DNA from: Pelagomonas calceolata
Lineage: Eukaryota
NCBI GenBank assembly: GCA_918797485.1
Contig: CAKKNE010000005.1
Coordinates: forward strand, 4,154,001-4,218,000
Reading direction: 5' to 3'
Length of the DNA stretch: 64,000 bases
Every line of letters starts with the position of its first letter. Position 1 is the first letter of the stretch. Below are positions 1 through 64,000 of this stretch, one piece after another. The notes beneath the pieces were generated by a model. That model did not search any database. It saw nothing but the letters and a program-made list of their open reading frames with translations, and was not told the origin of the DNA. The position numbers and the translations under genes are program-made.

Positions 1-558
1 ACGGAACGAGGTTCGTACGGAGGCGCCGAGTACGTCCTCGCCAAAGCTCTAGCTGAATTACCATTGGACGCGTTCTTCGCGGCGCTCATGGGCTGGGGGC
101 TACATTTCTCCACACCAGGGGGTCTACGGTCGAGACCGGCGGGGCCGCTGGCGTTGGTCGCCGTCGCGGCGTCTACTTTGGGGTTGGCCGTCGGTGCGGC
201 TACGCCCGACGCGGATGCCGCGCTGGCGTTGGGCGTACCTCTGACGGTCATCCACATGCTCACGGGGATCATCAATCCCGCCGGCGAGAAGGCTCGCAAG
301 AAACCCGTGGCGGCTCTATCCCCAATCAAGTGGGGCGTCTCGTGGCTCATCGACCGCGAGTTCCGCGGCGCGACGCTACAGCGGGGCACGGGCCCTCGAT
401 TAGGCGGCCTGGCTTCCGTCGTGACGGGCGACCAGGTGCTCGAGCGGCTCGGTTTGGCCGCGACGCGGCCACACTTGGGGGCGCTCGTGGCGTTGGGGGT
501 GATTCATTTGACGGTCGCTGCTGTTTGCTCGGCGTTTCGCGGGCGGGGGCGGCGGTGA
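1..558 (+). CDS. ABCG-type ABC transporter, C-terminal transmembrane domain (5' truncated by window edge)
   Basis: Frame open from base 1: ERGSYGGAEYVLAKALAELPLD..., several hydrophobic helices and LSPIKWG, as in the ABC-2/ABCG membrane domain. Confidence 0.7.
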   Translation, partial: TERGSYGGAEYVLAKALAELPLDAFFAALMGWGLHFSTPGGLRSRPAGPLALVAVAASTLGLAVGAATPDADAALALGVPLTVIHMLTGIINPAGEKARKKPVAALSPIKWGVSWLIDREFRGATLQRGTGPRLGGLASVVTGDQVLERLGLAATRPHLGALVALGVIHLTVAAVCSAFRGRGRR

Positions 559-722
559 GTAGGAGTAACAATTAATTAATTGAAATTATTAGGCACTGTG
601 ATCAGCACTCTCGCCTCCGGACCCTCCGCTGGGGACTCCGGCGCACTCGTGGTGATTCTTAGGGGTTTCCCACATCCACCTCCTCGCCTCAGACGCAGCG
701 CCCTCTCCCACGACTCGATATA

Positions 723-1220
723 ATGATCAAGTACTTGGTAATTGTCCTTTGCTGTACCCCTACTGCGTGCGCTGGCGCGACCGATGACAAGGCAGTAAAC
801 GAGGCGACGGTGGCCTCGAAGAAAATTGGCGCCGGGCTCGGCATCGGAGGACTCGCCGGGGCCGCGGTCCTGCCGACGTTTCTCCTCGCCATCGGCCTGA
901 CGCCCGCCGGGCCCGTGGCCGGTGGCTGGTTCGCCGCGAGCCAAGGGGCCGGCGTCGCGGCGGGCTCCTGGATGGCGTCCTGGCAATCCATGGCCATGTT
1001 CGGGAGCCTCGCCAAGAGCTTCGCTGTTGGCGCAGGCTTCACCGCCACCGGCGCGGGCGCCGGGGCGCTGACGGCGTCGAAGGCTGAGATCGACGTCCGC
1101 TCCCTGACGCGGAAGATCGCGGGCACGACGGCCGCCGGCGCCCGGACCGCCGCGGCCTACACGTGCGACAAGGCCGCGAAGGTCTACTCGTACGCGAGCG
1201 ACACGCTCAGGGGCGACTAG
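723..1220 (+). CDS. IFI6/IFI27 (ISG12)-family small Gly/Ala-rich membrane protein
   Basis: LAIGLTPAGPVAGGWFAASQGAGVAAGSWMASWQSMA matches the ISG12 motif pattern; N-terminal signal-like peptide. Confidence 0.7.
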   Translation: MIKYLVIVLCCTPTACAGATDDKAVNEATVASKKIGAGLGIGGLAGAAVLPTFLLAIGLTPAGPVAGGWFAASQGAGVAAGSWMASWQSMAMFGSLAKSFAVGAGFTATGAGAGALTASKAEIDVRSLTRKIAGTTAAGARTAAAYTCDKAAKVYSYASDTLRGD

Positions 1221-1245
1221 TTCACACGACTGTTAATTCACTACA

Positions 1246-2490
1246 CTATAATTGCTCCGTCACGGGCAGGAGCTTCTTCTTCTTTTTCCGATTCTTCCGC
1301 TGCTTGTCCCGGACCGCCCGCTGCCGTTTCGCCTCCGCCAGCACCGCGTGCGCGGACGCGACGGCGACGGGCGAGACGCGCGGTTTCTCCGGCTGGCTGT
1401 TCACGAGGGACGCCGCGTCGATGTCGCCCGACGGCAGTAAATCAGGGGCCAGCAGCGACGCGTTCAACAACACGCCAAGCCCGCCCTGGCGTCTTAATCT
1501 ACAATCATCGCCCAGCACGTGCTTGCAGGCCAACGCGTGTCGAGCTAACGCCGCGGCGTAGAAGGCGTTCTCGAACAGCAGGAACCGCCTTATATCAGCC
1601 CAGTAGCCGTCTCCTCTTAAATCGCGAACGATGTCCACACTCGACAAGGACTTCGAGGCCGTGTTTTTCTTCCTCGCACTATCACGGTAGCGGTCCCACA
1701 TGTACGGCGCCTGGTCCGTGGGATCAAGCATGGCCTGCAACAGGTCTATAGTGGTCGGCCAACTTTCAACAACCCCAACCACCAGGACATCCTCCAGATT
1801 CGACAAAGCCGACACGAGCTTCTCGGGCATCGGGGCTTTCCGCCCCAACGGTAGACCATCGACGGCCCCCAGATACGTCAAACCATTTTGATAGAAGCGG
1901 TTCGACCCTCGAGGTAAAAATTTCTCGGCCGCATTGCGGACATCACTCACCGTTTTCAGGGACTTGTCGTGGTACCTCATGCCCGAGATCCACGTACTGA
2001 GGGGTTCTCGTACTACCGTAACATAAAAGTACTTTCTACCCTGTGGTACCAACATATGCATCCCATAGTGAAAATGGCCTCCCACAATATGAGATAAAGC
2101 CCCCAAATTCTCCGTCCTAGGGTTCCGTCGCCCGTCCTCGCCCATGACCAGCCTTCTGTTGAGGTTAACCATATCCCTTAGTCTACAGGGTACTGTTGCA
2201 CCTCTTGGTGACCCTCCCTTCTGGCACTGGACCAGACAAGCCCACCGCTTATTGCATTTCTCGGCGTACCTCCGGAAAATGCCTCTCACGGAAGAACCGG
2301 CCGCCTTGAAGACGTGGACGAATAAAATGATCGGCTCGGCGCGGACGTCCGCGGCCTTGTTTGTGTCGGTTTCCTTGCTGCATTCGAGTCTAGGTAATGT
2401 TTGGTAGACCGTGGTGTTTCCCAGGGTTGACTTCGCAAGCGCATTGACTTGCGCGACGACGAGGCACAATAGGGCTGCTGCGTGACGCAT
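1246..2490 (-). CDS. Secretory-pathway sulfotransferase-family protein
   Basis: Signal peptide MRHAAALLCLVVAQVNA; PAPS-binding-type motifs FVHVFKAAGSSV and VVREPLS, plus VGVVE. Confidence 0.75.
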   Translation of the reverse strand: MRHAAALLCLVVAQVNALAKSTLGNTTVYQTLPRLECSKETDTNKAADVRAEPIILFVHVFKAAGSSVRGIFRRYAEKCNKRWACLVQCQKGGSPRGATVPCRLRDMVNLNRRLVMGEDGRRNPRTENLGALSHIVGGHFHYGMHMLVPQGRKYFYVTVVREPLSTWISGMRYHDKSLKTVSDVRNAAEKFLPRGSNRFYQNGLTYLGAVDGLPLGRKAPMPEKLVSALSNLEDVLVVGVVESWPTTIDLLQAMLDPTDQAPYMWDRYRDSARKKNTASKSLSSVDIVRDLRGDGYWADIRRFLLFENAFYAAALARHALACKHVLGDDCRLRRQGGLGVLLNASLLAPDLLPSGDIDAASLVNSQPEKPRVSPVAVASAHAVLAEAKRQRAVRDKQRKNRKKKKKLLPVTEQL

Positions 2491-2896
2491 TGCTTTGCCG
2501 CGCCGTAAGGGCCGCAGCGATGGCGTGCAGCACTGAGTCGACTTTTGCACAGCAGAGCGCCCCTCAGCACCTGCAAATGTTGCAGTTTAGCATGTGTTTT
2601 GCTGTGGTTTTGCCCCACAAAAAAAGCTGAGAGACGGGTTTTTGAAAATCGAATCGCACGCCGTTGCGATCTCCACACCGCTCCAACACCCGCACGGAGT
2701 CGTTCCGCCCGCCCGCGCGCATTCTAGCGACATTTTCTCATGGATAGCCAAAAGCAGCCAGGCCAGCGTGGCCGTCTTCGCTGCCGGCGCTGCCCACCGC
2801 ACGCAGCTCACCACACGCAGCGCGGGAACCGCCGACGGTTGTGACAAAACGCAGCCCCGCCCGACGCCTTTACATCAACAAAACCAAAGACATACC

Positions 2897-3700
2897 ATGG
2901 GCCTGTTTGGGGGAGGCAGCGAACAGAAGGACGAGGGCGACACGCCGCCGGCGGTCGCGAAGAAGGACGACGACCGGCACCTGCGGCGGCAGGACAGCGA
3001 GGCGCCGTCGACGGTCTGCCCCTGCGCGTGCGGCAACCGCTTTTTGGATTGGATGAAGGGGTTTATCGAGATCAAGCCCTTCAAGGTCGAGCCGCGGCTG
3101 GCGCAGATGCGCTGGGAGCAGATCCGGGTCGACGGGCCATGGTTCTACCGCAACAGGCACCTGGGGTGCTTCCTGTGCAAGCACGTCGACCCGCTGCGCG
3201 AGTGCTGCCCGGCGCCGCTCCAGGAGTGCACGTGCTTCCCGTTGCTGTTCCCGATCGCGACGCACATCACGTTCCTGCCCTTCGGGCAGGCGGTCACGAG
3301 CGCGCGGCACGAGGAGCTCTGCTGGCCGCCCGCCTGCTGCTGTAACCTCGGCGCGCAGGGCTGCGTCGCGTGCTCGGCGCTGGCCTGGCCCTTTTACTTT
3401 TGCGCGTGGCCGGCGCCCCTCGCCTGTTGCGTCTCCCCGGTCATTTTTTCTTTCACCGGAGCGTTCCTGACGGCGTACCAGCGGTACAAGATCATCAAGG
3501 CGTACGGCATCGACGACGACCACCTGGACGACTACTTCGGGGACCACGTCGGGTCCGACGCGTGCAAGCTCGCCCTCGACTGCGTCTGCTACCCCTGCTC
3601 GGCCTGGCACCAGAACGTCTTCCTGCAGGAGATGCGCTCCTTCGGCCACGCGGAGGAGGCGGGCGACATCGTCGTGACGCGTGAGCCGGGGGGCGTCTGA
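2897..3700 (+). CDS. Cys-rich PLAC8-like membrane protein
   Basis: QRYKIIKAYGI...DCVCYPCSAWHQ resembles the PLAC8 C-terminal motif; many Cys clusters. Confidence 0.6.
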   Translation: MGLFGGGSEQKDEGDTPPAVAKKDDDRHLRRQDSEAPSTVCPCACGNRFLDWMKGFIEIKPFKVEPRLAQMRWEQIRVDGPWFYRNRHLGCFLCKHVDPLRECCPAPLQECTCFPLLFPIATHITFLPFGQAVTSARHEELCWPPACCCNLGAQGCVACSALAWPFYFCAWPAPLACCVSPVIFSFTGAFLTAYQRYKIIKAYGIDDDHLDDYFGDHVGSDACKLALDCVCYPCSAWHQNVFLQEMRSFGHAEEAGDIVVTREPGGV

Positions 3701-3730
3701 TTCATGAGTGTTTACAGTAATTACATACAA

Positions 3731-4786
3731 CTACATCGCCTCTTTGATAGTTGCCACGAGCGCGTCGCGGTGGCGGAGGACATCGGCCCGCGACAGCACC
3801 GAGCAGCGGACCTCGACGGAGCACCGCGGCGCAGCGCGCTCGGGCAGGTAGACCGCCGCGTGCAGCACCCGGCACGCGTCCCAGACGAGGGCCCGGCCCC
3901 GCGCTTCGGATAACACTGCGGCCGCATCTAAAGCCGCGTCTAGCGCCGCACGGACGCCGTCGTCGGGATGCTCGGAGCAGGCGTCGCGCTGGCGCGCGCA
4001 GGCGTCGCATAAAGCAGAGCTCGTTGCTTTGTCGAAGAACGCGAGGGGCGGCGCCGCGCGCGGGCACGCGTCCGTCAGCTGGAGCCAGTAGTTCACCTGG
4101 CCCGGCCGGGGCGCCCTATTCGCGACGTCGTACGCGATGCCGCTCGTCGCGAGCGCTTTCCGGACGCGGGCGTCGCCCAGGGCCTCGCCCAGCGTCGCGC
4201 AGCCGAGGCCGCGCGCGTCGAGGTGCGGGAAGGTCCGCATGAACGACACGACCGCGAAGAGGCCCACCACCTGTGCACAAATAAACCAGTGAGTCGGTTC
4301 GTGGGTGGAGGCCATGATGATTTATGCACTGCCCACCACAGGCGCATCCAGATGAAAATTCAGGAACGGCGCCGACGACGTCCGGTGCTGCGTGTCTCGA
4401 AACTGGACGTCGCTCGCGAAGGCCTCGAGGCCCGTCGCCCGGCGCGCCTCCGCCGATGCCTCCGCGAGGAGAGCGGCGAGGAGCGCGTCATCTTGCGCCT
4501 CGAGGTCGTCGAGGGACGCGCCGGCGACGGCGACGCGCGGCGCGAGGCGGGTGAGCGCGTGCCGGTCGAGGGCTGTCGGCACGGCGTAGAAGCCTCGCGT
4601 CTTTAACGTTGCTCTTGCGTCCTCGACATAAAACGCGTTGCGCAAGAGCCGCACGGGCGCGGGCCGGTCGAAGCGCAGGTTGTTGATGATCAGCTGCGGT
4701 TTTGACGATGATTGGTCTTGCGTTGCGTCGACGCGCGGTTCGGCCTCGAGCACGGAGAAGCGGCGGGTGGGTCGTGCTGCAATCAT
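3731..4786 (-). CDS. Putative 2OG-Fe(II) dioxygenase-fold protein, 2 exons (intron 4271..4339)
   Basis: Splicing joins FHLDAP|VVGLF; HxD motif, distal H (VLHAA) and RCS motif. Confidence 0.6.
4271..4339 (-). mobile_element. Introner-type intron (GT-AG)
   Basis: Perfect duplication GTGGTGGG on both sides; ends CAGTGCATAAAT...ATTTGTGCACAG are imperfect inverted repeats; removal deletes an in-frame stop. Confidence 0.85.
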
Positions 4787-4845
4787 TTTGCTGTCACTGC
4801 GGAGTCTTCAAAGGGCTGTAAACTAGAGAGCTGCTGTCATTGTGT

Positions 4846-4990
4846 TTGTAATCGCTGGAGAGCCATAATCTGCGATGGCACTGGATTAGGGCAGGCCGAC
4901 GATGCGTATTGTGTTAATAAGGCTCACGGCTTACTTGTGCAAATGCAAGTCGTGAGTTGGTGGGCTGCTAGTGTGTTACAGACCGCTAGC
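4846..4990 (+). repeat. Diverged direct repeat, copy A (promoter-like)
   Basis: Blocks ATCTGCGATGGCACTG, GACGATGCGTAT, TAAGGCTCACGGC, TGCAAGTCG and GCTAGTGTGTTA are shared, in the same order, with 11643..11862. Confidence 0.85.
4967..4990 (-). promoter_or_regulatory. Recurrent promoter element
   Basis: gctagtgtgttacagaccgctagc. Confidence 0.75.
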
Positions 4991-5615
4991 TCGAGACGAA
5001 TGCGCGAGTGGCCGTCACAGCATAGATGATGTGGCGAGCGACGCGTCGGGAGAGTACTGCCCGGTGGTCGTCTCATCGATCGAAAATCGGACGTCGTCGC
5101 GCGGCCGTCGTGGACGTCGCGAAATCGGAAGAAGACCATCCCGTCGCCGCGAGCTGTCTAAGTAGCCATCGCAGTCCTCCTCGTCGCCTCGTAAGCCGTG
5201 GCGCGGGGCCACTGAGCCCAAAAGTCAGACCGCGCGCGCGGCGTCGTTCTAGCTCGACAAAAACGCCACAAAACACCGTCCGGACGCCCGCGCCTAAAGT
5301 ATCACGCGTCGCGCAGGGTAGACCTCTTCACGTGCGACCGCCAGAGGCCAAAAATCGCGCGCGAAGAGCGCGCGACCGACGCCCAAACGCTGTAAAGCTC
5401 TGGACACACTTTCGCGACAACGCGGCGTACGGGGCCGCGCCGCGCGTCGCCCGCCGCCGTACGCGGCGAGACGGCCGCCTGTACCCCCACGCGAGCCGGA
5501 CGCGCCCCCGACGCAGGCCGCCGACGCCCGCCGTCCGTCCCGTCGCCTCGAAGTTCGCCAGGACGACCTCCTCCTCCTCACAAGGTGCCGCCGCGTAGCC
5601 CACAAGCCCGCCAAG

Positions 5616-6221
5616 ATGAAGTCGAACTCGATCATCGCCCTCGCTCTACTCGCGCGCGCCGTGGTGGCCGTCGCGCCGCGGGCCGCCGCGCGGGACCCGG
5701 TCCTGCCGACGTGGGATCCTGCCCTGCCGCCGCCCGTGCCCGCTAGATACCACCACGCCTGGCAGACCCTACTGGGTGTGTGGGGCACGGTGAAATTGGT
5801 AGCTCCATGTGTCTACCGCGAGGCGCGCGCCGTCAGCAGTGTCCTCCTGTGTCTCATCGCGTGGGTGCTGGACTTCGGCCGCGATGCGCTGGAGGCCCTC
5901 GGGATTCCGGTGAGTCTTGATGGCGTCTTCTTTGCCCTCCTCGTGGGCGCGTTGGTCTACAAGGCGCGGTCCGTACTCTTAGCCTTCCTCGCGTACCTCC
6001 GGTCCGTGATCATGAGCGTCGGCCCGCAGCTCCTCAGCTACTACATGACGATGCACCCGCCGCTCCGCGACCACGCGATCCCCTGCCTGAGGGCGTTCCG
6101 CTTCTTCGTCGCTTCGTTCTTCCCCAAGCACAAGGAGGCCGCGGACGCGCTCGCGGACGACGTCGAGATGGGACTCCGCGAGGCGGTGGGGCTCGGCGAG
6201 TCGGGCGGCGGGCAGGACTAG
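5616..6221 (+). CDS. Hypothetical membrane protein with signal peptide
   Basis: ATG-initiated 201-aa ORF with strong GC3 bias and hydrophobic segments. Confidence 0.65.
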   Translation: MKSNSIIALALLARAVVAVAPRAAARDPVLPTWDPALPPPVPARYHHAWQTLLGVWGTVKLVAPCVYREARAVSSVLLCLIAWVLDFGRDALEALGIPVSLDGVFFALLVGALVYKARSVLLAFLAYLRSVIMSVGPQLLSYYMTMHPPLRDHAIPCLRAFRFFVASFFPKHKEAADALADDVEMGLREAVGLGESGGGQD

Positions 6222-8064
6222 GTCGCTTACGACGCGCGCGCGCCGTCCTTCTCCCACTCTTTTGTTCGCGCGTCTTCCTCGGAATCCTCCCCGCCCCGTC
6301 GTCTGCATAAGGTGGACCTACTTCGTTCCTTACGCGAGCCTTTGAAGCGGACTGGACGAGTACCTGCCGGTGATGCGAACAGGACGAGTCGGCCGTCGCA
6401 GCGCGACGACGGCGTCGGTCATCACGGGCGGGCGCCAGCGCGCGCCAGTCGCGGCGCTGGCGCCGTCCAGGTCGCCGCGCCTCGTGGTAGCTCGGGCGCC
6501 CGCGACCTCGGCTCGACCTCGGATGTTCGAAGTAGTAGCACTACGCCGTCGGCGCCGTGGCGGCAGGCTTTGACGGCGTACAGCGCTTACTTAGAGTGCT
6601 CTAGTTGAGGACCGCCGACGGCTCTACGAGGGCTTCGCGCCGCACGAGGGCAGCGCCTCAGATGCGGCCCGCGACAGCGAGAGGGGCACGTCGTCCAGGC
6701 CCACGAGGCGCGTACGGTCGACTCGTCGTCATCGACGTGCCGTATACGCTCAATCGACGGGCGCTCCGAGTCGGAGAGAGGAGCTCCACGTCATCGCTGT
6801 CGCGGCGGCGTGCATGCTCTGGGGTAGGTTCCGCTAGTGGCCGATTCGCGAGCGGAAGTCCGTCGCAGAACGTGCGCTAACCTCGGGCGCTGACGCGGTG
6901 ACACGTCTGCCCTCGGTGCGCAACTCTCGGGCGCCTCTCGCATGATGAGGCGCTGCCGCGGCGGAGTTTGAGCGACGACCGCTATCACGAGTGCCGCGAG
7001 TGTTTTTGCTGGAGGTATGCCCCGATCCTCCGGCACCACTAAATGAGCGTGACGCCGAATGCGCGCCGCGAGGGCTGCCTGGCATGTGCAGCCAGAGTTC
7101 TATTGTGGAGCAGCTACGGGCGCCTGCAAGCTGCACGAACTGTAGTGCTGCTCGTACCGTTAGAATGAACTCTCCTCGCACGAGTTCTATTCATCGCAAC
7201 GGCCTCGCTACTGCGCACGCCGCCAGCGCTCTGCCTGATGATGTGCTGCTGCAGACTCCAGAGAGAGCCATTAGTACTGGATGGCCACAGTACGTTTCGG
7301 GGAGGAAGCGGTCGGCTCGGATTGGTGAGGAGATCGCTTTTTTCGTGCGGGTTGCACCGCGAGCAGCCAAAGCACAAAAGCTAAACGAGCTCTGCCATTG
7401 AGGGGCAGCCCCTCTGACATAGCAAGCTCGTCAAGAGGCTCACAGCAGCCCTCAACTGCCGTGCGCACCATCACAATGGATCCACGAGCCGCACCCGCGG
7501 CTCGGGCATGCTGAAATCACCGGAGCAAAACCCGCGCCCTTCATCGGCGTGGTCAAGCCTCCGGCGGCCGTAAAAAGCCACCACATCGAAGAATAACTGG
7601 CGCGCCGCCGCGTACGTATCACGCCCTTCATCGTTGGCCAGGCTTGGCTCTCAGCTCACCTGAGGCCCCAAGGGTCAGCTTGATAGCTTATGCCCCTTTG
7701 CGCGGCGCGCGGCGCTGCGCGCCGGCCGCAGCCGCAGCGCGGACGCGCGGAGACAAAATAACGGCCGTCGACCGCACGGCGCCTCTCTGAGAGCCCTTCG
7801 CGCGTCGAGCGGCGCGCCGAGCGCTAATCGCGTCCGTCCGCGCAGATCAAACAAATCGCACTACATCTGCTACCACATCCCCTACTACTTCATTCACATT
7901 TACTACAACATCACTACATCATTTCCTCGACCTCTACAGCTAGCATTAGATCTGCAAGGCCAAGTAGAGCTCGAAGGCCACTCAGGTAAAACACCTGTTA
8001 CATCAACCAAGAACTCGTGACGGTGCTGCGCGAAGCACCACTAGTTCGCCCGCCCAAGCGCACG

Positions 8065-11000
8065 ATGTGGCGGGTTATTTTTAGCATCTTCGTGGCGACG
8101 ACGCTGGTCGGGGCGACGCCGTCGGACGAGGAAGAAAAGAAAGACACGCTCCAGCATTATGCGGACCAGAGCCTGTTCTCCGGTTCGCGAAACGAGGAGG
8201 CGCCGCGGCAGGAGGCGCTGCAGCCCATGGAGACGACGCCGGACGCTCCTCCTCGCGACTATCATAACGACGACGAAGTCCAAGAGTATGCGGATCGCTT
8301 AGCGTCCGCGGCGGACGGGAGCAACTTAGGGAACGTCATCAATTTAGTTAAGAGGGGCGCGCGACAGGTTTTTCGACCTATCAAGAACGTGGTTCGTGCT
8401 GTCAAGTGTAAGCGGAGACCGTCGTCGTGCAACGAAGACGAGCCTGCTCCCAAGATGCCGCGCGTCGATGCGGGCGACGACATGGAGGTGCTCGGCGCGC
8501 ACGGCGGCCCTCACGGCGAGGCGGCGACCTCGACGGTCCCAGAAACAGAGGTAATAATACTCGACGCGAACGGCGGCCAGCACGAGACGGTGTCTGCGTC
8601 CAATGGCGCCATGCCGATGGTGGTCGAAGCGAACGGCGTCCAGCACGGCACGACGACGTCGTGCACGGACGACCCGGTGGCTATCCTGTCGGATTGGGAC
8701 AAGTATCCTATCTTCAAGGATTACTTCCAGCAGTTCCTCGCTGAAGATTACCAAGTGCGCCGCGGCAAGTTCACGGTGGAGAAAGTGTGGCGGGCCTCTT
8801 TTGAGGATTCCCAGCTCGTGGAGCTGTGCAAGGGCGCGGAACGAGGAGGGCAAGAGTTCGTGAACGCATTATTTTTGATGGGCAAAGAACGGACTCGGGG
8901 TGAGAAAAGAGAATACGTCGTCTACGCGGTCAGCTCGACGATCGTGTTTGAGACCTCGGAGGCGCACGACAACTTCCTCGAGGAATTCAAGCGCCTTCGG
9001 CCGCTTGATGCGTACTTGTTCGACGAGGTGCTGCCCTACAACATCGAGAGCTACGAGGGCTACACGTACATCAGGATCTTCGGCATCGGCGAGGGCTGGG
9101 ACATTCAGCGCGCCAGTCATTACAGATACTTTCCGAAGGGGTGGCCGGAACTGACGACGGGCCAGGAGAAGCGCCTGCGATCCTCTCTCATCAAGAGCGT
9201 GCACTGGGTCGCTACGGAGACTGACGGCGTGCACTGGCGGGAATGCCCCGTCACGCGGAAGAAACTCGTCGTGGTCCACACGATCAAGAGCTACGGCCGC
9301 GAGCCGCGCAAGATGGCGGGCCTGTCCACGGAGGGCGTGCTCATCGTCGCGGTGCAGGTCTTTTCGCAAGGCATCGTGCCGTTCAACAAGCAGATCGGCT
9401 GTCGGCAGGAGTACATGTTCCGCGCGGTCTACCAGTCCTGGGACAAGACGAAGTCGGTGGGCGGCAAGGGTTACACGTACGAAGGCCGGGCCTGCGTGCA
9501 GGTCGACGCCATGGATATCGGCGAGGACGAGCCCGAGGAGTGCATCGAGGACCCCGATTACACGCTGCGCTTCGAGCCGCAAATGATAGAGATGTTAATC
9601 TCCGCCTGCGGCGACCTACCTATAGAGTACGAGGACATCGAGGCCGTCGTGGACGCTTCCAACAGCCTATTGTTTAGATTTACGGTGATCGAGTACGCCT
9701 CGGAGCTCATCGAGGAGGCGCTGCAGGACGCCGACGCGACGCCGCCGTTCGACCTGCTCACCCCGGAACGTCTGGCGCGCGTGCGCGTCGCGACGGGCCT
9801 GCCGCCGTCGCAGTCTTACACGGTGCTTTTGTCGGACGAGGCGAAGCCGTTCCGGGACGCGCTCGTGGCCATGCGCGTCCTGCGCGAAGCCTACTCGATG
9901 CCGAAGCCCGAGGTCGTCGAGAAGGCACACCGTCGGCTCGTGACCAAGGGTAACCCGTCGGAGTTAGTGAAGGCGGCCCGGCTTACCGGTGACAAAGCCG
10001 TGAAGGCCGACGAGGTCCTCGCGCTGGTGCGCCGGTACAATTTGCGGTTGGTGTCTGCCGTGGATCGCTTCCTCGCGAAGCTGGTGGAGCTCTGGATGGC
10101 CTCGGACAAGAAGATGTACCTGCTCGAAGACGCGCGGATCGTGGCGGCCGCGCGCCACGCGGCGGGCGTGTGCCCCGCACAATACGAGTGGCTCCTGGGC
10201 AACGGCGACATCGCGAAGCAGATCCGAGACACCCTCGCGGAGCTCGGCCTCTTCTGCGGCAAGCCTGCCGATGCCGACGACATCAACAACGCACATGCTG
10301 CTCTGTTGAAAAGTTTGAAGCCGTCGCCGCTCGTCGAAGCCCTGAAAGGCCGCGTCAAGAAGGAGGCCATCGACGGCGTGCGCGTCGCCGTTCTAGGAGC
10401 GGGTTGGAACTGGGGCAGAGTTACAGGGCTCGAGTGCGTGTTTGTGGAGGCCGCCAAGCGCTGCCCCAAGCCCTGTGAGGAAGGCCTCCTCGCGTCGGCG
10501 CCGCGGCTGGCCGAAGCGCGCAACGCGTGCCCGAGCTTCGTGGATGTCCGCTGGCTCAAGGCGCTCCTCGACCACCATCACGACGACGGCATCGTGGTGC
10601 GATCAGCGATGGAAGAGGCGGGCCTCTTCCGCGATATGGCATCGCTCAAGAGCTACAACGACTATTCAGAAGCGCTGGGCACGTGGACCCACGATGCCTG
10701 CGTCGCGGCTGGCTTTGAGGTGGACAAGTGCGCCGCGACCGTCGCCGACGTGCGCCTCAAAATCTTTAGCATGAAGGGCGTGGAGTGGTCCGTTTTTGAT
10801 CCCATCGTGGCGGCCGCCTTCGTGCCGGCGCAGAAGGCTGGCGGCCACCTCTTCGACGCGGAGATCCTCGCTGATGCTATCAAAAGATCCGTGACTAGCC
10901 GGCAATGGCAAAACTTTTATCCGTTCCTCGGCCTCGCAAACGCCGGAGACCCCACCGCTGTGGCGGTTCGCGAGAAGCTCGACGGCCTACTCGCTGGCGA

Positions 11001-11568
11001 GGCCTACACGCTGGCGACGGAGACCGCCGTGAGAGAGTTAGTGACACAGCCAAAACCGCCAAAGTTCTACCTAGCCGCCGAGAAGCTCGGATTTATGGAT
11101 ATGGACGTCGAGAAAGCCAAGAAGGTGCTCGAGCACGCCCGAACCATGACCGGCCAGGCCGCCACGACCTTCGACAAGTTTCTGGCAAGGATCCTGCCGC
11201 TCGCCGACGAAGCTCGGGCGGACAAGACGGGCCCGCTTGAACTCTTTGGATCGGCGGAGAACATAGTGAAGGCTTCTAAAGGTAAGGGCATGAGGGCGTC
11301 CACTACTTACTCGTCGTACCTGCGCGGGCTCGACGTGATCGCTGCGGGCGGCGCCGAGGCATTTATCGCCGCGCATACTGATAAGGCCGCGTGGAAAGCG
11401 TTGAAGTCCAAGAAGCCCACGGCTGAAAAGCTCGAGAAGGAGGCGACGGAGGCCCGCGAGATCCAGAAGTTGCTGGTCCAGCTGCGCTTACAGCCCGAGG
11501 CGTACGCGCGAGCGACGTGGGCGGCGGCCTACGACGCGCGCGAGGCCTCGGCGACGGACAATTCGTGA
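8065..11568 (+). CDS. Large intronless orphan protein (signal peptide, possible degenerate GIY-YIG/LEM-3-like domain, C-terminal helical repeats)
   Basis: ~1167-aa ORF from the ATG of MWRVIFSIFVATTLVGA with coding-like codon bias; domain assignment by motif order only. Confidence 0.75.
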   Translation: MWRVIFSIFVATTLVGATPSDEEEKKDTLQHYADQSLFSGSRNEEAPRQEALQPMETTPDAPPRDYHNDDEVQEYADRLASAADGSNLGNVINLVKRGARQVFRPIKNVVRAVKCKRRPSSCNEDEPAPKMPRVDAGDDMEVLGAHGGPHGEAATSTVPETEVIILDANGGQHETVSASNGAMPMVVEANGVQHGTTTSCTDDPVAILSDWDKYPIFKDYFQQFLAEDYQVRRGKFTVEKVWRASFEDSQLVELCKGAERGGQEFVNALFLMGKERTRGEKREYVVYAVSSTIVFETSEAHDNFLEEFKRLRPLDAYLFDEVLPYNIESYEGYTYIRIFGIGEGWDIQRASHYRYFPKGWPELTTGQEKRLRSSLIKSVHWVATETDGVHWRECPVTRKKLVVVHTIKSYGREPRKMAGLSTEGVLIVAVQVFSQGIVPFNKQIGCRQEYMFRAVYQSWDKTKSVGGKGYTYEGRACVQVDAMDIGEDEPEECIEDPDYTLRFEPQMIEMLISACGDLPIEYEDIEAVVDASNSLLFRFTVIEYASELIEEALQDADATPPFDLLTPERLARVRVATGLPPSQSYTVLLSDEAKPFRDALVAMRVLREAYSMPKPEVVEKAHRRLVTKGNPSELVKAARLTGDKAVKADEVLALVRRYNLRLVSAVDRFLAKLVELWMASDKKMYLLEDARIVAAARHAAGVCPAQYEWLLGNGDIAKQIRDTLAELGLFCGKPADADDINNAHAALLKSLKPSPLVEALKGRVKKEAIDGVRVAVLGAGWNWGRVTGLECVFVEAAKRCPKPCEEGLLASAPRLAEARNACPSFVDVRWLKALLDHHHDDGIVVRSAMEEAGLFRDMASLKSYNDYSEALGTWTHDACVAAGFEVDKCAATVADVRLKIFSMKGVEWSVFDPIVAAAFVPAQKAGGHLFDAEILADAIKRSVTSRQWQNFYPFLGLANAGDPTAVAVREKLDGLLAGEAYTLATETAVRELVTQPKPPKFYLAAEKLGFMDMDVEKAKKVLEHARTMTGQAATTFDKFLARILPLADEARADKTGPLELFGSAENIVKASKGKGMRASTTYSSYLRGLDVIAAGGAEAFIAAHTDKAAWKALKSKKPTAEKLEKEATEAREIQKLLVQLRLQPEAYARATWAAAYDAREASATDNS

Positions 11569-11642
11569 GAGGTAGTCGCGTCGGATCGACTACCCTCGGC
11601 CGGCGGCGCCGCCGCGTTCCCCATCCTGGTGTAAATTTACAG

Positions 11643-11862
11643 TTGTAAACGCTGGAAACATGCTACCATCTGCGATGGCACTGATATTCTTTCAGCCCGT
11701 GACGATGCGTATCGTGTTTTAAGGCTCACGGCGTGTGTGCGTGCAAGTCGAGGGGCCGATGTTACGTGCAAGTCGAGAGCTGGCTCAGGCTCAGGCTAGT
11801 TACGTCGCGGGGTCCCCCGTACCCCTCCCAGCTGGTTGCTAGTGTGTTAATACGACGCTAGC
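11643..11862 (+). repeat. Diverged direct repeat, copy B (promoter-like)
   Basis: Homologous to 4846..4990, with an internal duplication of GTGCAAGTCGAG and GGCTCA x2. Confidence 0.85.
11838..11862 (-). promoter_or_regulatory. Recurrent promoter element
   Basis: gctagtgtgttaatacgacgctagc. Confidence 0.7.
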
Positions 11863-12064
11863 AAAACGCTCTCCGTTGACTTTGGCGTGGCGGACCACCC
11901 TGGCTGCTGTGCGGACCGCCGACGCCCGACGCACGACCCAGAGTACAATCCGACTCGCTGCGGTGCATTGCACGTCTTCACAGCGCGTGTGCTTGAGATC
12001 TGCGCCCACCACCTCTGAGAGCGCTCTCCACGTCGGTAACGCTAGGCGACGCGGCGACGTTAGC

Positions 12065-12753
12065 ATGGGTGCACTGCTGACACGCCTCTACGGCGTCGAC
12101 CAAACCACGCCGTACGGCTTCAAATTCTCAGGAATTACGTTATGGCTCCTCGCGGCCGACGCGGGCATCCAAAATGTCATAAATAATTTCAATCCGAACT
12201 GTCCGCGGTGGTGCCGGCTCCGCGTCCGTCGACGTTCAAAATGTCCACCCTCACGCCATCGACGCGACGTCGATCACGCAGGCTCGCGCACAGCACGCTG
12301 CAATACGGCATGCGGCTGGACGAGTCAGACGCGCGACGACGCTTCGCGCGGCTGAAGAATGCGGTCGAGGGCAGCGGGCCAATAACGCTCCGGCTCACGG
12401 GGCCTCCGGATCTCTACGGTCCCTACGGCGACGTGCCGCCGTATCAAATGCGCGGGATCGGGGTTATGTTTCGCGGCAGCCAATCGTACGAAAAACTGCG
12501 TGATTCCATCGGGCAGAGCTTCGGCACCGCCGGCTCGAGCTTCCCGCACACGAGCCTCGTCTACGACTGGATCGGCTCGCCGCGCGTCACAAATGACGTC
12601 GCCGAGGCGATCCGAGCGGCGGTCCCGCAGTTGCGCTACGGCGCGGAGGTCGTCTTCGACGGCGTCGCGCTCGTCGACATGCGGGGCCGGAGCGTCGGGG
12701 AATGGGAGGTCCTCGACCGCATCGATCTTGCCGGGTCTAACTGCGATTCTTAG
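12065..12753 (+). CDS. 2H phosphoesterase (cyclic phosphodiesterase-like), 2 exons (intron 12208..12281)
   Basis: Spliced product carries two HxT/S motifs: AHSTLQYG and PHTSLVY. Confidence 0.7.
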
Positions 12754-13412
12754 TCCCCCACGACGCCGTCGACGTACGAAGCTAATATAGACGGCTTGAA
12801 CTCGTGCACGCGCATTTGCAAGTGGAAGAGCATCTTCGCCTGCGCCGCCGTCAACGGGGACCCTTTGGAAGCGCAGGACCAGTCGTCGATCAACACCAGC
12901 TTCGACTCGCGCACCTCCACCGGCAAATCCAGCTTCTTGAGCGCCGCGAGCATGGACACGGGGAACTTCGCCACGTCGAGAGGACCCCGCTCCAGCGTCA
13001 CCGTCGACGGCGCGGGAAACCCGGCCGTCGCGAACTCCGGCGCGGCACTTTCCGCTAAACACCGTTCAAGAGCCCCTCGGTCGCAACTCGTAGCTATCAA
13101 AGCGTGGCCGCCCTCGATTTTGGCAGCGAATTGACTGATGTTTGGTTTCAACTCGTTCTCGTCACTATCGCCCAGGGCCACCCTCATCAAGGTCTTCTTG
13201 CCCATCAGCAACGTGGACCCCGGTGGTAACGCACTCCTCAACTGCTTGAAGCGCGTCGGCCGCGCGAAGGCGTCGATGCCGACGAGGTAGAGGTTCGGGG
13301 CCTGCTCGACGGCGCTTCTTACGGTATCCACGTAGGAAGCGCGCGCTTGCGGCGGGCTCCGCTTCTTCACTTTCGTGAGGGAGACCTTCTTCTGGCGCTT
13401 GGAGATGGGCAT
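12750..13412 (-). CDS. MRT4: Ribosome assembly factor Mrt4 (uL10/P0 paralogue)
   Basis: MPISKRQKKVSLTKVKK N-terminus; MGKKTLMRVALG; LTAAQAKML. Confidence 0.88.
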   Translation of the reverse strand: MPISKRQKKVSLTKVKKRSPPQARASYVDTVRSAVEQAPNLYLVGIDAFARPTRFKQLRSALPPGSTLLMGKKTLMRVALGDSDENELKPNISQFAAKIEGGHALIATSCDRGALERCLAESAAPEFATAGFPAPSTVTLERGPLDVAKFPVSMLAALKKLDLPVEVRESKLVLIDDWSCASKGSPLTAAQAKMLFHLQMRVHEFKPSILASYVDGVVGD

Positions 13413-13855
13413 GGCTTAGCAGTGTGCAGCCTGTGCAGCCTGGCTTGTTTTTGCTGTTATGCGGCACAGCTGGCGTGTTTTTGCGCTTCGCGTGCTGGTA
13501 AGGCGTGCGCAGCGATGCACTAATCTGTGTAATTGTAGCGTAACTCGGTGCGCGGCGCTGATAATCGGGCGATGATGGCCTCTTGTTTTGGTTTTTGGTG
13601 TTGCTGATTGATTCGTCCATACGTGCAACGACGCCTCTCGCGTAGGTCGTGGAGCACGCCTGCAGCCGTCTTGGGTCGATCTGTTTTGGGGCAGCGCTAG
13701 GCTCGTCGGGCGGCCAGCGGTCGCGAGGTAGCTGCCCACCGAGCGACTCGAAGCGCGCACGCGTGACGCAGCAATTCGTACGCCGGCCACGCGTCGCGGC
13801 ATAGCAGCTAGACTCATCACAGACACACACAGCCACAAGCCGACGGACGCGCACC

Positions 13856-16800
13856 ATGGGCTGGTTCTCCGGCCAGTCGAAAGCCGCCAAGGAGCTCGAA
13901 CGCAAGCGCCAGCAGGAAAAGGACGAGGAGAACGCGAAGCGGGCCGACGACGTGTGTGAGGAACAAAAAACGCCCTATCAAAAAAAGGTCGACAAGCCTC
14001 CCAATGTGTTGCGCGTCACGGTCATCCGGGCCAGGGACCTGCCCGCCGTCGACAAGAAGTTGTTTGGGAAGGGGCCGGCGTCGGCCGACCCCTTCCCCTG
14101 CATGAGCGTCGAGGGGAAGAGTGAGAAGGGTAGTGTGAAGAAGAAGAATCTGACGCCGGTCTGGTTGGAACGTTTTGAGTTACCTTGTGAAGATCCGGAC
14201 TCCGTCTTCAGTTTCGAGGTCATGGACCACGACAACTTCGGGGCCGCGGACTTCATGGGTTGCTGCCTGGGTGGAAATCAAGTGCAAGCGCCCTTGTCCG
14301 AGATCGCGAGACGCGACCGCTCGCACTCGGCGAGAAGCGAGGAACGTCTTCATGAAGATGGCGTGAACCTGACTCACTCGTTGATGTCCACGCAGGTTGC
14401 GTGAAGGTCAAGCTCGCGACCCTAAAAGACGAGCGCGCCCACCGGAACTGGCACAAACTAGGCAATACTAGTGGAGAGCAGGACGAGCATGAAAGGGGCG
14501 AAGTAGAGTTGTGTCTGAGGTGGTGCCACGACAAAGCAAGAGCCTACGACCTGCCCAAGGAGTTCAAAACGAGTGAAAAAGCGGGCACGAAGGCCATGCC
14601 CAACGAGCTCCATGTCTACTTGGTGCGCGCGCGAGATCTGGAGGCCATGGACAGTGGTCTGTTGGGGAAAGCGTCGTCGGACCCCATAGTCGTCTTAGAT
14701 GTCATGGGCACGTCATTCAAATCCACACAAAAAAAGAAGGAGCTCAATCCCGTGTGGTTGGAGAGTTTCTCGTGGGCGGTCGAAGACGACGAAGCTATAC
14801 TAGAGGTGGTTGTGGAGGATTACGACCTGACGGGCAACGACTTCATGGGGCGCACGAGTGCGATCTCGGCGTCCCGTCGACTCGTGTCCATCTCACGATG
14901 CCGGGGGTGGTTTCTTTTTCGAGTTTGAGGCCGTTCGGACCGCGTCGGGGCCGTGCGGCGTGTCGGAGGGTACGCGGTCGCGGCGATGGCGTGAGGATGC
15001 TGCGACGCCGTCTTCATGATCACACGAGAGGGAGCCGTTCGGACCGCTTCCAGTGAATACGATGCGCCGCGCAGGCATACCCCTCAAGACGCTGTCGGAC
15101 CGCAAGATCCACCGCCAGTGGCACCGGTTACTTGGTCCCAAGCTCAAGAAGGGCCAGAAGAAGCAGCCGGTGAAGAAGCGGGGGAGGATCGACTTGGCGG
15201 CGCGGTGGGTCCATAATCCGAAGCTCGTGGTACCGTTGCCGCCCGAACTCCAAGCGTCGGAGTTGCACTTCGACCGGCCGGCGAACGAGGTACAAATATT
15301 TTTGGTGCGGGCCGCGGGGTTACCTGTTATGGACCGGCATCTCATGTCCAAAGGCGGGTCGTCGGATCCCGTCGTCACGTTCTCGTGTTGTGGAGAGAAG
15401 GCTACTAGCTCAATCAAGAAAAAAGATTTAAATCCGCAGTGGGCCGAGTACCATTCCTTGCTCGTGGAAGAGGACGACGCGGAGCTGCTGGTCGTCGTCG
15501 AGGATTATGATTTGATGGGCGCGGGGCGGCGTCCTTTCGTCGCGTCGATGGCGTGACGCTGGTGTCTCCGAGAGTGCCGTACCGCCCTATGCCATCGACG
15601 CGTCTCGACGGCGTCGCGTCGACGGCGTCGCGCAGGGAAGTGTCGCCACGCTGGAGAGTCCCGCACCGCCCCGACGCCGTCGCCGCGCGCAGGCAACGAC
15701 TTCATGGGCCAGCTGACCATCGATATCAAGTCCCTCGAGGACCGGCGCGTCGACCGCAGGTGGCACGTGTTACGACCGAAGCCCACGCTCGCCAAGAAGA
15801 AGGAGGAGGAGAAGAAGCTGGGCAAGTTAGAGTTAGCAATAAGGTGGAAGCACAACCCGGAGCGCGTCATCCAGCTCCCCGAGGCGTTCCACCACGACGA
15901 CCTCCTAGACCAACCCGCGAACTACCTCCAGATCTGCCTCGTGCGCGCGAGGAAGCTGAAGATCATGGACAAGTCGCGACTCACGTCCGGCGGGTCCTCG
16001 GACCCCCTAGTTCATTTTATGATAGATGGCGAGAGCGTCACGAGCACGACAAAAAAAAAGAACTTACGACCAATTTGGAGAGAGTACTTCGAGCTACCTA
16101 TTGAAGATGAACAACAAACATTGCACTTGAAAATGGAGGATTATGAAGCACTTAGTGCGAACCAGGTCATGGGCCGCTGTCACGTGGCCATGTCTCACTT
16201 AAAAGGGAGGGAGACCTTCCGGAAGTGGCTCGAGCTGGTCGATGAAGATAAGAAGGACGCGGGCTGGGTCGAGATCGCGCTGCGGTGGGCTCATGATCCA
16301 CAACGAGTTTTAGACTTACCTGAGGAATTTACGGAGCCCGAGACCGAGGACTGCTTGTCCAAGGAGGCCAATGAATTATTAGTTTGTTTATTACGAGGCA
16401 AGAACCTGCCCGTGATGGACAAAAACTTGATTGGTGGAGGAGGCTCGAGCGACCCGTGCGCGTTCCTGAACTTGGACGGGGAGAAGCGCAAGAGCCGCGT
16501 CGTCAAGAAGAGCATCAACCCCCAGTGGATGCAGACCTTCCGCTTCCCTTGTGATGATGGACTGAACGTGACGCTCCAGTGTGGAAATCAACCAGTGCGT
16601 CGGGTGCACGATGACGCGACGAACGCGCCGTAAAATTTGATGTCCACACAGGTCACGCTCCAGGTCGACGTCGAGGACTACGATTTGAAGGGGAACGACT
16701 TCATGGGTCCGTTTCTCGGCGTTTTGAAGGTTTGCGGTGCCTTCACTTCGTTGTCATGGCTCTTTGTCGAGTTTGAGCTGTTTCGGACCTCGCGCTCGAG

Positions 16801-19531
16801 CTTGGCCCGTGTGTTGACATGTCGCGTCGATGGCGTCGGGTGCCGCCCATACGCCATCGATGGCGTGCGAGCTGTACCATAGCCTACGGAGGGGCAGTGG
16901 ATTTGACGGAAATGCCCCGCGCAGGCCAGTGCGGCGTCTACCTCGGAGACTTGCACGAGGTGGAAGAGAGACGAGTCGAGCGGGTCTGGTACGCCTTGGC
17001 TCCCGAGGGCGTGAAGACGGAACGGTACGGGAAGAAGGAAGAAACGGTGAAGAAGCAGCAGCGAGGCTCTAGACGGTCGAAAGGCGGCAAAAAACAGCGC
17101 CGATCGTCGACGATCGACGAGGACGAAGTCACAGTGAAGAAAGGACCGAATTTAGGAAGGATCGAGTTCGCCTTGCGGTGGGTCCACAACCCCGATCTTG
17201 TGGTCACGCTGCCGGACCAAATTTCGAGGGACGAGGTCCATCCCGACGAGGAAGCGAACTCGTTGTTGATAACATTGGTGCGGTGTCGGAACCTGCCGGT
17301 CATGGATACTGGAGTGTTTGGTGGGTCGAGCGATCCGTACTGTGTCATACGCGTCGGCGACGAGCGGGTCAAAAGTACGGTGCGAAAGAAGGATTTAAAT
17401 CCCGTCTGGGTCGAGTCTTTTGAACTGCCCAATAGTGATAAAGATGCGAAGGTCGTCTTCGAGGTCTTAGATTACGACGCCTACGGGACCTCGGACCCGA
17501 TCGGGCGGTTCGCGTTGCCCTTTTTAGCTTTAGCAGATAGGAAGCTGATGCGGCGGTGGTTCGTGCTCAAGGACCAGGTACGCGACCGGTGTCCGTTCGC
17601 TTCGTTCGCGTCGATGGCGTGGAGGGCAGAGGTCGCGTCGATGGCGTCGCGGCGACCGCTCGCGCTCGACGCCATCGACGCGACACGTGCTGGGGCCCGG
17701 ACGCCACCGAGACGCCATCGACGCGACGACGCGATGTTAACTCTCGGAAACACGCAGGCGGGCCAGAAGACGGGCGGCAAGTGCGAGGTCGCGCTCAAGT
17801 GGCACGTACCCGCGTCTCGCGATCCCGGCACCCAAACTCGGCCACGACCTCCGAGAGATACACTCGACGGCGTAGAGCGAGCAGCACCTCACCCAGACCC
17901 CGAGAGACCCTGAATTTTGATTTCCTCGCAGGCAGCACAACCCCGACTTCGTCCTAGACTTGCCCTTTGACATGGCCGGTAATGATGATTTGTTAGATAT
18001 GCCCCCGAACCAGCTCCGGATCTGCTTGATGCGCGCGCGCGAGCTCCCAGTGATGGACGTGGCCGAGGGGCTCGCCTCGGGCAGTTCGGACCCCTTTGCG
18101 ACACTCGTCGTGGAGTCAATAACCAAGGACGACATGAAGGACAAGCCTCAGGTGTTGAGGAGTACGACGAAGGTCCAATCGTTAAGACCGGTCTACCTCG
18201 CGGCGTCCGAATCCACTCAAAATCGCAACAGAGACCACCCATCGCCTTCTCTGATGGACACGAGTCGCGTCGACGCCGCGAGAGAGCCAGAAAACCGCGG
18301 CAACACGCGAAACCGCCGCCACACGCAGGTCTGGATGGAGCGCTTCGACGTCCCCGTCGACGATGCTGCGGAGAAGGAGCTGACCGTTAGTTTGTACGAC
18401 GACGACTTTGATGATTCAGAACCTGAATTAATTGGTAGCGTGAAGATACCGCTCAAACGTAGTCTACAGAGGAAGATGCTGCAAGATTGGCACGAGCTCT
18501 ACAATCCCGAAAGGGCGGCGCGATTGGCCATGGAGAATTCTCGACGACGATCGGAAGATAGTTTGGATGGGGAAGACTTAGCTCCCACCGACACCAAAAC
18601 GGGGGAAGTGGAGGTCTGTCTGCGGTTAGTCTACAACCCCAAATGTAGGGTACCTTATTATGATCTCACGGATAAGCAAGATCTGGAAACCATCGCGAAC
18701 ATCTGTTCCGACGCCGTGGAGAACGGCCGGGACGAGCCTTTGAAGCTGTTGGTGGTGCGGTGCGCGACGTGCGACCATGTGCTGGTGGACGAACATCGAG
18801 GTGTCACGCCGGCGATGGTGGCTGCTTCTCGCGATGAAGATGCTTCGTTGACGTTCAAGTTGTTGCGAAGGTTAAACTGCGATCTAGACCAGAAAGATCG
18901 AGCGGGCAGAACGGCGGCCCACGTCGCGGCCAAATGCGGCAACGACCGAGCTCTGAGAATCCTGGCCGAATTAGACGCTAATTTGTGCGCAGAAGATGCC
19001 TACGGCAAGCAGCCCTGCCACTACGCTGCTGAGCAAGGTCATGATAGCACTGTGGAGCGATTAGTGAAGCTTGGAGCCGACCCGGAAGACCAGACCCACA
19101 ACGGAAGGAGTTGCGCGGCGCTGGCGGCGCAGAACGGCCGGGCGTCGACGGTCAAATTGCTGCATGACCTCGGGGCCGATATTGATGAAGTCGGAAGCAT
19201 GTTCGGCGGTCGGAGGCCTCTCCATTTTGCCTGCGCGACGGGCGACGCGGAGACGGTCCGCATGCTACTGCGGTTGGGGGCCGACGCCGATGGTACGGAT
19301 AATATGCAGAACGGCCCGGCGCACTGCGCCGCGCTCGAAGGTCGACGAGATATTGTGCAACTACTGGGCGAGTACGACTGCGACCTCGACGCGGTGAATG
19401 ATGACGGGCTGACGCCGGCGCAGTTGCTGGCTCAGTTTGCCGCAAAAGACTCGGGGGGCGTCGTTAATACAGGTGCGGTGGAGTGGGCGCCGATGGCCAC
19501 GGCGGAGCCGGCGCCCAAACCGGCCGAGTAA
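13856..19531 (+). CDS. Protein with seven tandem C2 domains and C-terminal ankyrin repeats; 9 exons (introns 14259..14395, 14858..15074, 15519..15692, 16568..16651, 16707..16924, 17578..17757, ~17802..17931, 18191..18328)
   Basis: Seven copies of (N)xLxVxLxRAxxLxxMD...SDP...KKxLNPxW.E.F...DYD..GNDFMG, then TAAHVAA/PCHYAA/PLHFAC ankyrin motifs; splicing restores one frame. Confidence 0.85.
14259..14395 (+). mobile_element. Introner family A intron
   Basis: TIR CTGGGTGGAAATCAA...TTGATGTCCACGCAG; degenerate TSD GTTGCTGC/GTTGCGTG. Confidence 0.8.
14858..15074 (+). mobile_element. Repeated intron family B (homologous to 25914..26055)
   Basis: Shares GTGCGATCTCGGCGTCCCGTCG, CTTTTTCGAGTTTGAGGCCGTTCGGACCG and TTCCAGTGAATACGATGC with the ValRS intron. 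Confidence 0.85.
16568..16651 (+). mobile_element. Introner family A intron (short derivative)
   Basis: TSD GTGACGCT/GTCACGCT; TIR CAGTGTGGAAATCAA...TTGATGTCCACACAG. Confidence 0.85.
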
Positions 19532-19542
19532 TGAATGTATGT

Positions 19543-19983
19543 TTATGAAATAGGGCACTCCGCGCACGCCGGTTGAAAATCGTCGAGGTCATCATCTAAC
19601 CCCCAGCAGGGCCTGTCGCAGGCGCGGTCCTCGTCGACGACGTCGCGCCGCCGGCGATGCCGCCGCAAACCGTCCAATCCGACGACCTCGACCAATGCCT
19701 CCTCGGCGTCCATGAGTTTGTTGTAGGCGGCGATGGCGTCCATGAGCCGCGGCGGGTCGGCCGGTTCGGGCGGCGCCGGCGACGGTACTCGAAGCGGCGT
19801 GCCGTCGAGGTCGTCGTGCAGTCCTTCCGTGTGGGCCGGCGCGCAGCGTCGGAAGCAGCCGGCGCCGCCGAGGCGCCGCCGCGGCGGTTGCTTGATCGGG
19901 CTTTTGTGGTCCTGGGCCGCTTTCAGGGGGGAGAGCTGGCGCTGGCTGCTGTCCTTGGTGGGCGTCTTCACGCGGCGAGCCAT
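19543..19983 (-). CDS. Hypothetical protein
   Basis: ATG-initiated ORF MARRVKTP..., stop convergent with the neighbouring gene. Confidence 0.45.
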   Translation of the reverse strand: MARRVKTPTKDSSQRQLSPLKAAQDHKSPIKQPPRRRLGGAGCFRRCAPAHTEGLHDDLDGTPLRVPSPAPPEPADPPRLMDAIAAYNKLMDAEEALVEVVGLDGLRRHRRRRDVVDEDRACDRPCWGLDDDLDDFQPACAECPIS

Positions 19984-20451
19984 GCCTTGCAGCTTCCCGG
20001 GCAGCGACCGAGCGGCGGCAGACTCGAGGCGGTTCTCTGCCGACGTCGTGCGTCCGTAGCAGGCAGCCGTGCGGCGCGCACGGGCTGCTTTTCGCGGCTG
20101 CGCGACGGCGTGAAATCCCAACGCAATTTTTTTTTAGCACCGACAGTCCGCCCGAAAACCAAGGCGCGAGCCCATCAGGCACGCCTCGGCGACGCATGCG
20201 ACACATCGTTTCCTCGTAACTAGGTACTTAGCTTTTTGGCCTTTGCAGCGGCGCTATCACAGGCAATTTGGACGCTGCCCTCGTGAACCCCACGACGTAG
20301 TAGCGTTCTACCGCCGCCGGAGGGTGGTCAACAAGCGCCACATCACTCCCAGGAGAGGCCGTCGCCGCCTCGCCGCGCGCCAGCCCCGAGCCCAGGCAGC
20401 CCCATAGCAACCCCCACCAAAACGCCGCCGCCGCGCTTTGTGTAAAGCACC

Positions 20452-20979
20452 ATGTCGGGCACGGCGGGCTACGGCTATGGCATCTGCGGCCACAAGAACA
20501 CGTACTGTTGCGGCGTTATGAACGGGAATTACGTCGAGGATCAATATGGAAGAGATTTAGCAAAGATGGAGACGCGCGGGGAGGCCTTCGTGCCCCAATC
20601 TACCTCTCAAGAGTCTTATATCGACCCCAAGGACATGGTCGACCGCGCCGGCGACGCGGACAAGTTCCAGTCGAATCCCCTGGATGACCAGCGAGGCGGG
20701 TTGAGTGCGGAATTGCTCTTCAGCCACGACGGCGACCTGCCGGCGCGCGAGAAGGCGAAGCTCAAGCCCGGGCCCCTGAAGATCGGCGGCACGCTGCCGC
20801 ACCCCTGCACGCAGATGCGCGAGCACGCGAAGCGCGTCAATAGGCAGGCCTACGACCTGAAGCACCCGACGACCGAGGCCGTGCAGTCGCAGAAACACGC
20901 GCTCAAGCCGGCTTTTAGGATTCGGGTCGAGGACGCCGAGCCGCTGCCCGTCTTCAACCGGCGCAAGCTCATGTGCTAG
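20452..20979 (+). CDS. Hypothetical protein, possibly a flagellar microtubule inner protein
   Basis: Strong codon bias; YCCGVMNGNYVEDQ resembles the Y..xVLxGNWxExR motif of CFAP107/CFAP68-type proteins. Confidence 0.55.
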   Translation: MSGTAGYGYGICGHKNTYCCGVMNGNYVEDQYGRDLAKMETRGEAFVPQSTSQESYIDPKDMVDRAGDADKFQSNPLDDQRGGLSAELLFSHDGDLPAREKAKLKPGPLKIGGTLPHPCTQMREHAKRVNRQAYDLKHPTTEAVQSQKHALKPAFRIRVEDAEPLPVFNRRKLMC

Positions 20980-20998
20980 AGCCCTAAGTACATGTTCA

Positions 20999-21699
20999 TT
21001 AGTCCTTCGCCAGCTTGGCCCTGGCGTTCTCGAACGTCTGCTCGTAGAACTCGAGCTCGCCGCCCAGAACTTGCTCGTCGACGGACCAGGGCCCCGCGCC
21101 GGCGATGGAGAAGTAGCCTAATACCAGAACGTACATGGCCGCGAGCTCGTAGTTGTAGGAGTGCTGCTTGACGACGGCGAGCGGGAAGCCCTCGGGGCCC
21201 GTGTTCTCGAGGTGGAAGATGACGGCGGTTAGCATTGTAGCCGTCATCGCGGCGGCCGCCGGCCGGCTAAACAAACCGATCGCGAGGAATCCGGCGCCGA
21301 CGACTTGCGTCGCCGCCGCGGACAGCGTCCAGAACGGCGCCGGGCCGGGCAGGAAGCCGAAAAACTTTTGCACGACGTTCGCGCTGAAGCCGTCGACGTT
21401 CACGATTTTGTCGATGCCGTGATGGATCATGAGCGCGCACCTGCGTGCGAACTATCACGTGAATTCCCCCTCAATTTGTAAAGCACGCCGCAGCTTTACG
21501 TTCCAACTCGCAGCGCCGTCACGACGACCTCGCCCACAGGGTCCAAAATATTTTCCAAGTTCTCCGCGAGCCCAGTCGCCTGTTGCTCCCTAACCGGTGC
21601 CGCGTTCTGGGCCTTTCTCTGGGCCACGTTGCGCAGCGGCGCGCGCTGCAGGGCCGCCGTGGAGGCAATAAGCGTCGTTAGCAGTGTCAGACGCCCCAT
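20999..21699 (-). CDS. DoxX-family membrane protein, probably plastid-targeted; 2 exons (intron 21441..21499)
   Basis: LRVGT|CALMIHHGIDK, GLFSRPAA, YELAAMY; bipartite-like N-terminal presequence. Confidence 0.8.
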
Positions 21700-21863
21700 T
21701 TTCGATGCGGCAAAGCGCTGAATCGGTTCTGGACGTCGTTTCGGAGTTCGATTACTCTGTCAGGCAGCAAATTTGCTGCGACGGCGCGTCGTACGCGACC
21801 AACGTGGCCTATCAGCAAAATCGGCTCGCAGAGCTTGGCGCGTGCATGCAAAATTGGGGCACT

Positions 21864-22478
21864 ATGCGTCAAGCGCTAGCGCTAATCTCAGCTGTGAATG
21901 CGTTTCAGACGGTATACGAGCCGCGAAGGAGCCGCACACGAAGAATCAGCGCTATCACGGACGGATTCGCTGTGTTTGAGGCTGCACACCCCACAGCGGC
22001 TGGATTTTTAGCACTGAGCGACGCCGCGGCGCCGCTCCTGCATGCCTGCGGCCTCGGCGCGGTGTCGAATTGCATCTCCCAATGTATCGCGGGCCACGAA
22101 GAAAGAAGTCCGCCTCTCAACTTACCTCGCGCGGCCGAGCGGTGGAAACGAAGGCGGAGAGCCGATCAGGTCGACGTGCCCGCGGCGGTGGCCTTCGGTG
22201 TAGTCGTCGCCGCGGCGGTGTACGCTTATGACTTGCCCGTCAATCAAGGCTACGTTTTCCTCGGCGCCTCGCTGTGGGACGCCGCGCGCAACGAGTTCGC
22301 GCGCCTTCGCGAGATCGACCGCTGCACGGCGGAACTGAGGACGATCGTGGCGGAGGTGCGGGCGGCCGCGACCACGGCCGACCCGGCCGAATTTGCGCAG
22401 CGCTACAACTCCGCGGAGAAGACGCTCGTCGAGTTGCAGACGCGTGTCGCCGACGGTCCGCTGCCGCGAAGTAGGTGA
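21864..22478 (+). CDS. Hypothetical protein, probably plastid-targeted
   Basis: Signal peptide ending AVNA-F; transmembrane segment. Confidence 0.55.
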   Translation: MRQALALISAVNAFQTVYEPRRSRTRRISAITDGFAVFEAAHPTAAGFLALSDAAAPLLHACGLGAVSNCISQCIAGHEERSPPLNLPRAAERWKRRRRADQVDVPAAVAFGVVVAAAVYAYDLPVNQGYVFLGASLWDAARNEFARLREIDRCTAELRTIVAEVRAAATTADPAEFAQRYNSAEKTLVELQTRVADGPLPRSR

Positions 22479-22480
22479 AA

Positions 22481-23338
22481 CTAAGTTACGGGCTTAATCC
22501 GCCACGTACCCAGCGCCAGGTGCTCGTCGCCGAACAGCGACTCCTTCAAGCCGTAAAGGCGCGTCGGCGCGAGGCCCACGGGCTCGCCGGCGCCCGGCCA
22601 CCGCCCGAACGGCGGGTCCGTCGCCGGCAGGCGCAAGTCCAGCTCGGCCTCGCGCTGCCGTCGCAGCGCGCCGTCCCGCTTCCCCACGAGGCCCGCGACG
22701 TCGCCGTAGGCCTTCGCCGTCTCGATGAGATCGCTGCCGTCCAAGCGCCGGTCGCCCTCGTTGTGGTCGAGGGCGCGCTCGAGCTCGTCCTGCGCCTTTC
22801 GCGTATCCGCCACGAGCGGCGCGAGCTTCTGGCGGCCCGCGGCCAAATCCGCAGGCGAGCGCCAGACCGCCGCCTCGAAGTAGCAGCGCCCCGGCGCGAG
22901 CGTGACGTCGTTGCGAGCCGCGGCGCTCTCGACGTCCAGCCAGCACCGCAAGATATCATTGTGATCGATGCGCCAGCCGCCCTCGGCGACGCGCACGCGC
23001 TGGACGCCTTCGCCGCTGACGAACTCGCCCTCGGTCAGCGGTCGCAGCGCACACGCGCCGCGGCCGACCTCGCTGTCCTTACTACTCGCGTCGTCGGAGC
23101 TCACCTCGACGTCGACGCTAAAGGCCATGCGCGCGCCCGACGCCGCCCAGTCCTCGGGCATCGACTCGTCGCCCTCCGTGCGACCCACGTCGAACGTGAG
23201 GCGCCAAGAGCGCGCGTCCCAGACGCCGCCCGCGTCATCCGTCGCGCTCGCGTCGCATCGATGGCGTGCGCGGCGCGGTATTGCTCCGTGCAGCGCTGCA
23301 CAGCTGTGGAGCAGTGCTACTATCCCGACTAGCCGCAT
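22481..23338 (-). CDS. Hypothetical protein with signal peptide
   Basis: MRLVGIVALLHSCAAL start; 285-aa ORF with coding bias. Confidence 0.6.
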   Translation of the reverse strand: MRLVGIVALLHSCAALHGAIPRRARHRCDASATDDAGGVWDARSWRLTFDVGRTEGDESMPEDWAASGARMAFSVDVEVSSDDASSKDSEVGRGACALRPLTEGEFVSGEGVQRVRVAEGGWRIDHNDILRCWLDVESAAARNDVTLAPGRCYFEAAVWRSPADLAAGRQKLAPLVADTRKAQDELERALDHNEGDRRLDGSDLIETAKAYGDVAGLVGKRDGALRRQREAELDLRLPATDPPFGRWPGAGEPVGLAPTRLYGLKESLFGDEHLALGTWRIKPVT

Positions 23339-23545
23339 TTTTCCGCAGCGCTGCGAACTGCAGCGAGCACGTGGAGGTCCAGGGACCTCCTGACCACGAC
23401 TGGACGCGGCTGTTTTTGCACTTGCTCTCACAAATCTAGCACGTCTATGACCTAGCTGGATTATGTTTTTGGAGAGCGACAGGCTCAAGCTCCGCACGTA
23501 GCAGCAGGCAGGCAGTGAGCAGGCGTGCACCGATCTTGCGGAGCG

Positions 23546-26500
23546 ATGGCGGGTTTCGCAACGATCGCCGCGCTCGACGAGCATTCGTTTGTCTACGGCT
23601 GCTTGCACGATGTAGCTGCTGCAGCACCAGCGGCCGCACCCGCAGCGAGCGGCGGCGCCGTCCCCGCGAAGTTGGTGGAGGAGTGCAAGAAGGCCGGCGA
23701 GGCCGTCGCCGCAGCCAAAAAAAGTGGAGCCTCCAAGGATGAAATTGCGGCCAAGGTCGAGAAGCTCCTATCACTGAAGAAACAGATCACCGCGCTCGAC
23801 CCCACCCACTCTTTAGCAATAGTAGACAAGAAGAAGAAGGCCAAAGCAGCACCTGTAGAAGAGAAGAAGGGCCTTTCCAAAAGAGAACAGAAGCGCCTCG
23901 CGAGAGGCGAGGACGTCAAGAAGAAGAAGAAGGACAAGGATCCCAATAGGTGGGCCGTCGACCCCGCGAAGGCCGCGGCCAAGGCCGAAAAAGCTAGACT
24001 GAAGGCTCTAGCTAAAGCGGAAGCCGAGAAGGCCGACGTCAAAGCAATTGCACCTCCAACGCCGAAAGGAGACAAAAAAATACTGGCCGAGCAGATGTCG
24101 AGGACCTACAACCCGGGCGACGTCGAGGCCGCCTGGCAGGACTGGTGGGAGAAGTCCGGCTGGTACGGCTGCGACGAGAAAAAAGCGTTGAAGCGACCGG
24201 CCGACGAAAAGTTCGTCATGGTACTACCGCGTGTGTGGAAATCAAGTTCAAGCGCCCTTCAATTTTTGGTGTGTCGCGGTCGGCGCGAGGTGTTTCTGTC
24301 CATACTCGGTCGCGTGCATCGCTCGGAGGTCGTGTCCGAGTTTGGGCCTCTCAGATGACCGCGGTGCCGAGATAGCGAGGGACGCGTCGCGTCGATGGCG
24401 TAGAGACCTCGACGACAACCTGACTCACTGGTCGATGTCCACACAGGTCATCCCGCCGCCGAACGTGACTGGTAGTCTGCACTTGGGCCACGCCCTCACG
24501 GCGGCGATCGAAGATTGTCTCACGCGGTGGCACCGCATGCGGGGCGACGCGACGCTGTACGTGCCCGGTACCGATCATGCGGGCATCGCTACCCAATCGG
24601 TCGTCGAGAAGATGCTGGCCAAGCAGTCTCCGCCGGTCTCGAGGCATGATTTGGGGAGGGAAAAGTTCCTGGAGCACGTCTGGGCCTGGAAGGGCCAGTA
24701 CGGTAGTCGCATCTGCACGCAACTGAGAAGGCTTGGTAGTAGCGTGGACTGGTCTCGGGAACGGTTCACGATGGACGAGCGCTGCGCCAAGGCCGTGACG
24801 GAAGCTTTTGTTAGATTCCACGAGGCGGGCATCATGTATCGGGCGTCTCGCCTCGTGAACTGGAGTTGTGCTTTGAAATCAGCCATCTCCGACCTCGAAG
24901 TCGACCACTTGGAACTCAATGGTGGCGAGCTGCGGACGGTCCCGGGCCACGGCGCCACGAAGTACCAGTTCGCCATGTTCACGGAGTTCGCCTATAAAGT
25001 TATAGGTTCGGATGAGGAGGTCGTCGTAGCTACGACACGCTTGGAGACGATGCTGGGGGACGTGGCCGTCGCTGTCCATCCCAAGGACCCTCGCTATAAA
25101 CACTTGCACGGCAAGAAGTTGAAACACCCCTTCTTCCCTTCTCGTGTTGTGACAGTCGTAACCGATGATGTGTTAGTTGACATGGACAAGGGCACCGGGT
25201 GCGTGAAGGTGACGCCGGCCCACGACCCCCACGACTACGACTGCGGGAAGCGGCACGCGCTGCCGTTCATGACCATCTTTTCGCTGGACGGGCGCGTCGT
25301 GACGCAGTGCACGCCGTTTTCGGTCACTGGTGCGGGGGACTACCCGGTCGAGGTGTTCCCATCGTGGATTGCCGGTCAGATGCGCTATGATGCTCGAGTG
25401 TTGGTGGAGAAGAAGCTTGATGAGTTGGGACTGTTGCGAGGCAAAAGCGAGAGACCGATGACCCTAGCTGTGTGCTCTCGTAGTGGTGATATTATCGAGC
25501 CGTTGGTGCAGCCCCAGTGGTTCGTGGACTGCACGGGGCCCGCGAAACGGGCCTGCGACGCGGTCAGGGACGGGTCTCTCAGAATAAGACCGAAGATGCA
25601 CGAGCGGACGTGGTTCAAGTGGTTTGTTGCGGCGTCCTTGCATCGACGCGTCGACGCCGTAACGCGCCACACCACGCAGGCTCGAGGACATAAGGCCCTG
25701 GTGCATCTCGCGCCAGCTCTGGTGGGGCCACCGGATCCCCGCGTGGTTCGCGTTTCGGAAAGGTGAGTCGAGAAATAACGTCGACGTCGACGCCGAACGG
25801 AATAAGGAGCGGTGGATCGTGGCCCGGTCGGAAGCACAGGCTTTAGCACAAGCACAAAAACTCCTGGGGACGAAGGACGTGACCCTAGAACGCGACGAGG
25901 ACGTCCTCGACACGTGCGATCTCGGCGTCCCGTCGTGTACAGGCGCCTTCACGCCGTCGATGCGCGTCGTCTCCATCAGACGAGGTCGTGGGTGGTCTCT
26001 TTTTCGAGTTTGAGGCCGTTCGGACCGTTTCCAGTGAATACGATGCTCCACACAGGTGGTTCTCGTCCGGCCTCTTCCCCTTTTCCGTGTTCGGCTGGCC
26101 CGACGACACGGACGAGTTCAAGGCCTTCTATCCGACGCAGTTGCTCGAGACGGGCCTCGACATCCTCTTCTTCTGGGTGGCCCGCATGGTGATGATGGGG
26201 CTGCAGCTCACGGACAAGTTACCGTTCACGGATGTGTATTTGCATGCCATGGTGCGAGATAAGGACGGCCGCAAAATGTCGAAGTCGCTGGGGAACGTCA
26301 TCGACCCCCTGGAGGTCATCGACGGGTGTCCCTTGGCGCAGCTCGTCGACAAGTTGAAGGCTGGGAATTTAAGGGCTTCTGAGGTCAAGAGGGCGGAAGA
26401 AGCGTTCAAGGCAGACTTCCCCGAGGGCATGCCGCGGTGCGGCACGGATGCTCTCCGAGTAGGGTTATTGGCATACACGGTCCAAGGCCGGGACATCAAC

Positions 26501-27993
26501 TTGGATATTAAGAGAGTTGTCGGTTATCGAAGTTTCTGCAACAAGCTCTGGAACGCCGTGCGGTTTATGCTGGGGACCTTTGACGACTACAAAGCGTCAG
26601 AAAATCTATGGAGTACACTGAAACCTCTCGCGGGCCGAGACAAGTTCATCCTATCACGCTTAAGAAGGTGTGTCTTGGACGTCAACACGTGCCTCACGGA
26701 GTACAAGTTCGGCGAGGCCGTGCAGGCCATCTACCACTTCTTCTTAGATGATTTATGTGACGTTTATGTCGAGCTCGTGAAACCCGTCATGTACGACGAC
26801 GATAAAAAAGGTAAAGGTAGGGACGCGGCGAAAATGGTCCTGTGGGCCTGCTTGGATGCTGGTTTAAGGTTGTTGCATCCGCTGTGTCCCTTCGTGACCG
26901 AGGAATTGTGGCAGCGGTTACCAAGAACCTTTGCCGTTAGCTCAATCATGGTCGCGCCCTATCCTACTCCGTCAGAAGTTGATACGTTCGATAACCAAGA
27001 GGCGGAGCGAGGCACGTCCCTAGTCTTGGAGACCGTCACGGGTGCTCGCTCGTTGCGAGCTCAATATTCACTAGCGAACAAGCCCGCGCACTTCCACGCC
27101 GTGTTTAGCAATGATGCGGAACGAGCATCCATACTAGAGGGGAGGAAGGACGACTGTAGCACACTCATGCGGGCCGCGTCGGTCAGTATCGGGAATAATG
27201 TGACACCTCCAAAAGGGTGCGGCCAGAAGCTCGTCGACGACAAACTCAGTGTCCTGGTGGACCTCAAGGGTCTCGTGGACGCGGATGCCGAAATCAAGAA
27301 GCTCCAGAAAGAACTCAAAACGGTCGAGCCGCTCGTCGCGAAATTAGAAGCGAAGATTAAAGACGCTCGTTACCTCGCGAAGGCGCCGGAGAAGCAACGG
27401 GTGCAGGACCGGGAGAAGTTGAAATCTTATGGCGACAAGGCGGCTGCGGCGCGTGCGGCCATCAAGTCGTGGGAGGAGTTCAAGTCGGGCGGTGGTGAGG
27501 AGGAGGAGGATGATTTCTGGGCCGAGGACGACGAGGACGATCCGGCGGCCGCGGCGGCGCTGGAGGAGGCCAAGGCCAAAGCCATGGCCAAGCTCGCGAA
27601 GAAGGAGGCGAACCAGCGGTCGTTATCTGTGCATAGATTAAATTGTTGCGACGCGTCTCGCGACGCCAGCTCGATGGCGTGGCGGGGTCTCCCACCCAAC
27701 TTACCGGTTGATTTACGCACAGGTCGTTATGTAACCTCGAGATCAAGCCCTGGGAGGCGGACCAGGACCTGAAGGCGCTCTACGCCAAGATCAAGGCGAC
27801 GGTCGTGAAGGACGGGCTCAAGTGGAGCGAGGGGTTGAAGTTGGTCGACGTGGCCTTCGGCGTGCAGAAAATTATCTGTACTGCGGTCGTCAACCAGAGC
27901 TTGTCCATGGACGCCATCATCGAAGAAATCACTGAAGAACTCTTCACGGACGAGGTCCAGTCCATGAGCATGACTTCGATGTCGCTGCTCTAG
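23546..27993 (+). CDS. VARS: Valyl-tRNA synthetase with N-terminal WHEP domain, fused to a C-terminal eEF1B GEF domain; 5 exons (introns 24221..24446, 25622..25679, 25914..26055, 27619..27722)
   Basis: [50 protein letters not shown]; acidic linker then [12 protein letters not shown]...GLKW...VAFGVQK...DEVQS. Confidence 0.92.
24221..24446 (+). mobile_element. Introner family A intron
   Basis: GTGTGTGGAAATCAA...TCGATGTCCACACAG; removal restores [12 protein letters not shown]. Confidence 0.8.
25914..26055 (+). mobile_element. Repeated intron family B
   Basis: Homologous to 14858..15074; interrupts the conserved DVLDT|WFSSG. Confidence 0.85.
27619..27722 (+). mobile_element. Introner-type intron with perfect 8-bp TSD
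   Basis: GTCGTTAT-CTGTGCATAGATTAA...TTGATTTACGCACAG-GTCGTTAT. Confidence 0.9.
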
Positions 27994-28022
27994 TTGGCTA
28001 AGAGATTTAGTTCATAGTAGTA

Positions 28023-29396
28023 TTAAACAACGGCCCCGCGCGGGCTGTCGAGCTTCGACGGCGGGACGCGCCCCATGGGTGTCGGCACGCGCTCCCCTTG
28101 GACGACCGGCGGCTCGTACGACGACTGACGCTCGGACATCTCCAGGGACCGTTGGTTCGACCGCTGGTCCTTCTTGCACCGGGCACAGATGGCCATTATA
28201 CTGATAATGATAACCATAATGAGGACGAGTGCGAAGAACACCTGTAAGCCACTTCGGCTGCCGTGTACATACTTCTTTTTAGCGGCCGCGACGGTCGGTG
28301 CTTGCGTAGGTTTCTGTGTAGGTTGGAGCGTCTCCTGCATGAGGTCTGCGGGGCCGCAGCACCTGCGTGGAAACGCGTCGATGGCGTGGGGGCGGACGCG
28401 TTTGATTTCCGCACGGTCTGTCACTGGTATATCGCCCCTTGGCCGAAGGCCGCCTTGCACGGAGCCCAGCCGGATTTTCCTGTAGGGTCGGGGGCCGGGT
28501 GGTAGCCCGCGATGCCACAGCCACGTTTCTCCCCTTCGGGAGCGCAGCAGTCGCTGTCGCGGTCGACGCAGATGTCGGACCGGCACGTCTCCTTGTACTC
28601 GTCCTTGGGGATGCAGCACTGGTAGATCGCGTCCTGGCCGAAGGCCGCCTTGCACGGAGCCCAGCCCGACCGCCCGTGCATGTCCGCCGTGACCTTGTAG
28701 CCGTCGACCTTGCACCCCCGGGGCTCGTTCTTCGTGCCCTGTTCGCCGCCCGTCGCGCAGCAGTCGTCGTCGCGATCCTTACATATATCGGAGCGGCACA
28801 CTTCGTTCGGGCTAGCAAATTCCGTATCTCTGCAACACTTGTAGGTCGCGTCCGTGCCGAAGGCCGCGTGGCACGGCGCCCAGCCGCTCCGGCCGGTGGG
28901 ATCGGGCTTTACCACAAAGCCAGGGATACTACATCCGCGGGGCTCGGGCTTGTCGCCCGCGCCTTCGCCACCGAGCGGCGCGCAGCAGTCGTTGTCCCTG
29001 TCAAGGCCTGCGTGCACAAAAACGTATCGCGTCGATAGCGTGGAGGCTCGTCTCGGGAAACGCACATATGTCGGTCCGGCACTCCTCCTCCTCCGACGGC
29101 GTGACGGTTGGCGCGAAGGTCGAGCGCCGGGGCGGCGGAAGCTCCGACTCGCAGGTGTCGCACGTTTTTCTACACGCCTCCTGCGCCGTTCTGTCGTCGC
29201 CGTGGACGTCGCAGCGCGTCGGCAGGAGCTCGCTCACCCACTGGCAGTTCTTGGTCTCGTCGTCTTTTTTGTGCCAGGTCGAATCGTCGGCGCAGGCCGG
29301 CGGCGACGGCTCCGCCGGGCCCGAAGCGGGCGGCGGCGTCTGCGCGTGGATCGAGGCGAGTATCAGAGCCGCTCTGAGCATCGACCGACGAGACAT
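28023..29396 (-). CDS. Type I membrane protein with an ShK-like Cys domain and three novel Cys-rich repeats; 3 exons (introns 29008..29065, 28363..28424)
   Basis: Signal peptide; 3x CRxDICxDRDxDCCA...RGC...GxSGWAPCxAAFGxxAxYxCC; TM helix FFALVLIMVIIISIMAICA. Confidence 0.75.
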
Positions 29397-29611
29397 TTCT
29401 TTTTGCTCGGTGTCACGATTCCCAAACTCCTGCTCGGCGGCGTCGACTCGACTGGCTGCCACAGGGATTTTTAGAAAAGTGGCTAGGGCCCTCAAATCGC
29501 GTGCGGTTTCTTCGCTTGCGCGCCTCAAAGATGAATTTATGTATTTTTTCGACGGTCAAACAACCTCTCCTCGCGATCGGGCACTGGTAATGAAAGCCTG
29601 AAAAACTAAGG

Positions 29612-29634
29612 GCTAGCGGCAGTAAGACACTAGC
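29612..29634 (+). promoter_or_regulatory. Recurrent promoter element (divergent promoter)
   Basis: gctagcggcagtaagacactagc. Confidence 0.8.
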
Positions 29635-29825
29635 AAGCATCTCTGGCGCTGAGTTTTTAGCTCCCATAGCTGGGCATACAGTAGTCCAGAACGCACGCAG
29701 CTCACTCATCACTCATATAGCGGCACTCCTGAGCCCGTGCGCCAAGCGCGACAAGCTATTATCGCGGCAGTGACTCGATCTCCGCTGCGCGTGCCGGCTG
29801 TTCAGGCTCGCCTGGAGCGCAGACG

Positions 29826-31250
29826 ATGAGTGATGTGGCAGCTCCGCCTCCAAAAACGCCCTCGCCGCTCACGGACCTGATACCGGAGCCGCTGCGAGAC
29901 CACCCGGCCGCCGCCGTCGTCGCTGGCGGCGCAGGGCTCGCCGCTTTAAGCTTAGGCTTGTCCGCGTTCCGGAGCACCGGCCGCTTGGCCGTATCCACGC
30001 TACGCCGGCGCGCGACGGCGACGCTCGAGGTCACGAGCCGCGACGCTGCGTACCCGTGGGTGCTCCACTGGCTGAAGCGGACGAATCCTATCGGATCATT
30101 TAGGCACGCGAGCGTCACGACGCTACATGGCGACGACGGCCCGACCTTTGACCTCGTGCCGGCGCCAGGTTTACACGTCGTGCGCCACGCGGGCCGGTGG
30201 GTCCTCGTGGAACGAGCCCGGGAGTACGGCACGGTGAACACGTCGAGCGGCACGCCCTGGGAGAAGGTCGTCCTCACGGCTTTTGCGGGTTCTAGTGACT
30301 TTTTTCCATCTCTACTCAACGAAGCGCGGCGCGACGCGGAGGGTAGTCGCGATGCAACGACAACGACGCTCTACACGTGCTGGGGCACGGAGTGGCGGCC
30401 CTTCGGCCAGGCTCGAGCCAAAAGACCGATCGAGTCCGTGGTCCTGAAGGAGGGCCAGGCCGAGAGGCTCGTACAGGACGTCGCCGAGTGGTCTAAGTCG
30501 AAAAAGTGGTACGCGGAGCGGGGCGTGCCGTATCGACGCGGTTATTTACTGCACGGCCCGCCGGGCGGGGGGAAGACGTCGTTCTTCCTGGCGTTAGCTG
30601 GTGCGTTGGACCTGGACGTGTGTCTGCTATCATTATCAGATGAGGGCCTGACGGACGATAGGCTCGCTTTAGCGCTGGCGAACGCCCCCAGGAACTGCTG
30701 CGTTTTATTAGAGGACGTCGACGCGGCCTTCGCTTCCGAGGAGACGAGTCGCGGCCACCTCACGCTAAGTGGTTTGTTGAACGCGCTCGACGGCGCGGCG
30801 GCGGCCGAAGGGAGGGTGGTGCTCATGACGACGAACTACGTCGAAAGATTGGACGCGGCTTTAATTCGACCGGGCCGCGTCGACGTCGTGGAGCTCGTGG
30901 GTGACGCGGACGCGGACCAGGCATCGCGGTTATTCCAGCGGTTCTACGAGGACGCGTCCGATGAAGACGCCGCGGCGTTTGGTGTCAATGCGACGGCCAG
31001 TAGAGCGCCGTCGATGGCCGAGCTGCAGGGTTTTCTGATTGCGCGGAAGGGCGATCATCACGCGGCGCTGGCCGAGGCGTCTTCGCTCATTCGGGACCCT
31101 CGTCCGGGACCCTCGTCCCGCGTTGACGCGGGTCCCCCGGCTTCGCCAGGAAAAAAACGGGGCCGGCGGCGGCTGACGGCGCTCGACGTCGACCGCATGC
31201 CCTTCAACCCGCAGCCCGGCTGGGAAGAGAGTAGTAACCTCCGGGAATAG
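29826..31250 (+). CDS. BCS1: Mitochondrial AAA chaperone BCS1
   Basis: WYAERGVPYRRGYLLHGPPGGGKTS, LLEDVDAAF, LTLSGLLNALDG, DAALIRPGRVD. Confidence 0.92.
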   Translation: MSDVAAPPPKTPSPLTDLIPEPLRDHPAAAVVAGGAGLAALSLGLSAFRSTGRLAVSTLRRRATATLEVTSRDAAYPWVLHWLKRTNPIGSFRHASVTTLHGDDGPTFDLVPAPGLHVVRHAGRWVLVERAREYGTVNTSSGTPWEKVVLTAFAGSSDFFPSLLNEARRDAEGSRDATTTTLYTCWGTEWRPFGQARAKRPIESVVLKEGQAERLVQDVAEWSKSKKWYAERGVPYRRGYLLHGPPGGGKTSFFLALAGALDLDVCLLSLSDEGLTDDRLALALANAPRNCCVLLEDVDAAFASEETSRGHLTLSGLLNALDGAAAAEGRVVLMTTNYVERLDAALIRPGRVDVVELVGDADADQASRLFQRFYEDASDEDAAAFGVNATASRAPSMAELQGFLIARKGDHHAALAEASSLIRDPRPGPSSRVDAGPPASPGKKRGRRRLTALDVDRMPFNPQPGWEESSNLRE

Positions 31251-31255
31251 TTTTA

Positions 31256-33526
31256 TCATCGAGTCCTTATTACTTGGCGCGAGCAGTTGTCACGCTTAAC
31301 GAGGCAAGCCAGGCTTCGGGGCAATGAGCGGACCCTCGCGCAATTCGACAGGGACTTCAGCAACGGCGCCAGGGAACCACTCTCGCGTTCGTAGGTATCA
31401 TCGTTGTACGCGTAGACCGGCTGCGCCACCTGCCATCTTCTTAAATCATCGTGGGACCCTCCCCGCGGCGGACCCGCGGCGGATCGAGGTTCCCGGACGC
31501 TTGGATGGGCGAGATGGGCCGGAACGACCGCCCGCAAGAGACTCCGCGGATCAGCAGCAAAGTCCGCCAGATCCACGGTCCAGTCGCGCGCGCTGGGCCT
31601 CCGCCACTTCCTCTCCGCCTCGTTGATCATACACCTTTTTAAGGCCGTGCACGTGGCGAAGGGCTCCGACGTTCGGTAGCAGGTCCGCTTCATCAGCGAC
31701 CAGATCTGATTCGGGGCGTCTCTCGTGCAAAAGATCATACCTGTGTGGAAATCAAATTTACGGCGCGTTCGTCCTGAATTGCCGCGTCGACCTCTACGCC
31801 ATCGACGCGACGCCTGTTCGATGGCGTGGCAATGACGGTTCCTCACCGCTCGACCGAGCCAGGACGGCCGCGTCATCGCCGAGAAATGGCTTAGTGAAGA
31901 ATTGTCGGGTGCACCCGACGCACTGGTTGTTTTCCACACAGGATCATGCGGGCCGCCGGAAACTTGCGCCGCAACCCCTCGAACCGGCGCACGTCGCGCG
32001 GACTGTTCGTCGGCTTCTTGAACACCGTCCACTCCGCGGAGCAGGCCTCCTCCACGTGGTCATCCGGCCACCGCTCGTCCCGCCCGCCCCGCAGCGGCAC
32101 GCCCAATCGTTTCGCGAGCTGCGCGCGGAGGACGCTCGTGAAGCTGTGGTGGAAGCCCCCGATGACGATTAACCTTTCTCCGTCGCAGAGCTTTTGTGCG
32201 GAACTGAGGCGTCGTCGTGGCCGTACGTCCCTACCGAGCTCTGAAACGAATTGGTGGAACTCGAGGCCGAAGCGATCCCACTGGTGGACCGCCGCCGACC
32301 GCGTCGTCAGGTCGTCCTCGAGCACGTAGCCCGCGGCGTCGCGAATCTTCCAATATTCTCCGATGTTGACGTGCGTCGGCGGGAGGTAGCCGGCGTGGCG
32401 CGGCCGCGAGCCGTCGAGGCTTCCCACCGTGTTGACGACGCCGTCGCCGCGCGTCTCGACGAAGGTCTCGGCCGGCAGATTGCCCGTATAAAATAGATAG
32501 TTCAAATATCCTTGATCTGAAGGTACTCCTTTGTGGTGGCAGTCGTGCGCGTCGACCTCGTTGAGCAGTCTTGTTTCAAAATTCACTATTGCTGGTTGCG
32601 CACCCATATACGAACCAGAACAGAGCACGGACTGGTTGCGCAGCCGGTCCCACTCGGCGCGGCCCCAACAGTTACGAACCCAACCGCCGTTGAAGGGGCA
32701 ATTCCCTACCTTCTTGAAGGGCCTGCGCGGACGGATCAGGCATCGAAATGACGCCGCGGCGATGGCGTGTCTCGCGCAATCGAGGAGTCAAGTGAAGAAT
32801 GAACGAAAATCCCTGGGACGCCGCGACGCACCAGTGCTCCGCGACGACGAGGAGCTCGAGGCCCTCGAGGCGTCTTCCTCTCCGTTCAATAACGCGCTGA
32901 AATGGATCCGCCTGAAAAAACGTGTCGCGGTAGTCCGCGACGTAGAACATGCTGCGCGGCGAGTACGTCTTCGCGATCGCGAGATACAACGCGTGGCGGA
33001 TGATCGCGAGCGGCAGGGGCGGCTGGCCCTCGCGCCACTTGCAGGTCTTGTGCTTGATGTTCCCCCCGCTAGACGCGCTACAGTCGGGCACGAGGCCGTA
33101 GGCGACGACGCCACTCTTCCGCAGGTAGGCCTCGCAGCCGCGCTGGAGCCTGCTCCGCGGCTCCGTGATGAGTGTTATGTCGCCCGTGTATCCCGCTCGT
33201 CTCAAGCTGCCGACGAAGGCCCGGTGCGAGAACTCGCGGTAATTCAGCGCGAGCCCGGTCACAACGTCGGCGTCGTAGCGTTGCGCGGGAAACGGCCACA
33301 AGGGTTCTCCCAACGGTGCCGGCGTGCGTGGCTTAGCGAGTTTCCCGGGCGCGTCGGTGACCGGCCGCCGATTCGCCAGCGGCGCGGGCCCGAACATGGG
33401 CGGTCGCGCGGCCCATTGCGCCTTGACGTCCTCCGGAGCCCGGAACCCGCTGATCCAGTTGCCGTTTCGCCAGCCGCGCTGAGCATCGGCAGTGCAAAAT
33501 AGCAGCAGCAGTCTCATTGATGACAT
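31256..33526 (-). CDS. Secreted/Golgi glycosyltransferase-like domain fused to a sulfotransferase-like domain; 3 exons (introns 32723..32831, 31741..31949)
   Basis: ADYRDTFFQADPF, LCSG, SDQGYLNYL, VHQWDR; then IVIGGFHHSFTSVL and MIFCTRD (PAPS-binding-like). Confidence 0.65.
31741..31949 (-). mobile_element. Introner family A intron (GC-AG)
   Basis: TSD GCATGATC/GTATGATC; TIR CTGTGTGGAAAACAA...TTGATTTCCACACAG. Confidence 0.88.
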
Positions 33527-33656
33527 CGTTGCTTAAACGCCACCGCTGGACGCAGCAATGCTCACAGGCGGTTCGCATTGATTGATGCTGCTACAGAGCC
33601 AAGAAACTACGAGTCGTTGCCAAGTCGATCTATACCGGCGGCGCTTGTTTCATCGA

Positions 33657-33680
33657 GCTAGCGGCCTGTAAGACACTAGT
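33657..33680 (+). promoter_or_regulatory. Recurrent promoter element (divergent promoter)
   Basis: gctagcggcctgtaagacactagt. Confidence 0.8.
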
Positions 33681-33948
33681 AAGCAAGCGGACGGCTCGCA
33701 CGACCCGCGCAGCAATCGAGACCCCTCCCGAGCAGTACCTGCAGATGCGCGACGGTACGGCCTCGGCTCGCGGCCCAGACAGAGGCCGGAGCAGGATAAT
33801 CTGCGCGCCGCGCCCGCCGCCGGCGCGACCGCCCACATTATCATAAGGCAAGCCAGGCAAAAAACAAACCCAAAGGCAGCCCTTTTTGCGCGCAGCAGCC
33901 CGCCCACCAAAAGATTATTTAGGGAGGCTAGAATTGCAGGGAAACACA

Positions 33949-35790
33949 ATGAAGCGCGGCGTCGACGGCGCCGCGCGCAACACCAGAGGGAGAAGCAAAA
34001 GACAGCCGCCGCAGCAGAGCTGGTCCACGCCCACGAACGGCCAAGCCCCCGCGGCGGCCCCTAGACGTTTTTTCCCCCCGACGCCCGCGACGAACGACCT
34101 CCCCACGCAAAACTGCGCGGACCCCTGGACGGAAGAGGAGGACGCGGTATTGCGGGAGGGCGTCTTGCGCTTCGGGACGGGCGACTGGTCGAAGGTCGCG
34201 AGGCACTTGTTACCACCAATAAACGGAGGACCCCAAAAAAGGACGCCAGACGACTGTCAAGCCAGGTGGGACGCCGCCGTGCGCCACGCCGCCGTCAAGG
34301 GGCCCTGGCTGCCCGAGGAGGACAATTTGTTGAGGCAATTAGTGGCCAAGTTCGGCCCGAAGCGCTGGGCTCTGATTGCCAGTCACATCCCGGGGAGGGC
34401 GGGCAAGCAGTGTCGCGAGAGATGGTTGAATCATCTCGACTCGAGAGTCGTGAAGTCGGACTGGACCCCGGACGAGGACGCCATATTACTCGATGCCCAA
34501 CAAAGGGTCGGCAACAAGTGGTCCGAGATCGCGCGCGGTTTGCCCGGAAGAGCCGAGAACGCCGTGAAAAATAGGTTCAATTCATTGATAACAAAAAGAC
34601 TGACACATGGTTTAGAAGCCCAAGCTAGACGACGCGACCGCCAGTCCGAGAGTAGGGGAGAAGCTGATGCGGCCGAAGCTAGACGGTTAGGTGAGCGGTC
34701 CGCCAAAGAACTACTGCAGCTCATGTTCCGGCGCATGGGCGAGACGCGGCACGTCCAACACCGGACGCCGCCGCTAGCTGGGCAGATTGGTGGATCAATG
34801 GCAAAATTAACGTTAAATCCCGATGGTCGAAGGACGCGACAGTCGTCCGGCGCGCAGCAGGCCGCGGCCGTGGTCAGTGACGTCGCCCAGGCGGAACTGC
34901 GAGGGTTATTAGTGGCAGCGAGGACGTGGTCTCGAGAGAGTTCACGACAGAGATTCCTCGGGTCCGTGGCGTTCAAGCGCGACGAGTGGGACGCGCTCGA
35001 GAAGCGGGCCGAAAGAAAGGCGCAAACGGAGCCGGGTCTCGTCGCGCAGATGGCCGAGGCCGCGGCCGCTTGTTTGGGTGGGGCTTTGTTAGCCCCGCCT
35101 TCACCGAAGGCGGCCCCACAACGGAACATCTGCGACTCGCCGCGCGGTGGTGACGAGCGACGACGGCGCGTCCGGAGACCTCGGCGACGGGGTCAAGAGG
35201 AGCCACCGCCCCAGGACGACGGGCTGGCGATGCGCCTGTCGGCTACTTTATGCTCTTTATCTTTAGATGATGCGTCGTGGCTCGGGGACGTGATCGATAC
35301 GTCCTTCGACGGCGTAGAGAGATCAAGAGCTTCAAGAGATTGGGCGAAAGGACCCGCGAACAATTTCCCGAGGAACCGGGGCCGGCCGCCGCTCGCGCCG
35401 CCGCCGCCGACGATGTCGACCTCCTCAGCCGGCCTCAAGTTGAGTGCATCGATTGACGACTGGGGCGGCACGTTGGTAGGGGCGTCTGTGGATCAAAGGC
35501 CTATAACAGGAATCAGCCCCGCGTCGGAAGCGCGCGTCGCAACCACTCTACAAGAGATGAGCGCGCGGCCCGACCCGACGCCGTCGACGCAGCCGGCGTC
35601 GGACGCGTCCATGTCCTTGGACCAGGTGGACTGGGATTTGATCCTCAAGGCGACGGGCTCGACGCCCGGCGGGCGGACGCGGCGCGGCGCGGCGCCGATC
35701 GACTTCGACCCGGCGCCTCGACCAGCGACGGCGCCCGAGGACCTCACGCCGCGCGCCCGCGAACTGCTGGCGAAGAGCCGCCAGGCGTGA
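33949..35790 (+). CDS. Three-repeat (R1R2R3) Myb transcription factor
   Basis: WTEEED..W..W; KGPWLPEED...GKQCRERWLNHL; WTPDED..GNKWSEIA..LPGRAENAVKNRFNS. Confidence 0.9.
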   Translation: MKRGVDGAARNTRGRSKRQPPQQSWSTPTNGQAPAAAPRRFFPPTPATNDLPTQNCADPWTEEEDAVLREGVLRFGTGDWSKVARHLLPPINGGPQKRTPDDCQARWDAAVRHAAVKGPWLPEEDNLLRQLVAKFGPKRWALIASHIPGRAGKQCRERWLNHLDSRVVKSDWTPDEDAILLDAQQRVGNKWSEIARGLPGRAENAVKNRFNSLITKRLTHGLEAQARRRDRQSESRGEADAAEARRLGERSAKELLQLMFRRMGETRHVQHRTPPLAGQIGGSMAKLTLNPDGRRTRQSSGAQQAAAVVSDVAQAELRGLLVAARTWSRESSRQRFLGSVAFKRDEWDALEKRAERKAQTEPGLVAQMAEAAAACLGGALLAPPSPKAAPQRNICDSPRGGDERRRRVRRPRRRGQEEPPPQDDGLAMRLSATLCSLSLDDASWLGDVIDTSFDGVERSRASRDWAKGPANNFPRNRGRPPLAPPPPTMSTSSAGLKLSASIDDWGGTLVGASVDQRPITGISPASEARVATTLQEMSARPDPTPSTQPASDASMSLDQVDWDLILKATGSTPGGRTRRGAAPIDFDPAPRPATAPEDLTPRARELLAKSRQA

Positions 35791-35940
35791 GTCCCCCTTC
35801 CTTCGGCGCCGGCGCTAAGAATTTGATACATCTTTAGTGTCATCTGGACCCGTCTTCTTGGAGCGCTAGAGGCGTGCGGGTATTTCAGTGAGGAGCCTTC
35901 TAAACAAGGTGTACACAAAACGCGACGGGAAAAAAATCGC

Positions 35941-35963
35941 GCTAGCGTCCGTAAGACACTAGC
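35941..35963 (+). promoter_or_regulatory. Recurrent promoter element
   Basis: gctagcgtccgtaagacactagc. Confidence 0.8.
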
Positions 35964-36074
35964 TCAAGTTTCAGTGGGTCGTTTTGGCAGAATTCCGCGG
36001 CTGTAGCTACATCCCGGCCTCCTCAGAAGCTGCGACTGTCCGTAAGCTTATTGTTGACAACGTCTCCCGCAGCC

Positions 36075-36989
36075 ATGAAAATTGTAGCGCTCCTGGCGCT
36101 GCTGCGGCCGAGCTCTGCCCTCCAAAAGCCTGGAGCTGCGGGCGCCGCGGGCGCGGCGGCCCCCAAGCCCGGCGCCCCTGGAGGCTGGGGCCACCACGCC
36201 CCCGCCGCCGCGCCCGCCTCGCCAGAAACGCCGCCCTTCATCGACCCGGACATCGCGGCCAAGCTCGACGGCGTCTGGCAGGACGTCGACCTCACCGCGG
36301 ACCAGGAGCTGCTCCTCGCGAGCACGGACTTCTGGTGCGACGCGGAAGAGCCCACTCCCGAGTGCGTCGACGAGGAGGAGTTCCTGAACGGCGGCGTGCC
36401 CATCTTCGCGGAAGACGACGAGGGAGACGACCCCTGGTGCGACGTCACGGAAGAACTACCGTCAGACGACTGTATTGACCTCCAGGAGTTCAACGCTGTC
36501 GAGCAAGAACCGGACTGGGGCTCCATAGATTCGCACGAGGCCGTGCCCTTGGTCAACGGCAAGCCGGAGCGGGAAGCCTTCGCGTTCGTCGACGAGCGGT
36601 CCTGCGTCGGCTGCAACTTATGTGCCGCGATCGCGCCGGCGACGTTCTACATGGAGGAGGACCACGGCATGGCTCGTATTTATCGACAGCACGGCGACGC
36701 GCCGGAAGTCATCGACGAGGCGAAGGCCGCGTGTCCCGTCGGCTGCATCAAAGATATTAACTTTGATGGGCTCGTGAAGGCCGAGCAGGAGCGAAGGACG
36801 CAGGCCATCAATAACGCGGGGCGGCTGACGCAGCGCGCGGAAGGCAAGGCACCCAGAACGATCTTGGAGGGCCTCGTGGACACGGACGATCCGGAGTACA
36901 TCGCGCGGGAGAAAGCTAGAGAATTGGAGAGGATTCGAGAGGGGCTCAAGACCCTCGCGGGGTCGCGTCGAAGACTCGTGGAGCTCTGA
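36075..36989 (+). CDS. Ferredoxin-domain (single 4Fe-4S/3Fe-4S cluster) protein with signal peptide
   Basis: FVDERSCVGCNLCAAIAPATF...ACPVGCI. Confidence 0.8.
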   Translation: MKIVALLALLRPSSALQKPGAAGAAGAAAPKPGAPGGWGHHAPAAAPASPETPPFIDPDIAAKLDGVWQDVDLTADQELLLASTDFWCDAEEPTPECVDEEEFLNGGVPIFAEDDEGDDPWCDVTEELPSDDCIDLQEFNAVEQEPDWGSIDSHEAVPLVNGKPEREAFAFVDERSCVGCNLCAAIAPATFYMEEDHGMARIYRQHGDAPEVIDEAKAACPVGCIKDINFDGLVKAEQERRTQAINNAGRLTQRAEGKAPRTILEGLVDTDDPEYIAREKARELERIREGLKTLAGSRRRLVEL

Positions 36990-37112
36990 GTAATCTTCAT
37001 TTCAACAGACCGTTACTCAACATGGGGTTGACAACAGGGGGGATAGGGGATAGGCTGTCATGGCTGCTCGTCTGCGGGGTTAGACTACCGAGGCAGTCCC
37101 GCGGCGAGCATA

Positions 37113-39952
37113 CTAGGTCTTCGACGTCAGCGCGCGGTACCCGCGCCAGTCGGAAGGAGCTCTAAACTCGTAGGACTTCAGGACTCGATACAGGGTACGA
37201 GTAGGTCCATCTTCTGGTGAAATCTTGAGGGCCTCGCTCAAATTTGACTTGGCTGCCAACCAGTCGCCCGCGACGTAATCTTGCACTCCATCGTTGAAAC
37301 GAGACATAAATTCTGGGGAGATGTCGCGCTGCAAGTCTCGATAGTACATATCAGTAGCAAAGTCCACGGCCTTCGGGACCTTGTGGCCATTCAACACCGT
37401 GGTAAAGGGTGCTGGTGAACTCCCAGGGTACGTACTGATATCAAAAGTCCATAATTCGAGAGGCACATTCGACCCTTTGACGGAGACGACGTCGACCATC
37501 CGACAGAACGACCGAGCCGCGGGACTTAATTCGTCGGCGAAGAAGCCACTAAATAAGAGGGGGCAGTCGTACATGTGAGTGGCCGCTTCGAGGCGCGCCG
37601 AGACATTCACGTTTGGACTTAAATAAGAAGCGTCGATCTTGAACTTCGAACCAATGGTCCCCTCGATGGCCCAGCCGACGTGCAGGCCGAAGCCCATCTT
37701 GACCTTGAAATCGTCGCCTAGTGCTTGCTTCACTCGAGGGTCGTTGCAAAAGTGAGCCAAGCGACCGCCTTGTCCATTAGCTGCCTTTAAGTCGACCTGC
37801 ACCTTCAGGAACGCAGCTAACGCGCTCTCGACCATCTCCAGAGGCGGGACCGGTCTCGACATGATATCGTCTTGGGCTCGCGACGCGACCGACGTCGCCG
37901 CCCTCCTAGCCGTGCGCCACTGGCGAAATTCCGGCGTGTTCGGGGGAGGATCTTTATCTCTGAGATCACGCAAGCCGGGTAAAGTACCGTCGCAGATCTT
38001 CCACACTAAGAGGAACGCGCACCCGATGTTCTTGTTCGGCGCGCCGTGGAACGCCGCCGCGCCCGCGTGGACTATCGACGCCACCGTGTTCACATACGTT
38101 ATGGTATCCTCTTCCAACGCGCCGCAGGTGACCGTGAAGTCCTCGACTATTGCGAAACCGAACACTGCGGTAACTCTTTTCCCAGGCAAGACGTACGTCT
38201 GGTTCTGGAGCGACGTGTCCATGGACCTCGCGATCACTTCGGCCCCAGCAGCACCGAAGCCCACTTGTAGTAATCCACTGATTTTTGTTAACGTTTGATC
38301 CAGTAAAAAAGTTTCATCAGTCTGGTCGATTTTTTTCTGCGACTGTTTTCTTCTTTGGGACATGTTCCCCAGCGGGTTCTCCGCTAAACGTCGTACCAAA
38401 GACATCATGCGCTCGATGGGACCCACAACTAACACCGTCGCGTCCTGCGTGTACACCACTACGGCTGTGGTAAGTACAATCATGACGACGACCATCCGTA
38501 TCAAATTCAACAAAGCGTCAAACTTGGCAGCGTCCCGCGTGTCATAGAACACGACCGTGCCCGTCTGGATGCACTCCCGCGCATGGACGCAGTCGCCCTC
38601 CTGCACGACACTCCAATCGAGGTCCTTACCTTGCCCTATTCTCCACCCGTACAAGTCTTTGAGTTCTGCCAAGGAGTCCACCAAATCACTACGAGGGTCC
38701 CAGGCGCCCTCGTTCGAACAGGGCGCGATCGAACAGGCCTTCCTTTCCTTCCCGAGAGGTCTTTTATCGGACTCCATCCTACCTTTACCCTCGTGGACCG
38801 GAAAACCCAAAGAATCCTTGCCTCGCGGGCCTCCTCCACTATTATATGTGGATTTCTGATTCTGGAACCAGCCTTTCCCTTGCCTGTGGAAGTAGATACT
38901 CTTGAGGTACGCGTCGTAATCGTGGCCGTCGACCCGCAGGTACCGCACCTTACCTATCTTTGAGACGTAGGTCCTCAGGTTCGAGCAGAACTCGTCCATG
39001 TCGCTCAGACAGTAGTCCGAGGCTGACTGACCATCAGGTATGATCGGCTTTAACGCATGTAAAGTCTGCACGCCGAGCCTTCTGTAGCTACCATCTGAGG
39101 ACGCTCCAGTAGCTCCCAGCGGATCGTCGAACAGGGGAAAGACCGCGACCATGAGCAGCAGCAGTATCACGATTTTTCTTGTAGCTAACTCCGTCAACCG
39201 CTTCGCTACTTTTGACGGTTGCGCGACGTCGTCGTCGTCGTCGTCGTCCTCGACGCGCCGCGCCCGCAACCGGAAGAGCTTGACGACCCTTACTAGTCGC
39301 AATAAACGAGCTAATCGAACGACGCGCGCACCCTTGGTCGCTCTAGACATCCGAGCCGACCGCGCCAGGCCCGCTTGACCGCTCTCATCTAACACATCGA
39401 GCCAGTGCACGTCGAAGATCATCGACGCCGTGCTGATCACGTCGAGCCAAAAGTAGAAGCCTCCGAAGAAGTAGAAGCCCGCGCATAGGACAGGAATGTA
39501 GTAGACCCCGAAGAAGTAGGTGTCATAGTGCACGGTACAATTCGCGAGGATCTCGAGCGCGAAGTACGTCATGACCACGGCGTTCGTGACGCTAAAGATG
39601 TAGTCGGCGTTAGACGCGCCGTCGAAGGCGAGGATGCGGACCTGCGTGTCGCGTGTGTGTCTCTTCGCGTCTCGTCGCGTCGACGGCGTCGAGGCGCGAG
39701 GGCGAAACTCTCCGTCGGGCGCGACGCCATCGACGCGCGTCCATTGTAGACGCTGCGTTGAACGTCGTCGCCGAACAACGCGAAGACCGTCAGCAGGCCC
39801 GTCAACAACTGGGCGAGCGGGTGGTCCAAGGCGCGGCCGAGCGCGGGCACGACGGTGGTCCGCGCGCGCGCGCAGGCGCGGCAGAGCGCGTCTTCACGAT
39901 GCTCCGCGTCGTCTTCAGGATCCGTCGCCGCGGGCGGCGCCGGCGTCTTCAT
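37113..39952 (-). CDS. Voltage-sensor/ion-channel-adenylyl cyclase-like fusion protein; 2 exons (intron 39642..39763)
   Basis: FALFGDD|VRIL, FWLDVISTAS, S4-like RVVRLARLLRLVRVVKL, GPIERM, GFGAAGAEVI, GFGLHVGWAIEG, KIDASYLSPNVNVSARLE, TPR-like C-terminus. Confidence 0.85.
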
Positions 39953-40454
39953 CTGCAGATGGAGGCTGGCTGTGCCTTCTGGCCAAACTCGGGAATGGGG
40001 GGCAGCCGCGCCGCGCGCTTCTGCGCCGCGGGAGAGGGGCCACCGGTGAGTCACTTGCGCAGCGCTACGCGCGGGCGCGCGCCGTCGCGCCGCGTTTGCT
40101 GAGCACAACTCGACTTGTGTGAGATGTGATGTGCCTTCAGCTCGTCGACGGCGTCGGGGGGCAGGGAGGGAAAAACGCGTCTGGCGAGACGTGGGGGACC
40201 TCTTCTCGGTATGCGTGGTTGCGTCTCGTTTTGGTGCGGGTTTTCGCAGCTCTCTCCGCGCGGTTTTTTGCGTTTTGCGGCGCCTCTGAGCTGTTATTGA
40301 TTGATACGAATCAGCAGCGTACGCTACGGACACGCTTAATTCAACTCCAACGTTTTAGCCTCAACGGATCGCGGTAGCCAGAGCTCTGTGGTACCTCTGG
40401 CACTTGGTGCTCTCCCAGACTATCGTGCGAGCCGTTCTTGTAAACTGCGAAGCC

Positions 40455-40943
40455 ATGATGCTATCCGCGGCAGTGCGCCGCATTCCTCGAGCGGTACCGC
40501 GTGCGTCACTGCGTGAGCCGGCGGTGCGGAACTTCGCAGCGGTACCGATCGTGCCGATCATCGGCGCGTTCCTCGCGAAGAAAGCAGTCGCTTCCTATGC
40601 GATCTTCAACGCCGTGCACTCGTACGGCATCCCGAAGCTTTTCCGACAGGTCGCGCACGCGACGCGAGCGTGGGGCGTGGACGCGGCGGCGCGGCGCGAG
40701 TTTTTGTACCTCGTAAAAGGAGCGCTCCGCGCGCCGACGAGCGCTTATTCTTTTGTTGAGAATTCGTTTGCGGCCCGCGTCGTGGCCCACGTCGCGCAAA
40801 ATCCGGAACTGCGGGCCGAACTGAACAAACGGGTGCCTCCCGTGATCGTCGAGGCCCTCCAGAGCGCGGTCCGACGGACGCCGGTAGGAAAAGCATTCGA
40901 CGCGGCGCTCGGCGTGCTGGAGAAGGTACGGCCGAAAACGTGA
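40455..40943 (+). CDS. Hypothetical protein with mitochondrial-type presequence
   Basis: MMLSAAVRRIPRAVPRASLR N-terminus; 162-aa ORF. Confidence 0.55.
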   Translation: MMLSAAVRRIPRAVPRASLREPAVRNFAAVPIVPIIGAFLAKKAVASYAIFNAVHSYGIPKLFRQVAHATRAWGVDAAARREFLYLVKGALRAPTSAYSFVENSFAARVVAHVAQNPELRAELNKRVPPVIVEALQSAVRRTPVGKAFDAALGVLEKVRPKT

Positions 40944-41245
40944 ATCATATATGTATTGTGTAAATAGTTTTGAGGACTTTGACCATTACATGCCTAGCGA
41001 GCCATGAGAGTCCGTCACAGAGCTCGCTGGAGGTGTTCCGCGGTCCTTTTGGCGTGCTCCACGCGGCAGTTCGTTCCAGGCTCTGGAGCAACGCTCTCAC
41101 AGCTATTCAGCACCGCTTTTTGCATCACACGCAAAACAGCTCAAGCTCTCGCAGCACGAGAGCAGTCACAGCAACCGCACGTCCTCGCTCTAGCAGTACC
41201 GCGCACGAACGCGCCGCACACGACGCGCACGCACCAAAAAGCACC

Positions 41246-42559
41246 ATGACAGCAAAAGACGACACCGTAGCGTCCAAGGCTGAAGAAGAATTCGTCCTCC
41301 TCGGCGACCCCGAGAAGACCACAGCACTCCCGGACCTGCCCAGGACCCCTGAACCGGCAGACAAGCAAGTCAAGACCATTGTCGCGGAGACGCTGCCGCC
41401 GCGCGTCCACGCAAACAAGCAAGACAAGACCGTCGAGGCAGACAAGACCGTCGAGGCGACGCACGCGGTCGCGTTCGAGGCAGCTCTGAAGGAAGCCGCA
41501 CCGGACGCGCCTCCCACCATCGGCGACGCGGCGGCCGCGCTCAAGGACGCGACGCTCCGCGAGCTCGGCGCGGCCCGCGAGAAGGCGTCGACCAAGATCA
41601 AGGCCGCGGCGCGGGCCGCGCGGCGGAACGCGCCGGCGTGGCGCCGCGTCGGCTATTGGACGCTCGGCCTACTCGCGCTCGCTGTTGTCTTCACCAGCGG
41701 CTTCTTCCTCGGCGACCGACGAAGCCGCGTCGCCTCCGCACCGACTCAAGTGTCCGAGGCTACTACGCCGGCCGCAGACGCGCCGGTGGCCGAAACGGTC
41801 AAGTCGACCCCGCCGACCACGTCGACCGGATCTCCGACGTGCCGCGCGCGTCCGTCGGTCGACTCGCTCTTCGACGGCGTGGTCAACGAGATCCTCGGCC
41901 TGCGGTCGCAGCCGCGCCCGCGCCGCGCGGAGCCGCTCGACGCGTTCGTCCGTCGGATGCTCGCGCCGGCGCCGCGTGTGCTACCGACCATGGACGTCTC
42001 CTTCGGCTGGCCTGGGCTCGAGCTCACCGTGCCGTTCCTGCGGCGCGAGGCCGAGCAGCAGCGGCGCCTCGACGCCGCCGTCGCCGCGCGTCACCAAGCC
42101 GCGAACGTCCAGCGGAGACGCCTCGAAGAACAGCGGCGCCTTGAACACGCGCGGCACGAGGCTGCCCACAACAGACAGGCCCTCGAAGAACAGCGGCGCC
42201 TCGAACGCGCGCGGCACGAGGCCGCCCGCAGACAGGCCCAGAAGGCGGCCGCGGTCAAAGACCTCGAGGAACGGTTGGCAAAGGCCGAAGCCGCCCGCGA
42301 GGAGCGACTCCGCCTCGCAGAGCAGCGGACGACCGAGCCGATGCCTGTCGCTGACACCGACGTCGTAGAGACGAACGCGGTCGACGCGGAGCCGGCCGTC
42401 GAGCCGACGCCGGCACCGACGCGGCCCGCGCGCGACGCCCTCCGCGAGCTCTCGATCAAGCAACTGCGGAACATCCTCGCGTCACGCGGCGGCGCGTGCA
42501 CGACGTGCAAGGAGAAGGATGATCTCGTCGCAGCAGTGATCAAAGTCCTCGACGACTGA
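41246..42559 (+). CDS. Membrane protein with coiled coil and C-terminal SAP/ARMET-C-like CxxC domain
   Basis: TM helix WTLGLLALAVVF; LRELSIKQLRNILASRGGACTTCKEKDDLV. Confidence 0.65.
   Translation: MTAKDDTVASKAEEEFVLLGDPEKTTALPDLPRTPEPADKQVKTIVAETLPPRVHANKQDKTVEADKTVEATHAVAFEAALKEAAPDAPPTIGDAAAALKDATLRELGAAREKASTKIKAAARAARRNAPAWRRVGYWTLGLLALAVVFTSGFFLGDRRSRVASAPTQVSEATTPAADAPVAETVKSTPPTTSTGSPTCRARPSVDSLFDGVVNEILGLRSQPRPRRAEPLDAFVRRMLAPAPRVLPTMDVSFGWPGLELTVPFLRREAEQQRRLDAAVAARHQAANVQRRRLEEQRRLEHARHEAAHNRQALEEQRRLERARHEAARRQAQKAAAVKDLEERLAKAEAAREERLRLAEQRTTEPMPVADTDVVETNAVDAEPAVEPTPAPTRPARDALRELSIKQLRNILASRGGACTTCKEKDDLVAAVIKVLDD
42121..42240 (+). repeat. Coding tandem duplication, 2 x 60 bp
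   Basis: cctcgaagaacagcggcgcc(t)... repeated at a 60-nt offset (LEEQRRLExARHEAAxxxQA). Confidence 0.85.
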
Positions 42560-42692
42560 CCCCCCTTCCCGTCCCCCCTATCCCTCCTGAGTAATCGGTT
42601 GAACCGATTGCACTTTCCGTCGGAAAAAAATGAGAGAGAGAGTCGCTTATTGAACTCACCCCCAGGTAGTACGGACCCCGAACGCAAAATGC

Positions 42693-42716
42693 CCTAGCGG
42701 TCAGTAAGACACTAGC
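42693..42716 (+). promoter_or_regulatory. Recurrent promoter element
   Basis: cctagcggtcagtaagacactagc. Confidence 0.78.
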
Positions 42717-42933
42717 AAGCACAGGAGAGGCATTTCACTCCCAGCCATATTGCTCGGTCTACGGCGGGGTTGTGACCTCACGCGTCAGGTCACAACTTCC
42801 TACGCCTTGGTCCATCGCAACCTGCCCAAGAAAGCGCTGCCAAAGCGCCCCGTCACAACAAAAACAGAGGAAGAGCAAAACTGCTCTCAGGAGCCAAAAG
42901 CGTTCCGCGCTAGAAATTATTGCTCTCAGGAGC

Positions 42934-44684
42934 ATGCTGCGGACCACCAGCCTCCTGCGCCGCCTCGGCCGGCGCCAGGCCTCCTTCAACGCCGCGTTAG
43001 CCGCGATGGACGCCATCGAGACGTCCGAGCGCTTAAGAGTAGCGGCGCTCGTCGGCGGTTTAAGATCGTGGGCGAAGGCGCAGGGCATCGTCTACGACGA
43101 CGACGAGCTGCAGAAGCTTTCGAGACCTGCGTCGCCGAACCCGCACCGCGCGCGGGAGAGACGAGGCGAGGACAATTTGGGAAGGAGCTACGAGGCTTTT
43201 GTAAGAGACGTCCTACGAGGATCGCTGCCTTCCGAAGAGGACTTTAGCCGAGTTCTGAGGACGGGCGCGGAGTTGCTGAGGAGCGAACCCGTCGTCAAGG
43301 AACTCAATGTGAGGGAGTCGCTGACCATTGTTGGAGATCTCCATGGCTCGTTGGGAGACTTGAATGCCGTCATGGGGCTCCACGGCCGGCCGTCGACCAA
43401 AAGCCGCATCATTTTTAATGGAGATTTTGTGGATAGAGGCCCGGACGGCGTCGAGGTCCTCGCGGCCGTGCTAGGGATGAAGCTCGCGTTCCCGAGGCAT
43501 GTGCACATCAATAGGGGCAACCACGAGGACGCTGCATTGTCCAGGGCTTATGATTTTGAGGCGGAACTCGTCGCGAAGTATGGGGTTGATACTTCCCTCT
43601 TAGATGACGCGGACGACGCGTTCGCCGCGATGCCGCTGGGCTGCGTCGTCAATCATGGTTCTACGAGGACCATGGTGCTGCACGGCCACTTGCCCCGGTC
43701 ATTGCCTTCGCTCGACGAGCTCAAGCGAGCGCCTCGGGTGCGGTCGGTCGTCGCCGAGAGCGAGGAGGACGTGGAACTTGTGAGGGACGTCCTCTGGAGC
43801 GACCCCTGGGATCAGAGTGATGTGGTGGATAATTTCAAGAGGAACGCGGGGTGCCTCATTCCCGACGGCGCGCTTGGGGAGTGGTTAGCAAGGGAGAAGT
43901 TCACGCGGTTGGTGCGCTCCCACGAAACAGAGGCGACCGGGGCGGCCGTGACGCCGGTGCCGAATGGGGAAAGATGGACCGTCTTTAGCTGTAGCCACTA
44001 CCCGAACCGCCAGGGCCTCACCCTGTGTGGAAATCAATCAGTCATCGAGCAGGTGTCACGTCGACGGCGTGGAGGTCGACGCGGCGATTCAGGAGGAACG
44101 CGCCGTAAAATTTTGATTTCCACGCAGGTCTCAACAAGGCTGCCGTCCTGCAGGTCGACGCGCGGGGCGCCGTCAACGTGCGGCGGTGGGACGCGGGTGA
44201 AGATGATAGGGCCCAGGGCGCGCTCGCGGCGCGCGTCCGCGGCGCGCTGTGGCGGCATAGGTCCCGGTTGCGGGACGCGCTCGCGGGGTGCTCTTCCATA
44301 TCTGCCGTGGCCAAGGCGATTAGTGATATTGTCGGCCAGGACGCGAAGGTCTGGGAGACCCACCTCCTCCCGTGCCTCGCCGACGGTTCCGCCGCGGAGG
44401 CGAAGTGGCACGAAATCCGCGACTTTCTTTCCGTCGACTTACCAGCGAGGCACCTGCCGCCGCGGGCGGCCACGTCACCGGCGGCGCACGCGGTCTTCGA
44501 TCTGCTGGACACGGACCGAGACGGCGTCGTCCGAAGAGCCGAGTTTTTCGACGCCGTCGGTGCGGTGAACCAAGTCGTCCCTCCAGAAAGGCGCATCGAC
44601 GGCGACTCCGTCTGGGGTTTATTAGATTGCAACGGCGACGGAGAATTGGAAAGAAACGAACTGGAGCGCGGCCTAAGGATATGA
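42934..44684 (+). CDS. PPP-family Ser/Thr phosphatase with EF hands (PPEF-like); 2 exons (intron 44015..44127)
   Basis: GDLHG, GDFVDRG, RGNHE, LWSDP, RSHE; EF hands DTDRDGVV and DCNGDGEL. Confidence 0.88.
44015..44127 (+). mobile_element. Introner family A intron (GC-AG)
   Basis: TSD GCCTCACC/GTCTCAAC; TIR CTGTGTGGAAATCAA...TTGATTTCCACGCAG; 3' half nearly identical to that of the 31741..31949 element. Confidence 0.88.
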
Positions 44685-45650
44685 TTATTTAATCGGCTCG
44701 CTTCGTTTTCCGAACATTTCCTCTCGATCCCTAGCAACGCTACACGTCGTGAACGGCCGCGAGCAGTTCGGTGATAACGCTCGCGCCGCCTCCACCAACG
44801 CGGCGTCATCCATATCGACCCAGAGGCTGCGGCAGGGCCAGGCTCTCAAGTTCTGCGTCGCGGACAGTTCGGAGGAGAGCACGTCCGCGAGACGCCAGCG
44901 GGACGCGTCCAGGGCGTCGATCGACGCGTCCGCCGCTTGTAAAGCTCGAAGGACCGGCGCGAAGGTCCGCTCGCCCTCGTCTAACAGGTCGGGCGCGACT
45001 TTAATGCCGACGAAGGACAGCAACCGCTCCGTCGTCAGGCGCCGTTCCACGACGTCCAGCAGATCAGATGCTGATCTCACTGTAAGTTGGGCCGTGTGTG
45101 CCGCGACGTGAGACACGCGGCAGTGCCACCGGACGTGCTGCGCGAGGCTCTCGGCGGCATTGCCTTGCGACGACGCCGCGACCGACGAGAGTAACGGCAA
45201 GGCGAGCCGCACGATCCGCGTGTACCCGTGGTTCTTGCCATACCCATAAGGCGGCGCGTGCGCCGTCTGTATCCATTCGACCTTGCGCGCCGTGGCGCCG
45301 CCCCGCTTCGCTAAGGCAACGTACCACGCGAAGAACGCGTCGGCGGCTTGCGAGGGAGGCGCCAATAGAGCGATTCTTGCCTCTGCTTTCGAGCCCTTCG
45401 GTGTGGCCGTGTAGCAGGCCGCGCCTAAACAACTCCGCAGCGTCTGCTCGAAGGCGGCCTCGTTCGGGAGTTTATGATTGCTCTCTGGCACGGGCTCGAC
45501 CGCTTCTTCGAAGCTGGGTTTGACGCGCGGCCAGAAGATCTCGCCCAAACCGGCGCCTGTAACTATGCTCACGACGACGGCTATTAACAGTCGCTTGTCG
45601 CGGTGCTTCAGAATCCCTTGCTTGGCAGAGCGCGCGTAGACGAGCTCCAT
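44685..45650 (-). CDS. Hypothetical type II membrane protein
   Basis: N-terminal TM helix; PPYGYGKNHGYTRIVR segment; coding bias. Confidence 0.6.
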   Translation of the reverse strand: MELVYARSAKQGILKHRDKRLLIAVVVSIVTGAGLGEIFWPRVKPSFEEAVEPVPESNHKLPNEAAFEQTLRSCLGAACYTATPKGSKAEARIALLAPPSQAADAFFAWYVALAKRGGATARKVEWIQTAHAPPYGYGKNHGYTRIVRLALPLLSSVAASSQGNAAESLAQHVRWHCRVSHVAAHTAQLTVRSASDLLDVVERRLTTERLLSFVGIKVAPDLLDEGERTFAPVLRALQAADASIDALDASRWRLADVLSSELSATQNLRAWPCRSLWVDMDDAALVEAARALSPNCSRPFTTCSVARDREEMFGKRSEPIK

Positions 45651-45875
45651 TGATTCTTCTTCCTTATGGCGTTTTTTTCTTCGTTGTGCCGCGCGCGGCG
45701 GGTGTATTTGTGCAAAAAGCTGTCTATGCTCTCGCAGCTGTGCTGCGGCTACAGGGCGTGTGGCGGCTCGAAGGCCGTAGCACGCTTCGAAGGCGTGAAT
45801 ATGGGGCTGACGAATCTGTCGCGACGGATCAATTAGGCTCTGTATCACGCAAAATCTGCTGCGGCAGGGCTTGCT

Positions 45876-45899
45876 GCTAGTGTCTTACATGCCGCTAGC
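45876..45899 (-). promoter_or_regulatory. Recurrent promoter element (divergent promoter)
   Basis: gctagtgtcttacatgccgctagc. Confidence 0.8.
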
Positions 45900-46053
45900 T
45901 CCGCCCAAGCCGCGGCGCCGCTACGCGCCCTGAAGCGCATACTGCTTGCCGCGCTGGCTGGAGGGTTCCAAGGCTTCCTCCTACTTCGCGCTGCAAGCGT
46001 GCCGGCTGCACCGCACGCCTCTCACACTGCCAAAGCAGCTATCACCAAATCCC

Positions 46054-48429
46054 ATGTCTGCCCAAAAAATACCGAAAAAGCGCACGGCGGCCAAAAAGGA
46101 GGACGACGACGACCCCTTCTTCGACGACGATTCTGATGACGAGCCCGTCGGCCGCGTCAACAAACCCAGGAAGAAGAGCAACTTCTCGAGCGACGGGCCC
46201 AGCCCCAGCAAGTACGACACCGCGCTGCCGCCGCCGCCACGCGACGAGCACAAGCCGCGCTGGGAGCAGGACGAACGACGGGACGCGCCGCCGCCGCGGC
46301 CGCGCGCGTCGATCTTCGCCGAGCCGCCGCGGCCGTCCGCGTTAAGAGGCAGGTCGCCGCCGAAGCGCGAGGCGCCGCCGGCCGCGGGGAGCCCGGCGCC
46401 GGCGCCTCGAGGAGGCAACGTCGGCTACGTGCGCACGGGGCCCCAGACGACCGTCGCGGAAAAGCCGCCGCCCGGGAAACCGGCCTTGCGCGCGCCCTGG
46501 TCCTGGAAGGAGTCGCGGTCGAAGCCCGGCGAGTTCTATTGTGTGAACGAGACGACGAATGAACGGCGCTGGGACGTCAACGAGGCCATGAAGGCGAAAC
46601 CGCCGTCGCCGCCGCGGTCGAGGCCCTACCATCCGCCGGACGAGGCGCCGCGCTCGCGGCCCTATAACCCTGATGAGCGCCGCCGCGACGAGGCGCCGCG
46701 ATCGCGGCCCTACCACCCGCCCGACGACCGCCGGGACGACCGCCGCCGCGACGACGACCGCCGGGACGACCGAAGGAGAGACGAGCGCGACCGGCCGCCG
46801 CCGCGGCGCGACGACTACTACGACCGCCGCGACCGCGACCGAGACGACCGCCGCCGGGACGACCGCGACGACCGCGACGACCGGCGGAGCCGCTACGATC
46901 ACGAGAGGAGGGACGAGCCGCCGCCGCGACGGTCGCGAAGCCGGTCACGCGACCGCCAAAAGAAGAAGAAGAAGAAGAAGCGCCGCGACCGCTCATCCAG
47001 CGAAGAAGCCCCGCCGAAAAGAAAATCTAGATTCAGCGCCGCGCCGCCCGCGGGCTATGCACCCCCGCCGCCTTCCAACGAAGCCGCCCAAGCGGCCCAG
47101 ATGCCCGACGTCGGGAAGGCCCTCGAGATGGCGCGGCAGCTGGCTTTGCAGAAGGCGAACGCCGGCAATGCCTTGAGCCTGCAAGGCATGCTCGGTGCGA
47201 ATCCCGAGCCAGGGAAGGTGTACAGAGCGGTCGTGGAGCGGTGCCAGACCTTCGGCGCCTTCTGCAAGACGGAGCCGGAAGGGTTCACGGGCATGATCCA
47301 CACGTCGGAGTTTGGGATTCGCGAATTTCGGCGGTATGAAGGTCCGCAAGACGTGGAAGCAGTAGTACCTCCCGGTTCTAGAGTTTATGTGCTCTGCAAG
47401 GAGATCAAGGACGGCAACAAAGTGGCGCTGTCGTTGGACGGGGTGAATCAAGAAAACGGCACGTATGATATCACGAAGACCAAGAGGTACCAGAACGACA
47501 ACGCTCGGGATAAGCCGCCACCGGCCGTTGGGTCCATCCATCGCGGCGCGGTCAAAAGGATCGAGTCCTATGGGGCCTTTGTGACGCTCGAAGGTTTCAG
47601 TGATGGCATGGTCCACGTCAGTCAATTATCTAGGAGTCAGAGATTCTACGACGCGCGGGACATCGAGCAGGCCTTCCCGCTGGGCGGTCCCATCTTCGTC
47701 CAGGTCGTCCAAGTGAAAGAGGGCAATAGGGTCGAGTTATCCGCCCAAGATGTGGATCAAGCGACGGGCCAGGCCTTGCCACCGCGACACCAGCACCAAG
47801 GACCGCGCGGCACGCTGCCGGACGTCGGGGCCGTGCTGAGGGGCCAGGTTAAGCGATTGGAGGGGTATGGAGTTTTTGTGGCCTTACCACCACCACATAA
47901 CATGGACGGCCTCGTGCACGTGTCTAGGATTCACCCCGACGGCGCGCGCTTGAACGACGCGGGCGACGTCGCGCAGTTCGCGCCGGTCGGCGCCGAGGTC
48001 TACGTCTTCGTCCAGGGCTACAAGGACGGTGGGAAATTAGAACTGTCCATGGCTCGGGTCGACCAGGCGACCGGTCAATTAAAACCAGAAATGCCGCGGC
48101 CGCCGCCGATGCCGAGCCACGGCATGATCGACCCCTACGCGCCGTCGCACGGCATGGTCGACCCCTACGCGCAGATGGCCCAGTTCGCTTGCGGCGTCGA
48201 TTCATCGCGGTGCCTTCGCCTTTTGAGTGTCGCGTCGGCGTTATCTATTGAGCACAGGTACGCGTCGGCCTACGCCCAGCCGCCGGGCATGCCGCCGCCG
48301 CCGGGATCCGTGCCGCCGCCGCCTCCTGGCAGCGTGCCGCCGCCGCCGGGGTCCGTGCCGCCGCCTCCGCCTCCAGGACCACCGCCGCCGGCCAACGTCC
48401 TTCCGGAGCCCGAGATTCCTGGAATGTAG
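46054..48429 (+). CDS. WW domain, RD/RS-rich region and three S1 RNA-binding domains (probable in-frame intron 48183..48257)
   Basis: WSWKESRSKPGEFYCVNETTNERRW; 3x FGAF/YGAF/YGVF...G(M/L)(I/V)HxS S1 motifs; Pro-rich tail. Confidence 0.8.
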   Translation: MSAQKIPKKRTAAKKEDDDDPFFDDDSDDEPVGRVNKPRKKSNFSSDGPSPSKYDTALPPPPRDEHKPRWEQDERRDAPPPRPRASIFAEPPRPSALRGRSPPKREAPPAAGSPAPAPRGGNVGYVRTGPQTTVAEKPPPGKPALRAPWSWKESRSKPGEFYCVNETTNERRWDVNEAMKAKPPSPPRSRPYHPPDEAPRSRPYNPDERRRDEAPRSRPYHPPDDRRDDRRRDDDRRDDRRRDERDRPPPRRDDYYDRRDRDRDDRRRDDRDDRDDRRSRYDHERRDEPPPRRSRSRSRDRQKKKKKKKRRDRSSSEEAPPKRKSRFSAAPPAGYAPPPPSNEAAQAAQMPDVGKALEMARQLALQKANAGNALSLQGMLGANPEPGKVYRAVVERCQTFGAFCKTEPEGFTGMIHTSEFGIREFRRYEGPQDVEAVVPPGSRVYVLCKEIKDGNKVALSLDGVNQENGTYDITKTKRYQNDNARDKPPPAVGSIHRGAVKRIESYGAFVTLEGFSDGMVHVSQLSRSQRFYDARDIEQAFPLGGPIFVQVVQVKEGNRVELSAQDVDQATGQALPPRHQHQGPRGTLPDVGAVLRGQVKRLEGYGVFVALPPPHNMDGLVHVSRIHPDGARLNDAGDVAQFAPVGAEVYVFVQGYKDGGKLELSMARVDQATGQLKPEMPRPPPMPSHGMIDPYAPSHGMVDPYAQMAQFACGVDSSRCLRLLSVASALSIEHRYASAYAQPPGMPPPPGSVPPPPPGSVPPPPGSVPPPPPPGPPPPANVLPEPEIPGM

Positions 48430-48482
48430 GCTCTTTTTAACGCATCGCACCGTTTTACTACACACCATATTTACAATAACTA

Positions 48483-49130
48483 CTAGCCGGCGACGACGCT
48501 GTCCGTGCACCAGCACCCAGAGACGGCGTAGCCCTCGTCGCCCGCGTCGGTGACCACCGGCTGTTTGGACAGAGAGAACGTGTACTCGATCACGGGCGTC
48601 TGCACAGCGAACGGCGCCGACGACCCGCCCGCCGGGAAGACGCGCACGCGCGCCGCCTTGCGCTCGTCGTCGCCGAGCATGCCCACGAACTCCCAGCGAG
48701 AGCACGCGAGCATCGGCCTGCGCGCGGCGCCGTGACGGCGTGCTGAGAACTACTTCCGCCGCGACGCCATCGCCGCGACGGCGTCTACTGGACGGACGCC
48801 GCCTTGCTACCTATACTCCGGGTTTTGTTCTATCATAGCTTTGAACCGACGCCAGGGGCCCGTAACTTGTTTATTCGCGGGACTCGCGAACTTGAAGGCC
48901 CGCATCGCGTCGCCGGCCTGCAGGGCATTCATTTGGGCGGTGACGACGTCTTCGGCCGACGCGCTCGGCTTCGGCCGGCGGATGTCGGCGCTCGCGGCTT
49001 CGAGGAAGCCGCCGTCTTCTGAGTGCAGTGGTGCCGCACGACGACGCGGTGCCGGCGCGACAAACGCTGCTATTCGGGACACCAGCAGCAGCACGAGGCT
49101 GTAGCGCCGAATGCGCGGCACCTCCAGCAT
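48483..49130 (-). CDS. DUF4864-like (NTF2-like) protein, probably plastid-targeted; 2 exons (intron 48718..48810)
   Basis: AEDVVTAQMNALQAGDAMRAFKFASP...FKAMI...EYR|PML; signal peptide ending IAA-F. Confidence 0.65.
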
Positions 49131-49242
49131 TTTCGCTCGGCAAAACTAATCAGCACTCTGTCCGCTCGCTGCGTCTTCACTGCGATGATAAATGATGCCC
49201 GTATGGCCGCGCACGGCGACGAAAACTCAGCGCTGCCTGCTT

Positions 49243-49266
49243 CCTAGTGTGTTACAGGACGCTAGC
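49243..49266 (-). promoter_or_regulatory. Recurrent promoter element (divergent promoter)
   Basis: cctagtgtgttacaggacgctagc. Confidence 0.78.
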
Positions 49267-49390
49267 TGCGTTTGCGGCTCGAGCATCGACGCGGCGCGCT
49301 TGTACGCCATCGGCGAGGCAGGTCTGCACGCTATTGCAGCCGTGCCTCGGTCAGCGACCAGTGCGCAACCGCTCGGAAGCAACCAGAGAC

Positions 49391-52300
49391 ATGGCAGCAA
49401 CCACTGCCAGCGAGGCGGTGCGCGTCACGCTCTGCAAGTCGCGCCGCCCTTTGTTAAGGCTCGACGTGGCGCCCTTCGCACTCATCTATGCTCTATTACA
49501 CGCATACGCCTGGATTTCGTTAATGAACGGCACGATATCGTACGAGACGCTCGCGTGCATCCCCGTCGCGCTCGCCGCGCACCTACTCCTCTTCCTGAGC
49601 ACGCGCTGGTCCGTTAGAATCAGATGCTGGGTCGCCTTTAGGACATGCGATCATAAGGATGCGACGCACGCGCTGGCTTTGTCGTCGACGGCCGCGCTCT
49701 GCGAATTAAAAGAGGAGGCACCTAGAGGCCGCTTCTTCTCATTTCAACGTAGAATATACGTCCAAGACGGTCCTACCTGGCGACCACATGCACCAAAGAC
49801 CCAGAGACCGCTCGCCGAGCTAGCACAGTGTACAGGATTGGAAACCAACGAGCAAGAAACGACACAAAGGAGGAGCTGGGGCCCCAACGCCTTCAACATC
49901 GAGGACCCGACCTTTTCCGAATTATTCGAGGAGCACTACCTGGCGCCGTTCTTCGTGTTCCAGGTCTTTTGCTGCGTTTTGTGGAGTTTAGACGAGTACT
50001 GGGTCTATTCGGCGTTCACGCTCGTTATGTTGTTATTATTTGAAGCTACTCTATGCATACAACGACTAAGAAACCTGGAACAGTTGCGAAGCATGCGGCG
50101 GCCCGCGCGGTTACTGTATGCCTACAGACAAAAAAAGTGGCGGCCCGTCATGTCCGACGACCTGCTACCGGGCGACGTCATCGCCCTCTCTTCTACTCAA
50201 AGACGGAAGGACCCGATACCCGTGCCCTGCGACTGCTTGTTGCTAGGAGGCTCGGCCGTGGTCTCAGAGGCGATGCTTACTGGTGAGAGCGTGCCCCAGC
50301 GCAAGGAAGGGTTAATCGATGCTGATTTAACTACAACGCTAGACGTCGACGGTGGTCATCGGAAGCACGTCCTGTTCGGGGGCACGGATTTGCTGGATGC
50401 GAGTCGTGGAGACAGCACGAGGTCTACACCCCCGAACGGCGGCGTCGAAGCGTTGGTGCTAAGGACGGGCTTCGAGACCGCACAAGGTTCACTCATGCGC
50501 ACGATCCTCTTCGCGACGGAGCAGGTCACTGGTAGCACGGAAACCGGAAAGTTTATTGGCGTGTTACTTATCTTCGCCGTCGTAGCCGCTCTCTACGTCC
50601 TCCAAGAGGGTCTGAAGGACCCGAGGAGAAACCGCTTCAAGCTCGGGCTCCACTGCATCCTCATCATCACGTCCGTCGTGCCGCCCGAGCTGCCGATGGA
50701 ATTATCTCTCGCGGTAACAAATTCCTTGCAGGCCTTAGGTCGCTCGGGCATCTTCTGCACGGAGCCCTTCCGCATCCAGTTCGCCGGCTCCGTCGACGTC
50801 TGTTGTTTTGACAAGACCGGAACACTTACCAGTGATGAATTGACGGCGCGCGGCGTCGCGTTTTCATCTGAGTTCATTGATGATAGAGCGAACCTACCAG
50901 CCGACACGTTGCTCGTGTTAGCGAGCTGCCACGCCGTTTCTAGAGGTTCAAATGGGTTGCTCGGCGATTCGCTCGAAAGGGCGCAGCTCCAATTTGCGGG
51001 TGTGGACCGTCCTGACAAGGTCCGCGTCCTGAAGCGATACGGCTTTTCGTCGGAGCTGCGCAGGATGACCTGCGCCTGCGCGCAAGGCGCTTCTACGGTT
51101 GTTACTTGCAAGGGCGCGCCCGAAGCGCTGAGGCCGCTCCTCCGAGACGTGCCGGCCGATTACGACGCGTTGTACGAGCAGCACGCGTCGAGGGGCATGA
51201 GGGTGCTCGCTTTAGCTTCTCGGGCCGTATCAAGTCAAATGGATTGGAAGAGTGTCGAGCGTTCGACGGCCGAAGCTGATCTAATCTTCCGGGGTTTCCT
51301 GTGTTTGACCTCGCCGCTCAAGCCCGGAACCAGAAACGTCATCCAACACCTACAAGCGTCCGGCCACAAGTGCGTTATTATTACGGGCGACAACGTGCTG
51401 ACGGCGGCGCACGTCGCGCGGTCGGTGGGCATTCTGGGCGATGACCAAACGTGGGTCTTGACGGCGAACGGCGAGTCGCCGGTCTGGCGGTCAGGTAATA
51501 GCGTAAAGCCCTTCGCGGCCGCACCTTCACAAGGCTTGTGCTGTCGCGGCGACGCCCTCGCGTCGTTATCTGAATTACAGGTCGCGATCGTCGCGTCGCG
51601 CTGTTCGGTATTTGCTCGATTCTCGCCGAAGCACAAGGAGAAGATCGTGGACGCCCTTAATAAGAGAGGCGTCACGACTTTGATGTGTGGTGATGGGACG
51701 AACGACGTGGGCGCGTTGAAACGAGCTCACGTCGGCGTGTCGATCGCGAACGCGCCGGAGCTCGAGAAGCGACTACCTTCTACGTCGGAAGACGTCGCGA
51801 CGATGAGGAAAACTTTAGCTGATGCGGAGCTATCGCTCTCGGACCAGGACCCGTCCCTGGTTCGATTGGGCGACGCCTCCATAGCGTCACCATTTACCTC
51901 CAAGAGAGCTACCATAGAATGTGTCTTAGCCATCGTGTGTCAAGGCCGGTGCACGCTCGTGAGCATGATCCAGATCTTCAAGATTCTGGCCGTCTTATGT
52001 CTCGTCTCGGCGTACATGCTGTCGTCGTTGTATTTGCACGGTGTGAAGCAAGGAACTGAGTGGAAATCAAATTTCGGGCACCCACGCCATCGACGCGACG
52101 TTGTCCCCGTGGCCGCGTCGGGTCGATGGCGTGGAGGCTCACTAAGGTTCACGCGAATGACCTAACTCACTGGTTGATTTCCACACAGGCAAGGTGATGC
52201 CCAGATGACCGTGTCCGGTATCTTGACGGCGGCGCTGTTCTTCTTGACGTCGCGGGCGAATCCCCTCGAGACGCTGTCGAAGAAACGGCCGCCTCGAGGC

Positions 52301-52726
52301 GTGTTTGAAATAAAACCGATCCTATCGATCGGTCTGCAGTTCGCGGCGCATCTACAAGCGTTGTTCAAGTGCCTCGAGTTGTGTGCGCCCTTCGCTTCCA
52401 ATGAAGAGAGTGTCCCGGACGGCGCCTTCGCTCCCTCGGTCCTGAACACGGCGATCTTCCTCCTGACGAGTTGCGTCCAGCTGAACACCTTCGCCTGCAA
52501 TTACGTGGGCCGGCCCTTCACGGAATCACTACGGGAGCACAAGCCCATGCTCTACGTGTTGTTGGCCGGGTATGCGGTGGTCTTTTTACTAGCAGCGGGA
52601 CTCGTGCCGCCTTTATCGGATTATCTCCGGCTCGTCGCGCCGCCTTCGTCCGACTTTCGGGCGCGGTTCCTCGGGCTGTTGCTGGCGGACTCGGCGACGG
52701 TTGCGGGGCTGAGCTTCGTCGCTTGA
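49391..52726 (+). CDS. ATP13A1: P5A-type ATPase (ATP13A1/Spf1); 2 exons (intron 52048..52188)
   Basis: TGES, PPELPMEL, FDKTGTLT, TGDN, MCGDGTNDVGALK, GDASIASPFTS. Confidence 0.9.
52048..52188 (+). mobile_element. Introner family A intron (GC-AG)
   Basis: TSD GCAAGGAA/GCAAGGTG; TIR CTGAGTGGAAATCAA...TTGATTTCCACACAG. Confidence 0.88.
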
Positions 52727-53028
52727 TCGGTCGGCGCGGCGGCTTTGCGCGGCGCGGACGGGGGGTACTTATCTTAAGCATTTGTGTTGATATTCGGCTC
52801 ATCGGTGCGAGGAGGAGGGGGTCTGTGGTATGGTGCTACTTACTTGTACAAGCTTGTGTGCGGAGATAAAAAATCGGGTTTTTCATCCAGCATTTTTTTG
52901 CGCTTAGCGGCGAGCACCGGGCTCTATAGGAGCTCGCGATATCTAGCTGACTGCCTTACGGCGCTTTGTGCCCGCATACGTCGCGGCGCGGCGGTTTCAT
53001 AGCTCTAACAAAGCAAAAAATTGATATA

Positions 53029-53754
53029 ATGGGCAAGAAATCCCGGAGACGAGACAAGGACTCGGGACCCCAAATTCCCCAGCCCAGCAAAGTCCCCCCG
53101 GTCATGCGAGGCACTATCAGAAAGACTAACGGTGTCAGAGCCTTTCTCGCCGGAAGCATCACGCCAGAGTCATTAAATATGATCCTCGAGAGACACAAGG
53201 TGCGCCACACCGCCCTGCGGCTGTTCGGAACAAAGCGCATGTACTCATACACCGACGACGAATGGGAGAAAAACCAGAGAGTTTGGGCCATGCGAAATGC
53301 GATAGTGGCAAGTCATCCCGAGGATGAATTGGCCTTAGACGAGTATCTATGCGCCGTCGTCGGTAATCAGTTCTTCCAGATGGGCTTCGGGTTGTCCCAC
53401 AAGAACCGGCCCTTTAATCAAACTCTGAAATATCTTATTTTGGATGAAGCTGCCGTCGCGCGTTGGCCGCGAGTTAAACCTCACTGGCGCCGGTTCCGAC
53501 GACGGCTTTGCACCAATTGCCACAACCACGCCCACCTTTCCGAGCCGCGTTACTTGGTGTGTGGCGCGTGTGGCGTGGCGCGCTACTGTTCGGAGGAGTG
53601 CCAAGCCGCGGATTGGCCCACGCACCAGGGGGAATGCTGCGGCGTCGGCGGTCTGCCTGGGGTGGCCGAGTTTGAACGTCTTCTCGGTGAGGCCGGCATA
53701 TCTATGGAGGAAGCGCGTAGGCATGGATATGGCGAGGGGGGTAAAAAATTATGA
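53029..53754 (+). CDS. MYND zinc-finger protein
   Basis: CTNC...CGACGVARYCSEECQAADWPTHQGEC. Confidence 0.8.
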   Translation: MGKKSRRRDKDSGPQIPQPSKVPPVMRGTIRKTNGVRAFLAGSITPESLNMILERHKVRHTALRLFGTKRMYSYTDDEWEKNQRVWAMRNAIVASHPEDELALDEYLCAVVGNQFFQMGFGLSHKNRPFNQTLKYLILDEAAVARWPRVKPHWRRFRRRLCTNCHNHAHLSEPRYLVCGACGVARYCSEECQAADWPTHQGECCGVGGLPGVAEFERLLGEAGISMEEARRHGYGEGGKKL

Positions 53755-53813
53755 GTTGAGTCAAACAACAAGTTTTAGGTCTCGAAAACCCCTCCCACGC
53801 CATCGACGCCTCA

Positions 53814-55124
53814 TCATGAGCGCGCCGCCGAAGGAACGAACGCCGGTATGCCCGTAATCCCCCTCCCCAGCACCAGGGCGTGGACGTCGTGCGTCCCCTC
53901 GTACGTGTTCACGGCCTCCAAATTCATGCAGTGGCGGATGACGTGGTACTCGTCCTGGATGCCGTTGCCCCCCAACAAATCCCTGCAGGTACGTGCAATG
54001 TCCAAAGCCTTGCCGCAGGAGTTCCGCTTTAGGAGCGATAAAGCTTCTACCGAGGCCCGGCCTTCGTCTTTGAGTTCACCTAACCGTTGCACGGCGCAGT
54101 ATCCTAGGGATAACTCGGTGACGACGTCCGCTAGTTTTTTTTGTACTAATTGATTGGCCGCTAGCGGCGCGCCGAACTGGACTCGATCGGAGACGTAGTC
54201 CCTCGCTACTTCGTAACAGGCTTCTGCGGCACCTAAAGCCCCCCAGGAGATGCCGAACCGTGCGGAATTCAGGCACGAGAACGCGCTCTGCAATCCCGAG
54301 GCCTTCGGGAGCACGTTGTCTCGAGGTATGCGGCAGTCCTCCATCACAATACTACCGGTCGGCGAGGCCCGCAACGAGAACTTTCCGGGAATTTTCGGCG
54401 TGCTCAGGCCATCAGCACCGCGCTCGACAATAAAGCCCCGCACGACACCATCTAAACGGGCCCACACGACACACACGTCGGCGACGGGCGCATTCGTGAT
54501 CCAGTGCTTCGACCCATTTAAGACGAATTCTCCCGTAGTGCCATCATATGTCGCCTTCGTAGCCATACCGGAAGGATCCGAGCCGGCGTCCGGCTCCGTC
54601 AATCCAAAACAACCGACCAACTCCCCCGCAGCGAGTAACGGCAGTAATCTAGCTTTCTGTTCTTCACTGCCAAATTTGTGGATCGGATGCATCACAAGAG
54701 AACTCTGCACGGACAGCATCGACCGGTAGGACGAGTCGACCCTTTCCACTTCGTTCGCGATCAGCCCGTAGGCGTTCGACGACACTCCACTACAGCCGTA
54801 TCCGTCCAATTGCGCTCCTAACAACCCTAATGAACCCATCTCCCGGAAAATGTCTCGCTCCACAAGTTCGTGTCTATTAGCTTCCACGATCCTCGGCGCG
54901 AGCTTTTCTTGGCAGTACTGTCTAGCCGTAGCCCTTATGAGCACCTCGTCCTCCGTGAGGCGGCCCGTGACGTCGAGGGCGTCCGTGTCACTGAACGGGC
55001 CGAGCGCGTCTTTGGCCGGTTGTTCGAAAGGCGGCGGTTCTATAAATGTTGTGGCGGCGGCGGAGGAGGCGCGTCTTCTTGTGAGGGAGCGCGTCGCCAC
55101 GCGGGCTAGCGCTCGCGCTGCCAT
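53814..55124 (-). CDS. GCDH: Glutaryl-CoA dehydrogenase, mitochondrial
   Basis: [61 protein letters not shown]. Confidence 0.95.
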
Positions 55125-55551
55125 TTTTAGAAGCTGCAGAGCTGGCGGTCGAATGAGCTCTGAGAGCTCGTTTCACGTGCGCTCTTTTTGTGCGGTGTTC
55201 AGTGGCCACACAGCTCTCACGTCCGTACGTATGCGGGTTGGTTAACGCGCAAGGCCAATTTTTGGCTGCGACAATGAGCCCGAGAAACCTGTTTTCTTTG
55301 TTTTTTTACGAATTCGCACTCATCCGTCGTCGTGTCTCGATAGCACGATTCCAAGACAGCGTGCGGAAGAGTCGTCCCATTTTTTTCACCAGGTTCCAAG
55401 CTTGCAACACTCCCTGGCATCAGGAGAGCGCTGCCAAGTGGTCGCAAGAGGCGGCCGAAAAGCCGCCGGAGGGCTGCCCCCGGAGACGACCAATGTCGTT
55501 CTCCTGAGACCCAGCCTTCCCTGACGCCTGCCCCAAGCCATAAAAACAAGG

Positions 55552-56469
55552 ATGCCACCAACACCCAAGACGCCGGCCGACCAGCCGACGGGCGCGCCGT
55601 CGCCGTCGCCCGACAGCGAGCGCTACGCGGCGCGCGCCGCCGCGCCCAAGGCCGTCGCCCGTTTATATTCGGAGAGCCGGGTAGCGGAAAAGCGCGCGAA
55701 CCAAGCTGAACGGGAAGCCACATCCTTGAGACGGACGATCGACGCGTCGTCGGAGATCGCCAGGAGACGGAACGCGCTGCTGCGGAACGGCGGCTCCTGG
55801 CTCCAGCGCGGCGGTGGTGATGATGGCGCCGAGGCGCCCAAGGGCGGCGTGCCGCTCCCGGGGCTGTCCGAGGTCGGACCACCACCACCACCCTCCCAGG
55901 ACGCGTCGCCCTTACCGGCCCACATCGAAGAGCGCCTGCGCCAGCTCCAGCTCCCCGACGCCTGGGCCGGCGAGGTTAGGGATTTGATCCAGCAGTCGCG
56001 CGACGAGGCGCAACGTGACGTCGTCGACGTGGAGTTCGACGTCGACGCCACGCCGCCGCCGTCGCCCGAAGGCGAGGTCTGGCCGTCGTGGACGTCGCCG
56101 CACAAGACGACGTCGCCCGCCAAGCTCTGGTCGCCGCGGCGACCGCCTCCAAATAGTCCCGAGCGCGAGCGGCCCTCCCAGGACGCGCCGCCCGGTCGTG
56201 TATGCGCGCCGCCGGCCCTCCGCGCGACGCGGACCGTGGAGTTGAGCACCGTCGAGGACGACCCCGAGGACGCTGACCGGGCCGTCGTCGTGCGCCAGGA
56301 CTCGACGGAGTACGGCTCGTCGATCTTCTGCGGGTGCACGTCGGGCTTCGGGGCCCAGACGGAGGAAGCGCCGCCTCCCGAATCATCGTCGTCGACGATC
56401 TTCTGGAAGGACCTCGTGCGGAAGCCGTCGCGCGACGCGGCCTGGGCGGGCGAGGACCCCTACGCGTAA
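55552..56469 (+). CDS. Hypothetical protein (paralogue of 57939..58682)
   Basis: Shared SEIAxRRNxxLRxGGxxL and PLPxxxExRL motifs. Confidence 0.6.
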   Translation: MPPTPKTPADQPTGAPSPSPDSERYAARAAAPKAVARLYSESRVAEKRANQAEREATSLRRTIDASSEIARRRNALLRNGGSWLQRGGGDDGAEAPKGGVPLPGLSEVGPPPPPSQDASPLPAHIEERLRQLQLPDAWAGEVRDLIQQSRDEAQRDVVDVEFDVDATPPPSPEGEVWPSWTSPHKTTSPAKLWSPRRPPPNSPERERPSQDAPPGRVCAPPALRATRTVELSTVEDDPEDADRAVVVRQDSTEYGSSIFCGCTSGFGAQTEEAPPPESSSSTIFWKDLVRKPSRDAAWAGEDPYA

Positions 56470-56503
56470 TACTTTGGAATTTCATACACAGTTACACACA
56501 ATG

Positions 56504-57751
56504 TTAAAATTTAGTGTCCGGGAAGATGCCTTGCTGCCGTGCTTTTTCGCACAGTGATCGGGCCTCGGCAGGGGTTATCAACATGATCTCACCCCTGCGC
56601 GCCCTGTAGTCTGCGTCGGTCAGCAGCCCCTTCGATCGGAGGTTCTCGAGGCCTTGTAGCGACACAATGTGGAAAATGCTCAAGGAACCCATGCTACACG
56701 TTTTCGAATGCCCGGCTCCCCAGTCGGCGAGCTGACAATTCTCGTCGCAGTAGCGCCTTCGCCCGCAATAGCACACCGGCAATCGCGGCTCGGCGATGCT
56801 GCCCTGCCAGCCGCAGAAGTCGCATAGTCGGCGCTGGCGCCGCCGCTTGGCTTTGTTCCTGAGGTTCCGCATCATCTCACGCATAGAAAAGCCTTTAACT
56901 TCCACTCGTTGCTCGCGTAATGCCAGTATTGCTCTTGATGTTATCTGGAGGTTGTTGCAACCAGATGATACATCGAGAGACGTTAGGTTTGGTAGTCCGT
57001 CGATATCGAGCGCCTCTATCGAGTCGCATCCAGCAACAATCAGCGCCTTGAGCGCTCCCAGCCCGGCTAATGCGCCTAGCCGAAGGGCTAAGCTCGAGCA
57101 GCCTCCCAGGATGAGAGTCTTCAGCGCCCCGAGCTCATTGAGCCTGTCTGGTAACGCGCTGAGGCTCATACAGTTGGCCAGAGAGAGAGCCCTCAAGGCC
57201 TTGAGCTCGCCGATCGTGCTGGGAATTCTCTGAAGTACGGAACAGCACGTCAAGTCGAGGATTTGTAGCCCCCCGAGGTCACCAATTGCGTCCGGTAATG
57301 AGGCGAGCCTTACGCACCCTGTCAGGTTGAGATAATTGAGCGTCCTGATTTCACCGATCGCGTCCGGCAGAGCGACGAGGCTCGAGCACCCTTCCAACAC
57401 GAGCGACTCAAGCGACTTGATCTCACCGATCTCGCCCGGCAGAGCAGCGAGTTGCTTGCAATGGCTTAGGTTGAGTTCTATCAGGGGTCTTGGGGAGCTA
57501 TTCCACGAGCCGATGGAGGCAGGTAATGCAGTCATGCTGCACCCGCTGAGGTCGAATTTCCAGGTATTCATCAACTCATCCCCATGCATCCTCCCGCCGA
57601 TTGCGTCTCTCGTGAGCTCGGGGCAACTCCGCTGTAGATCTAGCATGTTAATGAAGCACCGGCCTTTGTCTGTCCGCAGCCACGCTTCATGCTCCGCCTC
57701 GCGCTGCTTGCGGGCAGCTTTATTCTTCGGGTTGGGACGTCGACGAGGCAT
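56504..57751 (-). CDS. LRR and MYND zinc-finger protein with SHOCT-like tail
   Basis: 24-aa LxxLxLxGCxxLxxLPxxIG repeats; CDFC...CYC...YCDENCQLADW...HSKTC; LENLRSKGLLTDADY. Confidence 0.85.
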   Translation of the reverse strand: MPRRRPNPKNKAARKQREAEHEAWLRTDKGRCFINMLDLQRSCPELTRDAIGGRMHGDELMNTWKFDLSGCSMTALPASIGSWNSSPRPLIELNLSHCKQLAALPGEIGEIKSLESLVLEGCSSLVALPDAIGEIRTLNYLNLTGCVRLASLPDAIGDLGGLQILDLTCCSVLQRIPSTIGELKALRALSLANCMSLSALPDRLNELGALKTLILGGCSSLALRLGALAGLGALKALIVAGCDSIEALDIDGLPNLTSLDVSSGCNNLQITSRAILALREQRVEVKGFSMREMMRNLRNKAKRRRQRRLCDFCGWQGSIAEPRLPVCYCGRRRYCDENCQLADWGAGHSKTCSMGSLSIFHIVSLQGLENLRSKGLLTDADYRARRGEIMLITPAEARSLCEKARQQGIFPDTKF

Positions 57752-57830
57752 CGGGCTGCTCGTTCTGCGGGTGTTGTCCCTTTGCGGGCAGCCCGCCAAC
57801 CGAATAACAGGCTTTGGCCGAGCAAGCCGA

Positions 57831-57855
57831 GCTAGCGTCCCTAAGACACTCTAGC
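57831..57855 (+). promoter_or_regulatory. Recurrent promoter element (divergent promoter)
   Basis: gctagcgtccctaagacactctagc (2-nt insertion). Confidence 0.72.
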
Positions 57856-57938
57856 TGCGTCCGAAGGCTCGTTCCTGCCGCCGTATACGCACCAGGGGCA
57901 GCCCGAGCCCTCGTCGAACTAATAAAGGAGCCGCACCG

Positions 57939-58682
57939 ATGGCCGCCAAGCGGGTCGCGAACACGAAGTGGCCCCCGTCACCGACGCAAGTGAAGCCAGG
58001 CGAGACGGCCGGCAAGCCGGACCTGGGCGGCCTCTACGAGGAGAACCAGCGGTTGAGGAGGGAGAAGGCGCAAGCTAGGAAGGAAGCCGCAGCGCGAGCG
58101 CGCGAGCTCGAGGCGCGCTCGGAGATCGCGCAGCGACGAAATAGTTTTTTGCGCGCCGGCGGTGGGTTTTTGAAGGGTGTCCTCGAGGGGCGCACGAGCC
58201 CCACGGAACCGCCGTCCACGCCGCCTCCTCAACATTGCCCTTCATGTAAAGAGCGGCTGCCCTGCTCATGCACGGAGCCGTTGCCACCGGGCGTCGAAGC
58301 TAGACTACAACGCATGGCCATGGACCCCGAGCTCGACGCGTCGGTGCGCGCGTTGGTCGCCGACGCGTACTCGACGAAAAATCTTGATGGGGTCGTCGTC
58401 GCGACGCCGGCGGATTCTTCACCACAGTTGGAAGCAAGGTTGAGGAGGTGCGAGGACGTTTTGAGGATGGTCGAGATCGCGCGGAGGGAAGGAAGGCGGC
58501 CGCCGAAGCGCGCCTCCAAAACAACGAACACGCAGTCGCCGTCGTCCTGGGTTGGTTGTTTATCACCCGACTCGATGTGCGAGGGTGTTGATTGTGGTGA
58601 GTACGACTGCACGGGTACGTTGCCCGACGACGAGTCCGAGGGTGTGCGGTGGGGGGAAATATTCGGTGTAAGCGAAGATTAG
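57939..58682 (+). CDS. Hypothetical protein (paralogue of 55552..56469)
   Basis: Shared motifs with 55552..56469; coiled-coil N-terminal part. Confidence 0.6.
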   Translation: MAAKRVANTKWPPSPTQVKPGETAGKPDLGGLYEENQRLRREKAQARKEAAARARELEARSEIAQRRNSFLRAGGGFLKGVLEGRTSPTEPPSTPPPQHCPSCKERLPCSCTEPLPPGVEARLQRMAMDPELDASVRALVADAYSTKNLDGVVVATPADSSPQLEARLRRCEDVLRMVEIARREGRRPPKRASKTTNTQSPSSWVGCLSPDSMCEGVDCGEYDCTGTLPDDESEGVRWGEIFGVSED

Positions 58683-59860
58683 TTACTACTAGGCGCCGGC
58701 GTCTCACCCATATTGAGGCACTCCGGCGCCGCGGCGAAGTTGAGGCACTGGCGGCACGTCGGACACCGGTTCGACCGCTTGAGCCAGGTCCGCAGGCACT
58801 CCCGGCAAAAGCGGTGGCCGCAGCCCGCTTCCACCGAGGCGTCCCCGAAATTTTCTAAGCAGATTGGGCACGTCCCCGGCGGGGCGGGTGCTTTGCCCAA
58901 ATTGGCGCTGTTCCGTTTTAGGGCCTGCATGATACCTGCTCCGGCCTCGCCGATCGCCGCCGCGTCCGCTTCGGCGGCTCGAATCATAGCCTCGGCGGCC
59001 GGGTCGCCGGTCAACCTCAGCACTAGGCCATAATTCGCTCGACTAGTTGCGAGTTGCCGCTTCGCCTCGCTGGACTCCGGATAATAATTTGCCATAGCTA
59101 TCCGCGCGTCGAGGGCCCGTTTGAGGAGCGACTTGGCCCGCCTGGCGTCGGATCCGGGCGTCGCAAGCATAGACGTCGCCTGGTTCGCCCACGCCGAGGC
59201 CCGCGCCGCGACGAGGCGCGTGGCTTCGGCGCCCGGCAGCGCGCCCGGTCCGCGGCGCGCGCCGCCGCTAGCGATCGCCTCGTCCGCCCGCGCGGCGGCC
59301 GCGGCGAAGAGCTCGACGGCCGCCGCGGCGCCGTCTATCGCCCTTACGACGTTGGCGGCGCCGACCATGCACTCGACCGCGTCCGCCGGCACGTTCGCGG
59401 CTTTTGCGGAGGTTACGCCCGCCGCGTACGCGGCGAGCGCGGCATCATAGTCTTTCGCCATTTGCCTCGCCCGTCCCATGGCGAGGTAGGCCGCGCTTCT
59501 CCGCTTGACGCGCTCTTCCGGCGGCAGCTTGTCCGCCTTCGCGATGGACGTCTCGAAGAGCTTGGCCGCTTTTCGAGGCTCCCCGGCGTCCATGGCCTGG
59601 ACGCCGGAATCGAAGTAGCACACCGGCGCGTGCGCCCGTGCATGAGAAGCTTGGCACTCGCGCGTCGCGTAGCGCGCCGTCTTGCAGCGGCCGCAGCGCA
59701 TCGACGCGACTCTGCCGCAGCCGCAGGCGCAGAGCTGTCGCTTTTTGGGCTGCGGTTTGGGCGGCGGTTTCGGTGCGGTCTTGCGTCGGTACCGTAGGTA
59801 GTACCAAGCTGCGGCAGCCAAGGCGGCGCCTGTGGCGAGAAGGGCCGGCTTCGACGCCAT
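58679..59860 (-). CDS. Membrane-anchored MYND, TPR and RING-finger protein (probable E3 ligase)
   Basis: N-terminal TM; CGRCKTARY...CQ..H; TPR-like helices; CPICLE...CGHRFCRECL...CPTCR. Confidence 0.82.
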   Translation of the reverse strand: MASKPALLATGAALAAAAWYYLRYRRKTAPKPPPKPQPKKRQLCACGCGRVASMRCGRCKTARYATRECQASHARAHAPVCYFDSGVQAMDAGEPRKAAKLFETSIAKADKLPPEERVKRRSAAYLAMGRARQMAKDYDAALAAYAAGVTSAKAANVPADAVECMVGAANVVRAIDGAAAAVELFAAAAARADEAIASGGARRGPGALPGAEATRLVAARASAWANQATSMLATPGSDARRAKSLLKRALDARIAMANYYPESSEAKRQLATSRANYGLVLRLTGDPAAEAMIRAAEADAAAIGEAGAGIMQALKRNSANLGKAPAPPGTCPICLENFGDASVEAGCGHRFCRECLRTWLKRSNRCPTCRQCLNFAAAPECLNMGETPAPSSN

Positions 59861-59863
59861 CGC

Positions 59864-60088
59864 TTATCGCCCGCGCTTGTTCAGCGTCGGCGTGCCCTTG
59901 CGCGGCCGCTTCGCCTTGCGGTTGTGGTGGCTCACGGCGCGCTTCCCGCGGTTGGCGGCGCGCGGCACGCGTGCGTTCCGGTTCATGCGCAGCACGTCGA
60001 AGGACGGCAGCGCGGTGGCAATCAGGAGCAGGGGCAAGCTCCAGAGCTCGGCGTTCGACCGCGTGGCGGCGAGGAGGCGGGGCCACAT
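59864..60088 (-). CDS. Small basic protein (74 aa), possibly mitoribosomal
   Basis: MWPRLLAATRS presequence-like start, then Arg/Lys-rich MNRNARVPRAANRGKRAVSHHNRKAKR. Confidence 0.5.
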   Translation of the reverse strand: MWPRLLAATRSNAELWSLPLLLIATALPSFDVLRMNRNARVPRAANRGKRAVSHHNRKAKRPRKGTPTLNKRGR

Positions 60089-60175
60089 GTACCGTTCACA
60101 CTGATGCCCTGACGGTGCGAAACCGGTCCGGTAGTGCTCGTGCGGCACCAATGCGCTGCGCCGTCGGCTGATCGA

Positions 60176-60198
60176 GCTAGCGTCGAGAGACACTAAGC
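60176..60198 (+). promoter_or_regulatory. Recurrent promoter element, degenerate (divergent promoter)
   Basis: gctagcgtcgagagacactaagc. Confidence 0.55.
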
Positions 60199-60321
60199 TT
60201 GCAGCCGCATCGGCGAAATCGGTCATAACGCACGCTAGAGGCAGCGAGAGCACACGACGCAGCGTATTTGTCGTCGCGCACATCATACGCCACCATAAAG
60301 CACGCAATCGCCGCACAAAAC

Positions 60322-61245
60322 ATGGCAGCGATGGAGACCGACGAGGTGAGCCTCCCGCAGGCCCTCGCGGCCGTCCAGGCGTCGTTCGCCGACGCGCCGG
60401 CGAACGAGCAACAAGCGCGCCAGTGGGCCGAAGGACGAGGCTACGACTGGGGCGACTCTGAAACTTTGTTAGCGCAGTTCCTGCAGGGCGAGGCCCGGTG
60501 CGAGACGCTGAGGAAAGCGAGAGAGCACAAGAAGGGCGAGGTCCAGCGAGCGGGCGTGCAGGCGCGCGCGAACGCCCTGGCGGCGGAGCTCGGATGCACG
60601 GAGCCCCTCGAGACCGAAGCCGCTCTAGCTTACTGTGAAAAAGTCGTCCAAGAGAAGGGCGCTTCGAACTTGACGGCCGACCCGCCGTCACAACCGCCCG
60701 CCGCGGAGCTGAAGAAGCTCGAGGCGATCCACGACGCGCTGCGGACGGACTTCGCGCTGCGAAGGAGGATGCTGCTAACGCGGTGCGACGTGACGATGCA
60801 GTCCTTTTTGTGGGGCGACGCCGCGGAAGGTCGGGAGCAGACTATTGTGGATAGCGTCTATGCTGAAAGAGCGTCGTTGAGCACGGAGCCGCCGCCGTAT
60901 TCTGTACAAGACGCGCTGGCCACGTCAAAACAACGCATCGACCGCATGGAGAGCGCCCTCGCGACGCCGTTGAACACGAAGGACCAGCAGTCGGCCATGA
61001 AGACCGTGGTCATCGGCGCCGTGCCCAGTCGAGGAGGCAACATCCGCGACAAGCGGCCGTCGCAAAAAGACATCATGCCGTCGTGGAAGAAGCGCGAGGA
61101 GTCCACCGGCAAAGGTAAGGGTGGTGGCCGGGGCCGCGGCAAGGGCGGGCGCGGGGGTGGTCGCGGCGGCGGGCGCGGCGGCGGAGGCAAGAAGAAAAAG
61201 CAGAAGAAAGACAATAAAAAGGGTGGGGGTGATAAAAAAGAGTAG
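60322..61245 (+). CDS. FAM98: FAM98-family protein
   Basis: DFALRRRMLLTRCDVTMQSFLW, VVIGAVPSRGG, RGG-rich tail. Confidence 0.85.
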   Translation: MAAMETDEVSLPQALAAVQASFADAPANEQQARQWAEGRGYDWGDSETLLAQFLQGEARCETLRKAREHKKGEVQRAGVQARANALAAELGCTEPLETEAALAYCEKVVQEKGASNLTADPPSQPPAAELKKLEAIHDALRTDFALRRRMLLTRCDVTMQSFLWGDAAEGREQTIVDSVYAERASLSTEPPPYSVQDALATSKQRIDRMESALATPLNTKDQQSAMKTVVIGAVPSRGGNIRDKRPSQKDIMPSWKKREESTGKGKGGGRGRGKGGRGGGRGGGRGGGGKKKKQKKDNKKGGGDKKE

Positions 61246-61247
61246 TG

Positions 61248-62303
61248 TTAGCTTACAAGGAGCTGGGCCGTCTGCACGCACAACATGAGCGCCGTCACGT
61301 GCTGCGTGTGGTCGTAGAAGGCCCAGGACTCGACCGGCTCGCGCAGCGCGGCGACACCGTGGGGCACCAAGCCTATCGAAACGAGCACCGGCGCGCCGCC
61401 CGTTAATCGATCGTCGGACACCGTTTGAGCAACCCACGCCAGCACCGCCGCGCAGGCCGGGAGCACGACGCAGACGGACCACCGGTAGGCGCGTCGTATG
61501 CCATTTTCTCCCAGTAGGATCGCGACCGTTCTGAGGCCCGGCACCCGAGCGTCCGTTTTGGCGTCGCGGACGTTGAAACAAAAGTTCGGATAGGCCCGCA
61601 GAAGCGCCGCGACGGCCGAGGCGCCCACAAATTTCGGCGACAGCGGATTTACATCAAGCGCCACGAGCGCCAGCAGCGCATTGAGACACATAGCCCACAC
61701 GAACAGACATACTTCGCCGAGCGCGCGGTACTTGAATTTCAACGGCGGCGTCGAGTAGCCAGCCAGTAGGAAAGAGGTAGTAGTGCACAGGAGCGTCGCG
61801 GCGACTTGTGAGCGACAGCGCCGCACGACGCAGATACCCAGAATGGTCGTAATAAGTCCCATGCTGCGCGTCTGCCGCGTTACCTTTTGGAGCGATACTT
61901 TGCCCTCGGCCAGTCGCTTGTCGTCACCCTCGTTGCCCGCGACTTTGTCCGCGCCCAACTGAAAGTCCCACCACAGATTCAGGCCGTTCGCCCAGAATAA
62001 TTGCATGAGCCCGAACAACGCCACGAGCGCGCACGCGTCGAGGGCCGGCCGGCTGCCGAGGTGCCGCGCGGCGACGGTTGTTTGTGCTATTGTGCCCAGC
62101 ACCAAGTCGGCGCTAAACCATCGGCCCGTCTTGCAGAAATCTTGGAATTGCTGCGGAGCGAGGTTGCCGAAGGCCGCAAATGCGAGTAGTGTGCGGCCGG
62201 CTGCCGTGCTCGTCAGGAAGCCATCCGCGCCGCTGCAGACCAGCCAGAGCACTATGAGGGATTCGATGCTCACGAGGAGCTGGTGGGCGCGCTTCTTGGC
62301 CAT
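61248..62303 (-). CDS. UbiA-family prenyltransferase (MenA/UBIAD1-like)
   Basis: NLWWDFQLGAD, YSTPPLKFKYRALGEV, NVRDAKTDARVPGLRTVA. Confidence 0.8.
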   Translation of the reverse strand: MAKKRAHQLLVSIESLIVLWLVCSGADGFLTSTAAGRTLLAFAAFGNLAPQQFQDFCKTGRWFSADLVLGTIAQTTVAARHLGSRPALDACALVALFGLMQLFWANGLNLWWDFQLGADKVAGNEGDDKRLAEGKVSLQKVTRQTRSMGLITTILGICVVRRCRSQVAATLLCTTTSFLLAGYSTPPLKFKYRALGEVCLFVWAMCLNALLALVALDVNPLSPKFVGASAVAALLRAYPNFCFNVRDAKTDARVPGLRTVAILLGENGIRRAYRWSVCVVLPACAAVLAWVAQTVSDDRLTGGAPVLVSIGLVPHGVAALREPVESWAFYDHTQHVTALMLCVQTAQLLVS

Positions 62304-62409
62304 TGTATGGGGCGCTGCGACTTTTTAAATGATCGATGCGGTGCGAAATGGGGCCGCGCAGGGCACGACGGGCGAAATGGGGCCGCGGGGCAGCCTTCAC
62401 GCAGAGCTT

Positions 62410-62432
62410 GCTAGTGTCTTACATACGCTAGC
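62410..62432 (-). promoter_or_regulatory. Recurrent promoter element (divergent promoter)
   Basis: gctagtgtcttacatacgctagc. Confidence 0.8.
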
Positions 62433-62483
62433 TAGCCGAGCAAAAACAAAAACACAGCGTGAGGATGGGCGAATAGATGCGAA

Positions 62484-63260
62484 ATGGCGGAGATAAAGCC
62501 GTCGTTCCCTTCCTCTCTGCCGCCGCAGCTCGTGATAACTTGGCTGCCGCTGCGCGATATCTCTTCTGCACTGTGCGCGTCCTCTTCCTGGCGCGGTGCT
62601 AGTGAGCCGGTCTTTAAGGTCGTCGCGGAACGCAATGGTCTCACGCGCGGCACGGATTCATGGCGAGGTGGCGTGCTGAGGCACCCTACCTGGTCTCGTT
62701 CCAAGCCGGCCCGGCAGCAGTACAGATGGCCTGAGTTTACCGGTCCGAGGACGGTCACTAATGAAGTCGCTGAGCGTGATTTCTACTTTGTCGCCAACAG
62801 CATTCGGGTACCGCTACACAGGATGGCTCGATTTCGTGTGCAAATGAAGAAAGAGGAATTGAGGACTACGGATGGATGTGGCTTTGCCTTACTCTCGGGC
62901 AGCGGCGCAATCAAGCGTGCGTATGTGTGGAACAGCAACGGCAACGATTATACAGGCATTGGCAGCCCTCTTCTTGGAAGAATCGAAACGTTCTCTTTCA
63001 AAAATAAGCGCATCAAAAGTGGCCAGACGCTGCTTGTTAGCGTCTGGAACGTACCGCCCTACCACTTCCACGCGACGCTCGAGCGCGTGGAAGAGGATGG
63101 AAGTCTCTCTGAAATAGCGACAGAACGCGACAGAGCGCGATATTTCAGCGTGGATGATAGTGATGAAGAGGATGGACCTTTCGTCCTGGCTCCATTGGTT
63201 CGTCTGTTTACAGGCTCATCCGCGACGCTGGGCTTGTATGAGCCACTGGCACATGAATAA
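62484..63260 (+). CDS. Hypothetical protein with F-box-like N-terminus
   Basis: LPPQLVITWLPLRDISSALCASSSWR. Confidence 0.55.
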   Translation: MAEIKPSFPSSLPPQLVITWLPLRDISSALCASSSWRGASEPVFKVVAERNGLTRGTDSWRGGVLRHPTWSRSKPARQQYRWPEFTGPRTVTNEVAERDFYFVANSIRVPLHRMARFRVQMKKEELRTTDGCGFALLSGSGAIKRAYVWNSNGNDYTGIGSPLLGRIETFSFKNKRIKSGQTLLVSVWNVPPYHFHATLERVEEDGSLSEIATERDRARYFSVDDSDEEDGPFVLAPLVRLFTGSSATLGLYEPLAHE

Positions 63261-63272
63261 GAAATACTATTG

Positions 63273-64000
63273 TTATGAATCAACCCCCCAAAGCCGCCCA
63301 ATCTCCGCGCCAACCTCCGCGAACGCCTCCCGCTCCAACAACGAGGCGCGCCAAGCAAGCGTCGCCGGCCGCGGCGCCGCCGCGACCGACCCTGAGAGAG
63401 GCGCCGCGCCGCACGCGTGGGCGCATTCGACGATGGGAAACGCGAAGGCGTCGGCTAGAGAAGGAAACCCCGGCGCCAGATCGCCATTCGCGAGCGTCTC
63501 CTCGACCGTCGCGAGGGCCGCCGCGAGTTCGGCGGTAAGCGCGGTGTCAAGGGGCGCATTACAATCGCGGCACCGCTCCAGTGCTAAGGTTCGTTCGACC
63601 GGAGGCAGCGGCGCCAGCGCGTACTCGATACCGCCCCGTTCCAACAAGCGCCGCGGCCCAACATACAAAGCGTAGAGGCGCTGGAGCACGTCGCCGTCGA
63701 CGGATCGCGCCCAGTGCATCCACCGCTTGATGGAGACTGCCGCGTCCAGGCTATCGCCAAGGCGCCCGTTTGAGAGCTGTGTGGCGACGGCGAGCGCCCC
63801 GGCGACGGCCTCACCACCACCAAGCAACAGAGGCAGCCGCGCGCAGCCGCCGGCGAGGGCGCCGCACGCCGCCAGCGCGTCGGGCGTCGGGGCGAGGCGC
63901 TCGAGCGAGGGCGCGTCGAGCGTCAGGACCGTCACGTTGTCCCCGAGCTCGCGCGCCGCGATTCTGACGGCGAAGCACGTGGCCGCCGCCGCGTCGACGA
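63273..64000 (-). CDS. Hypothetical protein with GST-C-like segment (5' end beyond window)
   Basis: Frame open towards the window edge; ALATVEETLA...PSLADAFAFP. Confidence 0.45.
   Translation of the reverse strand, partial: VDAAAATCFAVRIAARELGDNVTVLTLDAPSLERLAPTPDALAACGALAGGCARLPLLLGGGEAVAGALAVATQLSNGRLGDSLDAAVSIKRWMHWARSVDGDVLQRLYALYVGPRRLLERGGIEYALAPLPPVERTLALERCRDCNAPLDTALTAELAAALATVEETLANGDLAPGFPSLADAFAFPIVECAHACGAAPLSGSVAAAPRPATLAWRASLLEREAFAEVGAEIGRLWGVDS

What the first reader, a model, noticed from the sequence alone, without database searches (positions are those of the whole stretch)
4967..62432. Recurrent 23-25 bp promoter element GCTAGCG-N3-5-TAASACACTAGC
Seen: 11 copies. Forward orientation at 29612, 33657, 35941, 42693, 57831, 60176; reverse at 4967, 11838, 45876, 49243, 62410. 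A weaker candidate lies at 23435 (tctagcacgtctatgacctagc). Every copy is intergenic and lies ~50-270 nt upstream of at least one ATG. Eight of 11 sit between head-to-head genes, and none is in a CDS, intron or convergent junction. Apart from the 4967/11838 pair, the flanks are unrelated, which argues against a transposon remnant. Structure: NheI palindrome, variable spacer, asymmetric TAAGACAC core, closing CTAG. The flanking genes are functionally unrelated (BCS1, Myb, P5A ATPase, FAM98, MenA-like). Inference: binding site of a general, possibly bidirectional promoter or nucleosome-positioning factor, analogous in role to ZNF143 or yeast Reb1/Abf1. I know of no description of this motif in algae.
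Basis: partly seen in the sequence, partly recalled or inferred. Interest (0 to 1): 0.85.

Follow-up and report, generated by a model that had tools for sequence, protein, structure and literature searches.

The report
Two-way promoter motif in pelagophyte algae
A nearly invariant 28-30-base DNA word sits in the untranscribed gap just upstream of many genes in this stretch of a marine pelagophyte alga and in over a hundred marine metagenome contigs; it is likely the docking site of an unknown protein that would set where transcription starts in both directions.

Summary
All 11 copies are at the stated coordinates and strands. Nine have at most 1 mismatch; 57831 and 60176 are degenerate. Shuffles give none at up to 2 mismatches. 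The 23435 candidate is not recovered.

The extended consensus is (G)A-GCTAGCG-KCCT-GTAAGACACTAGC-AAGC. It is bipartite, with an indel-tolerant spacer. A metagenome scan gave 124 more instances in at least 122 loci, all with unrelated flanks. They have no target-site duplication and no half-site standing alone.

Stranded poly(A) RNA-seq shows that the RNA strand flips at the motif. RNA 5' ends pile up 17-38 nt from either motif edge at 9 of 11 mapped positions. Two divergent start pairs lie about 80 nt apart with the motif between them. Motifs avoid convergent junctions: 2 of 43 metagenome cases and 0 of 3 in the window.

Orientation relative to the gene does not matter significantly (16 against 9).

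Best reading: an orientation-independent promoter element, likely the binding site of an unknown factor. Binding and function are untested. My six literature searches found no description of it.

It is a new member of a known kind and moderately interesting.

The parts
4967..4990 (-). Motif copy, exact, TAACACAC variant. Lies between a - ORF (ATG 4786) and a + ORF.
11838..11862 (-). Motif copy with a 6-nt spacer, TAACACAC variant. Tandem context, oriented against the only gene that heads away from it (+ ORF, ATG about 12241).
29612..29634 (+). Motif copy, exact. Upstream of BCS1 (ATG 29826); a divergent - ORF lies on the left.
33657..33680 (+). Motif copy with 1 mismatch (last C is T; the RNA-seq strain reads C). 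Divergent promoter of a - gene and the Myb gene. A + RNA 5' end lies at 33794.
35941..35963 (+). Motif copy, exact. Tandem context, upstream of the ferredoxin-like gene (ATG 36075).
42693..42716 (+). Motif copy with 1 mismatch (first G is C). Tandem context, upstream of the metallophosphoesterase gene (ATG 42934).
45876..45899 (-). Motif copy, exact. Divergent promoter. A - RNA 5' end at 45838 lies 38 nt past the motif's 3' edge; the S1-domain gene lies on the right.
49243..49266 (-). Motif copy with 1 mismatch. Divergent promoter. - RNA 5' ends at 49226 and 49209 lie 17 and 34 nt past the motif's 3' edge; the P5A-ATPase gene lies on the right.
57831..57855 (+). Degenerate copy (CT inserted in the right half). 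It lies in the 80-nt gap between - RNA 5' ends (57804, also 57769) and + RNA 5' ends (57884/57886).
60176..60198 (+). Degenerate copy (4 mismatches). It lies in the 79-nt gap between a - RNA 5' end (60139) and + RNA 5' ends (60218-60226).
62410..62432 (-). Motif copy, exact. The RNA strand flips here: - RNA (UbiA gene) on the left, + RNA with 5' ends at 62453 and 62468 on the right.

Best explanation
The element is a real, sharply bounded, bipartite 28-30-bp DNA motif that lies in the untranscribed gap of gene promoters, and it is likely the binding site of a still unknown sequence-specific protein that would keep the promoter open and place transcription starts about 20-40 nt from either edge.

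Shown directly:
- The consensus is (G)A-GCTAGCG-KCCT-GTAAGACACTAGC-AAGC, with 1-2 nt of play in the spacer.
- The two halves never occur apart.
- The flanks are unique.
- The motif lies at gene 5' ends, often between head-to-head genes.
- The RNA strand switches at the motif, and RNA 5' ends lie just outside it on both sides.
- Orientation relative to the gene does not matter significantly.

Inferred:
- A protein reads it. The length and the flexible spacer suggest two DNA-binding modules or a multi-finger protein.
- The bound factor would act like a general regulatory factor, excluding nucleosomes and nucleating pre-initiation complexes in both directions at TATA-less promoters.
For: Over-representation: 5 strict hits against 0 in shuffles, and 9 core hits against 0.16 expected.

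Independent instances: 124 in at least 122 marine metagenome loci.

Information profile: positions not fixed by the search pattern are also conserved. These are G before TAAG (117/124), A after CTAGC (99/124), the next A (89/124) and A before GCTAGCG (67/124). Information falls to about 0 within 4 nt outside the element.

Halves always together: 137 of 137 right halves have a left half within 16 nt. GCTAGCG alone is not enriched (19 against 12.2 in shuffles; 10 of the 19 lie in full motifs).

Context: of 43 metagenome instances with predicted ORFs on both sides, 20 are divergent, 13 tandem with the motif, 8 tandem against it and 2 convergent. P for 2 or fewer convergent is 5e-4; P for 20 or more divergent is 2e-3.

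Composition: AT skew flips sign at the motif and GC dips to 0.53-0.57 across the 124 instances. The sense strand is on average A-rich.

RNA-seq (four runs of one sample): the strand of coverage flips at 57831, 60176 and 62410. 5' end pile-ups lie 20-31 nt and 21-37 nt from the edges. Others lie 17, 34 and 38 nt from 49243 and 45876.

No conserved TATA-like or initiator position at a fixed distance from the motif.

By my reading of the bins, 9 of 10 promoter gaps in the 26.8 kb covered by RNA hold a copy. The three convergent junctions hold none.

Two orthologous locus pairs at about 80% nucleotide identity keep the motif while the surrounding spacer DNA has diverged.
Against: - No protein binding, chromatin or mutational data exist here.
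- Two of 11 mapped 5' ends are further away: 62 nt (57769) and 114 nt (33794).
- Pile-ups also occur inside genes at coverage gaps (59071, 59158), so a pile-up alone is not a start site. I rely on those that coincide with strand-coverage boundaries.
- The four RNA runs come from one sample, and only 6-12% of each run was read.
- The motif is not universal. By ORF prediction, about 7 of about 15 divergent junctions in the window lack it. One of these, at about 40.1-40.28 kb, is confirmed by RNA.
- The orthologue comparison is biased, because both partners were found through an exact motif match.
- Gene context in the metagenome loci rests on a home-made codon-usage score. 4 of 124 instances fell inside a predicted ORF.
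- No whole genome was available, so genome-wide frequency is an extrapolation.
Confidence: 0.6

Rival explanations
1. A core promoter element in the strict sense: a lineage-specific substitute for the TATA box, read by the basal machinery itself (a TBP/TFIID variant or a SNAPc-like complex). It would fix initiation at a set distance on both strands.
For: - The motif edge lies 17-38 nt from 9 of 11 mapped RNA 5' ends, which puts the motif centre at roughly -30 to -50, where TATA or PSE elements sit.
- Divergent start pairs lie only about 80 nt apart, with the motif in the middle.
- No TATA-like conserved position nearby.
- Very high prevalence: 9 of 10 promoter gaps in the RNA-covered stretches.
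Against: - Classical core elements are directional. This asymmetric motif shows no significant orientation preference (tandem cases 16 with, 9 against; p = 0.23).
- It serves starts on both sides.
- Two 5' ends lie at 62 and 114 nt.
- About half of the divergent junctions in the window lack it.
- A 28-30-bp word is far more specific than any known basal-factor site.
Confidence: 0.25
2. A boundary, insulator or replication-origin site: a protein-bound landmark between genes whose main job is not transcription initiation.
For: The motif is long, very specific, intergenic and orientation-independent, with about one copy per 6 kb in the window. CTCF-type and ORC/ARS-type sites are of this sort (from general knowledge).
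Against: - It avoids convergent junctions: 2 of 43 and 0 of 3 in the window. A generic boundary or origin element should also occupy these.
- The close spacing to RNA 5' ends on both sides points to initiation.
Confidence: 0.07
3. A tiny mobile element, solo terminal repeat or transposon excision footprint that accumulates in open promoter DNA without any function.
For: - The copies are nearly identical.
- GCTAG and CTAGC at the two ends are inverted repeats.
- The variable middle could resemble a repair junction.
Against: - No target-site duplication at any offset in 120 instances.
- No instance of the halves apart that could be a donor element (0 orphans of 137).
- The flanks are unrelated.
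- The interior is asymmetric and is not two inverted termini.
- The motif is kept at orthologous promoters of lineages about 20% diverged (with ascertainment bias).
- RNA starts lie at a constant distance.
Confidence: 0.03
4. A transcribed signal: a 5'-UTR element, a 5' splice site (the motif contains GTAAG) or a small structured RNA.
For: GTAAG matches a 5' splice-site consensus (from general knowledge). A 5-bp stem (GCTAG/CTAGC) is possible.
Against: - RNA 5' ends lie outside the motif on both sides, and coverage changes strand there.
- No splice joint at any motif. Only one joint is listed in 56400-63300 and it lies elsewhere.
- Folding is no better than shuffles (z from -0.05 to -1.25).
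- Variant copies break the stem without compensation.
- No Rfam match in the window.
Confidence: 0.02

Closest known systems
Yeast general regulatory factor sites (Reb1, Abf1, Rap1) in nucleosome-depleted promoter regions (from general knowledge, not from a call)
   Same: Abundant sequence-specific sites in the promoters of functionally unrelated genes. They are often shared by divergent gene pairs and work in either orientation. The Abf1 site is also bipartite with a non-conserved spacer.
   Different: - The sequence is unrelated.
- This motif is much longer (28-30 bp, about 19 nearly invariant positions).
- Its spacer varies in length.
- It sits closer to the starts, 17-38 nt from its edge.
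- No binding protein is known.
Vertebrate ZNF143 (SBS) and similar promoter-proximal sites of bidirectional CpG-island promoters (from general knowledge)
   Same: A long (about 18-20 bp) motif read by a multi-zinc-finger protein, located tens of bp upstream of starts and enriched at bidirectional promoters.
   Different: The sequence is unrelated. The organism is a stramenopile alga. Prevalence is far higher in the stretches examined (9 of 10 promoter gaps covered by RNA). A zinc-finger reader is only my guess.
Oomycete INR+FPR and DPEP core promoter elements (Roy et al. 2013, PMC3599244; abstract and outline read)
   Same: Lineage-specific promoter elements of TATA-less stramenopile promoters, 16-19 nt long and found genome-wide in a sizeable fraction of genes.
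   Different: INR+FPR spans the start site and DPEP lies about 25 nt downstream of it. This motif lies upstream of the starts, is untranscribed and serves both directions. [quoted passage not shown]
Drosophila housekeeping promoter motifs (DRE/DREF, Ohler Motif 1/M1BP) and Trichomonas M3/M3BP
   Same: Short sequence-specific elements that define a large class of TATA-less promoters through a dedicated DNA-binding protein.
   Different: Those motifs are 6-12 bp long and mostly directional or fixed in position. The sequences are unrelated.

Membership tests
Promoter cis-element bound by a sequence-specific factor (general-regulatory-factor type) | An over-represented, sharply bounded motif with unrelated flanks | tested here: met
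Promoter cis-element bound by a sequence-specific factor (general-regulatory-factor type) | Confined to 5' intergenic DNA; avoids coding sequence and convergent (3'-3') junctions | tested here: met
   - 2 of 43 metagenome cases are convergent.
- 0 of 3 convergent junctions in the RNA-covered window hold a copy.
- 0 of 11 window copies lie in an ATG-initiated CDS.
- 4 of 124 metagenome instances lie inside a predicted ORF.
Promoter cis-element bound by a sequence-specific factor (general-regulatory-factor type) | Lies upstream of mapped transcript 5' ends, in the untranscribed gap | tested here: met
   Seen at 33657, 45876, 49243, 57831, 60176 and 62410. No 5' end was listed for 29612, 35941 or 42693.
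Promoter cis-element bound by a sequence-specific factor (general-regulatory-factor type) | Works in either orientation | tested here: inconclusive
   Tandem cases: 16 with the gene, 9 against (p = 0.23). RNA starts lie on both sides. This shows placement only, not activity.
Promoter cis-element bound by a sequence-specific factor (general-regulatory-factor type) | A protein binds it, and mutation changes transcription or chromatin | not testable with these tools
   Needs pull-down, footprinting or reporter assays.
Directional core promoter element (TATA/Inr/PSE class) | Fixed distance and fixed direction to the start site | tested here: inconclusive
   Distance is 17-38 nt for 9 of 11 5' ends; two lie at 62 and 114 nt. 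Direction is not fixed: starts lie on both sides and there is no orientation bias.
MITE, transposon remnant or excision footprint | Target-site duplication, terminal inverted repeats, homologous flanks or donor elements | tested here: not met
   No TSD in 120 instances. 0 orphan halves of 137. Unique flanks. Only a 5-nt inverted match at the ends.
Structured or transcribed RNA element (Rfam family, hairpin, 5' splice site) | Is transcribed, folds better than chance, shows compensatory changes or splice joints | tested here: not met
   Rfam gives 0 matches. Fold z-scores run from -0.05 to -1.25. RNA 5' ends lie outside the motif and no joints occur at it.
Oomycete INR+FPR core element | A 16-19-nt block that spans the transcription start site | tested here: not met
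   The motif lies 17-38 nt upstream of the starts. The definition comes from the abstract of PMC3599244.

The most novel reading that the evidence does not exclude
The motif is itself the core promoter of a large class of pelagophyte genes. On this reading it is a 28-30-bp, orientation-free TATA substitute, read by a lineage-specific factor that seeds two opposed pre-initiation complexes and fixes both start sites about 40 bp from its centre. Thousands of genes in one of the ocean's most abundant picoalgae would then share a single, almost invariant 'start here, both ways' signal.
Probability: 0.3. Interest if true: 0.75.

Novelty: new member of a known kind. Interest (0 to 1): 0.6.

Why it matters
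Pelagophytes include globally abundant open-ocean picoalgae and harmful bloom formers, yet none of my searches found any description of their promoters.

- **Promoter architecture.** A single, very specific word marks a large share of the promoters and sits between start sites only about 80 nt apart. That makes a clean natural system for asking how a compact eukaryotic genome builds two-way, TATA-less promoters.
- **Finding the factor.** The motif is an obvious bait for isolating the protein that reads it.
- **Genetic tools.** It is a ready-made part for synthetic promoters in a group that still lacks such tools.
- **Metagenomics.** It is a sequence tag that flags pelagophyte-like contigs. About five such contigs appear inside bacterial and archaeal MAGs.

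Tried and rejected
- **Whole genome.** None is held for the window, so no genome-wide scan was possible.
- **Earlier notes of this scan.** Nothing on this genome or this sequence. The word searches gave only other genomes.
- **Taxon from the protein atlas.** Uninformative. I used named relatives instead.
- **Viral contigs.** 0 matches.
- **Prokaryote genomes.** 11 matches in 596 Gb. By my arithmetic about 26 are expected by chance. About 5 of them, at 60-63% GC and with the extended consensus, look like misbinned algal contigs.
- **A 77-kb MAG contig.** I hoped it would serve as a second algal test region, but it holds only one core match, so I dropped it.
- **Longer metagenome records behind the loci.** Not held.
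- **Orthologues of the window's own motif sites.** None found. The only locus match at a motif (L032 at 11838) turned out to share a separate short repeat, not orthology.
- **Hairpin or cruciform.** Folding is no better than shuffles.
- **Rfam.** Nothing at gathering score. At 4700-5010 there is only a chance-level miRNA hit (E = 0.077).
- **Splice-site reading of GTAAG.** No joints at the motifs.
- **Transposon or footprint reading.** No TSD and no orphan halves.
- **Candidate at 23435.** Not recovered.
- **Fixed-distance TATA or initiator next to the motif.** No conserved position beyond 4 nt outside the element.
- **Literature.**
  - Motif strings: primers only.
  - Pelagomonas with promoter and motif; pelagophyte promoter; Aureococcus promoter motif; Pelagomonas with transcription start site: nothing relevant.
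  - The Pelagomonas calceolata genome paper (PMC9481584) has 0 occurrences of 'motif', 'promoter', 'upstream' or 'intergenic' in its main text. I did not look at its supplements.


Full report

Yes.

The strict pattern GCTAGCG-N3-5-TAASACACTAGC occurs 5 times in the 64-kb window, against 0 in 100 dinucleotide-preserving shuffles. The 12-nt core with at most 1 mismatch occurs 9 times, against 0.16 expected.

Printing all listed sites in motif orientation shows the 11 copies at the stated coordinates and strands.

A bipartite scan (left block, 2-7-nt spacer, right block) gives:
- 6 copies with 0 mismatches;
- 3 copies with 1 mismatch;
- 57831 with 3 mismatches (really a 2-nt insertion);
- 60176 with 4 mismatches.

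Ten shuffles gave 0.0 hits at up to 2 mismatches, 0.1 at 3 and 0.6 at 4. Two other 4-mismatch hits (6833, 14412) are at chance level.

**2. Anatomy**

All have unrelated flanks.

Positions that the search pattern left free are nevertheless conserved:

| Position | Base | Count |
|---|---|---|
| Before TAAG | G | 117/124 |
| One position further upstream | T | 88/124 |
| First after CTAGC | A | 99/124 |
| Second after CTAGC | A | 89/124 |
| Third after CTAGC | G | 67/122 |
| Fourth after CTAGC | C | 72/122 |
| Before GCTAGCG | A | 67/124 |

Information then drops to about zero on both sides. The element is therefore (G)A-GCTAGCG-KCCT-GTAAGACACTAGC-AAGC, about 28-30 bp long.

The part matched by the pattern is 24 nt in 78 instances, 23 nt in 36 and 22 nt in 10. 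The window adds one copy with a longer spacer (11838).

The halves are not independent:
- All 137 right halves in 294 kb have a left half within 16 nt.
- GCTAGCG on its own is not enriched (19 against 12.2 in shuffles; 10 of the 19 lie in full motifs).

There is also no target-site duplication at any offset in 120 instances. Folding is no better than for shuffles (z from -0.05 to -1.25). Rfam finds nothing in the window.

**3. Where it sits**

I trained a codon-usage score on long window ORFs and used it to map coding ORFs. Pfam names many of the neighbours: BCS1, a three-repeat Myb, a ferredoxin-like protein, a metallophosphoesterase, an S1-domain protein, a P5A-ATPase, an LRR/MYND protein, a RING protein, DUF2465/FAM98 and a UbiA prenyltransferase.

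- No window copy lies in an ATG-initiated CDS.
- The nearest predicted ATG is 52-269 nt away for 10 of 11 copies and 379 nt away for 11838.
- Eight copies lie between head-to-head genes and three (11838, 35941, 42693) are in tandem contexts.

In the metagenome set, 43 instances have predicted ORFs on both sides:

| Arrangement | Count |
|---|---|
| Divergent | 20 |
| Tandem, motif pointing with the gene | 13 |
| Tandem, motif pointing against the gene | 8 |
| Convergent | 2 |

Against a 25% expectation, P for 2 or fewer convergent is 5e-4 and P for 20 or more divergent is 2e-3. 4 of 124 instances fell inside a predicted ORF.

Distances from the motif to the first ATG have medians of 173 nt downstream (n = 48) and 180 nt upstream (n = 46).

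Averaged over the 124 instances, AT skew changes sign at the motif, from about -0.1 upstream to about +0.1 downstream. GC dips from about 0.66 to 0.53-0.57. Sense strands of Pfam-supported window genes are on average A-rich (7 of 10 positive). The flip therefore means that genes tend to run away from the motif on both sides.

Orientation shows no significant bias. Adding the window's tandem cases (3 with, 1 against) gives 16 against 9, p = 0.23.

**4. RNA evidence**

Four stranded poly(A) RNA-seq runs of one sample, carrying the same organism label as the runs that hold the window's DNA words, were laid on 29500-49400 and 56400-63300.

Pfam-supported genes fix the strand convention: BCS1 (+) is covered by first-mate-on-minus pairs, and UbiA (-) by first-mate-on-plus pairs.

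In one search the covered strand flips at each of the three motifs. The 5'-end pile-ups, with their distances from the motif edges, are:

| Motif | RNA strand | 5' end(s) | Distance from motif edge |
|---|---|---|---|
| 57831-57855 | + | 57884/57886 (three runs) | 29-31 nt past the 3' edge |
| 57831-57855 | - | 57804, 57769 | 27 and 62 nt before the 5' edge |
| 60176-60198 | + | 60218-60226 (three runs) | 20-28 nt past the 3' edge |
| 60176-60198 | - | 60139 | 37 nt before the 5' edge |
| 62410-62432 | + | 62453, 62468 | 21 and 36 nt from the 62432 edge |
| 49243-49266 | - | 49226 (three runs), 49209 | 17 and 34 nt from the 49243 edge |
| 45876-45899 | - | 45838 | 38 nt from the 45876 edge |
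| 33657-33680 | + | 33794 (three runs) | 114 nt past the 3' edge |

So 9 of 11 mapped positions lie 17-38 nt from a motif edge. Two divergent start pairs are only 80 and 79 nt apart, with the motif between them.

The three convergent junctions (about 56480, 58675 and 61247) have no motif.

By my reading of the bins, 9 of 10 promoter gaps in the 26.8 kb covered carry a copy. The exception is the divergent promoter at about 40.1-40.28 kb. Over the whole window, ORF prediction suggests that about 8 of about 15 divergent junctions carry it.

No splice joint starts at any motif's GTAAG. In 56400-63300 only one joint is listed, and it lies elsewhere.

Caveats:
- All runs are from one sample, and only 6-12% of each run was read.
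- Pile-ups also occur inside genes next to coverage gaps (59071, 59158).

**5. How it most likely works**

Shown:
- It is a long, bipartite, orientation-free word.
- It lies in the untranscribed centre of promoters.
- RNA starts lie just outside it on both sides, and there is no TATA-like or initiator position at a fixed distance from it.

Inferred:
- A sequence-specific protein binds it. Given the length and the flexible spacer, this could be a protein with two DNA-reading modules or many zinc fingers.
- The bound protein would keep the region nucleosome-free.
- It would nucleate pre-initiation complexes in both directions.

I give this reading 0.6.

The main rival (0.25) is that the basal machinery itself reads the motif as a TATA substitute. 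The remaining rivals are a boundary or origin site (0.07), a mobile element or excision scar (0.03) and a transcribed signal (0.02). Each fails one or more direct tests.

**6. Range**

The window's BCS1 protein has unnamed relatives at 95% and 84% identity. Its nearest named relatives are Aureococcus anophagefferens (61%), Chrysophaeum taylorii (59%) and Aureoumbra (55%). The source is therefore a pelagophyte other than Aureococcus.

Its 62% GC matches the 63% reported for Pelagomonas calceolata (PMC9481584, passages read). I did not establish the species.

Two pairs of metagenome loci (L008/L080 and L061/L104) align at about 80% nucleotide identity. They keep the motif, with a 1-nt spacer indel or one spacer substitution, while the neighbouring spacer DNA has diverged. 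This suggests at least two diverged lineages. It carries ascertainment bias, because both partners were found by exact motif match.

Viral contigs have no match. Prokaryote genomes have 11 matches in 596 Gb, about chance level. About five of them look like misbinned algal contigs.

**7. Comparison and novelty**

In role, the motif resembles three known kinds of element:
- yeast general-regulatory-factor sites (Abf1's site is also bipartite);
- vertebrate ZNF143-type promoter sites;
- the housekeeping promoter motifs of flies and Trichomonas.

These comparisons come from general knowledge.

Within stramenopiles, the described core elements are the oomycete INR+FPR and DPEP. These span the start site or lie downstream of it (PMC3599244, abstract). 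This motif lies upstream of the starts.

The sequence matches nothing I could find in print. The motif strings occur only as unrelated primers. Searches on pelagophyte, Pelagomonas or Aureococcus promoters gave nothing relevant. The P. calceolata genome paper does not use the words motif, promoter, upstream or intergenic in its main text; I did not look at its supplements.

I rate it a new member of a known kind (lineage-specific general promoter elements). Its unusual features are its length, its near-invariance and its central place between closely spaced divergent starts. Interest: 0.6.

Noticed in passing
window 4846-4952 and 11643-11750: A shared segment of about 110 nt (76% identity) lies downstream, in motif orientation, of copies 4967 and 11838. 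Both copies are the rarer TAACACAC variant. At 11838 no gene follows on that strand, so this could be a duplicated small RNA gene or a duplicated 5' leader.
   Followed up: partly
window 11782-11830; L032 1911-1958; L052 680-725: A short GC-rich element, partly palindromic (GGGGTACGGGGGACCCC type), sits next to the motif. It recurs at 91-96% identity in two metagenome loci, close to their motif copies.
   Followed up: partly
window 31740-31942 and 44045-44135: A dispersed repeat that is also present in loci L005, L028, L029, L035 and L043. RNA reads there show very high depth, many 'opposite strands' joints between the two copies and long loose ends. It is probably an expressed repeat family.
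   Followed up: no
L009, L022, L050, L073, L095, L099, L115 (also by eye L023, L111): A second conserved word, TTCCAGGGCTCCCGCGYTTAGGAAAT, lies 23-46 nt upstream of the main motif in the same orientation. It is found in at least 7 of 124 metagenome instances. None lies beside a motif in the window.
   Followed up: partly
whole window: The tetranucleotide CTAG is strongly depleted (234 observed against 428 in shuffles), yet the motif contains two CTAGs.
   Followed up: no
window 33680: The RNA-seq strain reads C where the window has T. This restores the consensus CACTAGC in copy 33657 (table 3; few reads).
   Followed up: no
window 39696 joined to 48762/48763: Many RNA reads join these two places, 9 kb apart, with 14-15 unmatched letters between them (tables 5 and 5c). 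Unexplained; possibly a shared short repeat or reads from a paralogous locus.
   Followed up: no
window about 40100-40280: A divergent promoter without the motif. The + RNA 5' end lies at 40279/40280, and the upstream DNA is T-run rich. This shows that a second promoter type exists.
   Followed up: partly
window 58672-58678: Two convergent mRNAs end within about 6 nt of each other, which illustrates how compact this genome is. No intron joints were seen at the listing threshold in 56400-63300.
   Followed up: no
L008 about 1430-1452 and L080 about 600-622: A 22-nt block (CGTTTGCGCTTGACAATTGTCT) is fully conserved between two loci at about 80% identity. It lies about 90 nt upstream of the motif and may be another cis-element or a conserved 5' leader.
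   Followed up: no
L123, L124, L129, L130, L133 (contigs filed in bacterial or archaeal MAGs): Contigs at 60-63% GC that carry the extended motif consensus are filed in marine MAGs labelled Spirochaeta, proteobacteria and Poseidoniales. They are probably misbinned algal DNA. The 77-kb contig behind L123 holds only one core match, so it may be chimeric or unrelated.
   Followed up: partly

Follow-up and report, generated by a model that had tools for sequence, protein, structure and literature searches.

Whether aminoacyl-tRNA is handed directly from a synthetase to eEF1A is an old and unsettled question, for which the evidence comes from non-covalent vertebrate and archaeal complexes. A gene of Pelagomonas calceolata, located in the 64,000-nt stretch of DNA analysed here (the window), raises this question in covalent form. 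Does its valyl-tRNA synthetase (ValRS) run on into an eEF1B guanine-nucleotide-exchange (GNE) domain and, if so, where did this tail come from and what might it do?

Structure and transcription of the ValRS-GNE gene

The gene comprises five exons on the + strand (window 23546..27993), and its ATG at 23546 is preceded by an in-frame stop. The joined coding sequence of 3918 nt encodes 1305 aa, and all 1305 residues are identical to P0121, an MMETSP transcript protein with the UniRef name Pelagomonas calceolata valine--tRNA ligase. All four introns are of the GT..AG type, and every one of the four exon joints is seen in stranded poly(A) reads. The elements of the gene are as follows.

Exon 1, 23546..24220, + strand: ATG start, then the N-terminal motif shared by pelagophyte ValRS, a WHEP-like helix pair and a Lys-rich stretch (tblastn of P0121)
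Intron 1, 24221..24446, + strand: 226 nt, GT..AG; joint 24219>24446 in 6+7 reads
Exon 2, 24447..25621, + strand: class I catalytic core with HLGH, and editing domain; 100% identity to P0121
Intron 2, 25622..25679, + strand: 58 nt, GT..AG; 15+3 reads and one RNA contig cross the joint
Exon 3, 25680..25913, + strand: catalytic core continued, tRNA-synt_1 59 bits; 100% identity to P0121
Intron 3, 25914..26055, + strand: 142 nt, GT..AG; 22+3 reads and one contig cross the joint
Exon 4, main part, 26056..27466, + strand: KMSKS, anticodon-binding domain and ValRS coiled-coil tRNA-binding arm
Exon 4, end, 27467..27618, + strand: acidic linker, then Lys/Ala-rich helix
Intron 4, 27619..27722, + strand: 104 nt, GT..AG; 221 perfect spliced reads
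Exon 5, 27723..27993, + strand: EF1_GNE domain and TAG stop; 100% identity to P0121
Short 3' untranslated end, 27994..28016, + strand: RNA contig end at 28016

The joint that decides the question is that of intron 4. The original prediction, made from the sequence, held that the ValRS frame continues across this intron into an eEF1B-type tail, and the exact splice is confirmed by RNA. Intron 4 is removed in 130+45+24+22 = 221 perfect-match poly(A) reads across four runs of a single sample, and a 1697-nt RNA contig covers 26216..27617 and then 27722..28016 with zero mismatches. In the X21 reads, the depth is approximately 11-16 inside intron 4 versus 107-156 in the flanking exons. With only perfect matches included, the depth shows no break between the ValRS body and the GNE tail, and it falls to zero by 28007-28071. 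The starts of the RNA molecules form no cluster at the acidic linker or the last exon. Thus, none of the three findings that the prediction had named as speaking against it (transcripts ending before the linker, a separate transcription start for the eEF1B part, or lack of an EF1_GNE match) was encountered. The deposited P. calceolata gene model, on the other hand, reads through 27619..27722, stops inside intron 4 and misses the GNE domain; this error is an example of how short inserted introns can hide domain fusions.

Intron 4 itself is likely a recent insertion, because a 9-nt direct repeat, GGTCGTTAT, bounds it on both sides, as the prediction had proposed, and related copies have an empty site: the free-standing eEF1B locus L001 is uninterrupted there and holds one copy of GGTCGTTAT, and the intron is also missing from the ValRS-GNE loci L016 and L010. 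Target-site duplication and empty site are both introner-type features. At 104 nt, intron 4 reaches about half of the introner length peak of roughly 210 bp that PMC9481584 reports for this species, and the rest of the window contains only one 25-nt match to it (31806-31830). Pieces of dispersed repeats also lie in intron 1, recurring in the window at 14265-14394, 17831-17909, 31792-31813 and 52111-52187, and in intron 3, recurring at 14858-15074 and 18205-18281.

The encoded protein consists, in order, of a WHEP-like helix pair, a complete class I ValRS, the coiled-coil arm, the acidic linker and EF1_GNE. In the Pfam searches, tRNA-synt_1 scores 461.1 bits on the whole protein (aa 197-845) and 209.1 bits on exon 2, Anticodon_1 scores 115.7-117.9 bits, and Val_tRNA-synt_C, at 30.9-32.4 bits (cut-off 25.9), identifies the ValRS coiled-coil arm; the class I signatures HLGH and KMSKS are found at aa 237 and aa 768. 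By its core, signatures, anticodon domain and C-terminal arm, the protein is assigned as a class I valyl-tRNA synthetase. EF1_GNE (PF00736) scores 68.3 bits on the last exon (E 6.4e-19, cut-off 20.8, profile positions 4-87 of 88) and 61-68 bits across the exon and protein searches, and, among solved structures, the exchange domains of yeast and human eEF1B match residues 2-88 of the 90 in the tail (E about 3e-08). Together with the identity of the spliced coding sequence to P0121, these matches confirm the covalent ValRS-EF1_GNE fusion.

The further prediction of a WHEP domain is a softer call. The helix pair (aa 45-84, about 23678-23797) has its best natural solved matches in the human MetRS WHEP domain 2djv (E 1.5e-4) and in HisRS 1x59 (E 0.046), and the orthologue P0007 passes the WHEP-TRS (PF00458) cut-off of 32.5 with 36.0 bits; the window's own helix pair falls below it, scoring 28.7 bits on the exon (E 1.3e-06) and 25.8 bits when the full protein is searched, with E values of 1e-06 to 1e-05.

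Distribution of the fusion and origin of the tail

Aureococcus and several uncultured relatives share the ValRS-GNE fusion. Among the 120 best long ValRS homologues, PF00736 is recorded in two, P0002 (83% identity) and P0003 (71%), the cluster of the latter including Aureococcus XP_009040042.1 (EF1_GNE 62.8 bits); the sequence of a third tailed homologue, P0001, is cut inside the GNE domain. ValRS is also followed by GNE in the metagenome loci L010, L011, L016, L017, L019, L026, L027, L028 and L030, with the junction in one open frame in L016 and L010, and the architecture is retained down to 71-75% ValRS identity.

The same module is also attached to other synthetases. Eleven long proteins with the tail were identified, namely four ValRS, four SerRS, two GlyRS and one LysRS. 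The fusions other than ValRS, all from related pelagophytes and dictyochophytes, are as follows.

GlyRS-GNE: P0157 (match to 2pme, E 4.7e-194), P0160, P0165
SerRS-GNE: P0158, P0159, P0162 (Rhizochromulina marina), P0163
LysRS-GNE: P0161 (match to 6chd, E 1.1e-191), L020

Their C-terminal modules likewise end in ...MTSMSLL and are 66-82% identical to that of the window, whereas the hosts GlyRS, SerRS and LysRS belong to class II and the window's ValRS to class I. The SerRS fusions include a WHEP domain and a whole eEF1B with its N-terminal domain (residues 609-864 of P0158 align with residues 2-241 of P0239, E 2e-84); the ValRS, GlyRS and LysRS tails are without that domain. None of the GlyRS, SerRS or LysRS fusions was found in the Pelagomonas identity band (90% or more).

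Comparison with the free-standing eEF1B of these algae (P0194, P0193 and L001; in Aureococcus 61384 = P0223) points to the source of the module. These proteins share the linker helix and GNE domain of the ValRS tail, differ in carrying an N-terminal domain of the SYVEGY...YRWY type where the fusion has ValRS, and are encoded at a separate locus (L001). From LEEAKAK onward, the ValRS tail differs from L001 in 4 of about 110 residues; within the GNE module, 86 of 90 residues are identical to both L001 and P0194, and in Aureococcus only 1 of 90 differs between the ValRS module and P0223. At the DNA level, the first 36 codons of the shared tract are nearly identical to L001, and from about 27559 exon 4 is almost letter-for-letter common to the paralogous eEF1B-type genes. 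On this comparison, the tail duplicates the C-terminal half of a Pelagomonas-group free-standing eEF1B. The linker, for which Pfam EF_1_beta_acid gave no report at E up to 0.05, is homologous to that of L001, and its acidic DDFW stretch aligns with the counterpart in the group's own eEF1B. A Ribosomal_60s match on Aureococcus P0223 (28.0 bits, cut-off 28.1) falls within the hinge rich in Ala and Pro and the acidic stretch, and was not taken for a true P-protein fusion.

In the tree, the modules group by lineage and not by host gene: clades with support values of 98/96 and 98/89 unite the ValRS and eEF1B modules of a given lineage, and forcing the seven pelagophyte ValRS modules together, a group chosen after the tree was seen, is 76.9 log-likelihood units worse (p-AU 1.7e-08). 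The L004/L010 pair, if of one-species origin as assumed, shares 92.6% nucleotide identity versus 82-84% to other lineages, and the RNA of the same culture contains a near-identical paralogue tract. Because of these three observations, we consider that the likeness of the module to the free-standing copy may have been maintained since the fusion, gene conversion being the simplest mechanism. In synonymous distance, the window is 27 codons from the ValRS-linked L016 and 28 from the paralogue L001, both being metagenome loci from genomes other than the window's. Against L001, 4 codon differences are non-synonymous and 28 synonymous, which places the module under strong purifying selection.

It had also been proposed that the N-terminus recalls that of eEF1B and that ValRS may have been inserted within an eEF1B gene. 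Neither idea is borne out. BLASTP detects no similarity between the first 100 aa of ValRS and the N-domain of eEF1B P0194, or between the N-terminal motif and the small GNE proteins, and a profile built from the motif scores the latter at only E 8.8 (P0230). With that value, two candidate identities of the motif were rejected: a counterpart of the small GNE proteins' own N-terminus (P0230, P0232, P0282 and the L005 ORF) and a ribosomal P1-like helix. In fact, pelagophyte ValRS share this conserved motif at their N-terminus, both with and without a tail (P0004 to P0008), and it is native to them; therefore, ValRS was not inserted into an eEF1B gene. The N-terminal eEF1B-gamma-binding domain of full-length eEF1B-alpha is not present in ValRS-GNE, and the GNE tail appears to have been added after the natural ValRS C-terminus.

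The penultimate residue and the proposed role of the tail

The GNE domain of the window ends in ...SMSLL, with Leu at the penultimate position. Of the 150 representatives listed, the partial matches P0278, P0279, P0286, P0289 and P0290 were set aside; the remaining 145 were inspected, and 100 of them show the conserved C-terminal pattern. The penultimate residue of these is Lys in 41 cases, Arg in 7, Leu in 38, Val in 10 and another residue in 4. Leu or Val (48 of these 100, all within the closer part of the listed matches) occupies the Lys/Arg position of canonical domains in all synthetase-fused modules. Because this Leu also occurs in the algae's free-standing eEF1B, it does not distinguish the fusion. 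The corresponding yeast residue is presumably Lys205, which we take to be the penultimate residue of eEF1B-alpha, the alignment to the solved domain ending two residues short. According to PMC9292714, the K205A mutation lowers exchange 13-fold and still helps growth, which its authors read as a function beyond exchange. In Aureococcus, where PMC3938643 (Table S1) lists eEF1A, no EFL and one eEF1B, this sole listed eEF1B (61384 = P0223) carries the penultimate Leu. Because eEF1A is kept and EFL is absent, the Leu form is probably a working exchange factor there, unless eEF1A recharges itself. The missing lysine raises the question of how eEF1A is recharged in these ecologically important picoalgae.

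As to the role of the tail, we lean, by a modest degree, towards a direct hand-off: the spliced protein, combining ValRS with the linker and EF1_GNE of eEF1B-alpha, would tether eEF1A so that Val-tRNA passes directly into the eEF1A-GTP complex. Since the GNE domain has, to our knowledge, no partner other than eEF1A, we predict that the tail, through its flexible linker, keeps eEF1A immediately past the tRNA-binding arm, where the factor could regain GTP and take over the Val-tRNA leaving the enzyme. Free eEF1B exists, and therefore the tail is not needed to supply exchange activity. For the class II enzymes GlyRS, SerRS and LysRS, the argument of rate-limiting aminoacyl-tRNA release does not apply.

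A broader reading, which we put forward tentatively, is that the pelagophyte/dictyochophyte eEF1B half may be a portable eEF1A-docking cassette, placed on at least four synthetases (Val, Gly, Ser and Lys) and a kinase, held by gene conversion identical with each genome's free eEF1B, and working without the catalytic lysine. If this is true, tRNA charging would be wired covalently to the elongation-factor cycle in these algae, which would offer a natural 'Rosetta stone' for the debated channeling of aminoacyl-tRNA as well as a variant exchange mechanism.

It is somewhat unlikely, by comparison, that the tail is a purely docking or regulatory device that binds eEF1A, or holds eEF1A-GDP, without exchange, and serves either solely to tether or as a brake linking factor supply to charging. 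The Leu at the canonical Lys/Arg position and the phenotype of yeast K205A are in its favour, the Leu in the only listed eEF1B of an alga that keeps eEF1A and lacks EFL argues against it, and the purifying selection on the module is compatible with either role. A role in assembly, in which contacts not involving eEF1A would recruit the tailed synthetases to a particle of several subunits, either eEF1B-like or made up of several synthetases, is improbable: the same tail does occur on several synthetases, and the SerRS fusions do carry the N-domain that binds eEF1B-gamma in other organisms, but the other three kinds of tail lack that domain and eEF1A is the one GNE partner known to us. Finally, an artefact (an assembly chimera, read-through from a neighbouring gene, or reads of free eEF1B mRNA on a dead exon) has a negligible probability: paralogue reads do map onto 27559-27760, 91 X21 reads with foreign left ends match only from 27559, variant letters occur at 27580, 27616 and 27729 in 25-38% of reads, and the deposited model ends within intron 4, but the 221 perfect reads cross the joint, depth is continuous from unique ValRS sequence, the mismatch-free contig joins 26216 to 28016, the full-length transcript protein is identical, and relatives keep the junction in a single open frame.

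Comparison with known systems

Hand-off through a tethered eEF1A, the role favoured above, would make ValRS-GNE a covalent counterpart of the vertebrate ValRS-eEF1B and archaeal LeuRS-EF1A complexes. Our literature search found no description of EF1_GNE on an aminoacyl-tRNA synthetase; PMC3938643 reports an eEF1B-kinase fusion in Thecamonas and lists no synthetase fusion. The conserved and expressed ValRS-GNE gene provides independent genomic evidence for a functional coupling of charging and eEF1A steps, the GlyRS, SerRS and LysRS sister genes are joined to the domain in the same way, and the fusions are simple recombinant proteins in which it can be tested.

The vertebrate ValRS-EF1 (EF-1H) complex, as described in PMC4394549, links ValRS to the eEF1A exchange factor and is thought to favour the hand-off of Val-tRNA. 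That link is non-covalent, whereas the P. calceolata ValRS, in which Pfam detects no GST domain, has its own C-terminal exchange domain; the covalent link is independent of the vertebrate one, as originally suggested. The archaeal LeuRS-EF1A substrate-channeling complex (PMC2094089) similarly binds a synthetase to the carrier of aminoacyl-tRNA, as proposed for ValRS-GNE, but by a direct non-covalent contact that involves no exchange factor, whereas ValRS-GNE is covalent and includes an exchange domain. Canonical eEF1B-alpha (yeast Tef5 with eEF1A, 1F60, 1IJE and 2B7B; human 1B64) has an acidic linker and EF1_GNE as in the tail, but an eEF1B-gamma-binding N-domain where the fusion has a whole ValRS, and a penultimate Lys/Arg (48 of the 100 comparable representatives) where ValRS-GNE has Leu. 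The WHEP and GST-like domains appended to synthetases are likewise grafted interaction modules, but they are docking domains, whereas the module grafted onto ValRS is an exchange domain.

Structure and domains of the ValRS-GNE gene

By aligning P0121, a transcript-derived protein from MMETSP marked 'type:complete' and named in UniRef as valine--tRNA ligase of Pelagomonas calceolata, five open stretches were located from 23546 onward on the plus strand, and these join to a single gene whose exon borders were taken from RNA joints.

Stretches aligned to P0121 by tblastn and exons of the ValRS-GNE gene
23546-24229, + strand, protein alignment; exon 23546-24220
24447-25622, + strand, protein alignment; exon 24447-25621
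25681-25914, + strand, protein alignment; exon 25680-25913
26024-27676, + strand, protein alignment; exon 26056-27618
27721-27990, + strand, protein alignment; exon 27723-27993

All four introns are bounded by GT..AG, and the coding sequence of 3918 nt yields a product of 1305 aa that is identical to P0121, which assigns the window to P. calceolata, a pelagophyte. The deposited genome model CAH0377776.1 (P0125, 1266 aa) translates the 104-nt last intron to a stop (window 27619-27772); therefore, the EF1_GNE domain, which is seen in RNA, is missing from that model. Directly downstream, on the minus strand (28421-29233), lies a 270-aa open frame with 3-4 Cys-rich repeats (…GRSGWAPCKAAFGQ…CC…).

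Pfam domains of the whole protein
aa 197-845, tRNA-synt_1, 461 bits
aa 890-1037, Anticodon_1
aa 1103-1165, Val_tRNA-synt_C
aa 1221-1304, EF1_GNE, 60.6 bits

With the last exon alone, EF1_GNE scores 68.3 bits against a Pfam cut-off of 20.8, and the solved yeast and human eEF1B exchange domains match this exon with E about 3e-08. The ValRS coiled-coil arm is separated from EF1_GNE by acidic sequence, in which a DDFW motif occurs, and by a helix rich in Lys and Ala. At the other end of the protein, a WHEP-like helix pair (aa 45-84) reaches 25.8-28.7 bits against a Pfam cut-off of 32.5; the WHEP of the orthologous ValRS of Pelagophyceae sp. CCMP2097 is above the cut-off at 36.0 bits, and the best natural solved relatives of the pair are the WHEP domains of MetRS and HisRS. 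The extreme N-terminus (window 23546-23620) carries the motif L/V-D-E-Y/H-S/A-L/F-I/V-Y, which is conserved in pelagophyte ValRS (homologues P0002-P0008) and is absent from the ValRS of Ectocarpus, Thalassiosira and Phytophthora.

Transcription, splicing and introns

The original prediction held that the ValRS frame continues into an eEF1B exchange domain across the intron 27619..27722, and the spliced reads, together with the EF1_GNE score of the last exon, bear this out. All four exon joints were seen in two stranded poly(A) RNA runs from the same organism, and a single RNA contig (1697 nt) spans 26216 to 28016, including the last joint, with zero mismatches. When only perfect reads are counted, the joint 27617>27722 is crossed by 130, 45, 24 and 22 reads in four runs of one sample, and read depth over the last intron is roughly 10% of that over the exons. 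A separate start for the eEF1B part, which had been named as refuting the fusion, does not appear: among perfect reads, no cluster of read starts was seen at the linker, and coverage does not break between the sequence unique to ValRS and the tail. In 91 RNA reads from the same culture, the match to the window begins at 27559 and is preceded by paralogue sequence, and 12 perfect reads depart from the window at 27622 into sequence found only in locus L005, which encodes a small protein with a different N-terminus.

The last intron is bordered on both sides by the 9-nt repeat GGTCGTTAT; in the related eEF1B gene at locus L001, the site is uninterrupted and holds a single copy of the repeat. It is likely, from these sequences, that the intron is young, a recent insertion. 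Two related ValRS loci, L016 (2..652) and L010 (1..3399), have no intron at this site and encode the arm and the domain in one open frame; therefore, the fusion is independent of splicing. In environmental loci L024, L025, L026, L028 and L030, introns within the GNE-coding part vary in position (after domain residue 22, 32, 39 or 52), and L024 and L025 share the intron end of the window's last intron. This gene is still gaining introns.

The P. calceolata genome is reported to hold 0.45 introns per gene, with a length peak near 210 bp that is typical of Introner Elements (PMC9481584). Pieces of introns 1 and 3 recur elsewhere within the window, those of intron 1 at 14265-14394, 17831-17909, 31792-31813 and 52111-52187. 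Intron 1 (24244-24417) also shows opposite-strand RNA (depth 28.6 and 14.7), numerous loose ends and one 'opposite strands' joint, which points to a repeat that is dispersed and transcribed and may be introner-like. Intron 3 (25914-26055) has stretches of 22-77 nt in common with 14858-15074 and 18205-18281; a second joint within it, 25932>26001 (19+25 reads), contains 17 foreign letters, and those reads therefore derive from related copies elsewhere.

Distribution and origin of the tail

Of the long ValRS homologues, the best 120 include only two with a record of PF00736, P0002 (83% identity) and P0003 (71%, Aureococcus cluster); P0001 is truncated inside the GNE domain, and the ValRS of CCMP2097, Chrysophaeum and others (56-63% identity) stop just past the arm. 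The order ValRS, then GNE, is also encoded at nine metagenome loci. In the divergent ValRS-GNE protein P0164, the module is 52% identical, and for the ValRS part pelagophytes are no nearer than other stramenopiles.

In free-standing proteins (P0193, P0194 and the product of L001), the eEF1B N-terminal domain precedes a linker helix and GNE that are the same as in the ValRS tail. The tail differs from the free-standing module at 4 of 90 residues, the first 36 codons from LEEAKAK being near-identical, and the ValRS module of Aureococcus and the module of its own eEF1B (61384) differ at 1 of 90; the Pelagomonas and Aureococcus modules are 78% alike. Judged by sequence, the ValRS tail is the C-terminal half of the lineage's own eEF1B. 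A third type of module-bearing gene occurs at L005 (402-1136) and L006 and in proteins P0230, P0232, P0282 and P0283; the L005-type products, about 185-245 aa long, have a short N-terminus unrelated to that of eEF1B, an Ala/Pro/Lys-rich hinge, an acidic stretch and GNE, and the RNA of the culture includes reads matching L005.

Long proteins gave 11 matches of the tail, namely four ValRS, four SerRS, two GlyRS and one LysRS; one tailed SerRS is from the dictyochophyte Rhizochromulina marina. The SerRS of dictyochophyte-like algae (P0158, P0159, P0162, P0163) carry at the C-terminus a whole eEF1B, including its N-terminal domain, plus WHEP. A 240-aa fragment, P0251, joins the end of a protein-kinase domain to a linker helix and GNE module of identical type, which recalls the eEF1B-kinase fusion of Thecamonas (PMC3938643).

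A tree of 31 modules groups them by lineage and not by host gene, with four starred mixed clades; the ValRS modules are monophyletic in 0 of 200 bootstrap trees, and a constraint joining the seven pelagophyte ValRS modules, a group named after seeing the tree, is rejected (p-AU 1.7e-08). Independent recent grafts of the module onto synthetases are the alternative to the simplest reading, according to which an old graft would have been kept homogeneous with the free eEF1B gene through gene conversion.

C-terminal residue, proposed function and known systems

All modules of this family end in ...SMSLL or ...SMNVL and lack the penultimate lysine. Out of 535 matches, 145 of the best 150 representatives were surveyed (five partial matches being excluded), and 100 of the 145 have the conserved C-terminal pattern, with K (41), R (7), L (38), V (10) or another residue (4) in the penultimate position. 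In yeast, K205A is reported to lower exchange 13-fold while still aiding growth (PMC9292714). For Aureococcus, Table S1 of PMC3938643 gives eEF1A, no EFL and a single eEF1B, the Leu-form 61384; therefore, the Leu form probably serves eEF1A there.

The analysis shows one polypeptide in which a flexible acidic linker attaches a domain predicted to bind eEF1A behind the tRNA-binding arm of ValRS. The tail probably recruits eEF1A near the site of Val-tRNA release and perhaps also reloads it at that place.

Tailed proteins are already public under the name valine--tRNA ligase. No description of an aaRS-EF1_GNE fusion was found by full-text literature searches, and a survey of eEF1B across eukaryotes mentions the eEF1B-kinase fusion as the sole fusion (PMC3938643). 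The vertebrate ValRS-EF1 complex, as described in PMC4394549, is a parallel arrangement; however, it is non-covalent, and its link relies on a GST-like domain that is described there as restricted to deuterostomes.
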